Shown here: positions 1 through 64,000 of the stretch, in pieces
Position numbering within the stretch: the stretch's first letter is position 1
Layout: every line of letters starts with the position of its first letter
Assembly (NCBI GenBank): GCA_964106645.2
Contig: OZ067039.1
DNA from: Podarcis pityusensis
Lineage: Eukaryota
DNA length: 64,000 bases
Direction: 5' to 3' (one strand)
Made by a program: the position numbers and the translations under genes
Notes under the pieces: generated by a model
Database searches by the model: none
Told to the model about the DNA's origin: nothing
The model's input: only the letters and a program-made list of their open reading frames with translations

Positions 1-1
1 T

Positions 2-1933
2 TTTATCTCCATCCTGAGCAAGTGCTTTGACTCGCCCTGGACTACTCGAGCCATCTCTGAAGTCTCTGGGGATAACCAGGAAAATGCATTCTTAGAGAAG
101 GGGTACCGGAGGAGGAAAAGCAGTGCTCCCAGCGAGACAGCTGAACTCAACCCCCCCGGGGGATCGGTGTCAGAAAAGAAGGTTTCAGAGACCTCCCCGG
201 TTAGCCTATTGGACAAAAAGGAAGGGGAGCAGGCCAAGGCTCTCTTTGAAAAGGTGAAGAAGTTCCGGCTCCACGTTGAAAAAGGAGACATCCTTTACAC
301 CATGTATATCCGCCAAACCGTTCTCAAAGTCTTCAAGTTTCTCGTCATCATTGCCTACAATGCAGCCTTGGTTTCCAATATCAGCTTCATTGTGCCATGC
401 ACTGTCAGGATGGAGGACATGACAGGCTATGACCATTTCTGCTGCAACCACACCAAAGCCCACCTCTTCTCCAAACTGGCCATCTGCTACATCTGCTTCC
501 TTGGCATATATGGCATGACGTGTCTCTACACGCTCTACTGGCTGTTTCACCGGCCGCTGAAAGAGTACTCCTTTCAATTTGCACGCAATGAGACAGGCAT
601 CAGCGACATTCCTGACGTCAAGAACGACTTTGCTTTCATGCTCCACCTCATTGACCAGTATGATTCCCTCTACTCCAAGCGCTTTGCTGTCTTCCTTTCT
701 GAGGTCAGCGAGTTCAGACTCAAGCAGATCAACCTCAGTCATGAGTGGACGGTGGACAAACTGCGGCAGAAGCTGCAAACCAACGCCCAAGGCCGGCTGG
801 AGCTCCATCTCTTCATGCTACCAGGGTTGCCTGACACCACCTTTGAGCTGAATGAGCTGCAGTCCCTGAAGCTGGAGCTCCTCAAAGATGTGACATTCCC
901 ACCCTCAGTGACTCAGCTGGCCCAGCTCCAGGAGCTCACACTGATCAACTCTCCCGTCAAGCTCTCTTTCACCTCTCTTATGTTCTTCCGTGAGCAGCTG
1001 AAGGTAATGACTGTGAAGTTTGATGACATCAAAGATATACCGCTATGGACCTACAACTTGAGAGGCTTGGAAGAGTTGCACATCTCGGGACTTTTCAGTC
1101 CAGAGATGGGCCGGGCAGGAACTCTGGAGAACCTGCGTGAGCTGAGGAATCTGAAGACCTTGACTCTGCACAGCAACATCTCAAAACTGCCACCTAGCGT
1201 GTCTGACGTTGCCGCCCATCTGCAGAAGCTCAGGATCTACAACGATGGGACTAAGCTAGTGACCCTCAACAACCTCAAGAAGCTCTTCTCTGTGCAAGAA
1301 GTGGAGCTGATAAACTGCAACCTGGAACGCATCCCCCATGCTGTTTTCAGCCTGGTGAACATGCAGCAGTTGGACCTCAAGGATAACCAGCTGCAGTCCA
1401 TTGCAGAGATCATCAGCTTCCAGCATTGCCGCAAGCTGGTGTGCCTCAAGCTTTGGCACAACCACATTTCCAGCATTCCTGAACACTTCCGCAAGCTCAA
1501 GACCCTAGAGCAGCTTGACCTCAGCCATAACCGCATTGAGGTCCTCCCTTCCCAACTATTCCAGTGTTCTAGGCTGCACACTTTGGACCTTTCCTATAAC
1601 AATATCCAGGTCATCCCCCCCGGGATGGGAGTCCTGCAGAGCCTTCAGCATTTTGCCATTTCTCACAACTCCTTAGAGGCACTGCCAAACGAAATCTTCT
1701 TCTGCAAGCAGCTCAGGGTTCTCAAAGTAGGACACAACAAACTGCACCGCCTCTCTGACCGTGTGAGTTGGCTGCCTTCACTCTCCACACTAGACTTGAG
1801 AGGAAACCCCCTTCAGGCCCTTCCCTTGGAGATTGGCCAGTGCCCAGTGCTCAAACGGAGTGGCCTGCTGGTGGAGAGCAGTCTTTATGAGGCGTTGCCT
1901 TTGGAAATTAGGGAGAAAATGGAGGATCAGTGA
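2..1933 (+). CDS. LRRC8E: LRRC8E (volume-regulated anion channel subunit), 5'-partial last coding exon: intracellular loop, TM3-TM4, LRR domain
   Basis: Frame +2 is open from base 2 ([23 protein letters not shown]...) to TGA at 1931-1933. LRRC8 motifs: [23 protein letters not shown]-type [46 protein letters not shown], then LRRs. E rather than C is assigned from adjacency to MAP2K7. The ORF-track start at 167 (GTG) is internal. Confidence 0.9.
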
Positions 1934-3446
1934 TGAGGAGAATGATAAAGGGGACAGGGGTGTCTTCTCATGTGTTGGCCCCATTGAATCCAAACATGGA
2001 CTGAATGGGGGAGCTGGCTGAAGTTCTATCTTCGGCTGGAACCAAGGAGGGAATGGGAACTTTTCACCCTAATAAGGGAGCAAAGGAACTGAAAAGACAC
2101 AACAAAGAGCAAAAGTAGAAAGTGACTTTTTAAAAAATAAACAACCCTGTTTTCTGAATGGATAAGACCACAGGAATTATCCATTGGGGCGGGGGCGGAA
2201 GCACAGCTACACCTGACCAAATCATCATTATAGCTATTTTTGTACATGTGTGGTGTACTCGTGTATCTTTGTGAAATGCCCTGGGGCTTTGCGGGATTGT
2301 TTTGTTCAAAACTCCTATCTCTGTTCCCTTCTCCTCATCAATGTGTTCAGCTCGCAGGCCTGTAGCTTACAAAGCCCATCTTTTGAGCTTATTAGAAAAC
2401 TTTCTTTTCTGCGGTTTCAAATGCCTATATATCATGGGGTGGGGAATCAGGGACAGGCAACTCTTCAACAGGGAAATAGCCTAATTCCTTTTACTTCTTT
2501 GTTCAAAGAAGGGCTGTGTTCCTTAGCACTGGACGGCCAGAGCACAATGCCTTCACATACCACTGACTGTAAGGAATCTTCTTATGTTTGTGTGTGTCTG
2601 TGTACATATGCATGTATACCTTAATCCCTTCTGGTTTCTGTTTTTGTCACATTCTAATCAGGGTGACATTGGATTATCAGTTCTGCTTGAGTGCTGGAGC
2701 TGAACTTTCTGGCTGTTCAGATCACTTCCCACTTCAGGCTAGGAGAGCCCCGCACCTCGGATCCTCTTCAGAACTCACTTCCTCCCTCATTGCCTTCTCA
2801 CGTAATTTCAGTGAGCACCACACATGGAAGAGAGAAGGAATACTGCACTGTGAAAACCCATCCTCACTACCACTCATGAAAAGCCACCTCATTTCCCCCT
2901 GGAGCCTTTAATCAGTTCTCCACATATTCTAATCCCAGCATAGGTTGAATTAGGGGAGTCGCTTTCTCACTCCTCCTATAAGCACAGACATTCTTCCTAC
3001 CCATTTTCTGTAATCAGAGCAGGTAAGTGCCTTTTGCTTAGCACATGAAGGAGATGTGGGACTCCCCCCCCCCCCTTTGGTTCAAGTTGGCTGAGCTGAT
3101 TTCCCAGGTGGCTTGGGCTTGCTTCTGTTTTGTCCCTTTGGGTCTCAGCTCTCTTATGGCCTCTTGAGACACAAGCAGACTCTTCTGGGCCTGCTATAAC
3201 CTGGCCTTCTCTTCCTGCTTTACCTGATTGCAGAGCACTTTGGGGCATGTAAAAGCCATTGGAAAGGGACCCTGCTTCCTCAATGGCAAAGCAACGCAAA
3301 GCTTGGTCTCAGAATCCTACCTGTTGGCAGCAGACTGCTTCATATCCAGTTAAAGTATGTTTAGAAAAAGTTTATTAAAGATAAGAGAGAGCTGAAATAC
3401 ATGGCATTAAGAAACAATAGTGCACACCTTTAGCAGATGCTGTGCT

Positions 3447-3448
<2 letters not shown>

Positions 3449-3528
<80 letters not shown>
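3449..3528. repeat. Compound microsatellite (CT)n(GT)n
   Basis: About 25 CT units followed by about 14 GT units, read directly. Confidence 0.95.
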
Positions 3529-3531
<3 letters not shown>

Positions 3532-4363
3532 GTTCCTAACCCCCCACTTGTCTTTGCTCATAGAGTTGCCTTGTCCTTAGAAACCTCACAATCTGGTCCT
3601 GGTCCGAAATAGTTTAGTTCATATGTCTTCGGCCTGATTGAATATATAGAGGTGGTTGGATAATGATTTCACCTTCCATTTGTTGAGAACTAGTTGCTTG
3701 AGGGAACTTACACAATAAGGGAGAGGTTGCAGTAGTCCCTGGTAATTATTGTTTTGGTTAATGAAGTCCTAAATTCAGAGCCTGCTGAACAACGAAGGCT
3801 GAAGTCTTGTGCGCACATAACGGGAATAAATCCCACTTGCACTTGAGTCAACATTCATAAGACCAAATAGAAAGGTGGCAAGGAGACAGCCATATCTATT
3901 TGCACTCTCACCAGCAGTCCTTGGGACTCAGCTGCTGAGCCTTGGTTTTGACAGGAGCAAGCTGTGCCCTACACTGGGGCAACCAGCCAGACAGCCAGCC
4001 AATGCTTCATACCTGGGAATGGCACAATAGGCCTCATTCCTCATGCCATGGTGGTTGGAGGAGGAGGAGGAGATGGGTGGGAATGTGAAGCAATGGGTGG
4101 GAAGGAGAACCTGCTATGTGACTCACTGGGAGAAACCAACCAACATAGCTGCATTTTGGGAGTTCTTCTGAGGCCAGAAAATTGGAAGAGGCTGTTCTGC
4201 AGCAAGGTTGTAAAACAGGCCTATTGTGCAGGATCATGTTTTAGTAGCATGAATAACACTGATGGTGTTAACACTGTGGCGGGAGGCCTGGTGTTTACAT
4301 GAGCATGCAGCAAAGTAATTATTTGGCAGTTCACATTTTTGTTTTCCTGGCAAAATGCATTTA

Positions 4364-4560
4364 CAGATTAAGAACTTAATTCATTTTGGAGGTCCGTTCT
4401 TAACCTGAAGCACCACTTTAGCTATTGGGCCTCTTGCTGCCGCTGTGCTACCGTTGTGCAATTTCTGTTCTCAACCTGAAGCAACGTTCTTAACCCGAGG
4501 TACTATATCTGGCTTAGCGGATTCTGCAACCTGAAGCGTCTTTAACCATAGGTACCACTG
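4364..4560. mobile_element. Non-autonomous Tc1/mariner (Tigger-like) MITE, left TIR partly deleted
   Basis: Right end ...GGTACCACTG|TA; left end TA|CAG; repeated internal TTAACCTGAAG motifs. Confidence 0.6.
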
Positions 4561-4679
4561 TACTTAAAAGACTTAAATAACATTGGGTGGGGGGTAGAAG
4601 AAACGCCAGCAGAATTAAAACAGATGTAAAACATTGTAAAAGCCCAGAATCAATGTAAGAGATCTTCAGTTAATTGGGT

Positions 4680-4848
4680 AGGAGGCATAACTTAGTGGTA
4701 AAGCACATGGAAAAGGCCACCTCAGTCTCCAGGTGAAGGATAACAGGTGATAGGAAAGACTCACCTACTTGAGCCGCTGCTCAGAGTAAACATTACTGGG
4801 CTAGATGGACAAGGAGCCCTAACTGGTATAAGGTAGAATCCTATGTTC
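4680..4848 (+). mobile_element. Degenerate tRNA-derived squamate SINE (Squam3-like)
   Basis: A-box-like TAACTTAGTGGTAAAGCAC; 3' CTAGATGGAC...GGTATAAGG...CCTATGTTC tail. Similar to copies at 12472 and 61985. Confidence 0.5.
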
Positions 4849-5209
4849 CCATGTACTTTGTACTAAAAGGATATAAAGTGCCAGCTGGGCTTCCTGGAGA
4901 GGACATTCCATAAATGCGGTGCCACCACTGAAAAGTCCCTTTCTCTGACCACCACCAGTCTAACCTAAATAGGTTGAAACACTTAAGATGGGCCTCGGAA
5001 GATGACCTATGCATTTGAGCAGAGACCATGAGGCTGCAATCCTAACCCCAGCACCTGGGAGTAAGCCAGGCAAGCGAGAAGCACAGTTCAAGGCCACATT
5101 CCAACCAGACACCTGAGGGCCAATGAAGGGTGTGGCCTCAGGAGGAGGCATGTCCTAAGGAGAGGTGTGAAGGGCCTGCATCTCTCCCTCCCTGCCCAGG
5201 TCTGAAGTT

Positions 5210-5470
5210 CCCCGGGGAGGTTCAACTGGTGCCTTCATTATACACCTTTAGATGCCAAGCAAAAATGTTCCTCTTCAACCAGACCTTGGGCTGATTGACA
5301 ACTTATACCCCTTTAAAAATTGTGTGTGGGAGGGGGTGAGCGGGGTTATTGGCTTGTGGGTTTTTTTGTTCTTGTTTTTATCATGTATATTGTGCTTTTA
5401 TATTGTATTTTTAGGTTGTGAACTGCCCTGAGATATGTGGGCAAAGGACAGTATACAAATGTAATAAATT
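5210..5470 (+). mobile_element. L2-like LINE 3' fragment
   Basis: L2-type 3' end GTTGTGAACTGCCCTGAG...GGACAGTATACAAATGTAATAAAT, preceded by a degenerate ORF2 C-terminus. Confidence 0.45.
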
Positions 5471-5782
5471 CTAAGCAGTACACCACCTTAGGTTTCAGGC
5501 AAGGGATTTGGGAAAACACTGCACTGCACCACAGAGGAGTCTGTCAGAAATAGTTGGGATTGTCACTATGTACATCCACTGCCTTTGATATGGGCAATGA
5601 CTGAAAGGGTCCAGACATGATGGATTAGATGTCGGACTGGATCATTTGCTCCAGTAGCTACTTATGCCAGTATTGGATACCTGACAGATTTATATTCTCT
5701 CTTCGATCAGAGGCCAACTGGTGGATTGAGGACCCACTACCAGGTTGCAGCCTAATCTAAAGTGGGTCACAACATCAGCACT

Positions 5783-6092
5783 TTGTTGTTTAGTCGTGTC
5801 CGACTCTTCGTGACCCCATGAACCAAAGCATGCCAGGCACTCCTGTCTTCCACTGCCTCCCACAGTTTTGTCAAACTCATGCTGGTAGCTTCGAGAACAC
5901 TGTCCAACCATCTTGTCCTCTGTCGTCCCCTTCTTGTGCCCTCCATCTTTCCTAACATCAGGGTTTTTCCCAGGGAGTCTTCTCTTCTCATGAGGTGGCC
6001 AAAGTATTGGAGACTCAGCTTCAGGATCTGTCATTCCAGTGAGCACTCAGGGCTGATTTCCTTAAGAATGGATAGGTTTGATCTTCTTGCAG
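5783..6092 (-). mobile_element. BovB (RTE-clade LINE) 5'-truncated copy
   Basis: Minus-strand MRREDSLGKTLMLGKMEGTRRGRQRTRWLDSV... matches the BovB ORF C-terminus; (CAA)n tail. Near-perfect 12-bp TSD AACATCAGCACT (5771-5782) / AACAGCAGCACT (6093-6104). Confidence 0.9.
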
Positions 6093-9000
6093 AACAGCAG
6101 CACTACCACCATACAAATGTATGGAATGAATGAATGAACGAATGAATAGGTCCCCAAATACTTGTTTGGATTACACGGGGGTCTTGTGTATGAAAACACG
6201 GCAGTTTAAGCATTTATGAGCTACGTCACTAGGTTCATTGGCTGTGTGTTGGAGCGTAATGCCACCTAGTGGTTAAAATTATTCAAGCACCTCAAAGAGC
6301 AATAATAAAATGCACTTTTATTTGTGAAAGATGTGGCTGTTCAAACTCTACTAGACAAGGCATTTCAGGTATAAGTCAAATAGCTGATTCTTCAAACCCC
6401 ACTGAAGACTCAGCCTATGCACAACTGCGATTTGTTCTCCTATGCGATCAATTAGCTGCAGACTTCCTTTTGGAAGGGAAGGTTATACATTTTTAAAGGG
6501 AATAAATAAATAGGTGGCTACTGTCCATTCCTAATATGGAATTAAGCCTCCTTACCAGTCTTCACAGCATACAGATTTCTGGGATTGCAACCAACCACAT
6601 TGTTCGGCTGTGTCAGGTCTTACAAGACTGTATGTGTGTAGAGTGGGTGATTATGTTCCTGTATTGTATAAGTGAAAAATAATGCAACTTTAAGGAGAGA
6701 TTTTGCAAAACTGAATCAAGGAATACAGTACATGAAACCTTGACCAAAATATATTGCATCTGTGCCAACTCTGACCACACATCAGGAAGGGCGGGACCTA
6801 CCAGCTGATACATGCAAAAGATATGAGTCAGTCAGGTTTCAGGTCTTGTTATGGGACCTAGAGAAGCTGAGGGAGCTGAGAAAGAACGAGTGGGTGGTCC
6901 AAAACAGGGACAGTGGCTTAGGGTGCAGGCATCACAACAGAGAAGAGTCCCTCAGACTGGGGCTAAGGCTTTATTGGGCCTAGTGGACAGGGATTGGCCT
7001 TTGAGGGTCACATGACTGAATGCTCAGGTAGACCAGTATTACATGTAGTTGAAGCAGAGTTCAGCCTGCCAAACATGCAGTTAAAGCAGACTCCTGGTGC
7101 TGCAGAGATTAAGACACCAGTCTGCTGGGAGTCCTGGTTTGTGCACACACAGTGGGTGCCATGTAACAGGCCTCTGCCTCCAGGGAGCTTGCAGCCTACA
7201 AGAGCCAGTATGCTGTGATGGCTATCATGTTAGTATTACACCAGGGATATGTGGATCTTCAGACTGACCTGTATCAACTTGTGTGCCCTTCCCTTTCTCT
7301 TGTGTGGCTAGAGTTTCCATGTGCGTCACATTCTTCAAAGTTTCAATTAGTCCTTGATTCATTCTGAAAACCTTTTAGCCTCTTTATTTCACAGTTGTGT
7401 AATGCAGGAACAGATTTCTTGCTCAAGCCACTCCACCCAACCCTGATGACCTTATGGCTGTTATTATCAGCCTTCCCTACCTCACAGGGTTGTTATGAAG
7501 AGAAAATGAAGGCAGGGAACTGTTTTGTGGGTGAGGAGTTCTCTTGTGGTTTAGTGGTCGTAGCTTAGCCCCTTCCTTCCCTTCTTCCTTCCTTCCTCCC
7601 CCCCCCCCCCATTTTTCACAGTGAGTTACAGAAGACAGAATAAGAAGTGTGAGTGAGGGAGTTTGTCACAACTGGTAGCAATCCCTTTGCAAGCAAATGA
7701 ATTCCGAGCAACGAGTTTTGCTTCCCTCCTCCTTCCTCCAGTCCTTTCGGCCTGCCTGGAGCTGCCATGGAAACGGAATAAAGCCTCTTGCACTGAGTAC
7801 AGTGTGGTGTGCAGGCTTAATGCACAAGCAAAGGAGAGGGTCTGGGAGAGGAAGATCCTTGCCGGCGGGAGAGAAAAGAGCAGAGGTTGTGCATGAAGAG
7901 TTCTAGAACCGCCTGCAGGTGAGGAATTGATGCCAAATGGGATAAGGAAGTCAGAGAGGGAGAGAAGGTTGGCATGTAACCCACAACCAGTGTTATAACC
8001 ACAGCCAAAAAAATGCTTGTGTCTGTGCATGCTAAAACCACCCTTCTAAATGATATTTAAGGACAGCCTGCTGCAGATCTGGCAACAGTGAAGTGGTTCT
8101 GTTTCAAGGCTGAGTGTCTGGGAGTGCGTGTGTTTTGTTGGTAGATGTTTTAGGGTGCCCCCAAACTGTTGATATTTTGTGGGAGGAATACAAACACATA
8201 CTGGAACTTTAGGTTTGCACAGTTAAAGTGGATTGCAACCCTCTGTCATCCTAGTATCACAAATCCACTTTAAATAAACAACATTGGACTTTTCACAGTT
8301 TACAAAGTGATGGGGAAATGCATTCAAAAGTGTGGGATGATGAATTATTATTATTTATTAAATTTGTATAACGCCCTATACAGTACTTGCAGGTCTAAGG
8401 GCGGTTCAATGACACATAAAGACCCTGCACGCACATAAGGGTGAATGTAAGATAAATACTCTTTGTTGTATAACTACCCCATAAATAAATCAGAACAAAC
8501 GCTCAATGAAGATCAGACATTGTCCAACTATTGTGTAAGCTTTGTGCAAGCATATCAGGATGAATGTTGAATAAACAGGTTGTCTGGAGGAGCCCCGCGT
8601 ATTGTGGACAAACAACAACATTGTCAGCAGCAACAGCCAAAATGAATTGGGAACTAAAGCAACAGCTGCTGTCAGAGACACCAGGATTAGATCCTCTCAC
8701 AAACAACTTGTAGCACAAATGTGCAAATCACTTATTGGTATCTCTGCTTTTCAACTTCAAGTAACAGTAATTCTTCCATCTACTCAGAGTAAGATATCAT
8801 TAAGCCTAGGCCATTTCCCACTTGCCTGATCCACTGTAGGATGTGGAAGACAAAGATGGGGAAATGGAAAGTTGCCTAAACACCACACAGTAAACCACCC
8901 TCTGTACAGCCTTAAGGCATTTTTCCATCTTTCCGCTTTCCACAAAGCAAAGTCTGGTTACAGGATCTAAGGAGAAACTGTGAGTAAGGAAGTGTTGTTG

Positions 9001-9269
9001 CTATTCATGACTTGGAGATAGGTCTTGCTTGGCGAGCATCTCGGCAGATGGCTATATGAATTATATTCTTAGAATTTTTTAAAAAAACACGTATTGAATA
9101 TTTTTCAAGCCACTCCATCTCATTGCAGTTATTCTTATTATTCAATTAGGTATTTATATCCTGCTCTTCTGCGCCAAAAGCATAATCAAGACAGCATGCA
9201 GGATAAAATAATAACAAAAACAAACTAAAATGCAATGTTAAAAACAATAACAAAGAAGCCACAATAAAA

Positions 9270-9597
9270 ACGCAGGGTTGTTTTTAAAAAATTACCTGGG
9301 ATGCATATAGGCTCTGCTCAGCGCTCCCTTTAAAGAGTCACGTGGAGCGTGTGTGCAGCTCTTGGGGGCTTTTCCCCGAGGATGGAGAAGGGCAGCCCGT
9401 CAAGTCCCTTCTCCCACCTTGCGGAAAAGCCCCCAAGAGCCACACACAGTGAAGCGGGAGAAGGGATGGAAGGGTTTTAAGCAAGAAAAGCGAGAGCCGC
9501 TTACATGCTCTGCGCAGAATATTTTTTTCTTGCTTTCCCCCTCTAAAAACTAGGTGCATCTTACGGTCAGGTGCATCTTATGGAGCGAAAAATACGG
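9270..9597. mobile_element. Tc2/pogo-type non-autonomous DNA transposon fragment with internal hairpin
   Basis: Terminus GGTGCATCTTATGGAGCGAAAAATACGG|TA (CCGTA-type TIR); internal inverted repeat at about 9352-9448. Left boundary approximate. Confidence 0.55.
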
Positions 9598-10267
9598 TAA
9601 GAGTCCATAGGTCAGGGCTGGGAAACCTGTGGCTCTCCAGATGTTGTTGCAGACTCCTCAGTGGCAAAGGTTGATAGGAGCTTGAGGACTCAGCTACATT
9701 AGTAAGGAAAAAGTGTTTTATATGCGTTATAACACTGTGACACCAGATAGCACTGTGGAATTCCATCTTTCACCAACATGCTTTCCCACTATGTTGTTTA
9801 CAACGCGTTTTCCTGAAACACTTTCTTTATGTGTCTAGATCCAGCCTAAGACCAGTGACAACTGGAGGGCTACAAGTCCCTCCCTGCCCTAGATTATTAT
9901 TTTTTCACATTTGGAATGGCAGTTCCAACTCGGCATCCACAGATGCCCTGCTGCCCACATTGGTGCCCCTGGGCGGGGGAGGACAGATTATGAGCTTTTA
10001 TTTTTTATTTAAAAAAAAAGTAAGGCTCTAGCCTTCCAGGAAAGTTATGAAGCAAAACATACAGGTACCCTTCTAAGTGATTTCTGCAAGATGGGGGCTG
10101 CTGCCTGTCAATGCTTTTAACCAACGAATGAAGCTGTGATTGATAAATGTGTTGTTTAGACACCAGGCATTAGGAATCCCCCTGTCCTTTAGCACACTTT
10201 TCCTGTTTCTGTCTGTCCTATTTATAGTCTTTGGATTCTCTTTAGTTTGCCCTTCTTTTCCCCGTAG

Positions 10268-10322
10268 CAGCCAGGATGCATCTTCCCTAAGGTCTCTTGG
10301 TGTTAACCAGGGCTTTTTGCAG
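10268..10322 (+). other. Candidate non-coding 5'UTR exon of the LRRC8D-like gene
   Basis: Pyrimidine tract, then TAG|CAG acceptor (10265-10270), and a perfect donor CAG|GTAAGT (10323-10328), about 630 bp upstream of the coding-exon acceptor. Confidence 0.4.
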
Positions 10323-10782
10323 GTAAGTGGGTGCAGGATGGCAGCCTAGACTTTGGTTTATGGTTGACGCTCAGGAAACAGGAGGTTCTTGTGTCCTTGG
10401 CAGCTGTATGGCAGGCAGAAACTCAACAGGTCAAGGCAAGCCTTTCCTAGTATGGAAAGCCTCGCCATAACTGTACTGTCTCTAAGTTTGGGTTATGCCT
10501 GACCACTTTGTTCATCAATGACGGCGCTGTCAATAGTGCCACACAATGCCTGCTGTACAACTACCAGGAGAGGAGCATTCAGTGTGGCAGCATCAAAATG
10601 ATGGAACTCCCTCCCAATGTGCATTATGCAAGCGCCTTCTGTTTTGTAATTTCAAACACATTTCTGTTTAACCAAGCCTTCCTTGAAGTGTGACCAGTTC
10701 TGTATTTTAGTCATTTATAGCTGAACAGTTTTAATGTTTAACTTTTTATATTGTTCCGTGTAACTTTGTATTGCTCACAGTT

Positions 10783-10785
<3 letters not shown>

Positions 10786-10863
<78 letters not shown>
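10786..10863. repeat. (GT)n(AT)n microsatellite
   Basis: Read directly. Confidence 0.9.
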
Positions 10864-10864
<1 letters not shown>

Positions 10865-10953
10865 ACTAGCTAAATGTGCTAAACAAGCAGACTTTGTTTC
10901 AGTACAATAGCCAAGGATGTTACTCAATTCCCACTTACCATTTGCTTCTAGTG

Positions 10954-12117
10954 ATGTTTAACCTGACAGAAGTGACCTTCCTCGGTGATGCCCACGCTCG
11001 GTTCCAGACTCTAAAGCCTTGGTGGGATGTCCTGATGGACTACTTGGTAGTAGCAATGCTTATGGTCTCTCTCCTCTCAGGTACTCTGCTGATTTCTGTT
11101 GACCATATGACCTGCTTGCCACTGAATTACAAGCTAAATGAGACCACAGCAGCTATGCTCAAGCCTGGAGCTATGGACAGTGCCACCAATGAAGAGTTTT
11201 CTGCTGAGAACAGTGGACGCCCAATCAACCTTGACTACCAGCAGTACCTGTACATAAACCATGTCTGCTATCAGAATGCTTTGCCTTGGTTCTCCAAGTA
11301 TTTTCCTTACCTAGCACTTGTCAACTCACTGGTTTTAATGGCAAGCAGCAACTTCTGGTTCAGGTACCCTAAGACGTCCTCAAAGATCGAACACTTCTTA
11401 TCCATCCTCATGAAATGCTTTGAGTCCCCTTGGACCATCAAGGCCGTCTCTGAAATGGTCTACCAGAATTTCGTAGACCTACCCAAAACCACGGATACTA
11501 GAGGGTGTCAAGAACAATTTATTTCCCCTTCATCCTCTCCTATCCTTGACTGGAAGGAGAGGGAGCAGGGCCGGGCACTCTTTGAGAAGATCTGCAGATT
11601 CAGGGCACATGCTGAAGGTGCCAGCTTGATTTATATGGTCTACATGGGACAAACAATCTTCAAAGTTGCCAAGATCCTAACTGTGCTGGGCTACACCTCC
11701 AACTGCATAGGAGCCATCTCCTTTGAACATGTTTGCTGGCTGGACACAAAGAACCTCACCGGCTACTCTGTTTTCCTCTGTAACCACAGCTTGGCTTTCA
11801 TTCTGCAGAAGTTGATGGTGACCTACCTGTTCTTGGTATTCCTCTATGGGGTGGTGGGGGCTTACCCACTGATGTGGCTGCTGCGGCAGCCGCTGCAGAA
11901 GTATTCCTTTAAGCAAATGCGAGAAGACAGTCACTTTCTTGGCATCCCAGATGTCTACAACGACTTTGCTTTCCTCCTGCACATGGCTGATCAGTGCGAC
12001 CAACTATACTCCTGGCGGTTTGCCATCTTCCTCTCAGCCATGAGCAAGAGCTCTTTGCTGGATGTGGGCCTTGAACACAAGGCAAGTATTGAAGGGCTGC
12101 AGCTGCATGTGCATTGA
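10954..12117 (+). CDS. LRRC8D-like protein lacking the LRR domain (387 aa, pannexin-like 4-TM domain only); single coding exon; functional status uncertain
   Basis: ATG at 10954, 2 nt after the acceptor TTTGCTTCTAG. MFNLTEVTFLGDAHARFQTLKPWWDVLMDYL resembles LRRC8D MFTLAEVASLNDIQPTYRILKPWWDVFMDYL. D-type motifs AISFEHVC, KCFESPWT, FLLHMADQCDQLYS; four extracellular Cys kept. TGA at 12115-12117 falls where the LRR region should start. Confidence 0.8.
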   Translation: MFNLTEVTFLGDAHARFQTLKPWWDVLMDYLVVAMLMVSLLSGTLLISVDHMTCLPLNYKLNETTAAMLKPGAMDSATNEEFSAENSGRPINLDYQQYLYINHVCYQNALPWFSKYFPYLALVNSLVLMASSNFWFRYPKTSSKIEHFLSILMKCFESPWTIKAVSEMVYQNFVDLPKTTDTRGCQEQFISPSSSPILDWKEREQGRALFEKICRFRAHAEGASLIYMVYMGQTIFKVAKILTVLGYTSNCIGAISFEHVCWLDTKNLTGYSVFLCNHSLAFILQKLMVTYLFLVFLYGVVGAYPLMWLLRQPLQKYSFKQMREDSHFLGIPDVYNDFAFLLHMADQCDQLYSWRFAIFLSAMSKSSLLDVGLEHKASIEGLQLHVH

Positions 12118-12385
12118 TACTCAAGGGCATCAGAGAACTAAGGCTTCACAAGCTGCCAGGCTACCTAGGGCCCTCTTCTGTGAAATGGAAGTCCCGAAGC
12201 TTGCAAACAGTCCCAGACTAAAGCAGCCAGAAAAATAGGTATACTAACCTTTCTCTATCCTCATTGGTCAAGATGGGCCCCACTGACCTAGGAAAGCCCA
12301 CAGTATTCCACATCACATTTCCTGACATTACAACCTGGGGCTCTCTCTCTCAGGGGTCTCCATCAGTATCTCTCTAGCAACTTTG
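12113..12385 (+). pseudogene. Frameshifted remnant of the LRR-domain start of the LRRC8D-like gene
   Basis: Fragments in changing frames: IDTQGHQ / ELRLHKLP / LPRALFCEMEVPKL ... VFHITFPDITTW / LSLRGLHQYLSSNF. They align to LRRC8 RNAQDKQELHLFMLSGVPDAVFDLTDLDVLKL...LHVKFTDVAEIPAWVYLLKNLRELYL. Confidence 0.7.
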
Positions 12386-12471
12386 GCAAGATGAAAGATG
12401 CACTGTTCAGACCTGTCCTTGTTGGGCTGGGATTATGAATATGGATTTCATATGGATATGAATATAGAAGA

Positions 12472-12655
12472 AGGGGTACAGCGCAATAGTTAAGCATGGG
12501 CTTTGTATGCAAAAGATCCTAGGTTCAATCGTTGGCATCTCCAGTTAGGGCTAGGAAAGGCTCCTGTCTGAAACCATGGAGAACTGCAGCCGGTCAGTAA
12601 TACTGACCTAGACAGAGCAATAGTCTGATCCAATTTAAGGAGCCTCTGATATTCT
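12472..12655 (+). mobile_element. tRNA-derived squamate SINE (Squam3-like)
   Basis: A-box/B-box (GGTTCAATC) head, then GGCATCTCCAG...GGAAAGGCTCCTGTCTGAAACC...CCGGTCAGT body. Confidence 0.55.
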
Positions 12656-13320
12656 GATTAACTGAGGGCTGAAGATAAGGCAGATTCACAACTGGATCCT
12701 TTAACTTTTGTTTCTGTTTTAATGCAGTAGTTTTTATTAGCTGCTCTGCAATAAAAACAACAGGTACCTGCGTTGCCTGTGAACTTTCCTCCCTGGGGTT
12801 AATAACAGCTCTCTCTCTCTCTCTGTGTTTTTGGGGGTGGGGGAAGGGATCAAGGAATTGGCACCAATAATTGGAAAACTTCAATAGAAACCAAAGCCTC
12901 TTCTGTATTTCTGCTTAAAACAACAACAACAACAACAACAAATAATACACTGACCTGGGGATAAGTCCAATAGGGACATACTTTTGAGTAAATATGCATA
13001 GGATTGCTGTAGCATTTATTGCATCTGTTCTAGCCCTGAGATTTTAAGAGAGAAGCAGATTTGAGTTGGCATGATTTCCCTGAACTATGCTGAAAGTAAA
13101 CACATAAGCACATACAAATTAATGTAGAAAACTGTAACATTTTCTCCAAATGATCTTTTCAATGTTTGTTTGTTTGTAAAAAAAGAATTGCAGGACTCTA
13201 CAGTTTCAGTTTAAGAGTGTAAGGAGTTGTAGGTAGTGAAGTGATCCACTTTCTGAAACCAAAGGAGAGTATTAGTCATATGATGGCACAATGGGCCATC
13301 AGTGTGCCTGGCTGTTAACC

Positions 13321-13418
13321 AGAAGGTTGGGACGGCTGTGGGCAGAAATCCTGCATTGCGGGAGGTTGGACTAGATGACCCTTGGGGTACCTTCCAACCG
13401 TATAATTCTATGATTCTA
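13321..13418 (+). mobile_element. CR1 LINE 3' end
   Basis: GGTTGGACTAGATGACC...CCTTCCAACC...ATTCTATGATTCTA terminal motif. Confidence 0.8.
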
Positions 13419-14789
13419 TTTCCAAGCCGTTCATCTGTTAATGAAACAAGTGTGGGTTCAACAAGCCCTTCTGCCAAAACAAAGAGGATAAGTCCTCCTG
13501 CATCTCCCTTTCCTGCCTGTCTTAGAGGGATGACACTTTAAGGATATATGGAAAATGTGTCAATGAGGCACTGACATAAGAAAAGAGGTGTTTCTTACAG
13601 CAAGAATGAAAAATCACCATAACCTATATAAAAAAGGAGAGGCCTTGTAGCCCTGCAGTCAGAAACAATGATTTACAGCACAATCCTATACATGCCTATC
13701 CAGAAGTTCTATTGTGGTTAATGGGGCTTCCTAAAGTACTGTAAGTGGATATAGGATTGCCATCTTCTTAACTGGTAAGCAGATTGACAAAGGGCTAGTC
13801 CACACTTTCACTTATGTCATGCCTAGAAAGCATGGGTCCAAGTAGTTTCCTGCAGATTTCTGCATGACCCACACTTTCAAGGCATGGGTCCAAGCAGTTC
13901 CCCCCTTGCCCCACTCCTTTTCAATTGAAAATCTGCTCTTTAGCAGCAGGATGAGAGGAAGTGTGGATAAGCTGGAAGAACAAGCTCACAAAGTAACCTT
14001 AGTAGTCTCTAGCTAAATGAGACAGCTCTGTGGTGTCCCCAGTTCCAAAAACAATTCAGGACAATGTCCCTTATTTTAAACACAAACAAGGAAGAATGCC
14101 AAAAACAGAAAGGAGCAACATAGTGGAACTCAGAAGACAAAAAGTACTGTACTCCCATAGAAATGAAATGGCCTGTTATGGTTTTCATTTTCTTGGAAGA
14201 AACCATTATTATCAGAATGTTCTAGCTGAAGGCAAAACATCCTTAACTGTAGCTAAAGTCACGCAGGTGATGTTATCTGAATTAGAGATGACAGACCATG
14301 GCAGGAAAGTCAAAGGGAAACCAGTACGTAAAACTAATTGACGCATCATGCCCCCCCCACCCGCCAGCATTGCACCTTCCACAGAAAAATTCTAGGAGTC
14401 TGTAAGGATTCGACATTTCCTTCTGATACAATCTGTATATGTATTTTTATGTAGGTAAGAATCAAGTAGGTAAGATGTGGGGAACCCATGGTCCTTCTCC
14501 ACACATTTCTAGACTACATGTCCTATCATCCTTGATTCTTAGTAATGCCAGCTGATGGTGATGGGAGTTGGAATCCATCATCTGGAGGGTCCGAGGTTCC
14601 CCACCCCTGAAGTAGAAGGCATATATTTAAAATTAAAGATGTGTGTGTCTTAGGATGGAGGCGTGTGTGCACGTATATAAATATACATGCAGTTTTCTTC
14701 TTAAACTTGATCACCATCTAAGAGAATGCAATAAAGGCTTGCTTTGCTCTTTACTTTGGTAGCTGTTATCTCATAACATGCTTTCCAGT

Positions 14790-15054
14790 GTACTTCTTCA
14801 TGCAGCGCATAGTTAAACTATGAAACAGGAGGCAGTGATGGACAAAATGTTAGACAGATTCATGGAGGATGCTGTCAGTGGCTACTAGCTGTGCCTCCAC
14901 TGCTGGAGACAAAATGCTTCTGAATACCAGCTGCTGGAAACCACAGGCAGGGAGAGTGTCCTTGTCCTCCTTGTGAGTTTCCAACAGGCGTCTGGGTGGC
15001 CACTGTGAGAACAGAATGTTGGATTAGATGGGCCAGAAGGCTCTTCTTATGTTC
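14790..15054 (+). mobile_element. Squamate CR1 LINE 3' fragment
   Basis: TTAGACAGATTCATGGAGG...GGCCACTGTGAGAACAGAATGTTGGATTAGATGGGCC...TTCTTATGTTC tail. Confidence 0.65.
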
Positions 15055-15600
15055 GCACCAGACCCTTAAAAGTCTGCAGTTCACATTTTAGATGGGAAAC
15101 AGATCCACAGCAACTCTGATAAGGAATATAAGCCCAGCTCTTTCGACTCCTAGACCTGTACTCTGGATGTCCCAGCAAACATTCTATCATGGGTACTCCA
15201 CAATACCAAGAAATAGACAACCTTATTAAAAACCTAGCAAACTGATCCCCAGCGACCTTTCATGAGGTTGTAGCTGGTTCCATTGGTTCCCTATCTGCGT
15301 TTCCTGGTTTCCTATTTGGTTTAACAGGTCGGACCTAGCAGAAGGCAGTGCGACAGCTCCCGCTAGTGCAATGCCCTGCAGTGCAATGCATCCTGCTCCG
15401 GAGTGTGGGGAGAACCCCCAGAACAGTGCAGGCGGGGGGTGGGGGAGAGAGACGGGAGAAAAGGCGGCATATAAATGCAACAAGTACACAAATTCTAAAG
15501 AAGCACAAAGGAAACCCAAGCGCAGACAGGGAAAAAGGCTCTTTCCGTATTTGGAGCAGTTCAACTCCCGCTGGTCTTCAAGTGTGAGAGGTACGTGCCA

Positions 15601-15658
15601 TAGAATCACAGAACTGTAGAGTTGGACCCAGAGGGTCATCTACTCCAACCCCTGCAGT
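15601..15658 (-). mobile_element. CR1 LINE 3' end
   Basis: TAGAATCACAGAACTGTAGAGTTGGA...GGTCATCTACTCCAACCCCTGC is the reverse complement of the CR1 tail. Confidence 0.65.
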
Positions 15659-15819
15659 AATATTTTGCTCCCCGCGGAACTTGCACCCAGGACCCTGAGA
15701 TTAAGAGCCTCAGGTTCTATTGACTGAGCAACAGGGCAGCATCTTCTAACACCCCTCCGACCCGTCATGACTCCCAGACATGCTCCCTAGTCCCCATCAA
15801 AGCTGAGTGGAGATGCACG

Positions 15820-16620
15820 AATACTGGCGAGGAGAACGTCCAAAATATCATTGACGGCGCGGCCGCGTTGATACTGAGCTCGGGCAGCACTTTGGTGCCC
15901 TCGCGCATGCGCGAGCCAGGAAAAACCGCGAGGCAAAACAAGCACAGCGGGCAAAAGTGGAGCCGTGCCTTTGCGGTGGGCGGAGGAGGATGATGATAAT
16001 ATGGTGGCCTGGTTGGTCCTTTCGGCGCGTGCGCACTGCGGTGTTTGTGTATTCTGGCTGCGCGGTGGCGGCAGCGTCGGCGGCTCCGGGGGAGGGGGGG
16101 GAAGATGGCGGCGTCCTCGCTGGAGCAGAAACTGTCCCGCTTGGAGGCCAAGCTGAAGCAGGAGAACAGGGAGGCCCGGAGGCGCATCGACCTCAACTTG
16201 GACATCAGTCCGGCCCGGACTCGGCCTAGTAAGGGAGGCTTTGAGGGGGGAAACGGGGGCGGCGGCAGGGGAGGCTCCGCGGAAGGCACCCCCCCGCTTG
16301 GGCGACTGACACGGGCCCGCCTGGGCAGGAGCCCCGGGGCCGGAGGGATGCGGGGCGGGGATGGGAAGAGCCGAGCTGCCCCGGAGAGGGGCCGGTAGAG
16401 AAAGGTCCTCCCGGAGAAGCGAAGGGGTCGGGAAACCCGGGGCGGGGAAACAAGGGGGCTCTTGTTTACCACGGAGTCTGAGGGAGGTGGAGGCCCAAGG
16501 CCAGGACACACCGGGGCAGGGAGAAAGAAGACCCAGGGGAAAGGTAAAGAATCCAGTGGGGAAGGGACTTGGAGGAAGGCGTGGGCGTGGGGGGCGGGGA
16601 AGAGTTCGAGAAGGAAGAAA
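15820..16620 (+). promoter_or_regulatory. MAP2K7 CpG-island promoter with NRF1 and YY1 motifs
   Basis: Only strongly CpG/GC-rich segment of the window. Palindrome CTCGCGCATGCGCGAG (15900-15915, NRF1 consensus); second NRF1-like GCGCGTGCGCA near 16025; YY1 motif AAGATGGCGGC overlapping the start codon (16102-16112). No TATA seen. Confidence 0.8.
16105..16228 (+). CDS. MAP2K7: MAP2K7 coding exon 1 (MAASSLEQKLSRLEAKLKQENREARRRIDLNLDISPARTRP)
   Basis: Matches the MKK7 N-terminus; Kozak AAGATGG; donor A|GTAAGG; 124 nt, phase 1. Confidence 0.97.
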
Positions 16621-19600
16621 CATGTAGGGAACAGAGTTGGGACCTGGGACCTAGTGCCCGGGCTATGATCTGCGTGTGGGTTTTTATAGGAGGACTCAGG
16701 TGGAAGGAGAAGAAATGAGTGTATCAGTGGGGGGCACCGACAGGAGGTCATTGGGGACCTTAGGTTAATCGATCTTCCTGGGGATCGGAAACCACCTGTG
16801 TGTTGAGCTTATGATGTGATGGCGTTAGTGGACCGTGGTTCTTTGAGATTTTCTTTAAAAATGAGGACAGTACTTAGAGCTCAGAGTTGCTTTCGTGAGG
16901 CCAAGAGGAGTTCCCATGTACTGTATTCTGATTAGAAAAACTGATATACAAGGAGTTATACTGTAACTGTTATACTGGAGGAAGTAAAAGTGGATTTAGG
17001 ATCCCCCAATTGCCGTATTATAACTATGTTTTTAAAGTTAGGGAAGTCTAAGCAACTGCTCACACCCTGCAGTGGAGAGGGAGGAGGGGTGGGTTAGGAA
17101 TACCATGAAATAGCGATATGCTGTGCTCAGAAATGTCCCCAAGTGTATGCTTCTCTAGATCAGGTTCCTGTCATTTGCTGGACTAGTATCTTTTTGTAAA
17201 CAAAGAAGTTCACAAGAGCTCTTTATTTAAGTTCTAATTTAAATACAGGAAAGTTCCATATTGTGTATATAGCAGTGCTTCCAAAACTCATATGGTTTCC
17301 CCACCCCATCTTGGATTAAAATTGAATGCATCTTTCACCCCATACTCAGATGTGTGTCAGGGATCCTTCTTGTGTCATAGTCTAGTTAATAATGCATCTT
17401 GGTTTACTGTTTCTGTTTAGTTATCTTCATTGGTGTTTCTAGGAAGACCAAGCACTTGCCAATTGTACCATGAACTATGGCAAGGACTTACCTGTAGCTT
17501 CCATATGCTGAGGGATATAGACAAGTGTAGGCATCCAATATGGTGACTTAATTCTTTCAAGACACACTTCAGCCTCTCTCATGACACATTAGATGCTCCA
17601 GCATGCAGTTTGGGAATCACTGATAGCAAGATGTGAATATATTCACTTGAGAAGAGAGCTGAGAGAGGAACTTAATTATTTGGCATATTTATAGGCCTCC
17701 CTTTAATAAAGTTGTCAGGGTTGTTCACAGCCAGAAAAGCTCAGTCAGTAGAATAGAGTATGGGTCAAAACCTACAAACTTGAGCTACTGGTTTTGAACA
17801 GACTAAAATTTTCATGATCAACCAACAGCTCAAGTTTTTATGCTTACTATAGCTGTTTGACCCATATTTTGAGATACAGAGCTGAAATTTAACATGGAAT
17901 AATATTTTTTTGTACCACTGAAGGATTTCCCCCTGTAATTGTATTGTATTGCTACTAGTTTACTTGGCACACAGGACAAAATATTAGAAAGTGTATTGAT
18001 AACATGTATAAGTTTGTCATAAGCAACATAGAATGTATATTACAATGATAGTGACATTGAAAAGATTTGGGATATTTTTAAATCTGATTTCTAATTGTTT
18101 GGCAATCCTAGCTGTATAGTCTGTCTCTGTGAATAAGGCACTTACTTGTGTGGCCAAGGTGAAATTGCCAGGGCGAGAGTGAAATGAACAAAAAATCTAA
18201 ATCATAACTATTTTCTGACAAGCCAATGGCTTAATAGGTTGATCAGAGTACCTCTGATAGTCTTACTGTGGTTGGAGCAAATCTCCAATTATAACAACTG
18301 AGATTTAAGCATGCACAGCTCAAAGTTTTGGTGCAGACACAGGGCTCTTACCTGTGCAGGTAGGTAGACTCTACCCCATTCAGCATAGTGCCTGGGATGT
18401 CTCTGTCCCTGCATTTGCTTCTACTGCATGCATTTGCCTGCTGCTGGAGCAGAATCCAGAAGTAGCTATGTCACTGAGAAAGGGAGAAGATTTCCCTTTA
18501 AAGTCAGTTAGAGGAGGAAAAATGTGAAGCTCATCTGTTCCTCACTGCTTTTAAAGTTGAATTACCTCTGGAGCATGGGAGCTATTTCAACACTGTCTGG
18601 ACCTGCAGTGCCGTGATAATGTGCACAAACAAACATCATGTGAGTGGATGCTTATTTATTAATTTTGATGATTTATGTCCCACCTTTCAATCAAACAATT
18701 TTCAAGGCAACTTACAAGCAGGAGGTAACAATACAACCCTCCACCCCCACCCCCAATTCACACATACAATCTAGCAGCTGCTGGATGGGACCAGAGCTTG
18801 CTTTTCATCAGCTCTCTAGTCTCAGGGCAACTGGCAATTGAAGTTGAGTGTTCTTTCTAGAAGCAAGGGGGGGGGAGGAAGCAAATTCCGGCAGCTGCTC
18901 ATTCTCTGGCTGATGAATGGGGCCAGACTGGTCTCCCTTTTGCCTTACTTCCTGTGAGGCAGGGGGTGCAGGTTCCCAGTGGCCCTGCTGTCCTGGCCAG
19001 AGACAGAATGGGATTCTCTTCTGTTTTCTGGTCCTTGTATTACACGATCTCTGCTGAAATTGAAATTGGAATGTGGTTGTTTCTTATCCTGGTGGTGTGG
19101 GAAGTAATTATATTATCCCATGCACCCACGTGGTTCTTGTATCTACATAGTACTGGGGTTTTCTGAATCCAGGATATAGACGAGCAGTTCCAATAGTCTA
19201 ATGCTAATATTTGAATTCTTCTTTAATATCCAATAAAGAACAAAGAACAGATTCAGTTTTGAGCCACTTTTCAAATCAGCTCACCTGGTGCAAGATGTCG
19301 GGGGCGGGGGATGGGAAGGGATGCTTTAGCTCCTACAACTAGTTGTGGGTTTAATGTGAGTGTAATGCTTTCTGGTTCCACTTTCCATTGTGATTTTGTG
19401 GCTTGGATGTAGCTTCTTTCAATCCTGAGTCTAGAAGCTGGAAGTGGAGATTACACTGTGTATGTTACCATAGGTTAATAGGTTATGTGTGTGTAATTAG
19501 TTAGGGGAGGTTTCTGATAACCCTTCCATGCATTCAGAGACTATGTGAGGAGGATTGTGGGGCTGCATGAGCTAATCCTGGCTCTATTGCAGCATCTAGC

Positions 19601-19647
19601 AGCCCTGTACCCCACACTTTATTATGTGAAAAGAGGCTTGCTATACT

Positions 19648-19730
19648 AATAATAATAATAATAATAATAATAATAGTTATTTATTTGCTACCCATCTGAC
19701 TGGGTTACCCAACACTGTGGGAGGCTTCCA
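19648..19730 (-). mobile_element. (TAA)n tract plus L2-type 3' tail fragment
   Basis: (TAA)n then TTATTTATTTGCTACCCATCTGACTGGGTTACCCAACAC; related copy at about 26990-27065. Confidence 0.45.
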
Positions 19731-21403
19731 ACAAAATAGGAAACCACGGTAAAACATCAGTCGTGTGCATCAAGGTTCTCCACATAAGTTGGGATCTTGA
19801 TGCACAGATGTTGGTATATTTGTAGAGCCCCTTCTCCTGTGTGCTAATTGCAGGTGAGTGGGCCTTCCTGCTGTGTAATTGGCAAGAGCCAATTCCTGCT
19901 CATGTGGTTCTGCAAACCCCTTAACTTTGAACACATGGGGAGAGTCATTGAACTAACCCCCCATCCAATTGAATAGCCATTTCTGATCTAGGCTTTCTAA
20001 ATATTTATTCAACGTACTTCTGTTTAGGTCACATTCTGTCTTTCTGAAATCTTGTATGCTTACTTTCCACACATTTGTGTGAGGGAGATAGTGTTCATGA
20101 ATGCCTAATAATGTACCCCATTAACCTTAAGAATGTTTACAAAATATTTCACAAGAGTGACAGAGTCATGGTCCTTCCCTAATTAAGAAGCATTTCTTCA
20201 GTAAGAATAGATGCGACCTTCTTATATGGTATAGTGGAACTAGAACCAAGGTCTGTATCCTTCCTACTTTGTCGGATGACCCACAGCTATTTAACAGAGA
20301 AAGTCTAATTTACCAGATCGTAGAGGTAGAGGAGGTTTTGTATTCATTTAAAAAGGACAAGACATACACTTGGTTTCTCTAGTGGAATGAGACAAGGGTA
20401 GTGTAGGTGAGAGATTAAAAGGAGAAACCAAAGTTTATGCTTTATGGAGAGTCCAGATGCACCTCCAGGATTTTTGTTTTACACACTAGCCTCAAACTTA
20501 AGTGTAATGTGAGTCTTTCAGTCTGCTTTATGCAGAATAAAAAGTTTTTATTGAAGGTGACTTTTATGAATTTCAACTCTTTCTATTTTGTTCTGGGTAG
20601 TCCACAAAGGCAACAAAAAGCTATTATGTACTTGATGTTTTTTGCCGTACTCTCAAGCTTCTGATATAAAATTCCTGAATTCTACACTGCACTTTGATTC
20701 ACATTTCAGGCTATCACATCTCATTTTGCATGTGGGTATCCTTTTAGAGAATGAAATTTGAGAATGACTTATGTGGCCATGTCTTCATAATTGCAGGCTT
20801 TTTGTAAGAAGAAGTTAATAGTAGTTTCTTGTAGAATATGTGTGACTTCTGGTTTGTGCTGTTGGGTGCTTATATGCCAGATGTAAATGAACATGATGAA
20901 AATGGAGTGTTCAAAAGTTGCCTTGCTGAAATTTAACTCTTTTAAAGCAGATCATGTTAATCCATTTTAACTAATTATGACAATTTAAGAAACCTTTTAA
21001 AATTATTAGCATGAGGCAAGTAGAATTTTGACAAGTTGTTACATTGGTATAGACTTCTCATACTTATAATTCCTGTAACAATACTCTTGTGTAAAACACT
21101 TTTCAGTGATAATGTGATCATAGCAACTCTATAAAGTTGTATGTACCACTTTTAAGAAAGGGGCTGTAGTTTAGAGAGATTTGCTTCCCAGTGTCTCTTA
21201 GTGAACCCATGACTAAAATGAGTGGGAAAGTAAAATTATGACTGAGACATGGCTTCTTGATTTATTTTATTAAGATGGTGAGGATCAGTTCTTGTTTATT
21301 CAGGCTCTTACTTGCAAAAACAGAGTGGAAATTGGGATTTCTTATACATTTACAGTTAGTATTCACAATAAATGGTGGGTTGAATTGAAGTTTTGAAGAG
21401 TTA

Positions 21404-21895
21404 CAGTGGTGCCCCGCAAGACGAATGCCTCGCAAGACGGAAAACCCGCTAGACGAAAGGGTTTTCCGTTTTGGAGGTGCTTCGCAAAACGAATTTCCTA
21501 TGTGCTTGCTTCGCAAGACGAAAATGTCTTGCGAGTTCCTGCAGGGTTTTTTTCCTCCCCCCCCCCTTTTTCCCAAGCCGCTAAACCGCTTATCAGCTGA
21601 TGGCTAAGCCGCTTATCAGCTGATCTTTAAGCCGCTTAACAGCTGATGCTAAGCCGCTTATCAGCTGATCTTTAAGCCGCTTAACAGCTGATGCTAAGCC
21701 GCTTATCAGCTGATCTTTAAGCCGCTTAACAGCTGATGCTAAGCCGCTTATCAGCTGATCTTTAAGCCGGCTAAGCCACTAATACTGTAGCGCTAAGCCG
21801 CTAAACCTCTAATGGGCTTGCTTCGCAAGACGAAAAAACCCGCAAGACGAAGAGACTCGCGGAACGGATTCTTTTCGTCTTGCGAGGCACCACTG
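21404..21895. mobile_element. Tc1/mariner (Tigger-like) MITE with internal 45-bp tandem repeat
   Basis: TA TSDs at 21402-21403 and 21896-21897; TIRs CAGTGGTGCC(C/T)CGCAAGACGAA; CpG-rich, so probably young. Confidence 0.9.
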
Positions 21896-22018
21896 TATAA
21901 AAGTCCAAGAGAATATATTTGGAAGTACAACTAGGTTTTTATTGTGAATGATGCCACCATTGGTAGGTTATAAAATTGATTTCATTGTGACAGAAGTCCT
22001 ACCAAGTAATCCTTATGG

Positions 22019-22501
22019 CACAGTTTTTCAACCATTTTGGGTCCATGGCTCCCTTGACCAACTACATTCTTTGTGCGATACCCCTGTGGGGCTCAGGAGC
22101 CCAGTTATGTCACCCCTTGCCTGCCGAGCTGGCAGCTCCCTTGTGGAGGGCTCCCTCAGCCTCCTCTCTTCTCCCCATGGGAGTCCTCTGGGCATCTGCA
22201 GCTGCTGCCCCTGGTCTCTGAGCTGCCTTGCTTGCCCCAAAGAGAGGTGCCTCCTCTCACTACCCCACAGGGGCCTGGGAAGCACGCCCTGGTCAGCTCC
22301 AGACACACCATTCACCTGGGAGCTTGTAGCCAAGGCTGCTGCAACAAACAACTGTGCAAGCCTTTGAGAGGCAGAGATGCAAGAAGGCATCATATGAAGG
22401 TAGGGAAGGAAAGAGGGACAGAGGCCAGTATTGCCCATGGCACCCCTGAACATCATTCAAGGCACCCCAGGGTGCTGTGGCACACTGATTGAAAACTACT
22501 G
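22019..22501. mobile_element. hAT-type non-autonomous DNA transposon
   Basis: Ends CACAGTTTTTCAACC... and ...TTGAAAACTACTG; imperfect 8-bp TSD CCTTATGG/TCTTATGC. Confidence 0.55.
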
Positions 22502-22792
22502 TCTTATGCCTCAGTCTGCAAGAAGCAACACCAGAGAGCTTTTCATTGTATGTATATGATTTGATGTTATGAGCAGGTGTACTTTGTTTGCTGTTCATAT
22601 TGCTTATAACATTACGTATATCAGTTAGCCAGTTAATTAACCTCCATGTGTTATCATGAACCAAAGCAAGGAGTTCATATCCTATTTCAGATCTTGTTCC
22701 CTTTCAGGGCATGTAGTGGTGGTCCAACAGAATGAAAGAATAAATAAGGTGATGGTTCAGAGAGTGGTGGTTTTCCTTTGATAAGCTAGAGT

Positions 22793-22930
22793 ACGGGTGG
22801 GGAGCCTAAGGCCCTACAGAGGTTGTTTGAATCCAGTTCCCATCATCCCTGACAATTGGCAGCGCTCTCTGAGTCTCATGGGAGTTGGAAGTCTATTAAC
22901 TTCTGGAGGACCCCAGGTCCTTCATCCCTG
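22793..22930. mobile_element. Short palindromic hAT-like MITE (related copies at about 14470-14610, 26850-26965, 31320-31460)
   Basis: Self-complementary body: CCAGTTCCCATCATCCCT...ATGGGAGTTGG...CTGGAGGACCCCAGGT...CCCTG. Confidence 0.5.
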
Positions 22931-24011
22931 AGGTAGAGGCTGTTAGCAGAAGATACTGTTTTTATCAATTGTTTTTAAATCTCATTAGCTTTCAAAAGCA
23001 GGAGCAATCATTTCTGCTTCTACTTCTTGGGGATCAACTAAAAACTTTGTGATTTTTTTTTACCTTTTATTTTTTCTTAGAGAATGGGCATATTTTATAA
23101 CAAAAAAGAAATTACTTACGTGCATCAGTTGGGGTGGAAGTCTTTTAGAAAGCAATTTTCAAGGGGAAATGAAGAGAAGTTATTAGCATCTGAGCACTTG
23201 GGTAAAAACTAGAATGTTTTGATACCTTAAAGTAGAAAATATTTCATGAGTTGCAGGGGCATAAGGTTTTGAATAAGGTGAGATGTTGCTTATGAGAGGT
23301 CTGTTTAACATAAATAGAATCAAGGAGCATAATTTATGTTATCGTCTTTAGATTATCCTAGTCACCTCTTATGGTTTAAAATGCTGTTAGTAAACGTCAT
23401 TTTGAGAGTATAGCAAGATCATGGCCTTTAAAGCAAGTCTTTATACTGTGATCAGACCTTGGAACATCACAGATAAAAGGTTTCCTAGGCATCTAGGAAT
23501 ATGAAATATTTGAACGGCATTGGTGCCTAAAAGAAGTGGAGTTTGATGCACATAATATAGTCAGCCAGGTGCAATCTTGGAACATAGACATTTGATGCTG
23601 ACTTTGAAAAATTAGAGCTTTGCCCCTGGGTACTTTAAGTACATTTCATGTATATCTATGATTGTGAAGCACTGGGCTAGATTGTTGATGACGCCATAGT
23701 GAATGGGTTTTGCTTTCTGGAATGAAGGAAGGCCATTGACCAGAACACTGCTGTGCAAGGGAATTGTTGACTAACAGAACAAGAACCATAGCTGTTTTTC
23801 ATGTTAGAAGCGCTAGGGATGTGAAACCTGTGGAATTGATTCCTTACTGTTTGATGCATCACATTTTCACCTTGTCTGTCCCCTTTGTTGGTTTCTTGCC
23901 ACCTCCACTCTTTATCCTGAAATTGATTTGAATATGAGTTATTTTCATTTTGATGATTTGATTGTTTCTGTTGTGATTTATCGTGTTTTTTTCTTCCTTT
24001 TCCCAATCCAG

Positions 24012-24059
24012 TTATTGTGATCACTCTAAGCCCTGCTCCCGCTCCATCCCAACGTGCAG
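24012..24059 (+). CDS. MAP2K7: MAP2K7 cassette exon 2 (48 nt; IIVITLSPAPAPSQRA; gamma-type isoform)
   Basis: Long pyrimidine tract, acceptor CCAG| at 24011, donor CAG|GTACC. Frame-preserving; peptide matches the MKK7 alternative insert. Confidence 0.93.
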
Positions 24060-25393
24060 GTACCAGAACTTTTTATCATCGCAGCTTGGATTTCTTGCAT
24101 CATTTATTTAATGCTTCCTTCAACTGCATAGAATTGCCACTTGTCTGCTTCTCTTCCAAGTGTGTGTCTGACCCTGCTTCCTTCCCCACTTTCGTATTCT
24201 CCTTTACTATTGATCTAGCCTTACTTGCCAAGACTGGCTAGGCAAAGCGGTATGTAAGGCCATGCATGAAAACATGTTTTGATTGTCCACAGCTGCAGTA
24301 GTTGCTTAGCACCTTCCTTTCCTGATGATGTCAAAGCACTTTCTGAAGACAGGTAACCATTAAATTTTCACACTGATATTTTCCACCTTCTATCTTCCAC
24401 ATTCCACTTTAATGTGCCAGAGCCCTCAAGTGGCAATTGGCAGAAATTCATATTGCCATACATTTCCTTAGATTTTCCTGAATGGAAAGGCAATGTCAAA
24501 ATGTCAACCTGCATACAGCAAAATTAAATAGGCTCTGCTTTTTGTGATGTGCAATTGCCTCTGAGGTAGAACCCAGAAGCAAACTGTCAGTGCTGTTGTA
24601 CACTAGTTTGCTTTAGTGCAGGAAGTCAAGACTGTCCTTTTAGTCAAGGGCAGCTGCTGTAGGGATTTTAAGATGGGAACAGAGTAGCCTTCCTTAGAGT
24701 TGAGCAGGGCTCAGATTTGTATGAAGCTCCTAGTAGTGTCTGCTGCATCCCACAACGGTGCCAGACTCTGTTTCTGATATAATCTCAGGAGGGCATATTT
24801 TTATATGTATTTGATACCTTTGTATGCTTCTTTCCCCCAAAAAGAATTTTGATTACTATTAACAGGTTTTCCATGCAGATTCCTGTCTAGGTATCATTTG
24901 GTCCCAAATATGCTAAGCTTCAGACATGGACCTAAATGAGCTATTTCAGACAATTCTCTGGACCAGTGTTATTCACTGGGGCTTTTATTGCACATATTTT
25001 GGAGATGTGTGCCGTAAATATATAATTGCTACCTAAATAAGCTGTAATTGGATAATATAAGGTCAGGTGAGAGATAGCTTTATTTTATTTTATTGTTTAA
25101 GAACATGCATTAGTTAATAAAATTCAGTGAAGCACAGATCTAATGCCATACCCTACATGATACGGGGTAGGAGTCCACAGCAGAAATAAAGTTAGTTCCT
25201 CATTTTTTAATTAGTTGCTGCTGTTGCATGGTGCTGGAATCTTCCCTGCCTCTTACAGAGAGCTGTCCTTGATCTTCTGGATGTTAAAATTATGCTCTGG
25301 AAGTTAAAAGGATGCTGTACTGTTAATATTGCTGTAGCGATATCTCTTATTAAGATTAATGAATTAATTAGGTTCTGGGCATATTGGTGCTTA

Positions 25394-25478
25394 TAGAATC
25401 ATAGGATCAAAAACTGTAGAGTTGGAAAGGACCCTGAGGGTTATCTCGTCCAACCCCTTGCAATGCAGGAATCTCAAC
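25394..25478 (-). mobile_element. CR1 LINE 3' end
   Basis: ATAGAATCATAG...GAGTTGGAAAGGACCCTGAGGGTTATCTCGTCCAACCCCTTGCAATGCAGG. Confidence 0.75.
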
Positions 25479-28354
25479 CAAAGCATCCATGGCAGCTTGG
25501 ACGAGTCCATGGTACTACATGAAGAGGGTTGCACTGTAACTGTTAAAGTCACAGTCTTTAGTTTATGCAAATGGGTTTCTTCACCTTCTACCCTGAGCTA
25601 CTTTAGCTGTGCATTGTGAAATAGCTACTGCATTGTTTTTCTACCCTAGAGGCAGCAGTCTTTGAGTATAGAAAGTACAGGGGCTAGTCTGCCATTTTAT
25701 CTAGTGGATGCTTGCCTTACAGTGCTTTGAAGCCTTTCAGGATGGGAATGTGTTTCATTAGATTACCTTCCAATGCTTTCCAGTCTTGCCTTCCACTAGC
25801 TCTTACCTGTGCTTTTGTGCTATGCCACTTGTTCTTTGCAGCTGCCATCCAGCAGAATTTCTTACCCTTCCATTTTCAAGTAGTTATTATTCTAACACTT
25901 TCTTCTGAAAGCAGCAGATTGATAGTTTGTATGATTATTAGGTTTAAGCATGTGTTACTCTTGACTTGCCAGTTCATGGCAGCCATCTGAAGTGCACATG
26001 GTACAGGCAACTCACTGTTGACCAAGGTTAACTATGCAACCAGAGCAGCTTGCGAGCAAGGTGGGTTAGTTTCACTTGAGTCTGCACACCTGATCAGGTA
26101 CTGCCACAAAATCCCATCTCAGCTCCAACTTTTTGGCTTCATTTTTTTCAAATTATTTATTGGAAAACTTAATTTTAGTTAATTTCTCTTATATTTGAGT
26201 GAATGGGAAGATTCCAGCTTTAACTTTGAATTGTTTTTTTCTATTGTGGCTGTATAGAAAGTTTAAAATATGACCACTGTGTCTTTTATTGCCTAGAAGT
26301 CTAATGACAAAGAACAATCCCACAAATATTATTTTGTAAGCTGTCTATTGAATTGGCAGATGAAGAAACCTAGGTGACACTTGCAAATATATAGGATTGG
26401 CAACTACCTGTATAAAATACATTAGCTGTGTCTCAAAAAACATGTTGCTACCTGAAATTCTACATGTGAGAGACCACTGGGACTTTAAAAGTAGCCATGC
26501 CTAGGATTTTTCTGTAAATGGTGCACTTCCATGTCTTCTTTCTGGGTAAATGTAGTCAAAGAGGAACATGGCAGCTTGCTGCTTGAATTCCAAAGGAATT
26601 CATGGATCATATTGCTGGATAGTAAGTGAGACATTTTGCAATTTAAATGGTGCAGTGCCACTTTTCCTCTCTGGTACACTTCTCCAATGATTGATGGACT
26701 GTTTGTTTTAAAATGGATATTCAGAATCTTTATTCTTTTCATTAATGTAGAAGTGAAAAAGCATATAAGCTATATGCATTTTGGGATGCAGGCAACAATA
26801 TAGGCTTGAGTTATTTCACTAAGTACTGCTGTACAACCACTTTCTAAGCCAGGGTTGGGGGATCTTGTTGGATTCTAATGAGCTCCAACCAGCATGGCCA
26901 GTGGTGAGGGATGATGGTTGTTGTAGTCCAGGAACATCTGGAGAGCCACAAGTTCTGCATCCTGTTCTGTGGGACAGCATGCTGCATTTAATAATAGTAG
27001 TAGTAGTAATAATAATAATAATAATATTATAATATCCCACCCATCTGGCTGAGTTTCCCCAGCCATTTCATTTGGAATAGGTAGTAGAAAGCTTGGTGTT
27101 AAAAATGACCAGGTTTTGGAGGATGGGGAGATTAGGAAGATAGAATGCAGCTGCTAGAATTAAAATAAAACTATTTTTGTGCTTCGTTATGGAAGGAAAG
27201 TTTCCAGAGCGCAAAGACGCAGGCCCACATCTCTCAGCTTGCAGTTTCTGCAACCTGAAACTGCTCTTATCCCTCTGCAGATGATTCTGTGTCATGCTCT
27301 AGTTAACTTTTTCATTCAAATGCTGTCTTGGCCTTTGCCTGCTTAGCTTGTCTTCTCAATCACAAGAGGCCCGAGTTATGAAAGGCCTATAGATTGTTGT
27401 CTTGGGGGGGAAAAGATACAGAAGCACTTGCAGTCCAGCAGCGGAACGGCAGGTTGGAGGTAGACATTATTAAAATGGCCCTTCTAGGCAATATTGTTTT
27501 TAAAGTCTCCTTGTGTGAAAAGAACCTTTGCCTCCCATTGTTATGGAAGTCCTGCCTACTGTCCGCATGACAACCATTGGAGAATAAACAATTTCAAATA
27601 TCCCCAAATGAAAAAAAAATCCATACAAATTGAGCAACGATGACAAATTATGCCACTTGATTTTATTTGCATACATTATTTCACAGGGACGAACTGTAGA
27701 TTGTATTTTTTAAAGAAAATTAAGCACAGAATTCAAGATTGCTTGCTTATATAGAGACCAGCTTGGCCTTATATAGCAAAAAATCACTCCTTCGCAGAAA
27801 TGTAACAGACCAATGATGCTTCACTGTATTTGTGACTCTGGAATGCTACCACATGCTACCACATGAAGGCTGTTTCAGTCACTAGAAGTAAAAAAAAACA
27901 ACCCTTGAGATAACATGCTTTCTTCCTTTTGTCACTTCCGTTGCCAGGCCTATTTTTCTTTGTAAAAGTTTTTTTTTATTAAAAAAATACACATTCAAAT
28001 AGAAAGCTAAAAGGAAGTGTTAAGTCTAGTCTTCATTCTCATTCCCTGTGTGGGTGGTTGGCGTTCCTTGAACCTCACTCATAATCATATCTGTAATTTG
28101 CCTGGCACAGGATTAATTCAGTATATGCCAGGAAGAAACAGGATCAAGTGATTGAATTTTATCCATTTACTTAGAACCATTGAAATTGGTCACCTTAAGT
28201 TGGTCAAGTCCATTAATTTCGGTGATATGACTAACATTGGATATAAATCACTGTCTCTAAAGTACCTTCCATAAAAAGCCAGCCTATCTCCATGGCCCAT
28301 GAAGAATGTATGTTCAGAAGAATGCCAGTTTGTCTGGATAGCTGAAATATATTT

Positions 28355-28640
28355 AAATAAAAAAATCCTTCCAGTAGCACCTTTAAGACCAACTAAGTTA
28401 GTTCTTGGTATGAGCTTTCGTGTGCAAGCACACTTCTTCAGATACACTGAAACAGAAGTTGCCAGATCCTTCTATATAGTGAGAAGGTGGGGAGGGGTAT
28501 TACCCCCTCATACCAAGCTCATACCAACCTCATACGAAAGCTCATACCAAGAACTAACTTAGTTGGTCTTAAAGGTGCTACTGGAAGGATTTTTTTATTT
28601 TGATTATGGCAGACCAACACGGCTACCTATCTGCAACTGA
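28355..28640. mobile_element. Penelope-like retroelement end in inverted-repeat configuration
   Basis: CGAAAGCTCATACC...GTTGGTCTTAAAGGTGCTACTGG...GACCAACACGGCTAC motif typical of reptile Penelope-like ends; perfect 67-bp inverted repeat 28355-28421 / 28534-28600. Confidence 0.8.
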
Positions 28641-29301
28641 AATACATTTGTATGTATTTCATCATCTCTTGAGAGAAAGTGATCTTAGAAGTGACTACAT
28701 GGTTTGTGAGCCTTGAACTTCCAGGGTAGTGATAATATTTGGTGTAACTTCAGATTTTGAACAAGTGCTCAACCTATGAATATTGACTGGGTTTTTAAAA
28801 TTAAAGGCATGGGGACTGACACAGAGCATAATTAAATATAACCAAATATTTTTGGAAATATGGAGGATTCACAGTTATCTTTCTAATACTTCTGAAGGTC
28901 AGATATATTTTCCCCACCTAACCCAGCAGGATTGTGGCTTTAGAAGTTTGACTTCCATTAGTTTCATTTTTTCATGGAAATCTCTTTGCTAAAATGCAGG
29001 TCTTTTTATTTATTATTGCATAGATAGACATATTTCACTGAGAACATATCAGTAATGCTGACTTTGTAACTCATTCTCTAGAAGCATCAGGGACTTAATT
29101 TCTTAGTTTATGATATTTAATTTTAACCCTTTATCACATGTGTGGTTATTTCATGCATTCTTAATCAGAATATTAAATCACATTAAATCCACCGCTTCCT
29201 GGTTTAAAGTAACTAGTGGCTCACAAGCAGAGACAATATGGAGCTATTTGAACTGGCTTTAGGGGAATGCCTTAAAGCTGCAATGTGGGAAGTTTAAGCA
29301 A

Positions 29302-29440
29302 AAGAAGAAGAAGAGTTTGGATTTGATATCCCGCCTTTCACTCCCTTTAAGGAGTCTCAAAGCGGCTAACATTCTCCTTTCCCTTCCTCCCCCACAACAA
29401 ACACTCTGTGAGGTGAGTGGGGCTGAGAGACTTCAAAGAA
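29302..29440 (-). mobile_element. Squamate SINE 3' part with (CTT)n tail
   Basis: (AAG)n + TTTGATATCCCGCCTTTCACTCC...GTCTCAAAGCGGCTAACA...CTCTGTGAGGTGAGTGGGGCTGAGAG (L2-type tail plus CORE-like segment). Confidence 0.55.
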
Positions 29441-32400
29441 AACATTATTATGCCATGAAACTCCAGGTGCCTTTCCTGAGCAGTCAGGTATATAAGCTCT
29501 ATCAGCAGACTCAGTTTAGAGGTGATTTGCAAGAATAATTATTTCCATGACTTAAAATAATAAGTTGGGAATTTGCCCTTAACACAATATATCTTTTTTT
29601 CAAATACATCTGGTACAGGTTTCTATCACGTTTAATATGATTGGTACATTGAGCCTGGTTTCAACTCTGGTTAAACTGCTGGTTTAAAGAAGAGCCTTGT
29701 ATGGGCATGCCAGCAGCTGGAACTAGGTTGTCCTTTTAGCTGAGCTATCACCATTACAGTAATTTAAGCTGATTTATGAAGCTTGCAAAATGTGTAAGTC
29801 TGCTCTGCCTGCACTTCTGCCTCCCTGTTCCTAGCCATTGTCATTCAAAGTAGAGTTCATGTTGAATTCAGTCAGCGCTGGCCTGAGATGGCCATGTAGG
29901 GTTATGCCCCATAGCTGGCAAACCACATCATCTGAAGTATCTGGTGAATACTCCAATGTCGGCAGCCTAACTAGCGTTTCTCTTTTCCTCTGCTTCCATT
30001 CTGTGTGCAGTACCTGCTTATGCCCATCAAATGAACCTTCCTGCTTTGCTCTGCTTCTGTTTTGGCTTTCTTCCATGTCCTGTTCTTCCCACTACAACCG
30101 TTTTCTTCCCCTTTAATGTAACCTTTTCCAGTGTTGTACTGGATTGATTGACCATTTCTGCAGCATGATTTTCTCCTTTGCTGTGGTTCTCCTTTTGGCA
30201 GACAGAGGCTGACAGGTTTGCATGATCAAGCTGTAGTGTAGCATGCAGGCTTCTTCGATTGAGAGCTTGAGCGGGGAGCGTGTTATAAGAATGGATTTCT
30301 CCTTTACAGGCTATTACTATATTTGGATGCAAGGGGGAGGTGTACAGTGTAGTAGGGTGTGATGGGGAGAATAGCAGCTAGATTTGCCATGCAGTATTTT
30401 CACAAGCATTAATGTTTCTGGGTTTCTGAGTTGGTATATTGATATCTAGGATTAAGAGAGTATACCCTTTATCCTGTTGGGTGCAGCATGATTGATAATC
30501 TTTTACTTTCTTCATGCCCATCTGCTTCCAGGCAGAATTCTCTGCTGCTCTCCAGAGGGTCCCCATCCAATGGGACCATGCTAGTCTGGACAGTTCAGTT
30601 GAAACTTTGGTTCATATGCTCACATTTCAAACTGCACATCACAGAAAGCACGTGCTTAACCCAAGAAGATTAAGCCCTTTTCTGTTTACAGAAGCATCCT
30701 GACTGTCCTTGTGTTGGAGGGTACCTTAGCTCCATTAAAGATGGCGAAACCAGAGAGAAGCTGGTGTCCTTTCATGATATCTGCCTCTCTTTCTCCTTAC
30801 TTCAACAAACGTGATTCTGCTACTGGTTCTGAAAACTCTTTCTTATGTTATAAAGAAGGGTATAAGAAGAAGTTCAAGACTTCATTAATGTGGAACCTGC
30901 AGCTCTCAGAGATAAACAAATCCCAAGTTACAGTTGAATTGGGGGGAAAGTGAAAGCTGCCACTTCTGTCTGTCTTACAACATATGAATAAGCCCCGAGA
31001 TTAATATATGCCACTCCTCTTGCATCAATCAGGAGAGGCATATCACATAGTTCAGACCCACTACCAGGGGCCAAGCAAGCACAGTTGCATTGTGCTAGAT
31101 ATGGCACACATGATTCAGATATAAGCCAGCCTGGTACAAAAACTCGTATCAGCCTAGATAATTGTGTGTGTGTCAAGGCAGCTGAAACGCACTTTTTTGG
31201 CAAACCATATTCCCAAATAGAATTACTCACTGCCAAACTGGTTTAGTCCCATGAGACTGACTGTATAAGAAACATTATGTTCCTAAGGAGGCAGGAGAAA
31301 ACAGCAATGAATTCTGTAGAGCAGGCGTACCCAACATGTTGCCCTCCATATGTTGCTGGACTTGAATTCCCATCTTATCTGACCATTAGCCAAGCCAGCT
31401 GGGCTGGTGGGAGTTTGAGTCAAACAGCATTTGGAGAGCACTGTGTTTGCTACCCCTGCTGTAGAGGCTTCTGGAACACATTTATAAATGGCAGAACTGC
31501 TACTTCTTTGCCAATAAACTTTGCAGTGTTTGTCCATCACAATACTCTTATTAAGGTATTATTTTCACTTTATAGGTTTCACTCCCTCCAGGGTTAAATT
31601 ATACTGCTTCATTGGTCACTGGCTTGCTTTTGTTAATAGAGATTCTTAAGCAACTTTAATCTACTGCCTGCAGTTTGCTATAGGCACAATCCTATCTGTG
31701 CTTGACAAATCAGAGTGTTCCCAATAGTAGGAAGCCCCAAACCACTGCTGTAAGAGCATGCAATAGAGAGCCATTGGAGAGATAAGACTGAATGTTTTAT
31801 AAGAGAGATAATTTTTTAAAAAACCAAGTGAAGCCAGAAGAAAACTTTTGAGATTGTAGCTCAGTTCACTTGTAAATGTCTGCTCGGTGTGGGACTTGGT
31901 GAAATGATGATTTTCTATCCAGAAAAATCTATGAAAATTATCATTTGCTTATAACTGCAGTCATTTTTGTTGTAGACATAATCCTGACTCACCCTTTTGG
32001 TATTTTGGCCCCTGGATCCCTTGCTCTTTCAGAACCCTAAGGTACTCATTTTAAAAAGTTGTAGTAAAAGAAACAGATACAAAATGTAATTTTAAATTAA
32101 AAGATTGTCCCTGATTCTTTAACTTATAAACAGAATATTGCCCAAAACTATCTACAGACATGGTGTACATATTTAGATGGCAGTCAAAAGTGTTTGACGG
32201 ATTTGAACTGCGGAGGCTTAAAATACTACAGTGATATGCACCTATGTCCAATCCAGAGTCCATTTATTTGAGAAGGTCTGTTCTGAGCATGACTAATGTT
32301 GAATATCAGCACATGTTCCAAGAAAACTTTGAAATGACATGGATCCTACCAGATGGGTTTTTAATGAGCTTAAGACCAATCTCTGTTTATTTTTGTAGTG

Positions 32401-35400
32401 GTGATTTTCAAAATGAATGGGCTGTCCTCTCAATGCAGAATTCTGTTAACTTCACTAATTGCTGTAGCGCTTTGCTTTTGAAGTCACTTGCAGAGTCATA
32501 TACCCTTTCTTTAACCTATGTATTCTGGTGTGGGAAGAAAAGCCAAATTATAAAAAGAATGAAAAAGCCAGTTAAAGGAACAAATGTATGGCTCATAATG
32601 AGTTTTTTATTCTTTACATTGTTTCTGAGGAAACTCTTCCATAGTTCTCCCAAGGCACCACAAAGATACATTATGGTGCTGAAAAAGATTTTTTGAATTG
32701 CTCTGTGTGGCTCCTTTAAATCTAAAACCTATGCCATTGAAAACTTTATGAAAAATTGTTGCCAAACCTAAGCTATACAACATAGCTGTTCCATGAGCAA
32801 GACTGCAGTGTTTCTGAAAACTATGGGAGACCAGGAAGGAATATCACATTAAATAATGGTTTCTTAAATTAATGTAATTCAATAGTGTTTGAGACTTCAT
32901 CAGAGTTGAATCTCCCATTTTTGCTGCAATAACATTTCCACCTCTTTTAAATAGTTTTTATCCCCTAAAATAAGCAAATAGGTTAATGCTTTTCATACCT
33001 GCCAGGTGGAGACAACCTGGAGAGCAGATGTTTGTACAATGACACTTATATTTCTACCATTGATCTGCCAGGCTTGATCTGCTATTTGTGGAAACTAGGC
33101 CTTAGCTAGTTAGCTGCTTCTAAGATTAGTGACTTAGCTAGTCAGGACCCACCTATATACCCCAGTCCTTTGATGGAAATTGAAGCACCTTTAGATTATT
33201 TTGCTCCTTTGCCCACAGAACCAATCCTACCAACACATCCTCCAAACTTCTCATTAGAAATTTGTTTTACTGTTGCAACAGAAAACCTTAATAAAACCCA
33301 TACTATTTCCTCTATGTTGTATTTATAGCATACATTGTAATTAGTGCTTTAATCTTTGCCTTTCTGGTAATTGAATAAGTTTGGAGAAATTCAAGGTAGC
33401 ACTGAGGAGATTGCTCTATTGGTGCAAGCAGTTCTGCTTGTTTGATGGAAAAACCTCTACACTCCCCCTGTGGCATTCTGGGGAGTCTCTAAAACACCCC
33501 CCCCCCCCAGCCACTGGGTGGGCATTGGGGGGAAAACTGTTGTGTGGTGAAAGCATTTGCATGGACTTCTGCTAGTGAGACCATTTAGCTGAATCTGGTG
33601 CCTTGTGCTTTTTTGTCAATCTGGACTGCAGAAATTTTCATTCATTTCTTGTATTTTTTTTCTTTGCTTTCAGGTTATACTAGAAGCTCCTTTTCAGGGA
33701 ATTTAAAAATCCTGCACTGACCATTTTAGAATTCTCTTGTCCTTAGCAATAAAAATGATTATGCCTTTAAATATATATATATTTCAGAAATAGTCAGCTC
33801 TCCTTAATTAATTTTCTAGCTGAGGAAGCTTCCTTTTTGGACTTGAATTCAGATGACCTGTACTCCATTGGTTTGCTCCTATCCTCTGCCCCAAAGGATT
33901 ATGTACAAGCATTTTGTGGTCACTTGCAAGAGAAGCAAGCATCACCTTTAGTAGTTTTCATGAACTGGTACTAATTGAGATGAACCACAATTAAAAAAAC
34001 CCTGTTGGGGGTCTGTCTCACGTCCTCCATGATGTTGTTATCCTATAAATCTTTGTAGCGTGGACCACACTGCACATTACAATGAAACATACCAAGAATA
34101 AGCTGATCTGAGTGTTAAGACATCCCTTGTTACAATCTAACTTCATGACCTCTTTTGGCTAGCCTCAGTATCCCTTTCTCCACCTGTTGTACTGATCTAC
34201 CTTACATAAAAGTTGTAAGGATTATGGATGTAATATAAAGGGAGCTCTTTTAGCAGAAGATGTACATTTTGTTATCTTAATAGAGCTTCATTGTTTATAT
34301 TTTTAAAAGTTTTCCTATTTTATGCAGTCTCAGTCCTGGGGCCAGGAGAGTCCATGGGGACTTCTTACTTGCTTTCTTCAAACAGCAGCTCCTCTCTTTC
34401 CCCACGCCATACGAGACATTGTTTTTGAAGCTGAGGAGAATTTCAAGAGCAGTTTGTGACTTTTGTAAGAATTAGCTGTTCAAAGAAATGCAGTCAAAAC
34501 ATTTTACTGCCTCACTATGAACTATTATGCCTCTTTAGATCCCAGGACAGAATTCTAGCTCGCATGTTGCATTGCACGTTGATCTGTTATTCATGGCTGA
34601 CGCAGCTGCTCTCAAAGTGGAAGTTGGGGGCTGCCCAAGCATTGAGAGTGGGTTCACTTGTTACATATTTTGTATAGAACCTGGCACAATTCTTCTGAAC
34701 CATAATTCCTGCCTGAAATCATCACTTCTGCCCAAGTATCAGGAAACTGATACTTGAGAATCCACTTTAGTACCGGCAACCTATCATAACTAACTGACAG
34801 TAGCAGCACTTTTCTTTCTGCCTCTCCCACCTTAATATTTGCAACCTTGGAGGGGATAGAAGTGTTTCAGAAATTAAAATTAAAAAATAACGCTGTTACT
34901 GAGTTCCGTTGAGCAACCTTGTCATTGTTAGTGGCAAGATTGCAATATGGAAGCCAGTATTTCTACTTTAGCCAAGGGCTATTGTTGAGGTTGATGAAGG
35001 AAGTTGTGTGTGGCTGAGCTTTTTATTTTTCAAATGAGCAAGCAAATCCACTGGGGCCGGGGTGGGGAACTTGCGTCCTGCTAGACGTTGTTGAATTCCC
35101 ACCTCCCGCCAGCATGGCCATTGATCAAGGATGATGCAGGTTGGATTCCGGCTTCTGGAGGGTCACAGCTTCCCCACTCCAGCACTACGACTTATTCACT
35201 CGTTGATTTAAGGGACACTCCTATTCCCATTTTTAGAAATAAGCCATATCACCAAGAATATGAGTTGCAGCTTTGCTTGATCTCATGATGCACTGCTTAG
35301 CCTCTGAGCTAAGTGGAGGTGAGTTGGGATGTCTGTGTAGAATTGTTGTACTCTGGCTGTGTGCCTCGCTGTGTCTTCCTATTTTTGGATTAAAACCTAT

Positions 35401-36393
35401 GTAGACACAGGAAACCAGGTGAAATATGAAAGGTTATGGGAAGAATTGCAGTATCAAATAATTGTACACATTGTGCTGGAAAGATTAGATGTAACCATTC
35501 AGCTACTAACAGATGTTTCTAAAACCTGTGCAGCATGACTTCTGCTTGCCTGTGCTATTCCCAGGATACAGCAGTTTCTTGATCTAGGTGCCCTGAAGAG
35601 TCCCCTCTTTTAGATTTGTTCAAAAATGGATAGTTGCCCTTAGAAAGCTCTCTTCAGGCTTAGCAGAGACCTCTGTCTAAATATGCTTGTGCTAAGACCA
35701 AGCAGGAAGAAAGTTCTTGGTGCTATCTCACATCACACTCACTGCACAAGCCGCTGGGCAGAGAAACTAGGCTTTATCTTTAGTCCCAGAAGCAGGTTCT
35801 TTCTAAAAATGGATTTAATTTTAAACCACACATACTCTCCTTCCTGGTCCTAGGCCCAGATTAAGCCTGCAAACAACTTGCCAGTATAATATCCACACAG
35901 TCGTTGATCTGCCTACCAGGCAGGTCACTGATGCCTACCAATGTAACATGAATATGCCAGTTTATGGCTTATTCCCAGTCAACAGATGCCAACTGTTTTA
36001 ATATATGCATAGGCACCAACAGTCCAGTTTAACTTGCTGCATGGATCCTCATATGAGTGAAGCCTGGCCATCCTCTCAGAAAAACAGGGGAAGACCTATT
36101 CATTGTGCCCAGATAGAGCTATCCCCAGGATGGTACAGTTAAATGCTGTGGCTTCCACACAGATTTGAGAAGATGGGATTTTAGAACACCTTGGGAGTAC
36201 AGTAGGGCTAAGCTGACACCTCAGAAGTCAAGGTAACAACTGACTTTTTATTGGAACCACAGGCTGGTTTTCTAGCACCCCTGCCTTCAAGACAAGAAAC
36301 ATTGTGGGCTTGGGCTGCAAAGGAACCTAGCTTGAACCTGGAGCCCATGCACTGAAGCCTCTCTGCCTGACTTTTCCTCTCCTCTCCTCTCAG

Positions 36394-36544
36394 CATTGCA
36401 GCTTCCCTTAGCCAACGATGGAAGTAGCCGCTCCACCTCTTTGGACAGCTCGCCCCAGCATCATCACACTCATCCGTCACGCCCCCGAAACTTTCTGGGC
36501 CTGCCTCCTCAGCCCCCCTTCCACATGAACAAGAGCATGGAGAG
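36394..36544 (+). CDS. MAP2K7: MAP2K7 coding exon 3 (LQLPLANDGSSRSTSLDSSPQHHHTHPSRPRNFLGLPPQPPFHMNKSMES)
   Basis: Acceptor CTCAG|, donor GAG|GTAAGC; contains the D2 C-half (LQLPL) and D3 (RPRNFLGLP) JNK-docking motifs; 151 nt. Confidence 0.93.
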
Positions 36545-37416
36545 GTAAGCAGAACTAGAGCAAATGAGGCAGGTTCTGGTGTGCTGTGCTCATCTTCACT
36601 GCTGTATTGAGACCGGAGGGACCAACTTGTTTTGAGAAAGGGAAGCAGTTTGGAGCAAAAGTTTTATGTTGTGCTTGCCATTTGATCAGACAGGTCTGCG
36701 CACAAGACATGAAGCGTTTGCTGTCCTTGTGCCTGTACAGCCGTGGATAATAGCGTGTTGGGGAACTGAATGTTCTCTAGGCACTTTAATCTTGTTGCTT
36801 ATTGCTATTGCCACAGTCTTAACAGCTGCTTCACACTGTTCTTTTGATGTAAGAGGCAGAGCTTTTGAAAAGGGCTCCTGTCTCAAACCATCTTTGTTAG
36901 GTAGATATGGAACTTTCATAACCCCTAGTTGCCTTGAGTTGCATTTTTTTTTTTTTTGTAATATCATGTAATATCAGTAGCAGCCCATGCAAAGTTTAAA
37001 CTCTCCTGTTTGTGAATTAACGTGCTAAGTTTGTCTGCTAAATGAGTAATTTATAGCATGCACACAAAAATATACAGTAATGGCCCTGGGAGTTAGTAGA
37101 AGACCTGCTTTTTTGGGTTTCACCAGGTAATAAAAACTCATGATTTAACCTGCACTGTTCTGATCTGCAGATTGAGGTGTCTTGTTATGTAATTGACTTG
37201 TGAGTTGCTGGCTTTGAATTCATATTAGAAATTCTCTCATGATGGAGATCTACTAGTTCGTAGGGTTGTCTAGATGCCCTGGTTGAGAAGAGGAATGTGT
37301 GGTTCTCCATAGAGATGGAGTCCGTTTCTGCAGAGAGAAGGGTCTGAGATGTTCGTGTGCCATGGCTAAATGGAAGCAAACACAATATTTTTCCTTTTTT
37401 CTCTTTCCCTTTCTAG

Positions 37417-37483
37417 TATAGAGATTGATCAGAAACTGCAGGAAATTATGAAGCAAACGGGTTACTTGACCATCGGAGGGCAG
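37417..37483 (+). CDS. MAP2K7: MAP2K7 coding exon 4 (IEIDQKLQEIMKQTGYLTIGGQ)
   Basis: AG/GT boundaries, 67 nt, frame consistent. Confidence 0.96.
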
Positions 37484-37624
37484 GTGAGCTGACTTGAGAG
37501 GTGCAGCAGTTCGAAATATATTGAAGCCTGATGTATATTAAGAATTAACCAAAAGCAACTCCCCACCCTTTTCCATATAAAATGGATTGATGAGTAGCTT
37601 CTCTATGTGCTCATCTTCTCACAG

Positions 37625-37738
37625 AGATACCAAGCAGAAATCAATGACCTAGAAAATCTGGGTGAGATTGGAAGTGGGACGTGTGGACAGGTGTGGAAAA
37701 TGCGTTTCAAGAAGACTGGACACATCATAGCTGTGAAG
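37625..37738 (+). CDS. MAP2K7: MAP2K7 coding exon 5 (RYQAEINDLENLGEIGSGTCGQVWKMRFKKTGHIIAVK)
   Basis: Kinase Gly-loop and catalytic Lys; AG/GT; 114 nt. Confidence 0.97.
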
Positions 37739-38057
37739 GTGAGGTAGATCTACTGGGTGTTGAGTGGAAGATAGCTTAAGATGAAATGGCAGAGTTGGAC
37801 TTCTAGAGGGTTCATTGCTGGTGAAACTCTTAGGTGCCACAGATTATTTGGTTCCTGTGTCAGCTGTTGAGAGAGAATCCAGTTGGGCAGGATTAAGGGG
37901 GCCTTAACTTTCTTTGATGGAAAGTAGTGATGCTCTGTGAATTAATCATAAAACAGTTAAGGGCCATGAGGCCCTTTGTGGGTCAAAGCATTATCACCCG
38001 CGACTCTTTTGGCTCTTTCCACTTCTGCTCCTAATTTCCATTCTCTTCTCTGTTCAG

Positions 38058-38177
38058 CAAATGCGTCGTTCTGGTAACAAAGAGGAGAACAAGAGGATCC
38101 TGATGGACCTGGACGTGGTGCTGAAGAGTCATGACTGTCCTTACATTGTTCAGTGCTTTGGAACTTTCATCACAAAT
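38058..38177 (+). CDS. MAP2K7: MAP2K7 coding exon 6 (QMRRSGNKEENKRILMDLDVVLKSHDCPYIVQCFGTFITN)
   Basis: AG/GT; 120 nt. Confidence 0.97.
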
Positions 38178-38298
38178 GTAAATGAAGACGATGCTACTGT
38201 TTTCTCAAGTCCGTCTGTATTTTTCAATGTATTTAGAACAGCCACATCATAATAACCTTAACTTTTACTTTTTTTTTACTCCCCCCCCCATCCCTTAG

Positions 38299-38406
38299 AC
38301 TGATGTTTTTATAGCCATGGAGCTAATGGGCACATGTGCAGAGAAGCTGAAAAAACGAATCCAAGGGCCTATCCCTGAGAGGATCTTGGGAAAGATGACT
38401 GTGGCG
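38299..38406 (+). CDS. MAP2K7: MAP2K7 coding exon 7 (TDVFIAMELMGTCAEKLKKRIQGPIPERILGKMTVA)
   Basis: AG/GT; 108 nt. Confidence 0.97.
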
Positions 38407-38554
38407 GTGAGGTTTTTTCTTTTTACATTTAAATCTCACATTTCCCCCATCTAGACATTGGCCCAGTTCACATGTCATGCTAAACATGGAACGAATAGCA
38501 TGCTGGTATAGGCTACTTAATAGTACTCCTTCCTTGCTCCAGCTGTGGCAGATT

Positions 38555-38750
38555 CACAGATAAAACAAGCTATATATCTGGTCTGTCATGTCGCCTGGAC
38601 TTGGGCTCATGGCTTGTTTCCTCCAAACTGATGAGTGGTAACAAAGGTTTATTCTTGGGTTACCACTTGAGGGGTTTTTTTGTAGGAAACAAGCCATGAG
38701 TCCAGGTCCACACAACACGACAAGCTAGAACCTGGCTTGTTTTGTCTATG
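38555..38750. repeat. Degenerate foldback (palindromic MITE-like) element
   Basis: Nested inverted arms: AGATAAAACAAGC/GCTTGTTTTGTCT; GGACTTGGGCTCATGGCTTGTTTCCT/AGGAAACAAGCCATGAGTCCAGGTCC; AGTGGTAAC/GTTACCACT. Confidence 0.7.
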
Positions 38751-39636
38751 ACACAGGGGAGCCATTAGTTGCTTCCAGGTTTCCATGATCATGGCTTTTA
38801 AGGAGATACGTTGTGCTTCAAACTCCTTCCTGCATATGGCATCCAGGTATTATTCTTTTTTAGCTGCATTTTCTGCAGTTTTTGAAGGCACAACAACCAT
38901 TCTCCACTTGTTATTTGTTATTTTATATACCATTCTCCTCCATTTACTTAAGCCTCACACTTCTGTTTCTCTTTTGGCACACAAAAATGAGCTAAGCTTC
39001 CCTGCTTGGAGCAAAATGCTGTTGTGGACAGCAGAGGGAATAAGATTTTTTAAATAGTGACTGCACTGTTGGGCGGATTTTGGCAAAATTTGGAACCCAG
39101 GACTGGGCGTTCTGTTCTGCGTGGTTGTTTTGATTTCCTTTTGGCCATGCCCCCCCCCCCCTTGATGCTGCATAATGAGATGTGATAAAATCTAGGGCTC
39201 GGTTGAAGAGTCTGAAGTATTATCACACACTGAAAATATGAAGCCCAATATCTCACCTTAGGATTCCAAGAATAGTAACAGCATTTCAATAGCAACAACA
39301 GTTCATGAACACGCCACCTTTCTTTTCCCCCAGTGGTATCCCTGAAAACTGCTTGGTAATCTGCATGACTGAAGGGCTGTGCTGTAACGCTGTCTCCCCA
39401 CAAGTTGTTGTGTATACAAGACGTTTTGCCCCAGATAGCTGAAACTATCTTTTCCAAGTATCACGAAAGCCTCAGACTGATTGCTGAGTGCCTAACCTTT
39501 GTTCTCTAAGCAGCAACATGTTTTTACAGGCACGTTGATAAAAGGGTATCATGAGTTCTAGACTAGTTCTGAGTTGTTTTCCTTATAGTGAGCAACGATT
39601 AATTCTTCCGCATTGTTTCCGATGTGTTGCTTTCAG

Positions 39637-39816
39637 ATTGTCAAAGCGCTCTACTATCTGAAAGAGAAGCATGGTGTCATCCATAGAGATGTGAAGCCTT
39701 CAAATATCTTGTTGGATGAGAGGGGGCAAATCAAATTGTGTGACTTCGGGATCAGTGGGAGGCTGGTGGACTCGAAAGCCAAAACCCGGAGTGCTGGTTG
39801 TGCAGCATATATGGCG
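39637..39816 (+). CDS. MAP2K7: MAP2K7 coding exon 8 ([16 protein letters not shown] activation loop)
   Basis: [60 protein letters not shown]; AG/GT; 180 nt. Confidence 0.98.
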
Positions 39817-40617
39817 GTAAGAGATGGGCAGATGGCGAGAGAACAGCAGCAGGAATCTTGCTGTGCTGTGATGGAACTGAGCAAAAAAAAAAAAAAAAAA
39901 AAGGGACATTGTATGTTGCTCTTCCTACAAATTGCTCAGAATAGCTTGTGTATGATTTAATTAAATACTCTTTATTTGTTAAACTTTTATGTCATTCTTC
40001 CTCCAAGCTGCTTTGCATGGGTTGGGTATGATCCCTAGCAGTCTCTCATCCTAGCAGTGCTCTAGGCCAGACCCACTTCGTTGCAGCCGTTGAAATGCAC
40101 CATGTGTCACGATAACTTCTCTGCAGGACTAAGAATTCCATCGCTTGCATTTTACTGTAGAAAGTTGTCACTAGATTTGGCCTGAGCTTTTGGGAAACTG
40201 TATGGCAGCTATTATGCAGATGCTGTTACGGTATCAAAACAGCCTGCAATTTTGTCTTAGCAACATCCAGTGGGATTCAGCTAAGTTTTTGTGTGCACGG
40301 AACAAGGCCCACTCATGCAGTGAGACTCTCCCTCCTCTCCCCATGTACCCATGTGCTTCCCCCTAAATCTGCTCTGGAAGGTTGAGGGAACCCCCAGAAC
40401 AGGTTTAGGAGGATGGGGGAAGTCTTGTTGTGTGAGTGGCATTCATTCTGTGCACACCCACACCCACACCCACACCCACACCCACTTCGTGCTGCATTCA
40501 ATTCCACCCATGGTTTGGCTTCTGTAATTAGGGGAATCTTGCTAGGTGCAGATAAAGAGACCAGTGGCAAAGAGGTTTTATTTTTGACTGAATTTGTAAT
40601 AATCTTTTTGTTTCCAG

Positions 40618-40698
40618 CCTGAGAGAATAGATCCCCCTGATCCCTCAAAACCAGATTATGATATCCGTGCAGATGTTTGGAGCCTGGGCATCTCTCTG
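40618..40698 (+). CDS. MAP2K7: MAP2K7 coding exon 9 (PERIDPPDPSKPDYDIRADVWSLGISL)
   Basis: AG/GT; 81 nt. Confidence 0.97.
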
Positions 40699-41202
40699 GT
40701 AAGTAAAACCTGCTCCCCATTTTTAAGGAAATTTGTGTACCCTTGTTGGGATCTTCAGGTTCTGGATCATATCTCAACCATCCTTTAATGTATGCAGTCC
40801 TTAATACATGACATAAACAGCAATAAGCTTTGGGGTGAGTTTTTCTTCTCTTTTCTTCAGTTTTTTTAATGGAGTTAACTGATTCAAAGGAGGCTGAATT
40901 CTGGCTATCCTGAACCCCATTTTTGTCTCTACTATTGAGGCTGGATAAGCCAAGTGATCATTCTGTTCTACATTTCTTCCCTTTCTTGCTCTCGTCTCTT
41001 TCTGTACAATCATTTAGAATTGTGTTGTTTGTATGGACTTTTATCTATTTACTTTTGTTGTAACTGCCCTGTGGCTTATATGCAAATAGTGGCATATACA
41101 TCACTGAAGCATCATTGAAGAGATGCTGATGATAATAATGCTTTTTAGATTATTTCTGTTTTTAATCACTTATTTTTCATTTCTCTACCACCCCTAATGC
41201 AG

Positions 41203-41345
41203 GTTGAGCTGGCTACAGGTCAGTTCCCCTACAAGAACTGTAAAACAGATTTTGAAGTCCTCACCAAGGTGTTGCAGGAAGATCCTCCCCTTCTCCCAAA
41301 CAACATGGGATTTTCTGTGGATTTCCAGTCCTTTGTGAAAGACTG
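41203..41345 (+). CDS. MAP2K7: MAP2K7 coding exon 10 (VELATGQFPYKNCKTDFEVLTKVLQEDPPLLPNNMGFSVDFQSFVKDC)
   Basis: AG/GT; 143 nt. Confidence 0.97.
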
Positions 41346-42264
41346 GTGAGTGAAGTGCCTTAAATTCATGTTATGTAGAGCAGCTGCTTCAACATTTCTT
41401 ACATAGACAGGAAGCCCTGCAGTTCAGCTGGTTCCTCACTTTCCTGCTGAACTCTTGCACACCAGTTGCTTTCTCAGATATTGGCTAATGTTCATTCTAG
41501 GGCACCCCATCTTCAGTACTATTAATAGTGTATATAAAAGAATTGGAACTGTTCTGCTTGTTCAAACTGGTACCATGCTCTTCTAAAGACTGAACTCAAC
41601 CTGTGCTGGTGATTTCCACCTAGAAAGGAAATCCCATATCTGCCTCCAGGACAGCTGTGCTTAAATTCTGGGCTAGCACATCGTTGTGTATGACCTCTTC
41701 TTGTCTACACATTCCTGGCTCTTACCTCTTTTCTGTGTCTGATGTACCGGTTCTAAAGGTGTAAGAAGTCCTTCATTGCCACGGAAATAAAAAGTAACAT
41801 GTCATAAGTTAGTTACATTTCCCCATCTTTCCTTGTTTCCATTCCTTCCAACAATTAGGCAGCTGTAAATGAATTGCACTCCTTGCAACTGGCATTGACA
41901 CTTCCACAAATGTTCAAACAGAAAATCAACTTCTGATAGTGATTGTTTTGTTCCAGTTAACTTTGAGCTTATGTGTCCAACTTGCCACTCCTGGATTCCA
42001 TCAAACCACCCCACGTAAGATTGTTGCAAACTGCCATGGGATACTGGGCATAGGAAGTTGACCCTGAAAGATTATTGGTATGGCAGGATAATGGACTTCA
42101 TCCTGTTTGGCTGAGAGAGTTTGAAACTTAGAGTAGACCTATGTCAATATGAGCTCTGTTTGCAAGGATCCATTATGCATCAGGTAGCGGAAACATGCCG
42201 TGTTGGTTGCTCCATAAAATAAATTGGATCATGTGTTTTGAATGTGTGTTTCTGTTATTTCTAG

Positions 42265-42310
42265 CCTTACTAAAGATCACAGGAAGAGACCAAAGTACAA
42301 CAAGCTACTT
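42265..42310 (+). CDS. MAP2K7: MAP2K7 coding exon 11 (LTKDHRKRPKYNKLL)
   Basis: AG/GT; 46 nt. Confidence 0.96.
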
Positions 42311-42706
42311 GTAAGTATTGGTCACACCTCTTTCATTGTGAATATTTTAAAAAATCCCCCAGGGCTTGGAAAAAGGCCACAGTGGGTGCTTCTGCCAACC
42401 CTTAAAGTTTAGAAATAACCAGTAACATTTCTTGGAACTGGTTTGTGCCAACTGGCATGGAAGCTGAGATTAATAAAGTGACATCCTTTCTTTTCTCCAC
42501 ATAGTTTCTTTAAAGGAGAGGGAAAGTTCTTTTACTTTTTTATTTGACTTTGGTCAGATTTTTCCCTGCTCATGTTTGGTGCTGTTGTGTATCCTCCTTG
42601 TTGCTTAGCTATAGCTGACAACTGTTGCTCACAGCTCTGTAGAAATAACACAGGTGGTGTGACTCCCTTGCTTATTTTCCATCTCGTTTTGCCTGTTCCT
42701 TTGCAG

Positions 42707-42844
42707 GAACATAACTTCATCAAGCGTTATGAGACACTGGAAGTGGATGTGGCATCCTGGTTCAAAGATGTCATGGCTAAGACAGAGTCACCCCGCACGA
42801 GTAGCATCCTTAGCCAGCACCACCTGCCATTCTTCACCAGGTAG
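42707..42844 (+). CDS. MAP2K7: MAP2K7 last coding exon (EHNFIKRYETLEVDVASWFKDVMAKTESPRTSSILSQHHLPFFTR*)
   Basis: Acceptor TTGCAG|; TAG at 42842-42844. Spliced CDS is 1272 nt without exon 2 (423 aa). Confidence 0.96.
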   Translation, partial: EHNFIKRYETLEVDVASWFKDVMAKTESPRTSSILSQHHLPFFTR

Positions 42845-45800
42845 CCATGTAGAGTGGCTATTGTGCCAGGGAAGGACCCCTTGGCAGACAGAGCTTGCAA
42901 GGTGGGGCAAGAGAGAGCACCACAACAGACACCTGCCCTCACAGCAGCAACTCTTCAGTGGCATGAATTGTTTGCTTCACCTGCTCAAATCACCCTTGCC
43001 CATGTTGTCTTTTCCTTCAGTATTGCCATGAAGAGATGGGGTGGCTGTCTGGTCTTTCTGGAATGTGGGTGTGTTCTAGAGCCTTTGGCGTTTCTGGCAT
43101 CAGGCAGCCCAAGAATACAAGGCCTTTTCCAGCCTGTGCTTGTTATCTTTCTGTGATAGAGCGCCTGCCATCCGGAGTTGCCACGAAGTGACAGCTGCTC
43201 CCTGCTTGTCTCTCTCCACCTTGTCTGGAGGCTCAACAGTGACCCTTGCTCACGCACTGTGAACAGACACAAAACACACAAAAGGAAAAAGAAGATATTT
43301 TTTTTACCACTTATTTATTAAGTTTGGACTTGTGGTGCTGCGGGTCGCCTGCTGCACCCGTTCACCCATCCCTGCGTTATTAATGTCTGTTTTTGTTTTT
43401 TGTTTTTTCGTTTGTGTTTTTGGGATTGTATTTGCTGAGGGGGAATGGGGCTGGACGTAGATGGGTCGTCTGCTGCTTTAGATTCTGAGCTTAGCTGTTG
43501 CTGTTGTCTTGGTTTCATTTTTTCTTAGGGCTTGGGGAGACAGGAAAGTGTAGGTTTGAGAATTATTCTCATCCAAGAGTAGCTCAGTTAAAGTTATTTT
43601 TTCCCTCTTCAATTCTTTTTGAACTCAGGGGTTCCTATCTTTTGTTTTGAGCGTGAACAAAGTTTTGTCAGTGGTGTTTTATTTACCAAAGTGTGTGTTT
43701 GGTGCTAGGATAAATGCTTGTTCATTTTCTTCCAGTATTTAAGAAAAGGAAAAGCAGAACTTAAAAGATAATCCTGGCATCAAGAAAGCCATTTTTAAAA
43801 AAAAAGATTCAGCCCAAATGATTCTTACTGCTGTGTCTTAGGGATTCTTTAATATATTGAAATAGTAACACGTTTATGCCCTATTGTGGACTTAATTGAC
43901 TCGATTCTTAACTGGTCACAAGTGTGTATCTCCAGTTGAGAATTGGTCAGAGTTTGCTCTTTGGAGATCATGGGCTAGAATCTGCACTGTCTGTCTAGAT
44001 GCTCAGACTTCATGAAATCTCAGAGGCGGGATTCTAAATTATCCAAAAGGCTTGGAGGATGAAGGCTGAGCACCCTCCTCAATCCTACTCTTTCAGAATA
44101 AAGCTTTTTTTTCTGCTAGTGTTTTTAACAGGATAAGAAGCCAGAAGGGACAGAATTCCAGTCAACTCTAATTGACAGGCATTCCCAAGGTGTTGGGGCC
44201 ATGCTGTAGGCACCAAGGTCTCTGGGTCATTGAAGTTGTCATATAAACCTTTAGGGGCAACAATTGCCACCATCAGCCTTGGGAATGAGAGGTGGTCAGA
44301 GACTTTGGGAATGAATCCTGGTTTTCTTCTTGAGTCAATTCTGCCAATCCCAATTGCATTTCAGGTAGTCCAGAGGTTAAAGCACAGTCCTGAAGCTCTG
44401 ACTGTTAACCTGAAGGTGAGGCTTATTCCTGCTTTCTCTTGCTAGCAAAGGTTGGAGTACCATAATCTTAGCTCTTGTCTCAATCCTATGGATATTTGGG
44501 TCAGAGTGGTTACTTGTGGCGCAGGCATGATGGTGCACTGCATTGTCAGATGCCGTACTATACTAGATGTATAGATCAACTTCATGAACCCAACACACAC
44601 ACGCACACAGAAGTTTTAGACTAAAGTCATAACAGTACTTGGGATGTCCTGAAAAGGAGATGCTCCTGTGGTCATTGATGATGCTGGGCTGTCTGCTTAG
44701 TACAACTCCTTGAGACATGATTCCATCTATATTCTGGCTGTTTCCAAGGGGGAGCTCCTATATTGTATTATGTTTCCAAGGGGGGCCAAAATTAGGTACA
44801 TTCAGTGGCAGAATTAGTGGAGGGAGGAGCAGTTACAGCATGATCCATGTTTGGGCATGTCCTACAAAGTGCTTGGGGGTGCTGGGTAACCTGCCAGAAA
44901 GTCAGACCAGACCAAGAGGGTCCTTTGAAAATGGGGCAGTGCACTTGCTTGACTTGTGAAGAAGTAGGTGGGTGTTTTCTGTGACTGATTAGATTTTTAG
45001 AGTGGATAGTTGCTAACAAAATGAGGCAAGTTACCAAAGAGCTTGGAGGACATGGAGAGTTCATTTCCTGAGAGGGTGGAGGTCTTCATTCTTTGTGACT
45101 GGGACATCGTTACAACACAGTGTGGAAGTTCAGTTATTCTGCTGACCTCAGTAGTGACTGTTAATGTGGCAGCATTTTGCGGAATATGAAGGAAGGCAAT
45201 TTCATTTGCACACAGGCTTTATGAGTAGGTGGTTTTGTGCCTAAAAGAAAATGGGTGGAGTGTATTATATGAAAAGACATTTGCTGTATGAGAGAAAGTT
45301 GGAAGTGAAGAGCTGGTGAAAACTAAAATGTGAGCAGAGACAGAAAGTTTCAGATTTAAGATGCGTCCATACTGTTGAAACAGTGAGTGAATATTAATGT
45401 TTTTTATGGAAGTGGAGTAGGAAAAGCAATGAAGTTTACCTGTGGGTGTCTAATGAAAAACAGAAGGTGGTGCTGCGGTGCATGTTTAAGAGATGCCTAG
45501 CTTCCAAGAAGAATTCCTTTAGTATTGTGGAGGCTTCAACAAGATGTTTATTTAGCCTCTTCTGTGAACTTTGGCTATGATGTCTTCCTAAACTCTCCAG
45601 AATTTTAAGAAAATCTGAGTGTTTTCCAAAGACATTATGCCACAGTTTGAAAGCAGCTTGAAAATAGTGTGCTAAACCATAGTTTGAGAACCAGGAACAA
45701 ACAACAAACTCACACACTTACCTTTCCCATTAGTGATCTGATCTTGTTAGAGTAAACTACAGTTTCCCATTGGATCTGAAATAGTAAACTGAGCTGTTAC

Positions 45801-48800
45801 AGTTCTCTAGCAGTAATAATAAACCATGGTTTGATCCTGGTTAGTAAAATAACAGTTTGCCAATTCAGACATAATGGGGAATTGCAGCTGAAACTAACCA
45901 GGATCTCTGCACCAACACCGGGGGGGGGGGGTAAAGGGGGAGAATGCATGCCTGATGTTTGCTGACTTCCTAAACTTTGATTTAGAGAGTCCGTAATGTA
46001 CATCCAGACATGGTTTTGATTTCAAGATATTGAGTCATGCTTTTCAAAAAAATAAATAAATGGGTGGTTCCGCATAGGCAAAAGACTTTGTTATTTTCAA
46101 TAGCAAGATCTTTTTGCCGTATTGGAAGCTCTTTGGGTAGAGGACAAACATAGTAGAAATGCAGTATTGCGTTTCACTTGAGCAAAATAACAAGAAAGCT
46201 CATATTAAGACTACTTGGAGATACCATCTGTCGGGGTGAAGGGCATAGGAGATCATTTTGCCACAGAAATGTGTTTTGGTTAGGAATCGTTCAGGCCTCC
46301 CAACTTCAAATTGATACAAGAATGATCCCATAAAGGTGCAGATTTGAGATGTCACTTGCACACAAAAAATGGTTTGGAGAAGAGTAAAGCATGCTTTCTA
46401 GGGCATCTTCCACAAGATGACAAGAAGAGCAGTACACTGTCAAAATATTGAACTGCCTAGAGAAGGAGTGGGGAGAGGCTAAAACCCCTTATAGCAGTGG
46501 ACAAGGTAGAGTGTCTGAAAGATATAATGAGAAACTCATAGGAGAACTAAAGCCCTGGTGACCAGTAGGACCAGTTGCAGTAGTCTTCTCCGTGGATGAT
46601 CTATCTCAGTGATAGGCCCTCACCCTTCTGCTTGCTTTTGCACAGTCCAGCAATTGTGGAGTTAGTCACCACTTTTGAGAATTCATCTTGGAAAGTAGGC
46701 TGGTAGTCATCAAAGGTCTGGGCGTGTCTTGTCGTTTTGTCGGGGAAGTGAAGCACCTTGGGTAGAGAATGCTGGCGCAGGTGAGGGAACAGAGGAGATA
46801 TTGTAAGTGTGAAAAGTTGGACTTGAGATCCAGGTGGAAGAACAGCACGTGAGAACGGCACTGGGCTGTGTGTAGAAGAAAGTGGTGTTTAAAATTGGAT
46901 GTCAAGTTAATGTGCGGTGTGTACTGGGAAGTACAGAAGGTGTGGGAAAGAGATAAATAGAAAGGGTTAGTAGAAGCAGTCCAATGGGAGCGGTTTTATC
47001 GCCTTGTCCTAAAAGCTGGGTGTGCCCTCCTTTTGGCTCTACAACCTGTTCTTCCATTGGACTTCTATGAAATGTACTTTAGCAAATGAAGCATACTAGT
47101 TGGCAGAGAACTGGTGATACATGGTATGGCAACTGGCACTGGTACCTTTCCAAAGTGGCTGATATCTAAAAGTGGAACTAGCAGTGGATCTACCTTCTGA
47201 CTTGACCTAAAAACCATGGTTTAGCTTTAGAGCACAGAGCCTCTCAAAACTTTTTTATTAGCAGTTGCCAGCATGAATTGGTTAATCTTTAGTGGCTGGC
47301 TAGGCCCTGGAAATCTTAAATCAAGAAGCATTGGTTGGAAGATGGTTGAGAGTACAAGAATGTTATTAGAGCACTGGGTTTTCTAGTGCTAATGGAAAGC
47401 AGGTGCCCCTAATGATGGGATTGGCTTTGCAATGATGAGATTTTTCTTTTAAAGATGGCTTTTGGGTTTTGTTTCTTCTTGGTGTTTAAGAATTTGTAGG
47501 TATCTGCTTTGCTGCTCCTAAAAGCTTTATTCCGTTTAAGATTCCAAGTGATGGAACTGTCAGGTCCTATGAATAAGTGCCTCCTGTAATGTAACTCCTG
47601 AAAAGCTATTTTGTCCGTTGATTTTTTTAGTGGATATTTATTGAACATTTGTGTCGTATCTTGTGAACTTGGAATTTAAGAAAAGAGCCCTTAAAAAAAA
47701 AAAGTTGCTTAAAATAAGTAACTTCAGCTTTGCGCTGTTTTAACTTTCCATCTGGAAGCTTGTTCCAGCCATTAAATAAATATATAAATCTTTTGGCTCT
47801 CCTTTCTCTAGTGCCTCAAGACGTCAAGGTTTAGAAGTGCTCCTCCCACAAAGTTGTGAAATAAATTTGCCTGCATGTTTGGAAATGTGACGTATGAGAT
47901 TTTTCCTGCACATTTCATCATATGTACAGCAGAGCAGTAGCTAGAAGAGATACCAAGAGATTTCTCCAGGTGTCTGAGTTTGTGTTCTTGTCTTAGCAAG
48001 GCAAAAGATACCAGCAAGGGTCTTCAAGGGAATTAGACTGTTTGCATGCAGGCACTTCAGTACATAGTGAAGTATGTACTTGAGTATTTATAAAATGACT
48101 ATTAGATGAAACGCAGTACAATGACTTGGTAAAGTCCCAGAACTAAATCAGATTTTTCTTTTTGTAAAAAAAATAGAAGTTGTGCAAATGTCAATTAAGG
48201 TTAAAATTCAAAATTGAAAATATTTCTTGTGAACTGAAAATTTATCCTGATGGAGAACATGGCCGGTGTTCAAAAAAAATGGGAGGGGGTAGATTATAAA
48301 ACATAATATTTACACAGGTTCAGAATTATTAGATTGTTGTTCAGCATTTGAAGCGGAAAGCTTCTGGGTTCACTGTAAAAAATTGCACATTTGTCCCTTT
48401 CAAGAAATGAGTTTGGATACAGTATTCTATTTCCCTTTGGACTTGAAGCTCTCAGACACGGCAGACCACCCAAAAACAATTGACCTCTTGAAGAGCCTGG
48501 TTCATCTTCCCTTTACTTCAAGAGAAAGCAAGAATAACCTCTTATCAGGAGATTGCCTAACTCTCAAATGTGGAAGGGTGTTTTCCATTCTCAAAAGAAG
48601 GTTATAATTTAGCTTGCCATGGTGGGGGGAGCATACAGGGGTGGGATAGGTTTGGGAAACGTTAAAGGTTTTTTCAAACGTTCAAAAACACAAGATGTCT
48701 TTTCAAGAAAAATTGAGGAAAAAATGCAGTTTTATTGCATTTTTAAAATTATTTTTTTAATGTATTAATTTAGAACAAATCTTTGTTAATGTTATTTTTA

Positions 48801-51681
48801 ATCTGGATGGCTAAATGTTTACAATCGCCTGCCTGACATCTGCTCTTAAAGTGTGTGGGGATATTGGGGTGGGTGGGGCACAGGTGTGCAGCGTGTGGTG
48901 CATGCAATTCAAATGGGGGATTTTAAAACAAACAAAACTGTAAAAAAAAAAATCATGCCAAAGGTAAGGCAGAGACTAGCTGGGTAGATGGTTATATTCT
49001 AGACATTAGCATTTCACTATATTCTCTATATACCATATATTATAAATTTGCATGTTAAAGTAAATAGAAGTAACCTCTATCTTATACAGAAAGGGACTTT
49101 AACTTTGGATTACTTGTAAATTTGGTCACTTGTCTTGATTCAGGACTGCCTGAACACCTTAAGCTTTAGGGGCTGCTTGATTTTGTTTTTGTATTTTGTT
49201 TTATTTTTGTAGCCACCAAACTTTTGCTTTGCTGCCTTTTCATTAAAAAGGGCATGATCCAAAGTTTCATAGAGGGTTTTGAGAGCAGAGCTACTGAGTG
49301 GTGGCAGCCAAATTGACTTGAGTTGCAGCCACCATAGAACTAGTAGCCAATTTGCTGTATCTTCTCCAATGCTGTATCTTCCTTTGCTGACCTGTTATAC
49401 TGAAATCGGCGTCATGGAAACACCTGGAAGCTTTGTATCACGGACATCCACCAGGACAATGCTGTACTCATGTGAGCAGTCAGAAGGTTTCAGACGGCCA
49501 GCAGTTTAGCTTTGCTTGCTCAACCAACCTCCCTCATGTTAGTTCCAAGTAATCAAAGCTACACTTTTGTGCACATTTATTTATTGCCCACAGGGAACTG
49601 TGTGTGTGTGTGTGTGTTTAATTTATTTTTTAAAACTTCCCTTTCTTTGACTTCTTATGGAGGGTGTATTTTTCATTTATAGTATTTGGTGAGTAGACTG
49701 TTTTCTCAAAGTGGAGGAATGGAGCATCACAAACAGATTTAATTTCAGGTTGCAGACCACAGTCCAAATTAATTCCAGTGCTTGATTCTTCTCTAAGAGA
49801 CTTGAAATGCTTGGGCTGTGGTTGGGCATGCGAAGTCTTGGAATCATATAACTTTAAAATTCCCAGGATTCAATATCATAAGGATAAGAGTCGGTGAAGT
49901 TGCTCATAGGTAATATTGGAAGAAGGACTGAGGCTGGAAATCAAGAGAATCATGATTATGCAGATTGACCAAACTCTGTGTTGAAGAATTCATGAAATTT
50001 GCTTTAAAATGATAATTAAGCTGATAAGTTGAATATTTATGCTTGCCTGCTGGCTTCAGAATTTTAATGTAGAACAAGTGCTAGTCAGTTACCTTTTAAG
50101 AATTTTTTTTCCTAATGTAGATCAAGCTGTTCTAGGTTACTCTCCAAACACCCGATTCACAAGAGTTGCAGTCAAAAACATGAGAATTTATAGCCCTGTA
50201 AAAGAGGAAGATTGACCAGGAGATGAGTTGGAGAACTTGCAGACACCCTGCCAATATTGAGTTTTATTCCCAAGTAGAGAGAAAATACTGTTCCTCTGTA
50301 GCTGTAGTGGATTTTGCCCAAATACAAGAACACAATATTTCAGGATGGTAGCATAGGAATTGGCATGCAACATGAACTGATGGGGGGTGCCTGTAGGTAG
50401 AGGATAGGGACTTAGGAGAGACAGTTCACATTACTTGTTTCTGTCACATCCTAGTTTTAGAGATGGTTTGCACACTCACACAGTGAAGTTTGGAGAAATG
50501 GTTATCTCAGAGAACTTTGGGATCAGGTCTGGAGAGAAGTCCTGTTTTGTTTATCCTGCTTAAGGGGAGCTTCTTAAAAACAACAAAATTGTCACCATAT
50601 ATATATACACTTACCTGTAGAGTGGTTCTTAATTTTTTAAAAAATAATAATTTGGCTCTAGTTTCACATTGGTGCTGTAAACCAAACCATTTTAAAAAGA
50701 AAGTAATGCTCTATATACCAAAGTATTTCAGCTATTTGTTTGGAAGTTTGTGGAGTTTTTAATAGCATAACCATCTCCTTCCTATCCCCACAGCAGGCCA
50801 TTTTATTAGTAGCTCTCCTTACTTACTTCCAGTTTAATGTCCGGTTAATGGACCCTCTTAATCTTGTTGGAGGGTTTTTTCCCACCAGCACCAGTTGTTC
50901 CCAGAGCCATTTGTCACAGGCAAGAAAAGGTTTAATGTGGCTTAGTATGCTAGATGTTATAATGACGTTCCGAAAGCATGGAAATGGCTTATCCCAGGGA
51001 TAACATGTTGAGTAAATTCCAATAAAGTAAGTACTGGAGTTTGTCTCAGAAGAGGAATGTTCTGATTTATGATTTGATTTTAAATGATTTCAGGCTTAGA
51101 GTGCCCTAGGCCCTCTGGCCAGTTTTGGAGGTGAGTGGATAATTTGCTGAGCTCCTTGCTTTCCCTACATGCTGAGAAATCAGAAATCGAGCAGTTGCCC
51201 TTTTTAAAATATCAGTTGTACCTTGGATTTTAAAAGATAATAAGAGAATAGTATCTCCCTGGGGTGTCTTCAAGAGTCTTTGTGAAACACTCTTTTCTGT
51301 GCCCTATGGGACCCAACCTTGTAGGTTCAGTCCAGCAACATAGGACAGTTCAGTGTCACTTATTTCCAGTTATGGTTTGCTAGTCACCTCTCAGTGCGAT
51401 TTCACTGTCCTAAATTTCACTGCCCACTGCTTGGCATGCACCAAATTTTAGAACAGAGACTTTCCTTTTCCTAGTCAACACCCCACCTCCCCGTCAGCAG
51501 TCCAAACAGCTTGTCAGAAGTAGTTGCCTGCCTCCAAGCAGCGAGGCCAGTCTGATCAATTTTAGTGGAACTTTTGGATTTAGAAACATACCTACAATAG
51601 TATAAGGTAAATGACATTCTTGCTTACTTTTGAAAAGCTTTTTTTTTACTCTGTTTGTAAAAACCCTCATAGAAGCTTAAA

Positions 51682-51687
51682 AATAAA
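51682..51687 (+). terminator. Candidate distal MAP2K7 polyadenylation signal
   Basis: AATAAA with upstream TGTA (51656-51659) and U-rich context, and downstream U/GU-rich TGTCTGTTTCTTT. Confidence 0.4.
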
Positions 51688-53332
51688 ACTCTCTTTCCCT
51701 AAATGTCTGTTTCTTTCCATTTCATGCACAGTTTTAAAGCAGCTTCCTTCCCCAGAATGAACTTCTAAGTCATGAATCATTTTGTACTTGGAATCAACAA
51801 GAAAGGCATCCTGGCAACCTTAAGGGACTCCATCATGATTTTAAATGGGTGGAGAACCTGAGGCTAAGGGGACTCAGCGCAGCTCTCCAGGTCTCTCTCT
51901 TTAGCCTTTGGGACTCCCCCCAGTCCACACACACTCTGGCCCAGCTTCTCATCCTCCTCTACTAGTTTTTGACTGTCTGAAATGTGTCCTTGAATTCTTA
52001 TAGCTCCTCTTGCATGAATGAAGGACAGAGAGGGGCTGCATATATATGTGGAAGCTAGCCTACTGTCCAAAGGTAAAGTTCACATTTGTTGTTCCACCCA
52101 CATTTTGCCTCTGCCCATTGTCTCTGCTGCCCATCCCCAGAGGTCGCCCAGGAGGGAATGATGTGACCCATAGGCTAATAAAGGCTTCCCACTCCTGATC
52201 TAAAAGATTGATATTTCAGAGGTAGGAAGTGCTGAGAGATCTGACAAACTTGAAGCTTGGAATAAGTAAGTAGTATTAATTATTAAAATTTCTATACTGT
52301 CCTTCACCCAAGGATCACAGGACAGTTTACAATATGAGAAAACAAAATGTGTAACGTAACAAGCAGAAGAGAGTAGCAAGTGGTGAATGCATTAATTTGA
52401 GCAATATCTGTTTTGTCATTCAAAGAAGAAGGGTAACTGATAATTTGAAGATGGAGGGGAAATCATATTTGGTCTTTGGGCTGTACAGAGGCCTCCAAGC
52501 AGTTTACAGTTAAAACTAACGTAGCAGTTTCTGGGTGCAACGTTAAATCATGCAAATTGACTATTGGAACGTAATGTGCTGAATACATTTGCCACATGTC
52601 ATCTGTCGTAAACTTGGGAAACGGTGACCTGTTGGCCTGTCCCCTGCATTTGTTTAACATGTAGAGTACAAATGCTAAAATTGTCATAGAGGTGAGACTC
52701 AACTTACATGGGAGTTATGTTCTGGGGATGAATCAAGCCAGAATCATGGATAGTCCATTTGCCTTACCTGGAGACAGCTGAAAATTGCTGAGGCGAACAG
52801 TGATGCAGCAGAAGAACCACTCACAAAATGGAAGCAGAGTTTGATAATTACTGGTGATGGTTTTTACTGATACCTAATCCATGTTAGAAAATTGACTAAA
52901 TTCTTTGCTGAAGCATTTTTTCTGCGACTAGGAGCTCATCTTTCCTCAAGTTCAGTACATTTGCTTTGGAGGTTTTGTGACTCAGCCTGCCCATTTTAGG
53001 CAGAATTTGCTGAATCAGAATCAAAATGCAGAAAGCTTATTCTTTTATATCTTCCCCTCCCCACCTCCACATTCTTCTCAAAAGTATTTTTACCCTTCTC
53101 CTATAATTTCTTCCCCCATCCTTCTTCAGCTTTCTTTTCAAACCAGCCAGTTATTTCATTTCTCCTATCTGGGCCTTTTACATTTGCTACGTCTTCCTAT
53201 CACAGCCTTCCTCTCTTATCCTTTTTCTTTTCTGTTCTTGACTTGGAGTCAAATCCCTGCTCAGCTGTGAAGCTCACTTAGAACCCTTTCAAGAAGGACT
53301 GGTTTCTCAGCTTTACCTACTGCACCGGGTGC

Positions 53333-53800
53333 TAGAATCAAAGAGCTGGAAGAGCATCAAAGTGCATTTAGTGTTGATGAAGGGACCCCACAACAGCAGC
53401 ATCTGAGATAGCGTAAAAACTGCTTAAAAACCTGTAATAGATGAGAGTCCACCTTCTGAGGCAGTCCACTGTCCACTGTCAAAACAGTTCAGGACGTTCT
53501 TCCTAATGTTTGTAATTTAAACCCATTGTTTTGGGTCACATACTCTGGAGCAACAAACCTGCTCCATCTATGTGGCAACCTGTCAAATATGTAATGTCCG
53601 CTCTGCCCCACACAGCCAAACCAGATCCTTCAACCTTCCCTCATCAGCCTTGGTCTCAGGCTCACTCATCATCTTTATTGCCCTCTTCCTTAAATTGTAG
53701 CGCCCTGTTCCTCAGGTGAAGTGACCAAAGCATTCTAGAGTGGTGCCATTACTCCTGAATGGGACACCGAAACTCCTGTTGATGCAGCTCAGGGTTGCAT
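53333..53800 (-). mobile_element. Old CR1 LINE fragment
   Basis: TAGAATCAAAGAGCTGGAAG... tail, followed by CR1 ORF2-like minus-strand sequence (GTTCTTCCTAATGTT, ACTCCTGTTGATGCAGC). Boundaries approximate. Confidence 0.5.
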
Positions 53801-54782
53801 TATTACTTTCACATAAGCCTCAAGGCAATTTGCAGTTATACAATAAAAACAAAATAGATTTTAAAACGACATCCCCCCAGGCTTAAAAAAAATACAAATA
53901 AACCTCCAATGTACAGATCCATTTGCTTGCTGTTTTTTTCCAAAAAAGAATCCCAACCCATTTGGAAACGCTTGTCTTTTTAGCCACTGCATTGAACTCT
54001 GACTCCAGTTTAGCTTGTGGTTTGCTAAAACCCTTGCTTGTTTTCCCATGTACTGTACATTTAGACTAAAATTCCTCACTGGGCTCTTTGAAGACTGTTT
54101 TAACATAAATGCAGTACTGTATGTTAAAACGTTTACAATTTGTGGCGAGGCTAATGTATCTGATTTAGTAACAGTCTGAACCACATATTATTGAAGACAA
54201 CACGAGCTGCCCTACTGAGCCAGATCATCCGTTTATTAGGATCTGATTCTTGTAGGAAGAAGGATGCTAGGCTGAATGGACTCAGGACAGGAAGACCTTG
54301 ATCACATGATACAGATTCAATTATGCTAGCAGAAGCCAGTGCAAGGACTTGTCACTAGCACAGGGCTTTGCCCCACTCCAGAACAGCAGGCAGGAGGAGG
54401 AGAGGAGACTGTTCCATTGCGCAAGCAGAACTCCTTACTCTGGGTTGTATGCCACATGGCGCTCTCTCTCCTTCCTACCATGAGCTCTCTTGTTCACACT
54501 TCCAGCTAGCCAGTCAGCTTTGCCCTCCCTCCAGGATATGCCATTCCTTTGCTCCTCGCATATATTTCACATTTTTCATTTCCGTCTGACAACAACAAGG
54601 GAGCATGCTCTGTCCTCACTGAGCTAGGTATTGATGGGGAAGAGGGGATCCCCTTTAGATTTTATATTTAAATGATATTTTTGTACATTTGCAGATTTCA
54701 GCCGAGCACGCTCAACCTCCCTCTTGTTTCTTGGTCACTCTGCTTTGGTTCCCACCATCTTGAATTCAAGATGGTGGGAACC

Positions 54783-55270
54783 AAAGCAGAGACATCACCT
54801 TGCCAACAAAGGTCTGTATAGTTAAAGCCATGGTTTTCCCGGTAGTGATGTATGGAAGTGAGAGCTGGACCATAAAGAAGGCTGATCGCCGAAGAATTGA
54901 TGCTTTTGAATTATGGTGCTGGAGGAGACTCTTGAGAGTCCCATGGACTGCAAGAAGATCAAACGCATCCATTCTTAAGGAAATTAGCCCTGAGTGCTCA
55001 CTGGAAGGACAGATCGTGAAGCTGAGGCTCCAATATTTTGGCCACCTCATGAGAAGAGAAGACTCCCTGGAAAAGACCCTGATGTTGGGAAAGATAGAGG
55101 GCACAAGGAGAAGGGGACGACAGAGGACAAGATGGTTGGACAGTGTTCTTGAAGCTACCAGCATGAGTCTGACCAAACTGCGGGAGGCAGTGGAAGACAG
55201 GAGTGCCTGGCGTGCTCTGGTCCATGGGGTCACGAAGAGTCGGACACGACTAAACGACTAAACAACAACA
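54783..55270 (+). mobile_element. BovB (RTE-clade LINE) 5'-truncated copy, young
   Basis: Uninterrupted RT C-terminal ORF 54800-55261 (YGSESWTIKKADRRRIDAFELWCWRRLLRVPWTARRSN...); (CAA)n tail; perfect 12-bp TSD ATCTTGAATTCA at 54757-54768 and 55271-55282. Confidence 0.95.
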
Positions 55271-56619
55271 ATCTTGAATTCAGGACACCGATGTGAAGAA
55301 TAAGAGCTTTAAATAAACCTGGGCTTTGAACACACCTGCTTCCGTGTACTTCCATGTGAGCAGTTCAAATGGTCCCATTCTCAAGTTTGCTTTTGAAAAA
55401 TAACCTTGGAGCGCAGCTCCGTTTAGCCCATAACTTTGCAAAGGTACAAAGGTCCAGTTAACATGTTGCACTCCACCATTTACAATCAAATATAATATAG
55501 TAGCAATTTGTTACACCTTCACAATACTTTTAAGACCGAGAGCCTTGTGTTCCTAGCATGTTAGTTATATGACATATATATCTTGGGAACTCTAGTTTAT
55601 TCCTCGGTATTACAATACCCAGTTCCCTTAAACTGCAGTTCCTAAGATTATTTGGGGGAAGAGTTATGTGCTTTAAATGTATGCTGTGTATGCCACCCTG
55701 TATGAGACCCCACAAAACTTCCTCTGTTCCACTACCACTGTATTGTCCAGCAATTTAGGTCAACTCTCTGCTTTCTGTCTGGCTTAATATTTTCTCCTTC
55801 CCTCCCTTCCTCCCTTCCATGTCTGCAAATGAAAAGGCAAAGGCCAATGTAGCCCCACCCATCCGCGGACCCAGAAGTGTATCAGGCATTGGCAAGGAGG
55901 GACTGACAACTGTTTTTGCAAGAAAGGAAGGAATAGAGAGACTCCATGGCCAATTTGGGGGTGGGGGTGGGGGGAGGGAAGAGAGGCTATGAACCTCAAT
56001 AATAAAAAGCAGGGCTGGCTTGACGTTTAATCTTCCATAATTAAACACTTCTGCAGTAGAGAACTCTGCTCACTCAGACATACTTTCCAGAAATGACTAT
56101 GCCACATTCTTATGTACGAGTAGTAAACAAAGTTTATAAGAGAGAGAGAAATTCCATGGATGAGATAGAGGGGGAGGGAGTGAAACAAATCATAACATGG
56201 GATTTCTAGTCTAATATAAAACGATTGTATGCAAACTAACCAGTTTTGGGTTACTGAGTTTTCAAAGGCAAGGAGGTTCCTGTGAAATTCTTTTCTCTAA
56301 AGGTGTTGGATTTATTATTAATCAAATTTATATACTGCCCTAAACCCGCAGGTCTCAGGGCGGTTCACAGGAGTAATCCATACCGTGATTCCCCCAGGAA
56401 GAGACATGGCCAGTAAAAAGTTAATAGGAGGTTTGACCCCCTTTGGAGTGGCAGGGATCAGGTGAGCCCCTGTGGGAGCACCCTCGGGCCAGTCTTGAAA
56501 AGCCATGAGGCTACTTAACTTTGGGTGTCTGAGGAGTCTGCAACACTTACTGTAGGTTCTCATCTGGAAAATGTTTTATGTTCTATATTCAGTTGTAGGA
56601 TGATGGGGATGATGATAAT

Positions 56620-57090
56620 AATTATTATTATTTATATCCCGCCATAACCAGGCTAAGGGCGGCTAACATCAAAATATAAATACATTAAAACATAAAATTC
56701 AGCAATTGACTGAAATACAGCTTAAAATTGGATTAAAATCAAATAAGATCAGAAGGCAACCGGCAAATTATGACTATAGGGGTTGGGAACCTTAGGTACA
56801 CACCAGGCTCAGCTATTTATATGAACCGGTGAGAGGAATTAGAGAGACCTATTATATGTAGGGTCTTGTAGGAGGAGAGGGGTCAGACTGGGCCCTGACA
56901 AAAGTCCTGGCGGAACAGCTCTGTCTTACAGGCCCTGTGGAGAGATGTCAAGTCTTTCGCAGCAGGGTGTTCCACCAGGCTGGGGCCAGGGCCGAAAAGG
57001 CCCTGGCTCTGGTTCGAGGCCAGCCTAACCCCCTTGAGGCCCGGGTCCTCCCAAGATGTTATTGTTTGCAGACTCTAGGGTCCTCCCTAG
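56620..57090 (-). mobile_element. L2-like LINE 3' fragment
   Basis: (ATT)n TTTATATCCCGCC...AGGGCGGCTAAC tail, plus ORF2-like GGTGTTCCACCAGGCTGGGGCCAGGGCCGAAAAGGCCCTG. A second short tail lies at about 56312-56370. Confidence 0.6.
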
Positions 57091-57369
57091 GGCATACCAG
57101 GTACTCCTGTTGGAAATCTAGTGAATCTAGTTACAACCACTTGTGCAATCCCTTATCCAGACTTTCTCCAACCCAGTCTTAATGGTAACCAAGCACTGCC
57201 CAGTGGTCTTCCATGCACCTTATGCAATGGACAGCATGCAACGTATAGTCCGCAGCATGCTTATGCTACCCTTATATTGATTGCTTTTGCTACGACAGAC
57301 TTCCGCAGCTGCTCTGTTCAGGAGGTGTAGGATGGGGCAGTGCATTCTGAGGCCTGCTGCTGCCTTTGT

Positions 57370-57720
57370 CTGTGGCCTTGGATGAATCACCTGGGTTACG
57401 TTTATCCCTCCCTGCGTCAGGCTTGTTCGTTTTTTTCCAGAAGGCCTTGGAGTCTGCCAGAGCATTCTGGGAAAGATGAACATCTTGTAAACAGGCAGCC
57501 TGTGGCCTTGGAGCTGCGTGCAGCCCTCTCTGCCTAATTTCTACCCAGGTGCTTGGCAGGCAGGTAGAAAGAGAGGCCTGCTCCTCCTGCTTTTTGGGTT
57601 CTGTCCTGTCCATCTGACAGGATCTCTTGCAAAGGAGTAGCGGCACTTGACAGGCAATGATACCTTCCCTGCCTGCTGGTATAAAAGGGCGAGTTACCTC
57701 AGGCCTCCTTGTCGCGACTG
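57370..57720 (+). promoter_or_regulatory. Putative TGFBR3L promoter: TATA box with NR5A1 (SF-1) motifs
   Basis: TATAAAAG at 57680-57687; TGGCCTTGG (reverse complement CCAAGGCCA, NR5A consensus) at 57373-57381 and 57503-57511; near-match AGGCCTTGG at 57442-57450. Confidence 0.5.
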
Positions 57721-58503
57721 GAACTCCTCTGCTTCCCTGTTGCCTCTTCTCTGTCCCCTGGTTAGTGATCTGTTAAAGCCAGGACAGATACCAGGAACGT
57801 CTCCTTCCTGGCCCTACCTCACTGGGGTGGTAGGCAGGTCACGCTGACCCAGATTTCAGCATAGCATACCTGCCGGTGCCTCTCAGGAAGTCTCCTCCTC
57901 TGCCTGCGTTAATCATAAATCCACCCCAATCTCCTTGGTAACCCAAGCGGGGGCTTGCCTTGTGTTTCTCACTCTGTGGGACATCCTTCGGGGTGAAGGT
58001 CGCTTGCTTGATGGCTCCCTGCTTGAGGGGGGGGAGCCATCTCCCCGCTACAGGGAGGGGGTGATGAACCTGCCACTCGCACGGTGAGTTCCTGGGATCT
58101 GACAAGGGAGGAGAGACAGACAGACACACAAAGAGAGGGAAAGGGAGCGGATGCTTCTTCTTGTAAGTCTCTGCTTTCTTAATACCTTTCCTCCACTGCT
58201 GAATTCCCTTAGAAATAAACAGCTTGCCACATAAACCATGCCCTCCTCCCCTCTCACTTGTAACTTGACCCTCCTTGTGGGCCTAGAGTTATTTTTAACC
58301 TCCCATTGACCCGCATAACTTTTTTATTATTGTTGTTCATTAAACTATGCCAGTCTGGAGATAGGAGGCCTTGAATTGGCTCACGGTTTCTGCATCCCCT
58401 GGATTAAGCGCTGCGAGTCCTCCCACTTGCTTCCTGTCCTTCAGTTCAGGTAGCACTTTATCCAACCTCCTCCTCCTCTATTTTTCTCCTAACCTGCATC
58501 TAG

Positions 58504-58537
58504 ATCCACTGGCAGTGGGAGAGCTCTGCTGGGCAAG
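58504..58537 (+). other. Candidate small 5'UTR exon of TGFBR3L
   Basis: Branch-like CTAAC (58489), acceptor CTAG|, perfect donor AAG|GTAAGT. A candidate first-exon donor ACG|GTGAGT lies upstream at 58084. Confidence 0.45.
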
Positions 58538-59730
58538 GTAAGTGTTCCTCTGGCATTCCCTCTCCACATTCGGGAGCTTGGCTTGCTGGGAGGTGGAACA
58601 CGTCCTGGAAACTTTTAATTACAGCCAGTCTAATCCTGTAACACTGAATCTTGCTGTCTCAATGCATCCTTCTTTTAAAACAGAGCCATAAAGGTGGGAG
58701 GGAAGTTTTTGTGGGAAACTTGAGACAGGAGGGAAGAACGCCTTTTTGACTGACAGAAGTTGGGACCAGAAGGTGAGGGAGAGTAAGTTGCCTTCAGAGA
58801 AAGATTGCAGATCGAGTCTATAGAACTGAAGAAGCAAGTGTTGGGCAAAATCCTTCTGGCTAGAGACAGATCATCACAGTGGATAATACTGAGCAAAGTG
58901 GACCGATGATCTGGATTAGGCTCACACATCTTCCCATTTTCAAGGAGTAGAAGCTATTAGATAGTAAACAATTTGGAATCAGGGTAAGCTCTGGGGTCCC
59001 CAATGTGTCATTCATGATCATCATAGTGCCCTCCTCTTGGTGCCAGCCAAGATCCCCTGACCCCATTTTTTTAAAGAAATTGAGGCTTTTTGTGATGAGG
59101 AGAGTGGGGTTTTTTTGCGGGGGAGACATTGCCTGCTTTTTGTGTCACTTTTATTTCTTTTGAGTGGGTAGGTGTTTAGTCTGGTTTCTGGGGATGAGGG
59201 AGGGGTGTCTGAGCATCACCCATTTTTCTTCAGTGAAACGGGTATTCTTAGATTTCTGACTGTGCTCAGATTGAAAAGGTTGGAGACCTGGCTATATGCT
59301 ATACCCTTTCACTTTGTGGTGTTAATCGGAAGGGTGGCCACCACCTTCCCCTCTGCTTACAATTGCAGAAGCACCCACTGCACCAAAATGAAGTCCTTCC
59401 ACCACCCCATCCTGCTATGATTGCGCATATGACAGGATAGTTGAAGGAATGTATAATCCGTATTAAGGGACACTGAGTATGGTCTGTATGCTTGTTTCTG
59501 TAGCAGATAGATCAGGAACGGAGAGAGGAAATGTTGAAGTTCTGTCCCAAAATCCAAACCACAAATTGACTGGTATGAGGTCAATTGAGGGCTGGAAAGT
59601 GTTTCCAAGTAGCTCAGAGGTCGTGCGACGGCATTCCCTTCAACTCCTGTGCTTTCTTGCCCTGGCTTTGCTTTCTTTCCTAGGGTGGAACAAGAGGGAA
59701 ATCACAGGTTTTCTTTGGGTTCTGAACACC

Positions 59731-59815
59731 ATGCATAGAAACTGCCTGCATATCGATCACCTATGGAGACAGTACCTCCTCCTGCTGCTTGTCGTCTGGG
59801 GGTGCTCTGGGACAG
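59731..59815 (+). CDS. TGFBR3L: TGFBR3L first coding exon, signal peptide (MHRNCLHIDHLWRQYLLLLLVVWGCSGT)
   Basis: Exon acceptor TTTCCTAG| at 59683; ACCATG context; hydrophobic core plus small-residue cleavage region. The phase-1 donor CAG|GTAAAG joins the next exon in frame. Confidence 0.75.
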
Positions 59816-60180
59816 GTAAAGTCTAACAGAGCGGCTATTGTAAACATTTAAATGGGCTGCACAATAATTATCCACACCAAAGGTGTAAAACGTTTTGCTA
59901 AAACAAAACAAAACAAAAACATTATTGTAGGGGAGCTGTCCAGGATACATTGCTGTATGTATCCTGAAGTGTACATGTAAAAAAGAAATTAGCAGTCTTA
60001 AAATACATTTTTCTTTGAAACCTTGAATGTAGAGCAGGTCTTTCAACTTTGCTAAATAGACATGTGTGCGCTCACACAGAGCCATTTGGACTTGTCAAAT
60101 TTTCTTCCCTTGCAGCAGAATAGATAGATGAAGTTGTCAGAGTATAAATGTATTCAATGGGGTTTTATACTAGGGGTTTC

Positions 60181-60564
60181 AGGGACGTGGGTGGTGCTGT
60201 GGTCTAAACCACTGAGCCTATTGAGCTTGCCGATCGCAAGATTGGCCGTTCAAATTCACACAATGGGGTGAGCTCCCATTGCTCTGTTCTGGCTCCTGTC
60301 AACCTAGCAGTTCGAAAGCATGCCAGTGCAAGTAGATAAATAGGTACTGGTGCGGCGGGAAGGTAAATGGCATTTCCATGTGCTCTGGTTTCTGTCACAG
60401 TGTTCCATTGTGCCAGAAACAGTTTAGTCATGCTGGTCACATGACACAGAAAAGCTGTCTGCGGACAAACGCCAGCTCCCTCAGCCTGAAAGCAGAGATG
60501 AGCGCTGCACCCCAAAGTCAAATTCGACTGGATTTAACCATTCATGGGTCCTTTACCTTTACCT
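60181..60564 (+). mobile_element. Sauria SINE, full length
   Basis: GGGACGTGGGTGGTGCTGTGGTCTAAACCACTGAGCC head, AGTAGATAAATAGGTAC core, (ACCTTT)n tail; 13-bp TSD TACTAGGGGTTTC (60168-60180 / 60565-60577). Confidence 0.92.
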
Positions 60565-61078
60565 TACTAGGGGTTTCCCAATTCTGCATGATGCTTCTGA
60601 TGCCCCTTTGTCCTGCTTCTCTTTATTGGATGTACCTTCAGTGAGCAGCTTGGATTTACAGAGTGTCCTTCATTCTGTACCTGCTTATTTTTCACAGGAT
60701 GCAATTTCAGTTCCTTGATAACCAAGTGCACACAGCTAAGGGCACTTTTAATCTCCAGCTCGGCACTCAGTATTTGTTTTTGACATTGATTACCATAGGG
60801 CAGGTAGATGCTGCCTGTGGGTTGTTTATAGCACAGAGGCTGTTAAGCTATCTGCTGAATTCATAGCCAGCCGACCATGGTTGCTTCCTATAAAGAGAAG
60901 AGCCCAGGCTTCCAAAGTTGACCAGGAGTCATAGTTTCTGTTCTGAATGGTGAGGGGAAGGCACTCTGCACTTGCTGTAAGGTACTTCTGCTGTTTCTTC
61001 ACATTCCCAAATTGGGGGGAAAACATCCACGTTGAACATTCCTGCAACTGTACTTTGGTATCTGGTACAGCTCTCTGT

Positions 61079-61433
61079 GGGATGTGGGTGGCACTGTGGG
61101 TTAAACCACAGAGCCTAGGACTTGCCGATCTGAAGGTTGGCAGTTCAAATCCCTGCAACGGGGTGGCTCCCGTTGCTTGGTTCCTGCTCCTGCCAACCTA
61201 GCAGTTTGAAAGCACATCAAAGTGCAAGTAGATAAATAGGTACTGCTCTGGCGGGAAGGTAAACTGCGTTTCCATGCGCTGCTCTGGTTCGCCAGAAGCG
61301 GCTTAGTCATGCTAGCCACATGACCCGGAAGCTGTACGCCGGCTCCCTCGGCCAATAAAGCGAGATGAGAGCCGAAACCCCAGAGTCCGCCACGACTGGA
61401 CCTAATGGTCAGGGGTCCCTTTACCTTTACCTT
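61079..61433 (+). mobile_element. Sauria SINE, full length (different subfamily body)
   Basis: Same head, core and tail; 13-bp TSD TACAGCTCTCTGT (61066-61078 / 61434-61446). Confidence 0.92.
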
Positions 61434-61984
61434 TACAGCTCTCTGTTCCTTTCTCATGGTGCCAGAGCATATTCTTTCACATGGAATGTTAAGGCAAGTT
61501 GAGTTGGTAGAATCCTCATGTGCTAAATGGAATTGTACCATTTCAGGCTGCAGATGGTGTGTGTGTGTGTCTTTTTTAAACCCCTCCCCCCTAAAGCTGT
61601 CTGTGTGTAAAATTCTAGTACACTGAGGAGAAAGAATTAGCTCCCTGGGGCAACTTAATAACTCTGCCCAGAAGCATAGGCAGAAACGAGAGAGCTCAGG
61701 CCAGGCAGCTCCTGAGGTTGCCCTGAGAATATTTGGTAGCTTTTGTTCCTTCCAGTATTTTAAATTGAAAATTGCCTTGGTAGAAAGGCAACAAACCAGC
61801 CCAGCCTGCTCCCTACTGTGTTAGCTTTCCTATTACAAGGAACTTTTTACGTTGTAGTCTCAGAATAGTATATAGTCTGGTCTGCCACCACATTCTCACT
61901 CCGTCTTATTGTTGTGTATGTAATGTGTAGCCCCCGTGCAGGGCTAGCAGCTTCCCTGTAATTATTTAATTCGTAAAATGAATG

Positions 61985-62105
61985 GTCAGTGGTTAGAGCA
62001 CCTGCTTTGCATGAAGTAGGTCCCAGCTTCATTTCCCAGCATCTTCAGGTAGGACTGAGGTTGTCCCTAGAGAGCTGCAGCCAGTCAGTGCAAAAGACAA
62101 TGCTC
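61985..62105 (+). mobile_element. tRNA-derived SINE fragment (Squam3-like)
   Basis: TCAGTGGTTAGAGCACCTGCTTTGCATGAAG...CAGCATCTTCAGGTAGG...GCTGCAGCCAGTCAGTG. Confidence 0.5.
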
Positions 62106-62801
62106 TCATCTTCATAATGAAAACAGACTCTAAATAATAATTCTCTTTAATAGGGTTGAGTGCCAAACATGACCACTGAAAAACAAGAGGAGTGCCATCA
62201 ACATGCCCAGGAGAAACGGGGGGGGGGGGATGGAACTAAAAGGGAGGAACCCCCCCCCAAAAAAACCCCACTTTCCCACCCAGCAAAGGCTCTACATGCT
62301 GAGTATCCTTTGGAAAAGGAATTTAAAGGGAAGGAGGAGACTGAGCCCCTTACAGTTTATAGTATCTTGGTGGAGGGAATAGCTGACTGAAAAAGAAACA
62401 CTTTTTTCCCTTGTACAACTTGTACAATCTAAAAATAAGCCAGTAAGCCATTGTTAGGAGCAATTCACAGTGACCCTCCCCCCTCAGTGTGGGGACCATG
62501 AAATGCACACCAATCCATTTCTGTCCCATCATACCAGTTCCCCCAGAGTTTCCTTGTTTTATTTTTCCCTTCATCATCCTCAGTCATTGGCCAGATATTC
62601 CATATTTTTTGTTTCTCAAATACAGAATGAATTATAAAAAAAAAAAAAAAGGAAAAAAAGTTAAGCTGGTGTATCATTTTGAGCTCAGGCACCTGAGCAC
62701 TTTGTGTTTTGGGAGAAAGGGGATGCCAAATGTACAGAGTTTTGGAAACTACTTTTCTGAAACCCCATTTCTTCCAGCATTGCTCTTCTCCTCCCCTGCA
62801 G

Positions 62802-62974
62802 CCACCTGGCACCATCTTGCTTGCCTCCCCATGTCTGCCTCTACCCCACATCCCGTCCTCGGCTTCTGGGAATCACTGCGAAAAGGCACCGGATGCACCA
62901 GCCGGGGCCGCTCTACCCTGGGGCAAGAAGTCCATGTCATCAGCCTGAAGAAGGGATTGCCGGCAAATGGCCAG
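62802..62974 (+). CDS. TGFBR3L: TGFBR3L coding exon 2, betaglycan orphan-domain start (ATWHHLACLPMSASTPHPVLGFWESLRKGTGCTSRGRSTLGQEVHVISLKKGLPANGQ)
   Basis: Aligns to TGFBR3 CELSPVSASHPVQALMESFTVLSGCASRGTTGLPQEVHVLNLR; phase 1 in, phase 0 out. An alternative in-frame acceptor lies at 62777. Confidence 0.85.
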
Positions 62975-63398
62975 GTATGGGAGATCCCCATCCATACCAC
63001 CTTCCCATGTATGAGGCTGTATGATGGGTCTTGCTACAGCTCCATTGGATACCCAAACAAGATGGCCGTTCAGCTTGGCACTACAGTTCAAGGTGTCTCA
63101 GTCAGTCAAAAAGGCAAAACTCCATTTCAGTCACTTCTTCACAGTTGTCAGGGCCTCTCTTAAGTCACAGAAGCGTTAGGTTAGCCAAGTTGTGAGAAGC
63201 AAAGAGGAACACTCTTGCGCAGGGCCTGCTTAGTGCTGGGGGTGGGAACATGCCTCACCTGCTGAACATCCAAGGGGTAAGTTGCTAGGCCGCCTTTGGT
63301 GGTATATCCTACCTTCTCTGGTTCTTTTCCAATCCCTTCTCCATTTCGCTCTTTGATCATGCATGGAGAAGGTACCTGTCCCCTTGATCCTCTTTCAG

Positions 63399-63518
63399 GT
63401 AACTCTGATAACTCTGGACCCAGATCCCCACGACAGAGGCCCCATCTTTGTGCTGTATTCCCGGAAGCCTGTGCATTGGGTGTTGCTGTCTCCCCCTGGA
63501 AAAAACTGGACCTTCCAG
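63399..63518 (+). CDS. TGFBR3L: TGFBR3L coding exon 3 (VTLITLDPDPHDRGPIFVLYSRKPVHWVLLSPPGKNWTFQ)
   Basis: Aligns to TGFBR3 VTLHLNP...VVFLLNSPHPLVWHL; TTTCAG| and CAG|GTGAGA; 120 nt. Confidence 0.85.
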
Positions 63519-63737
63519 GTGAGATGGGATAGAGGGCCAAAGGGCCTAGAGAACATCATGGGGATCACTGAGGGGGTCGTTGGAGTCCCTGCTCTATGCA
63601 AGCATAGAAGATGAGTGGCAGCTATGGGAAGGGTGGATGGAAAAGCTAATTTGCTACCTCCACAGCACTTTTACAAAATACTTTCAGATCTAGCTCTGTT
63701 TGTCTTCAGAAGCATCTTGTGTAGTAAGTTCCTATTC

Positions 63738-63850
63738 TTCCCATTTTACAGATGGGGGAAATTGAGGCTGAGGGAGGCTTGCCTAAGGCCACCCAGTGAG
63801 TCTGTGGCTGAGGTGGAACTTGAACCCAGATCTCCCAGATTAAAGTGCAG
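63738..63850 (-). mobile_element. MIR/CORE-SINE fragment
   Basis: CCCATTTTACAGATGGGGGAAATTGAGGCT...TTGCCTAAGGCCAC...GAACTTGAACCCAG. Confidence 0.7.
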
Positions 63851-63949
63851 AACTGTTCAACTTTAATGCACTCCCCAGCGTGGGGTGTCAGAGAGGGGGG
63901 AGGTTCTCCAGGCTAGTATATTTTACCTTTGCCTTCCTCCTATCTACAG

Positions 63950-64000
63950 GTCTCCCCTGGCTCTAATGTTTCAGCCCCAGGGCCAGTGGCTTCTGCTGAG
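63950..64000 (+). CDS. TGFBR3L: TGFBR3L coding exon 4, 3'-partial (VSPGSNVSAPGPVASAE)
   Basis: Acceptor TCTACAG|; matches TGFBR3 VSEGSVV at the equivalent exon start; runs off the window. Confidence 0.75.

What the first reader, a model, noticed from the sequence alone, without database searches (positions are those of the whole stretch)
1..64000. Window looks like the ohnologous twin of the LRRC8C-LRRC8D...TGFBR3 region
Seen: a C/E-type LRRC8 followed in the same orientation by a D-type LRRC8 with a single coding exon, then MAP2K7, then a betaglycan paralog. Known: human LRRC8B/C/D are tandem on 1p22 with TGFBR3 in the same region, while LRRC8E-MAP2K7-TGFBR3L are neighbours on 19p13. Inference: the D-like gene is the whole-genome-duplication sister of LRRC8D (a sixth LRRC8 lineage lost in mammals), not a recent retrocopy or a tandem duplicate of LRRC8E.
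Basis: partly seen in the sequence, partly recalled or inferred. Interest (0 to 1): 0.7.

Follow-up and report, generated by a model that had tools for sequence, protein, structure and literature searches.

The report
Pore-only sixth LRRC8 channel subunit
Lizards and snakes carry a sixth, ancient subunit gene of the cell-swelling (VRAC) channel, likely the genome-duplication sister of LRRC8D, which has lost its whole leucine-rich regulatory half yet stays conserved, and which likely joins the channel and makes it easier to open, much as a human disease truncation does.

Summary
The D-type gene belongs to a clade running from chimaera to snakes, grouped with LRRC8D. A recent copy of LRRC8D and a copy of LRRC8E are both rejected (AU p 1e-7 and 6e-38). 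Four paralog pairs link this region to the LRRC8B/C/D-TGFBR3 region, which fits whole-genome duplication.

The ORF (10954-12117) is only 387 aa and stops right after the pore; no LRR domain follows. All 21 squamate orthologues aligned are pore-only, while most turtles, amphibians, lungfish, coelacanth and sharks keep the LRRs. The pore is under purifying selection (66 of 76 family-invariant columns fixed, against 78 of 288 others), and a contig from a probable RNA run shows it spliced. Hard-shelled sea turtles share a separate frameshift at the same boundary.

Conservation ends within four residues of the human LRRC8C truncation that opens VRAC constitutively. I read it as a natural LRR-less accessory subunit, likely gate-loosening; a damping role is the main rival. 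No current has been measured.

The parts
1..1933 (+). LRRC8E, 3' part of the main coding exon with complete LRR domain (first coding exon lies about 1.6 kb before the window)
   Evidence: best named hits LRRC8E; E clade in trees
7813..7918 (+). 5' non-coding exon of the D-like gene (start approximate)
   Evidence: contig of run X19 joins 7916 to 10950 with GT..AG at cut +2; donor GT at 7919
7919..10951 (+). intron in the 5' UTR; acceptor AG ends 2 bases before the ATG, the same offset as the predicted acceptor of the genome's own LRRC8D
10954..12117 (+). pore-only LRRC8D-sister subunit, 387 aa, single coding exon, stop TGA
   Evidence: model of low confidence (pLDDT 56) with four membrane helices matches LRRC8A:D pore
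12116..12235 (+). decayed, frameshifted trace of the start of the LRR domain, now 3' UTR (weak match)
   Evidence: one orthologue gives a linked second HSP, 24 bits
12750..12755 (+). AATAAA, likely polyadenylation signal
   Evidence: contigs of probable RNA runs stop at 12720-12801 (weak hint only)
16105..42844 (+). MAP2K7 (start codon to stop codon)
62831..62974 (+). betaglycan (TGFBR3)-like orphan-domain exon of the TGFBR3 paralog; the gene continues beyond the window
   Evidence: ZP-C exon at G000:C2:44274458-44274949

Best explanation
The gene at 10954-12117 is an ancient sixth LRRC8 paralog, likely the whole-genome-duplication sister of LRRC8D, that in lizards and snakes encodes only the conserved pore domain and likely works as an LRR-less accessory subunit that co-assembles with LRRC8A and makes the channel easier to open. 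Shown: age of the clade, linkage to LRRC8E, loss of the LRR domain in every squamate record found, purifying selection on the pore, a spliced form in one probable RNA run. Inferred: (1) duplication by genome doubling; (2) co-assembly with LRRC8A, because accessory LRRC8 subunits need it and LRR-less human LRRC8C still assembles with it (PMC11729881); (3) activation, because the gate-coupling helix CTH3 has decayed in squamates and its release activates VRAC (PMC13586329); (4) permeability to organic osmolytes, because the filter residue is the D-type aromatic (Tyr95).
For: Tree and AU tests. Four paralog pairs between G000 C2 and C6: LRRC8E/C, D-like/D, TGFBR3-like/TGFBR3, and a TBC-domain pair with exons 73-87% identical. 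Same-contig proxy: with E in 17 of 18 species, with C/D in 1 of 13. 16 of 16 squamate D-like rows lack LRR Pfam hits, and the snake part of a fused model ends the same way. Selection: 66 of 76 columns invariant in 47 full-length LRRC8s stay fixed in 21 squamates, against 78 of 288 others (Fisher p 1e-21); site variability correlates with full-length orthologues (rho 0.57); identity to other squamates 72-88% against 82-91% for LRRC8E. Pore cysteines, Thr44, Trp160 fixed in 21 of 21. 10 of 18 listed DNA differences to related species are synonymous (omega about 0.24-0.35, p 0.003-0.02). Conservation falls after residue 364 = LRRC8C Ser396; the Leu400 position is Leu in 47 of 47 full-length rows but in only 10 of 21 squamates (Pro in 5). 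Human LRRC8C frameshifted at 400 assembles with LRRC8A and is active under isotonic conditions (PMC11729881).
Against: The lacertid protein in this window ends at LRRC8C-equivalent 419 and keeps Leu at the 400 position; human LRRC8C cut at 419 assembled but gave very low currents (PMC11729881). No current, flux or interaction has been measured for any member. The synonymous count uses only the 18 ORF rows the tool displayed. The RNA label of the runs is a guess, the splice joint is seen in 1 of 4 runs, and they come from related species. Turtle and squamate branches are both long (tool warning). In coelacanth the D-like gene shares a contig length with LRRC8D and LRRC8B, not tested against E. 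One unnamed gecko-like contig protein (P0135) is frameshifted inside the pore, and no colubrid, elapid or teiid record appeared, so the gene may be lost in some squamates.
Confidence: 0.55

Rival explanations
1. Same origin and same pore-only protein, but it is a damping subunit: it co-assembles with LRRC8A and gives channels that respond poorly to swelling.
For: The window protein ends at LRRC8C-equivalent 419 with residual likeness to the LRR N-cap helix; human t419 assembles yet gives very low currents (PMC11729881). The sea-turtle frameshift falls just behind that point.
Against: The stretch behind residue 364 is poorly conserved, ends anywhere from about 409 to far beyond 419, carries Pro at the Leu400 position in 5 of 21 and lacks the Trp409 equivalent in 21 of 21, so the native t419 structure is not what selection has kept.
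Confidence: 0.27
2. The protein has left VRAC and forms its own pannexin-like large-pore channel, or has a non-channel membrane role.
For: Squamate-specific fixed changes in the intracellular subdomain (Cys348 in 21 of 21 where others have Tyr/Phe; Trp354 in 20 of 21 where others have Lys/Arg) and a shortened first intracellular loop (38-43 residues against 49-93 in full-length orthologues). [quoted passage not shown]
Against: Accessory LRRC8 subunits rely on LRRC8A, whose loop controls trafficking (PMC13586329 discussion; PMC6363415 passages); the pattern of conserved sites still follows the LRRC8 family.
Confidence: 0.13
3. It is a slowly decaying, transcribed pseudogene.
For: Half the protein is gone; it evolves faster than LRRC8E and LRRC8D; databases list only genes that still have an open frame, which biases the sample; the lineage seems lost in mammals and birds.
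Against: An open pore frame in geckos, skinks, cordylids, lacertids, amphisbaenians, anguimorphs, iguanians and snakes, with strongly uneven site conservation. In a simple neutral simulation the frame stayed free of stops in 2.7% of 2000 runs at 0.1 substitutions per site and in none at 0.3.
Confidence: 0.03
4. On origin only: the gene arose by a large segmental duplication on the jawed-vertebrate stem rather than by genome doubling.
For: Lamprey LRRC8D-type sequence is outside D+D-like in FastTree (84) but unresolved in the ML tree; only four paralog pairs were checked; coelacanth contig exception.
Against: Two LRRC8 pairs (C/E and D/D-like) both split before sharks and bony fish, and the paralogous block spans 1.5 Mb on C6. 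That these regions belong to the chr1/9/19 genome-duplication paralogon is recalled knowledge.
Confidence: 0.1

Closest known systems
LRRC8D (VRAC accessory subunit; PDB 6m04, 9dx7, 9t5m)
   Same: Closest paralog by sequence, tree and fold; single coding exon with an acceptor 2 bases before the ATG; aromatic residue at the filter position.
   Different: Separate gene since before the shark/bony-fish split; in squamates no LRR domain, shorter extracellular and intracellular loops, faster evolution.
Human LRRC8C truncation at Leu400 (TIMES syndrome; PMC11729881; PDB 9ezc)
   Same: Whole pore kept, whole LRR domain lost, constrained sequence ending at the CTH2/CTH3 boundary.
   Different: A dominant disease allele of a C-type subunit, against a fixed, D-type gene conserved across squamates; squamate tails run 10-20 or more residues further, into the range of the low-activity t419 construct.
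Full-length 'LRRC8D-like' / si:ch211-106h11.1 database genes of sharks, bichir, gar, perch, lungfish, coelacanth, amphibians, turtles
   Same: Orthologues by tree and linkage to LRRC8E. I recall that Abascal and Zardoya 2012 may have named an extra non-mammalian paralog (LRRC8F); I could not read that paper.
   Different: They keep the LRR domain (701-857 aa in the 34 rows).
Pannexins / innexins
   Same: Four-helix large-pore subunit without LRRs; LRRC8 is proposed to have arisen from a pannexin plus an LRR domain (PMC6363415 passage).
   Different: This protein is a secondary loss nested inside LRRC8; only the LRRC8-type pore family matched.

Membership tests
LRRC8 (VRAC subunit) family | Pannexin-like four-helix pore domain | tested here: met
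   PF12534 E 2e-108; fold match to LRRC8A:D E 2.5e-24 from a low-confidence model
LRRC8 (VRAC subunit) family | Four conserved extracellular cysteines and N-terminal Glu6 / KPWWD motif | tested here: met
   Cys54, 105, 261, 276 in all 21 squamate rows; Glu6 and WW in 20 of 20 rows that reach them
LRRC8 (VRAC subunit) family | C-terminal leucine-rich repeat domain | tested here: not met
   Absent from the squamate protein and from the DNA up to MAP2K7; present in non-squamate orthologues. So: an LRRC8 by descent, not a canonical LRRC8 protein
LRRC8 (VRAC subunit) family | Co-assembly with LRRC8A into a swelling-activated anion channel | not testable with these tools
   Needs pull-down and patch clamp
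LRRC8D orthologue group | Groups with LRRC8D of the same lineage and lies beside LRRC8C | tested here: not met
   AU p 1.1e-7; the genome's true LRRC8D is on C6 beside B and C
Ohnologue pair with LRRC8D | Duplication older than the shark/bony-fish split | tested here: met
   Chondrichthyans in both groups
Ohnologue pair with LRRC8D | Neighbours are paralogues of the partner's neighbours | tested here: met
   E/C, TGFBR3-like/TGFBR3, TBC-domain pair; 17 of 18 same-contig proxy
Ohnologue pair with LRRC8D | Timing matches a vertebrate genome doubling relative to cyclostomes and amphioxus | tested here: inconclusive
   One lamprey row, resolved in FastTree only
Retrocopy | No introns, new genomic site | tested here: not met
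   5' UTR intron with GT..AG; conserved site beside LRRC8E
Pseudogene | Neutral decay of the reading frame | tested here: not met

The most novel reading that the evidence does not exclude
Squamates have carried for about 200 million years a natural LRR-less VRAC subunit, a return to a pannexin-like architecture, that gives LRRC8A heteromers a constitutive, swelling-independent osmolyte and anion leak: a fixed wild-type version of a human gain-of-function disease allele, with hard-shelled sea turtles repeating the loss independently.
Probability: 0.35. Interest if true: 0.88.

Novelty: new variant of a known kind. Interest (0 to 1): 0.74.

Why it matters
How the LRR domains gate VRAC is an open question, so far probed with engineered cuts and two patients. 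A subunit that lost the domain and was then kept by selection, with 20 or more natural tail variants straddling the activating (400) and silent (419) human cut points, makes that question directly testable. It also clarifies the family's history: C/E and D/D-like are parallel pairs from one duplicated block, so jawed vertebrates had at least six LRRC8 genes and mammals kept five.

Tried and rejected
Recent copy of LRRC8D and tandem copy of LRRC8E: rejected by AU tests. A hidden LRR exon downstream: none found. The 1209-aa rattlesnake record P0001 joining LRRC8E to this gene is most likely a fused gene model (it still shows adjacency). Complex prediction of the LRRC8A pore with this protein gave no verdict (score 0.02, alignments not used); it is no evidence either way. 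The run search listed no holder on record as RNA; four guessed-RNA runs were laid. No DNA run was laid, so there is no DNA control for the splice joint or transcript end and the synonymous count rests alone. Pfam scan of 79 plus-strand ORFs from 43-64 kb did not detect the betaglycan exons; a PDB search did. Literature: no paper in the held library has 'LRRC8F' or 'ch211-106h11'; 'LRRC8D-like' occurs in 2 seabream papers (listing only); searches showed no account of a squamate pore-only LRRC8 in titles or abstract starts. Abascal and Zardoya 2012 is not held, and most subscription papers are not searched, so the sixth paralog may already be in print.
Full report
Observation. The window comes from a lacertid lizard (97% identity to a Podarcis cluster) and is G000:C2:44206001-44270000. 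It holds, all on the plus strand, the 3' part of an LRRC8 gene with pore and LRRs (2-1933), a second LRRC8 ORF (10954-12117), MAP2K7 (16105-42844) and an exon like the betaglycan orphan domain (about 62831-62974), whose ZP-C exon lies just past the window. The first gene is LRRC8E.

The second ORF is 387 aa and ends in TGA right after the pore. Pfam finds only the LRRC8 pore family. Searches with the LRRC8E protein over the whole window and with the LRR parts of 16 of 19 full-length orthologues (three lacked my anchor motif) over 12001-15800 found only a weak frameshifted trace at about 12116-12235. The other five LRRC8 loci of this genome have open frames of 725-871 codons that run into the LRRs.

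Origin. Of 159 homologues listed (one search showed the best 120 of 883), 53 were closest to this gene's clade. A FastTree of 153 pore domains and an IQ-TREE LG+G4 tree of 52 chosen rows place the gene in a clade with chimaera, sharks, rays, coelacanth, lungfish, bichir, sturgeon, amphibians and turtles (100/97), inside LRRC8D plus D-like (100/100); gar, bowfin and perch members join (names). AU tests reject grouping with squamate LRRC8D (p 1.1e-7) or with LRRC8E (p 6e-38), and do not reject LRRC8D as its own clade (p 0.41). LRRC8C and E form a parallel pair with sharks on both sides. The tool warns that the turtle and squamate branches are both long. The lamprey row is outside D plus D-like in FastTree only.

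Synteny. On C6 lie LRRC8B, C and D (72.02-72.18 Mb), TGFBR3 (73.06 Mb) and a TBC-domain gene (73.57 Mb). On C2 lie LRRC8E, the D-like gene, MAP2K7, the TGFBR3 paralog and a TBC-domain gene (44.31 Mb) whose exons are 73-87% identical to the C6 one (the names EVI5/EVI5L are recalled). Using the recorded contig length as a proxy, the D-like gene shares a contig with LRRC8E in 17 of the 18 species I found with both values, including a 453-kb turtle contig, and with C or D in 1 of 13 (coelacanth). A contig from probable RNA run X19 skips 7919-10951 with GT..AG ends; the acceptor lies 2 bases before the ATG, as does the predicted acceptor of the genome's LRRC8D. It is not a retrocopy. Genome doubling is the simplest cause, but timing against cyclostomes is unresolved. 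No mammal, bird, crocodilian or tuatara name is among the 53 rows; this is absence from capped lists.

The pore-only form is old and selected. All 16 squamate D-like rows carry no LRR family, and cluster look-ups add more species. The 21 complete or near-complete squamate sequences aligned are 359-432 aa and cover geckos, skinks, a cordylid, lacertids, an amphisbaenian, anguimorphs, iguanians, python and vipers; two partial rows (P0135, frameshifted in the pore, and P0137) were left out. Squamates have a history of over 200 million years (PMC10379679, abstract start). Of 76 columns invariant in 47 full-length LRRC8 proteins, 66 stay fixed in all squamates, against 78 of 288 other columns (p 1e-21); identity to other squamates is 72-88%, somewhat below LRRC8E (82-91%). 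Of 18 ORF differences displayed for related species, 10 are synonymous (omega about 0.24-0.35); this is a displayed subset. One contig spans nearly all of the ORF in 3 of 4 runs laid; the RNA label is the tool's guess. A neutral simulation kept the frame stop-free in 2.7% of runs at 0.1 substitutions per site and in none at 0.3. Databases list only open frames, and no colubrid, elapid or teiid record appeared, so losses within squamates are possible.

A second loss. Caretta, Natator, Eretmochelys and two Lepidochelys species have 430-459 aa models that leave the frame at the same point at the LRR start, and RefSeq flags four cheloniid genera as low-quality models; their pore is 93% identical to Emys and the read-through LRR part 83-87%, whereas five other turtles show similar values in both parts; the open-frame leatherback also shows 93 against 87. 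This rests on database proteins, not on DNA.

Mechanism. Window residue n equals human LRRC8C n+32 at the C-terminal end (numbering inferred from the primers and variant positions in PMC11729881). Conservation falls after residue 364 (Ser396). The Leu400 position is Leu in 47 of 47 full-length rows but in 10 of 21 squamates, and Trp409 is lost in 21 of 21. In PMC11729881 (passages, results section 9 and discussion read) LRRC8C frameshifted at 400 lost its LRRs, still assembled with LRRC8A and gave currents under isotonic conditions; a cut at 379 did not fold and a cut at 419 assembled but gave very low currents. PMC13586329 (abstract and discussion) shows that disturbing the matching LRRC8A Leu402 releases helix CTH3 and opens the channel. 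I therefore infer an accessory subunit that joins LRRC8A, removes one or two LRR domains from the ring and lowers the opening threshold, with a D-type aromatic filter (Tyr95 in 20 of 21). Against this, the lacertid protein ends at 419 and keeps Leu400, so damping is a serious rival. Squamate-specific Cys348, Trp354 and a short first intracellular loop suggest remodelling after the loss. The monomer model is low in confidence (pLDDT 56) and matches LRRC8 pores.

Known or new. Databases already hold these genes as 'LRRC8D-like'. I found no description of a sixth paralog beside LRRC8E or of a squamate pore-only form in nine library searches, read as listings; I also read passages of PMC6994961, PMC12182595, PMC13586245 and PMC6363415. 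Abascal and Zardoya 2012 was not available; I recall that it may name an extra paralog, so the lineage itself may be known. No supplements were read.

Verdict. The stronger result is a conserved, naturally LRR-less LRRC8 subunit of squamates: a new variant of a known kind, interest 0.74, with its function untested.

Noticed in passing
P0136, P0451-P0460 (sea-turtle database proteins): Hard-shelled sea turtles share a frameshift at the start of the LRR domain of the same gene, giving 430-459 aa products; the LRR remnant diverges faster than the pore.
   Followed up: partly
P0284, P0428-P0432 (carpet sharks): A further LRRC8D-related paralog that falls outside D, D-like and the lamprey row in FastTree: a possible seventh lineage.
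   Followed up: partly
window 62831-62974 and G000:C2:44274458-44274949: The lizard TGFBR3 paralog keeps an N-terminal orphan-domain exon as well as ZP-C; human TGFBR3L is recalled to be much shorter.
   Followed up: partly
P0012/P0181, P0028/P0224, P0017/P0179 and others: Shark, bichir and lungfish proteins named 'LRRC8C-like' fall in the LRRC8E clade, so LRRC8E is as old as jawed vertebrates.
   Followed up: partly
P0025, P0086, P0434 (coelacanth): D-like, LRRC8D and LRRC8B-like share one contig length (172 Mb), the one exception to the linkage pattern.
   Followed up: no
P0135 (unnamed contig protein, gecko-like): Frameshifted inside the pore near residue 275 of the window protein: assembly error or a lineage-specific loss.
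   Followed up: no
P0138, P0423 (gar, pikeperch): Short models (487 and 514 aa) of fish D-like genes that end inside the LRR domain, while close relatives are full length; probably annotation.
   Followed up: no
window 54764-55258: A 165-codon ORF that reads like the C-terminal end of a LINE reverse transcriptase (label recalled, not searched).
   Followed up: no

What the first reader, a model, noticed from the sequence alone, without database searches (positions are those of the whole stretch)
10954..12385. LRR-less LRRC8D-like gene: intact pannexin-like pore domain, destroyed LRR domain
Seen: a 387-codon ORF with no frameshift, covering the N-terminus, all four TM helices, the four extracellular cysteines (HMTCLP, NHVCYQ, EHVCWL, FLCNHS) and the PDVxNDFAFLLH linker. 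It stops exactly where the LRR region begins. Immediately after, LRRC8-like sequence continues with at least three frameshifts in about 60 bp and fades out by about 12385. Known: LRRC8 proteins are pannexin-like TM domains fused to LRRs and form heteromeric VRAC channels with LRRC8A; mammals have five genes (A-E), none between LRRC8E and MAP2K7. Inference: decay confined to the LRR part suggests the TM domain stayed under selection after LRR loss. This could be a naturally LRR-less VRAC subunit or modulator, a reversion toward pannexin architecture. Caveat: substitutions at conserved sites (YSKRF>YSWRF, DQYD>DQCD, Pro in TM4, HEWT>HKAS) also fit a pseudogene under relaxed selection.
Basis: partly seen in the sequence, partly recalled or inferred. 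Interest (0 to 1): 0.9.

Follow-up and report, generated by a model that had tools for sequence, protein, structure and literature searches.

The report
Lizard channel subunit missing regulatory domain
Lizards and some snakes keep a spliced, selectively conserved gene for a cell-swelling channel subunit (an LRRC8/VRAC paralog that mammals lack) that lost its whole cytoplasmic regulatory domain early in their evolution, a natural test of what that domain does.

Summary
Confirmed. The 387-codon ORF is exon 2 of a spliced gene (junction 7918>10952 in two runs). It encodes only the LRRC8 pore domain; an LRR remnant lies in the 3' UTR. It is not a lineage-specific pseudogene. LRR-less orthologs of 377-432 aa occur from geckos to vipers, in the LRRC8E-MAP2K7 interval in the loci whose neighbours could be seen. 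dN/dS is 0.30 overall and 0.07-0.26 in helices. A shared 10-nt deletion dates LRR loss to before geckos split off. The 'decay' substitutions Y>C and K>W are fixed across the family. The gene is a sixth jawed-vertebrate paralog, sister to LRRC8D, and is full-length in most turtles, salamanders, caecilians, lungfish, coelacanth, sturgeon and sharks. Cheloniid sea turtles broke it at the same boundary independently. Most likely it is an LRR-less partner of LRRC8A that retunes VRAC gating or osmolyte permeation; this is inferred, not shown. Human LRRC8C cut at this boundary is either constitutively open (L400fs) or nearly silent (t419, the equivalent of this stop). RefSeq auto-names it 'LRRC8D-like'; I found no paper describing it and no earlier scan note.

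The parts
7761..7774 (+). Conserved promoter element resembling an RFX X-box (GCTGCCATGGAAAC), just upstream of exon 1
   Evidence: A degenerate version occurs once in 9 of 11 loci, turtles to python. It is the only match in the window, with 0.06 expected. Calling it an X-box rests on my own knowledge of the motif.
7810..7918 (+). Non-coding exon 1 (5' end approximate; one contig starts at 7751). It holds a non-conserved upstream ATG at 7893 that is out of frame here
   Evidence: Spliced contigs in runs X1 and X5. Exon and CAG|GTRAG donor are conserved in turtles and most squamates; the uATG is not.
7919..10951 (+). Intron, GT..AG, 3033 nt
   Evidence: Joint seen in X1 and X5, absent from the DNA-type run X19. 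The acceptor two bases before the ATG is conserved in all orthologs.
10954..12117 (+). CDS, 387 aa: LRRC8 pore domain only (N-terminus, TM1-4, two extracellular loops with 4 Cys, intracellular subdomain)
   Evidence: purifying selection
12118..12388 (+). Decayed remnant of the first LRRs, now 3' UTR; carries a 10-nt deletion shared with gecko, skink and amphisbaenian
12750..12755 (+). AATAAA, the likely polyadenylation signal (the spliced contig ends at 12771)
   Evidence: sequence; contig end (contigs cannot prove an RNA end)
1..1933 (+). 3' part of the upstream neighbour LRRC8E (intact LRRs)
   Evidence: same position in Caretta, Emys and Elgaria loci
16045..16398 (+). ORF containing the first coding exon of the downstream neighbour MAP2K7
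   Evidence: a kinase gene lies at the same place in L001-L005, L009 and L010 (the L005 call is only 3 bases at the locus edge)

Best explanation
A functional, squamate-specific LRR-less form of an ancient sixth LRRC8 paralog (sister of LRRC8D). Shown: it is spliced, the stop is in the last exon, the pore domain is under purifying selection across squamates, and the LRR domain was inactivated before geckos split from other squamates. Inferred: the mRNA escapes nonsense-mediated decay. The protein folds as an LRRC8 pore domain, is glycosylated at N62, and, like other non-A subunits, co-assembles with LRRC8A into a conducting heteromer. It would give a D-like aromatic residue (Y95) to the outer filter, favouring organic osmolytes. 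It would leave a gap in the cytoplasmic LRR ring, so gating rests on the LRRC8A domains alone. I lean towards a lowered activation threshold or some basal activity.
For: Omega 0.30 with omega=1 strongly rejected. Lowest omega (0.07-0.08) in TM1, EL1 helix, TM2 and IL1 helices, against 0.45-0.70 in the disordered loops. No net frameshift in the ORF against frequent frameshifting indels just after it. Filter residue Y95, E6, T44, W160, K201 and the 4 Cys are kept; N62 sequon position invariant. Model matches the LRRC8D chain of an A:D channel best (9dx7_E, E 6e-25). Spliced contigs in two studies. Human LRRC8C cut at the same boundary still multimerises and, as L400fs, gives current at isotonicity (PMC11729881). 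The L402-equivalent residue, whose changes open LRRC8A (PMC13586329), is P, F, M or S in the toxicoferans sampled.
Against: No protein, localisation, co-assembly or current data exist. The lacertid stop maps onto LRRC8C residue 419 (offset), and LRRC8C t419 assembled but gave very low currents. The N-terminus is less constrained (omega 0.37) than the helices, and LRRC8D's is nearly invariant. No ortholog was found from colubrid or elapid snakes; one Logan gecko-like sequence is frameshifted (P0015) and the tegu model is a 155-aa fragment. The AlphaFold model is moderate (pLDDT 63) and monomeric.
Confidence: 0.5

Rival explanations
1. A damping or decoy subunit: it assembles with LRRC8A but gives poorly gating channels, lowering VRAC activity in the cells that express it.
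For: The stop is equivalent to LRRC8C t419, which assembles but gives low current; the ebouriffe LRRC8A truncation also loses activity. The N-terminus is less constrained.
Against: The exposed filter tyrosine and E6 are conserved, which a pure decoy need not keep. Several new residues were fixed in the intracellular subdomain on the squamate stem (C348, W354, M363, L377, R203, G206), so t419 is an imperfect model.
Confidence: 0.22
2. A homomeric, LRRC8A-independent large-pore channel that works like a pannexin (for example releasing ATP or osmolytes), gated by new cues at the remodelled intracellular subdomain.
For: Pannexin-like architecture; long squamate stem branch (0.72-0.9 changes per site); newly fixed cytosolic Cys and Trp. 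Single changes in this subdomain open LRRC8A homomers. LRR-less LRRC8C still multimerises.
Against: Homomers of LRRC8C, D or E are non-functional without LRRC8A or its intracellular-loop stretch (PMC9399500). The IL1 loop of this protein is short and weakly constrained (omega 0.45).
Confidence: 0.12
3. An intracellular (ER or lysosomal) membrane protein whose role is not plasma-membrane VRAC, such as an organelle leak channel or an assembly factor.
For: Non-A subunits depend on LRRC8A to reach the membrane, and C-terminal truncation of LRRC8A causes retention.
Against: The extracellular-loop architecture and sequon are conserved; there is no positive evidence for an organelle role.
Confidence: 0.1
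4. A transcribed pseudogene or slowly dying gene whose frame survives by chance.
For: It evolves faster than LRRC8D (72-88% against 91-95% identity among squamates). There are apparent losses or breaks in some lineages. Sea turtles show a similar break that may be early pseudogenisation.
Against: Omega 0.30 with LRT about 288; pairwise 0.10-0.29. Intact frames in more than 20 species. Between the window and run X1, 9 synonymous against 7 amino-acid-changing codons. Promoter and splice sites are conserved.
Confidence: 0.04

Closest known systems
LRRC8D (VRAC subunit, SWELL4)
   Same: Sister clade; best sequence and fold match; aromatic filter residue (Y95 against F143/Y); MF-x-L-x-EV start; 4 Cys.
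   Different: A separate paralog since before the shark/bony-fish split, at another locus (LRRC8E-MAP2K7); squamates also keep true LRRC8D (P0102, P0130, P0156). No LRR domain, shorter loops, faster evolution.
Full-length orthologs: turtle, salamander, caecilian, lungfish, coelacanth and shark 'LRRC8D-like' (UniRef label Si:ch211-106h11.1 on the coelacanth protein)
   Same: One clade, SH-aLRT 95-97. Same position between LRRC8E and a kinase gene in Emys and Caretta. Same promoter element and exon 1 in turtles.
   Different: They keep about 400 aa of LRRs (781-857 aa in all). Micro-synteny was not confirmed in bowfin, where the neighbour is a DDX39-like helicase.
Human LRRC8C truncations (p.Leu400IlefsTer8, t419) and mouse LRRC8A ebouriffe
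   Same: Pore domain without the LRR domain, stop in the last exon. The lacertid end equals LRRC8C 419.
   Different: These are pathogenic, rare or engineered alleles, whereas this is a fixed, selected gene with further changes in the intracellular subdomain.
Pannexins (PANX1-3) and innexins
   Same: Four-TM large-pore fold without LRRs.
   Different: By sequence it is an LRRC8: all 26 PDB sequence matches and the top 50 fold matches are LRRC8. The resemblance comes from secondary domain loss.

Membership tests
LRRC8 family | Pannexin-like TM region (PF12534) with 4 TM helices and 4 extracellular cysteines | tested here: met
LRRC8 family | Descent within the LRRC8 clade | tested here: met
   nested in a clade that is sister to LRRC8D
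LRRC8 family (canonical architecture) | C-terminal domain of 10-17 leucine-rich repeats | tested here: not met
   No LRR hit; remnant frameshifted and mostly deleted; no downstream splice restores it
LRRC8D orthologs | Orthology to LRRC8D by tree and locus | tested here: not met
   Separate clade with its own shark-to-amniote members; true LRRC8D present in the same species
Sixth paralog (turtle/amphibian/fish 'LRRC8D-like') | Same clade and same LRRC8E-MAP2K7 position | tested here: met
   Tree; synteny shown for turtles and squamates, not for fish
VRAC subunit | Co-assembly with LRRC8A and delivery to the plasma membrane | not testable with these tools
   Only indirect: helices and the EL1 helix are strongly conserved
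VRAC subunit | Swelling-activated anion or osmolyte flux | not testable with these tools
   needs electrophysiology
Pannexin family | Sequence membership (pannexin/innexin family hit) | tested here: not met
   Only PF12534 is hit; no pannexin among PDB sequence matches
Pseudogene | Neutral evolution (dN/dS near 1, frame breaks spread through the gene) | tested here: not met

The most novel reading that the evidence does not exclude
After losing its LRR domain, the protein became an LRRC8A-independent, swelling-uncoupled large-pore channel: a functional return to a pannexin-like channel from inside the LRRC8 family, possibly being repeated in cheloniid sea turtles.
Probability: 0.12. Interest if true: 0.88.

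Novelty: new variant of a known kind. Interest (0 to 1): 0.66.

Why it matters
How the LRR domain gates VRAC is an open question (PMC13586329, PMC12182595). Evidence so far comes from disease alleles and engineered cuts that give opposite results within 20 residues (PMC11729881). Here evolution supplies a panel of natural LRR-less subunits with different tails, plus full-length turtle and salamander orthologs as matched controls. They can be tested directly in LRRC8-null cells. It also revises the family: jawed vertebrates appear to have had six paralogs, with an E-X tandem mirroring the C-D tandem. The sixth is absent from the mammalian set, kept whole in amphibians and most turtles, and truncated in squamates.

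Tried and rejected
Assembly error: rejected by an independent DNA-type run, spliced contigs and orthologs. Splice donor at 10322: not among the joints listed. Downstream splicing that would restore LRRs: one contig runs unbroken to 12771, and no LRR sequence remains before MAP2K7. Recent LRRC8D duplicate: rejected by the tree. N-terminal extensions in the Elgaria and Hemicordylus models: the upstream ATG is not conserved and is out of frame here. A single shared stop codon: not found; tails run 36-87 aa past the DQCDQ motif, and toxicoferans have replaced tails. Deep micro-synteny: not confirmed in bowfin; the gar protein was not on record. Literature: no hit for 'LRRC8F' or '106h11.1'; one irrelevant hit for LRRC8 + squamate; two seabream papers for 'LRRC8D-like'. 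Abascal and Zardoya 2012 is not held, so I could not check whether it lists this paralog in fishes. Earlier scan findings: none relevant. The careful tree did not finish; both trees are quick searches with SH-aLRT support only, and no AU test was run. Tissue of expression is hidden by run coding.

Full report
Observation. The window holds an uninterrupted 387-codon ORF at 10954-12117 (+), between the 3' part of LRRC8E (1-1933) and MAP2K7 (from about 16 kb). It matches only PF12534, the pannexin-like region of LRRC8, and no LRR family. Its best solved relative is LRRC8D, aligned up to residue 464/465. Behind the TGA, LRRC8-like peptides appear in alternating frames. DNA similarity to an intact turtle ortholog runs to about 12388 with about 20 small indels. 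The remaining LRR sequence is gone. An independent DNA-type run reproduces 10874-12801 without gaps, so this is no assembly error.

Transcript. Two runs from different studies and organisms show a GT..AG joint 7918>10952, which the DNA-type run lacks. One contig covers 7810-7918 plus 10952-12771, ending 16 nt after an AATAAA. The runs are only guessed to be RNA by the tool; the spliced joint is my reason to treat them as such. The ATG lies two bases into exon 2, and the stop is in the last exon seen, so escape from nonsense-mediated decay is expected (established knowledge; the same argument is made for LRRC8C L400fs in PMC11729881). The acceptor, exon 1 and its donor are conserved from turtles to python. 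So is a 14-nt element at 7761-7774 that resembles an RFX X-box (my knowledge; function untested).

A squamate-wide family. Orthologs of 377-432 aa, all without LRRs, come from geckos, skinks, a cordylid, an amphisbaenian, lacertids, iguanians, anguimorphs, python and vipers. In the loci where neighbours were called, LRRC8E lies upstream and/or a kinase gene downstream. RefSeq names them 'LRRC8D-like' automatically. The stop differs between lineages, but no ortholog ends before about LRRC8C 409. Gecko, skink, amphisbaenian and lacertid share a 10-nt deletion in the remnant. The LRR was therefore dead before geckos split from the rest, roughly 190-200 million years ago (date from my knowledge). 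In toxicoferans the remnant is no longer detectable.

Selection. A codon model on nine squamates gives omega 0.30, with lnL -5618.8 against about -5763 when omega is fixed at 1. Pairwise values are 0.10-0.29. By region, TM1, the EL1 helix, TM2 and the first IL1 helices are 0.07-0.08. TM3, EL2, TM4 and IL2 are 0.14-0.26, the N-terminus 0.37, and the disordered loops 0.45-0.70 (pooled, non-independent pairs). ORF indels preserve the frame, while the remnant is full of frameshifts. Even between this genome and run X1 there are 9 synonymous against 7 amino-acid-changing codons. The gene does evolve faster than LRRC8D.

Origin. A turtle query finds full-length relatives with intact LRRs in most turtles, salamanders, caecilians, lungfish, coelacanth, bichir, sturgeon and sharks. 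The Emys gene sits between LRRC8E and the kinase. In two quick maximum-likelihood trees these form one clade with the squamate proteins (SH-aLRT 95-97). In the second tree it is sister to a complete LRRC8D clade that has its own shark-to-mammal members. The turtle-squamate join is between long branches, but synteny supports it independently. This is a sixth paralog older than the shark/bony-fish split. That E-X mirrors the C-D tandem as a genome-duplication pair is inference; in bowfin the neighbour is a DDX39-like gene. No crocodilian, bird, tuatara, mammal, colubrid or elapid member appeared, which is weak evidence of loss because the searches are limited. Caretta and Lepidochelys share a +1 frameshift at the same boundary with the pore domain intact. 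This is independent of squamates, since Dermochelys and Emys are whole; whether it is functional is open.

Mechanism. The AlphaFold model (pLDDT 63) has the LRRC8 pore-domain topology and best matches the D chain of an A:D channel. Kept: E6, T44, the four cysteines, W160 (LRRC8A W168), K201 (K235), an aromatic filter residue Y95 (R103 in A, F143 in human D) and the N62 sequon. Non-A subunits need LRRC8A to form working channels (PMC9399500), so a heteromer is the default expectation. The direction of the effect is uncertain. LRRC8C L400fs, which lacks the LRR domain, is open at isotonicity, whereas t419 assembles but is nearly silent and t379 is not expressed (PMC11729881). The lacertid end maps to 419 (offset). 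However, squamates fixed several new residues in the intracellular subdomain, and toxicoferans changed the L402-equivalent, a known activation hotspot (PMC13586329). I put a conducting, retuned A/X channel at 0.5, a decoy at 0.22, an A-independent pannexin-like channel at 0.12, an intracellular role at 0.10 and a pseudogene at 0.04. Shown: sequence, splicing, selection, ancestry. Inferred: translation, assembly, gating.

Comparison and novelty. It is an LRRC8 by descent and by its TM domain. It fails the canonical LRR feature, is not an LRRC8D ortholog, and is not a pannexin. I found no paper describing an LRR-less LRRC8 gene or this paralog. The 2012 evolutionary paper was not available, so a prior mention of the full-length paralog cannot be excluded. 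No earlier scan note covers it. Verdict: new variant of a known kind, interest 0.66.

Noticed in passing
L001:11230-12400 (Caretta); P0340, P0341 (Lepidochelys); P0049, P0050: Cheloniid sea turtles carry frameshifts in the LRR part of the same gene, the first right at the pore/LRR boundary, with the TM part intact (Caretta vs Emys omega 0.26 in TM, 0.43 in LRR). Either a second independent truncation or early pseudogenisation.
   Followed up: partly
window 7761-7774: X-box-like element conserved in turtles and squamates next to exon 1, with a conserved AARCAAATGA-like motif about 70 nt upstream; hints at RFX-type (ciliated cell or testis) control.
   Followed up: partly
window 7893-7918 + 10952-10961: In this lineage an upstream ATG in exon 1 opens an 11-codon uORF that overlaps the main ATG out of frame and could lower translation. 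In Elgaria and Hemicordylus an exon-1 ATG is in frame; in most others it is absent.
   Followed up: partly
window about 9008-9035: Sequence matching the alternative first coding exon of a Zootoca model (P0306, MTWRY...), here with an in-frame TAG and a GC at the donor.
   Followed up: no
P0164 and its cluster (sharks): A further, highly divergent LRRC8D-like paralog in sharks that falls outside both the D and X clades.
   Followed up: no
P0015 (Logan, gecko-like), P0185 (Salvator): Frameshifted or fragmentary orthologs, and none found from colubrid or elapid snakes: possible lineage-specific losses or assembly/annotation gaps.
   Followed up: no
P0300, P0303 (Podarcis isoform X2): RefSeq lists a 336-aa isoform starting at M52, lacking the N-terminus and TM1; no matching joint was among those listed.
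   Followed up: no

What the first reader, a model, noticed from the sequence alone, without database searches (positions are those of the whole stretch)
59731..64000. TGFBR3L-position gene retains the betaglycan N-terminal orphan domain
Seen: four spliceable exons (85, 173, 120 and >51 nt; phases 1, 0, 0) encoding a signal peptide plus ...CLPMSASTPHPVLGFWES...GCTSRG...QEVHVISL | VTL...IFVLYSRKPVHWVL...F | VSPGS. They match TGFBR3/betaglycan in sequence and, as I recall them, in intron positions. Known: the gene after MAP2K7 in mammals is TGFBR3L, a short ZP-C-type inhibin B co-receptor of gonadotropes that lacks the orphan domain; betaglycan's orphan domain binds TGF-beta. Inference: this lizard keeps an ancestral full-length second betaglycan, which could have a broader ligand range than mammalian TGFBR3L.
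Basis: partly seen in the sequence, partly recalled or inferred. Interest (0 to 1): 0.8.

Follow-up and report, generated by a model that had tools for sequence, protein, structure and literature searches.

The report
Lizard fertility co-receptor keeps extra domain
Lizards, snakes and turtles keep a long form of the hormone co-receptor TGFBR3L, with a large extra domain that mammals lost. The domain is kept by selection but lacks the residues its known relative uses to bind TGF-beta, so its partner is unknown.

Summary
The four exons are real (85, 173, 120, 51+ nt; phases 1, 0, 0; GT-AG). They match public Podarcis 'TGFBR3-like' models (one residue off P. lilfordi). The gene follows MAP2K7, where NCBI names TGFBR3L in Pogona. 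Over 20 squamates and about 15 turtles keep the betaglycan-type orphan domain, under purifying selection (dN/dS 0.15-0.30 in squamates). Squamates lack two ZP-N exons and carry orphan domain, disordered linker, ZP-C and TM; alligator (in DNA) and axolotl (in its model) keep ZP-N but lack the orphan domain. Broader TGF-beta binding is not supported: zebrafish betaglycan's binding loop, F250, D253 and L210, and the ZP-C contacts, are replaced. New here: a perfect oestrogen-response palindrome upstream, conserved in squamates and turtles. Published Pogona data show the gene rising about 9-fold in differentiating ovaries with aromatase and inhibin alpha. Best reading: an inhibin co-receptor with a conserved domain of unknown ligand. 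The models are already in RefSeq; no paper found describes the architecture. Not done: tree with mammalian TGFBR3L, TGFBR3 and endoglin; RNA reads. The scan had not noted this on other DNA.

The parts
59731..59815 (+). Coding exon 1: signal peptide, 85 nt, phase-1 donor
   Evidence: 28/28 to P. lilfordi model
62802..62974 (+). Coding exon 2: start of orphan domain, two Cys, QEVHVI strand; Leu at about 62876-62878 aligns with zebrafish betaglycan F49
63399..63518 (+). Coding exon 3: orphan subdomain OD2 strands, phase 0-0
63950..64000 (+). Start of coding exon 4 (cut by window end)
57837..57849 (.). Perfect oestrogen-response-element palindrome GGTCAnnnTGACC, about 1.9 kb before the ATG
   Evidence: 1 found, 0.08 expected; same place in 5 squamates and 2 turtles with 0-2 mismatches
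57901..57922 (.). Conserved 22-bp AT-rich non-coding element beside the palindrome (binding factor unknown)
   Evidence: identical in four squamates, one mismatch in Elgaria and Trachemys
57747..58688 (+). Conserved upstream block, probable promoter and untranslated exons (inferred; TATA-like box at 57680)
   Evidence: 68% identity over 1 kb to Tiliqua; start site not tested
57373..57511 (-). Two NR5A1/SF-1-type sites (57373-57381, 57503-57511); weak, Podarcis only
   Evidence: 4 in window, 4 expected by chance
51557..51719 (+). Conserved element with AATAAA, probable end of the MAP2K7 3' UTR; used as synteny anchor
   Evidence: found upstream of the gene in skink, turtle (inside its kinase gene range) and alligator
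16105..42844 (+). MAP2K7 coding span (upstream neighbour)
   Evidence: N-terminus, kinase exon, C-terminus recognised from knowledge of MKK7

Best explanation
This is the Podarcis ortholog of TGFBR3L, an old duplicate of betaglycan. It encodes a single-pass membrane protein of about 765-780 aa: signal peptide, two-lobed orphan domain, a disordered linker of about 110 aa where turtles have ZP-N, ZP-C, TM helix and short tail. It most likely works as mammalian TGFBR3L does: ZP-C holds an inhibin while the inhibin beta subunit occupies the activin type II receptor, damping activin signalling, in pituitary gonadotropes and also in the differentiating gonad, possibly under oestrogen control. The orphan domain is folded and maintained but probably does not bind TGF-beta in the betaglycan manner; it is more likely an accessory surface (avidity, selectivity or a second partner). 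Shown: exons, architecture in relatives, selection, residue changes, upstream palindrome. From a paper: gonadal expression in Pogona. Inferred: ligand, mechanism, oestrogen control, orthology by tree.
For: Position: MAP2K7 upstream, EVI5L-type gene downstream in five squamates and alligator; NCBI gene order MAP2K7-TGFBR3L-EVI5L in Pogona. Several relatives carry the TGFBR3L product name. About 28-34% identity to betaglycan in both orphan domain and ZP-C, with near-equal scores to human, rat and zebrafish orphan domains, fits an old whole-gene duplicate. ZP-C is the only domain kept in every lineage. dN/dS of the orphan domain 0.15-0.30, as low as ZP-C. [quoted passage not shown] Pogona log2FC 3.1 from stage 6 to 12 in both female types, with aromatase and INHA (PMC8049264).
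Against: No tree with mammalian TGFBR3L, TGFBR3 or endoglin could be built. No RNA reads were laid, so splicing rests on public models. The inhibin B contact residues of TGFBR3L are unknown, so their conservation is untested. Pituitary expression in reptiles is untested. The Pogona counts were probably made on a shorter 470-aa model that holds only the end of the orphan domain. Loop alignments and the model's loop (pLDDT under 50) are uncertain.
Confidence: 0.62

Rival explanations
1. Dual co-receptor with a new partner: ZP-C binds inhibin while the orphan domain binds a different TGF-beta-family ligand (a BMP, GDF, AMH or activin-class protein) through its own surface, acting in gonad differentiation.
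For: Orphan domain is as constrained as ZP-C with many invariant positions across turtles and squamates. Betaglycan and endoglin use different surfaces of this fold for different ligands (PMC11865472). Gonadal up-regulation.
Against: No binding data; no ligand sequence was available to model a complex. The domain was dropped in alligator, mammals and apparently axolotl, so it is dispensable. Constraint may reflect folding alone.
Confidence: 0.2
2. One reading: a second betaglycan that binds TGF-beta through orphan domain and ZP-C and hands it to TGFBR2.
For: Same fold, closer to betaglycan (Z 16-17) than endoglin (Z 11.7). L208 kept as Leu in 22 of 28; F49 and L213 changes are conservative.
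Against: Binding loop replaced and of variable length; F250 never aromatic, D253 is His/Arg/Gln, L210 is Pro/Ser in 26 of 28; ZP-C N82 is His or Gly and the hydrophobic FG helix is gone. Each of these mutations abolishes binding in betaglycan. ZP-N is absent in squamates.
Confidence: 0.09
3. The orphan domain was regained in the reptile stem by duplication or exon shuffling from TGFBR3, or the gene is a reptile-specific TGFBR3 copy and not the TGFBR3L ortholog.
For: The domain was found only in turtles and lepidosaurs; exons 2-7 form a phase 1-1 module that can move cleanly. No long form from fish or amphibians was retrieved.
Against: Orphan domain scores no better against mammalian than zebrafish betaglycan in the turtle (145-148 bits each) and only slightly in Podarcis; divergence equals that of ZP-C. 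Gene order and NCBI naming point to TGFBR3L. A tgfbr3l gene is named in catfish (PMC12003874).
Confidence: 0.06
4. The exons are decaying relics or are not spliced to the ZP-C exons.
For: No RNA evidence obtained here; some annotations give short 311-470 aa models.
Against: Open frames, conserved exon sizes and splice sites in seven genomes; dN/dS intervals all below 0.6 for the orphan domain.
Confidence: 0.03

Closest known systems
Mammalian TGFBR3L (inhibin B co-receptor; PMC8673766)
   Same: Locus after MAP2K7; ZP-C, TM and short tail; lack of betaglycan's TGF-beta contacts; no ZP-N.
   Different: Reptile form adds a 330-aa orphan domain and a linker (about 770 vs about 290 aa); expressed in embryonic gonad in Pogona, whereas the mammalian gene is described as gonadotrope-restricted.
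Betaglycan / TGFBR3 (PMC11865472; PDB 9b9f, 9fdy, 8dc0)
   Same: Orphan-domain fold with two lobes and matching Cys; ZP-C; best hit by sequence (E=1.6e-55) and structure.
   Different: Only about 30% identical; binding loop, F250, D253, L210, N82 and FG helix replaced; ZP-N lost in squamates; tail unrelated.
Endoglin (PDB 5hzw, 5i04)
   Same: Shares the orphan-domain fold (Z 11.7).
   Different: No sequence hit by phmmer or profile; 18-21% identity in structural alignment.
RefSeq 'TGF-beta receptor type 3-like' models of squamates and turtles
   Same: Same gene; Podarcis models match the window's exons almost exactly and carry Pfam PF26060 plus PF00100.
   Different: Computational models only; naming is inconsistent (TGFBR3, TGFBR3L, or MAP2K7 isoforms in two turtles); no paper found on their architecture or ligand.

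Membership tests
TGFBR3L orthologs | Position directly after MAP2K7 in the LRRC8E/EVI5L neighbourhood | tested here: met
TGFBR3L orthologs | ZP-C domain followed by TM helix and short tail | tested here: met
   in congener models and AlphaFold model; beyond the window end, so not in this genome's DNA
TGFBR3L orthologs | One clade with mammalian TGFBR3L to the exclusion of TGFBR3 and endoglin | not testable with these tools
   three homolog searches returned no mammalian TGFBR3L, TGFBR3 or endoglin sequence; the tree holds reptiles and axolotl only
TGFBR3L orthologs | Ectodomain made of ZP-C alone (mammalian definition) | tested here: not met
   orphan domain present
TGFBR3L orthologs | Binds inhibin B, not inhibin A or TGF-beta2 | not testable with these tools
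   needs binding assays
TGFBR3L orthologs | Gonadotrope expression through two SF-1 sites and an EGR1 site | tested here: inconclusive
   two SF-1-type sites, not above chance and not conserved beyond Podarcis; no pituitary data
Betaglycan (TGFBR3) | Orphan domain with OD1 and OD2 | tested here: met
   (Z 17; 2.2 A over 123 residues for one lobe; lobe orientation not reproduced)
Betaglycan (TGFBR3) | ZP-N domain carrying glycosaminoglycan sites | tested here: not met
   absent in squamates, present in turtles
Betaglycan (TGFBR3) | TGF-beta contact residues in orphan domain and ZP-C | tested here: not met
Betaglycan (TGFBR3) | Ortholog-level similarity | tested here: not met
   about 30% identity, near-equal to mammal and fish
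Betaglycan (TGFBR3) | Shared intron positions | not tested
   no TGFBR3 genomic sequence in session; agreement is from memory
Endoglin | Sequence similarity to endoglin above betaglycan | tested here: not met

The most novel reading that the evidence does not exclude
Reptile TGFBR3L is a third functional type of type III co-receptor: its orphan domain binds a TGF-beta-family ligand that neither betaglycan nor endoglin binds, and the gene is a direct oestrogen target linking aromatase activity to inhibin/activin signalling during reptile ovary differentiation.
Probability: 0.15. Interest if true: 0.8.

Novelty: new variant of a known kind. Interest (0 to 1): 0.52.

Why it matters
TGFBR3L is discussed as a fertility drug target, and why it picks inhibin B is stated as an open question (PMC8673766). 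A natural deletion series now exists: turtle (all domains), squamate (no ZP-N), alligator and axolotl (no orphan domain), mammal (ZP-C only). It shows the mammalian receptor is a stripped-down betaglycan twin and allows direct tests of when TGF-beta binding was lost and what each domain adds. The conserved orphan domain without known contacts is a candidate for a third binding mode. The oestrogen-type palindrome and ovarian up-regulation suggest a role in reptile gonad development that has not been examined.

Tried and rejected
Pfam scans of single exons found nothing; the local Pfam copy does not report the orphan-domain family, which appeared only in precomputed hits. Two targeted homolog searches meant to fetch TGFBR3 and mammalian TGFBR3L returned only reptiles and axolotl, so the family tree was not built. 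An apparent orphan-domain remnant in alligator (L003 8536) was rejected: similar hits lie on both strands and it sits upstream of the signal-peptide exon. An ENA fragment hoped to be a spliced transcript reads into an intron. SF-1-type sites are not above chance. Turtle models named MAP2K7 contain no kinase motif, so they are naming artefacts, not fusion proteins. The spliced model was searched exon by exon by reference; the joined step was left out, and public Podarcis models stood in for the whole protein. Two structural papers (PMC6726503, PMC6920675) were not held.
Full report
Observation. Exon 2 alone finds betaglycan orphan-domain structures and nothing else significant in the PDB (E=1e-6). 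Upstream on the same strand lie an LRRC8E-like gene, a second LRRC8-like frame and MAP2K7 (names from my knowledge of these proteins). The window holds no N.

Identity. Exon 2 searched against 1.8 billion representatives gave snake, monitor, skink and turtle proteins named TGF-beta receptor type 3-like. A search with a turtle protein gave 46 clusters, all turtles and squamates. The window's exons are one residue off Podarcis lilfordi models and two off P. raffonei, so the genome is a Podarcis and the gene is already modelled in public annotation. The P. muralis locus is collinear with the window to its last base and continues through a dozen more intact exons.

Orthology. An EVI5L-type gene follows this gene in Podarcis, skink, alligator lizard, boa, gecko and alligator. 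A kinase gene precedes it in the turtle. A poly(A)-bearing element at about 51.6 kb is shared upstream in skink, turtle and alligator. NCBI's Pogona annotation lists MAP2K7, TGFBR3L, EVI5L as consecutive genes (PMC8049264 supplement). Identity to betaglycan is about 30% in both orphan domain and ZP-C, with near-equal scores to human, rat and zebrafish. Endoglin is not hit by sequence and ranks lower by structure (Z 11.7 against 16-17). From my own knowledge, TGFBR3, TGFBR3L and endoglin each sit near LRRC8 paralogs, which fits early vertebrate genome duplication; this was not tested. I could not fetch mammalian TGFBR3L, TGFBR3 or endoglin sequences, so orthology rests on gene order, naming and distance, not on a tree. 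The tree of reptile and axolotl ZP-C regions recovers turtles, squamates, geckos, snakes and lacertoids as groups.

Architecture. Turtles have 16 coding exons with orphan domain, ZP-N, ZP-C and TM. Squamates lack turtle exons 9 and 10, exon 8 has become a longer, fast-changing linker, and profile searches find no ZP-N remnant in five squamate loci. The AlphaFold model of the P. raffonei protein shows two beta-sandwich lobes, about 110 low-confidence residues, ZP-C and a TM helix. The partial tuatara model also runs from the end of the orphan domain to ZP-C without ZP-N. Alligator is the reverse: a signal-peptide exon lies 326 nt before the exon-8 homolog, in compatible phase 1, and ZP-N exons follow, so exons 2-7 are gone. 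The axolotl model has signal peptide, ZP-N and ZP-C; its DNA could not be read, so hidden exons are not excluded. Mammals have ZP-C only (PMC8673766; a 292-aa Atlas cluster). If the full form is ancestral, the orphan domain was lost about three times and ZP-N twice. ZP-C is the constant.

Selection. Pairwise dN/dS for the orphan domain is 0.15-0.30 among five squamates, against 0.16-0.43 for ZP-C and 0.32-0.72 for the linker; it is 0.42 between two turtles (Nei-Gojobori counts, pairs not independent). The domain is therefore not a relic.

Ligand. The betaglycan-TGF-beta structures name the essential residues (PMC11865472). In 28 reptile orphan domains the binding loop is replaced by a Gly/Pro-rich loop of variable length; F250 is never aromatic; D253 is His, Arg or Gln; L210 is Pro or Ser in 26; F49 is mostly Leu or Ile; L213 is Phe; only L208 is mostly kept. 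In ZP-C, N82 is His or Gly and the hydrophobic FG-helix residues are absent. The same paper shows N82 and I161 changes spare inhibin A binding, so these losses fit an inhibin receptor that ignores TGF-beta, like mouse TGFBR3L. The register inside the loop is uncertain, but it is anchored by conserved strands on both sides.

Regulation. A perfect GGTCAnnnTGACC palindrome lies at 57837-57849, the only one in the window (0.08 expected). It is at the same place in P. muralis, skink, boa and gecko (exact), alligator lizard and slider (one mismatch) and pig-nosed turtle (two), beside a conserved 22-bp element; alligator has an exact one 720 bp before its ATG. That this is an oestrogen receptor site is inferred from the consensus. 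In Pogona embryonic gonads the gene rises by log2FC 3.1 between stages 6 and 12 in both ZW and sex-reversed ZZ females, as aromatase and inhibin alpha rise. No males were compared there, and the counts probably used a shorter model. No paper held links TGFBR3L to such an element.

Mechanism and verdict. Most likely this is an inhibin co-receptor that works through ZP-C, with a folded, conserved orphan domain whose partner is not TGF-beta as betaglycan binds it (0.62). A second ligand for the orphan domain is the main rival (0.2). Literature searches found no description of the long form, though the library lacks most subscription journals. It is a new variant of a known kind, already present in database models.

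Limits. The spliced model was searched exon by exon and the joined step left out. Everything beyond exon 4 comes from congeners. No human contig was met.

Noticed in passing
L004 about 16320-16355 and the same place in L001, L005, L007: Two in-frame splice acceptors 15 nt apart at the start of exon 6, exactly at the position of betaglycan's TGF-beta binding loop; public models use one or the other, giving a loop with or without five residues.
   Followed up: partly
L004 15158-15175: Lacertid and amphisbaenian models extend exon 4 by five codons through a downstream donor; the same extra codons are open in skink DNA.
   Followed up: no
L003 8724-9680 (alligator): The RefSeq alligator model (325 aa) misses a signal-peptide exon and two ZP-N exons that lie upstream in frame; the real protein is probably longer.
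   Followed up: yes
P0024, P0025, P0029, P0087 (Chelonia, Mauremys): TGFBR3L proteins are named MAP2K7 isoforms in RefSeq but contain no kinase motif, which suggests merged gene models or read-through transcripts.
   Followed up: partly
window 42844-51720: MAP2K7 seems to have a 3' UTR of up to about 9 kb with blocks conserved in skink, ending near an AATAAA element conserved to alligator.
   Followed up: partly
window 58084 and 58538: Two strong GT donors inside the conserved upstream block, candidates for untranslated first exons.
   Followed up: no
window 60181-60562 and 61064-61434: Two copies of a short interspersed repeat (Sauria-SINE-like, from memory) in intron 1, about 75% alike.
   Followed up: no
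window 10876-12117: A second LRRC8-like frame that stops after the pore region; the scan has already followed it up.
   Followed up: no
P0071 against other squamates: Lacertid ZP-C and TM regions have diverged faster than in other squamates (branch 0.31; higher dN).
   Followed up: no
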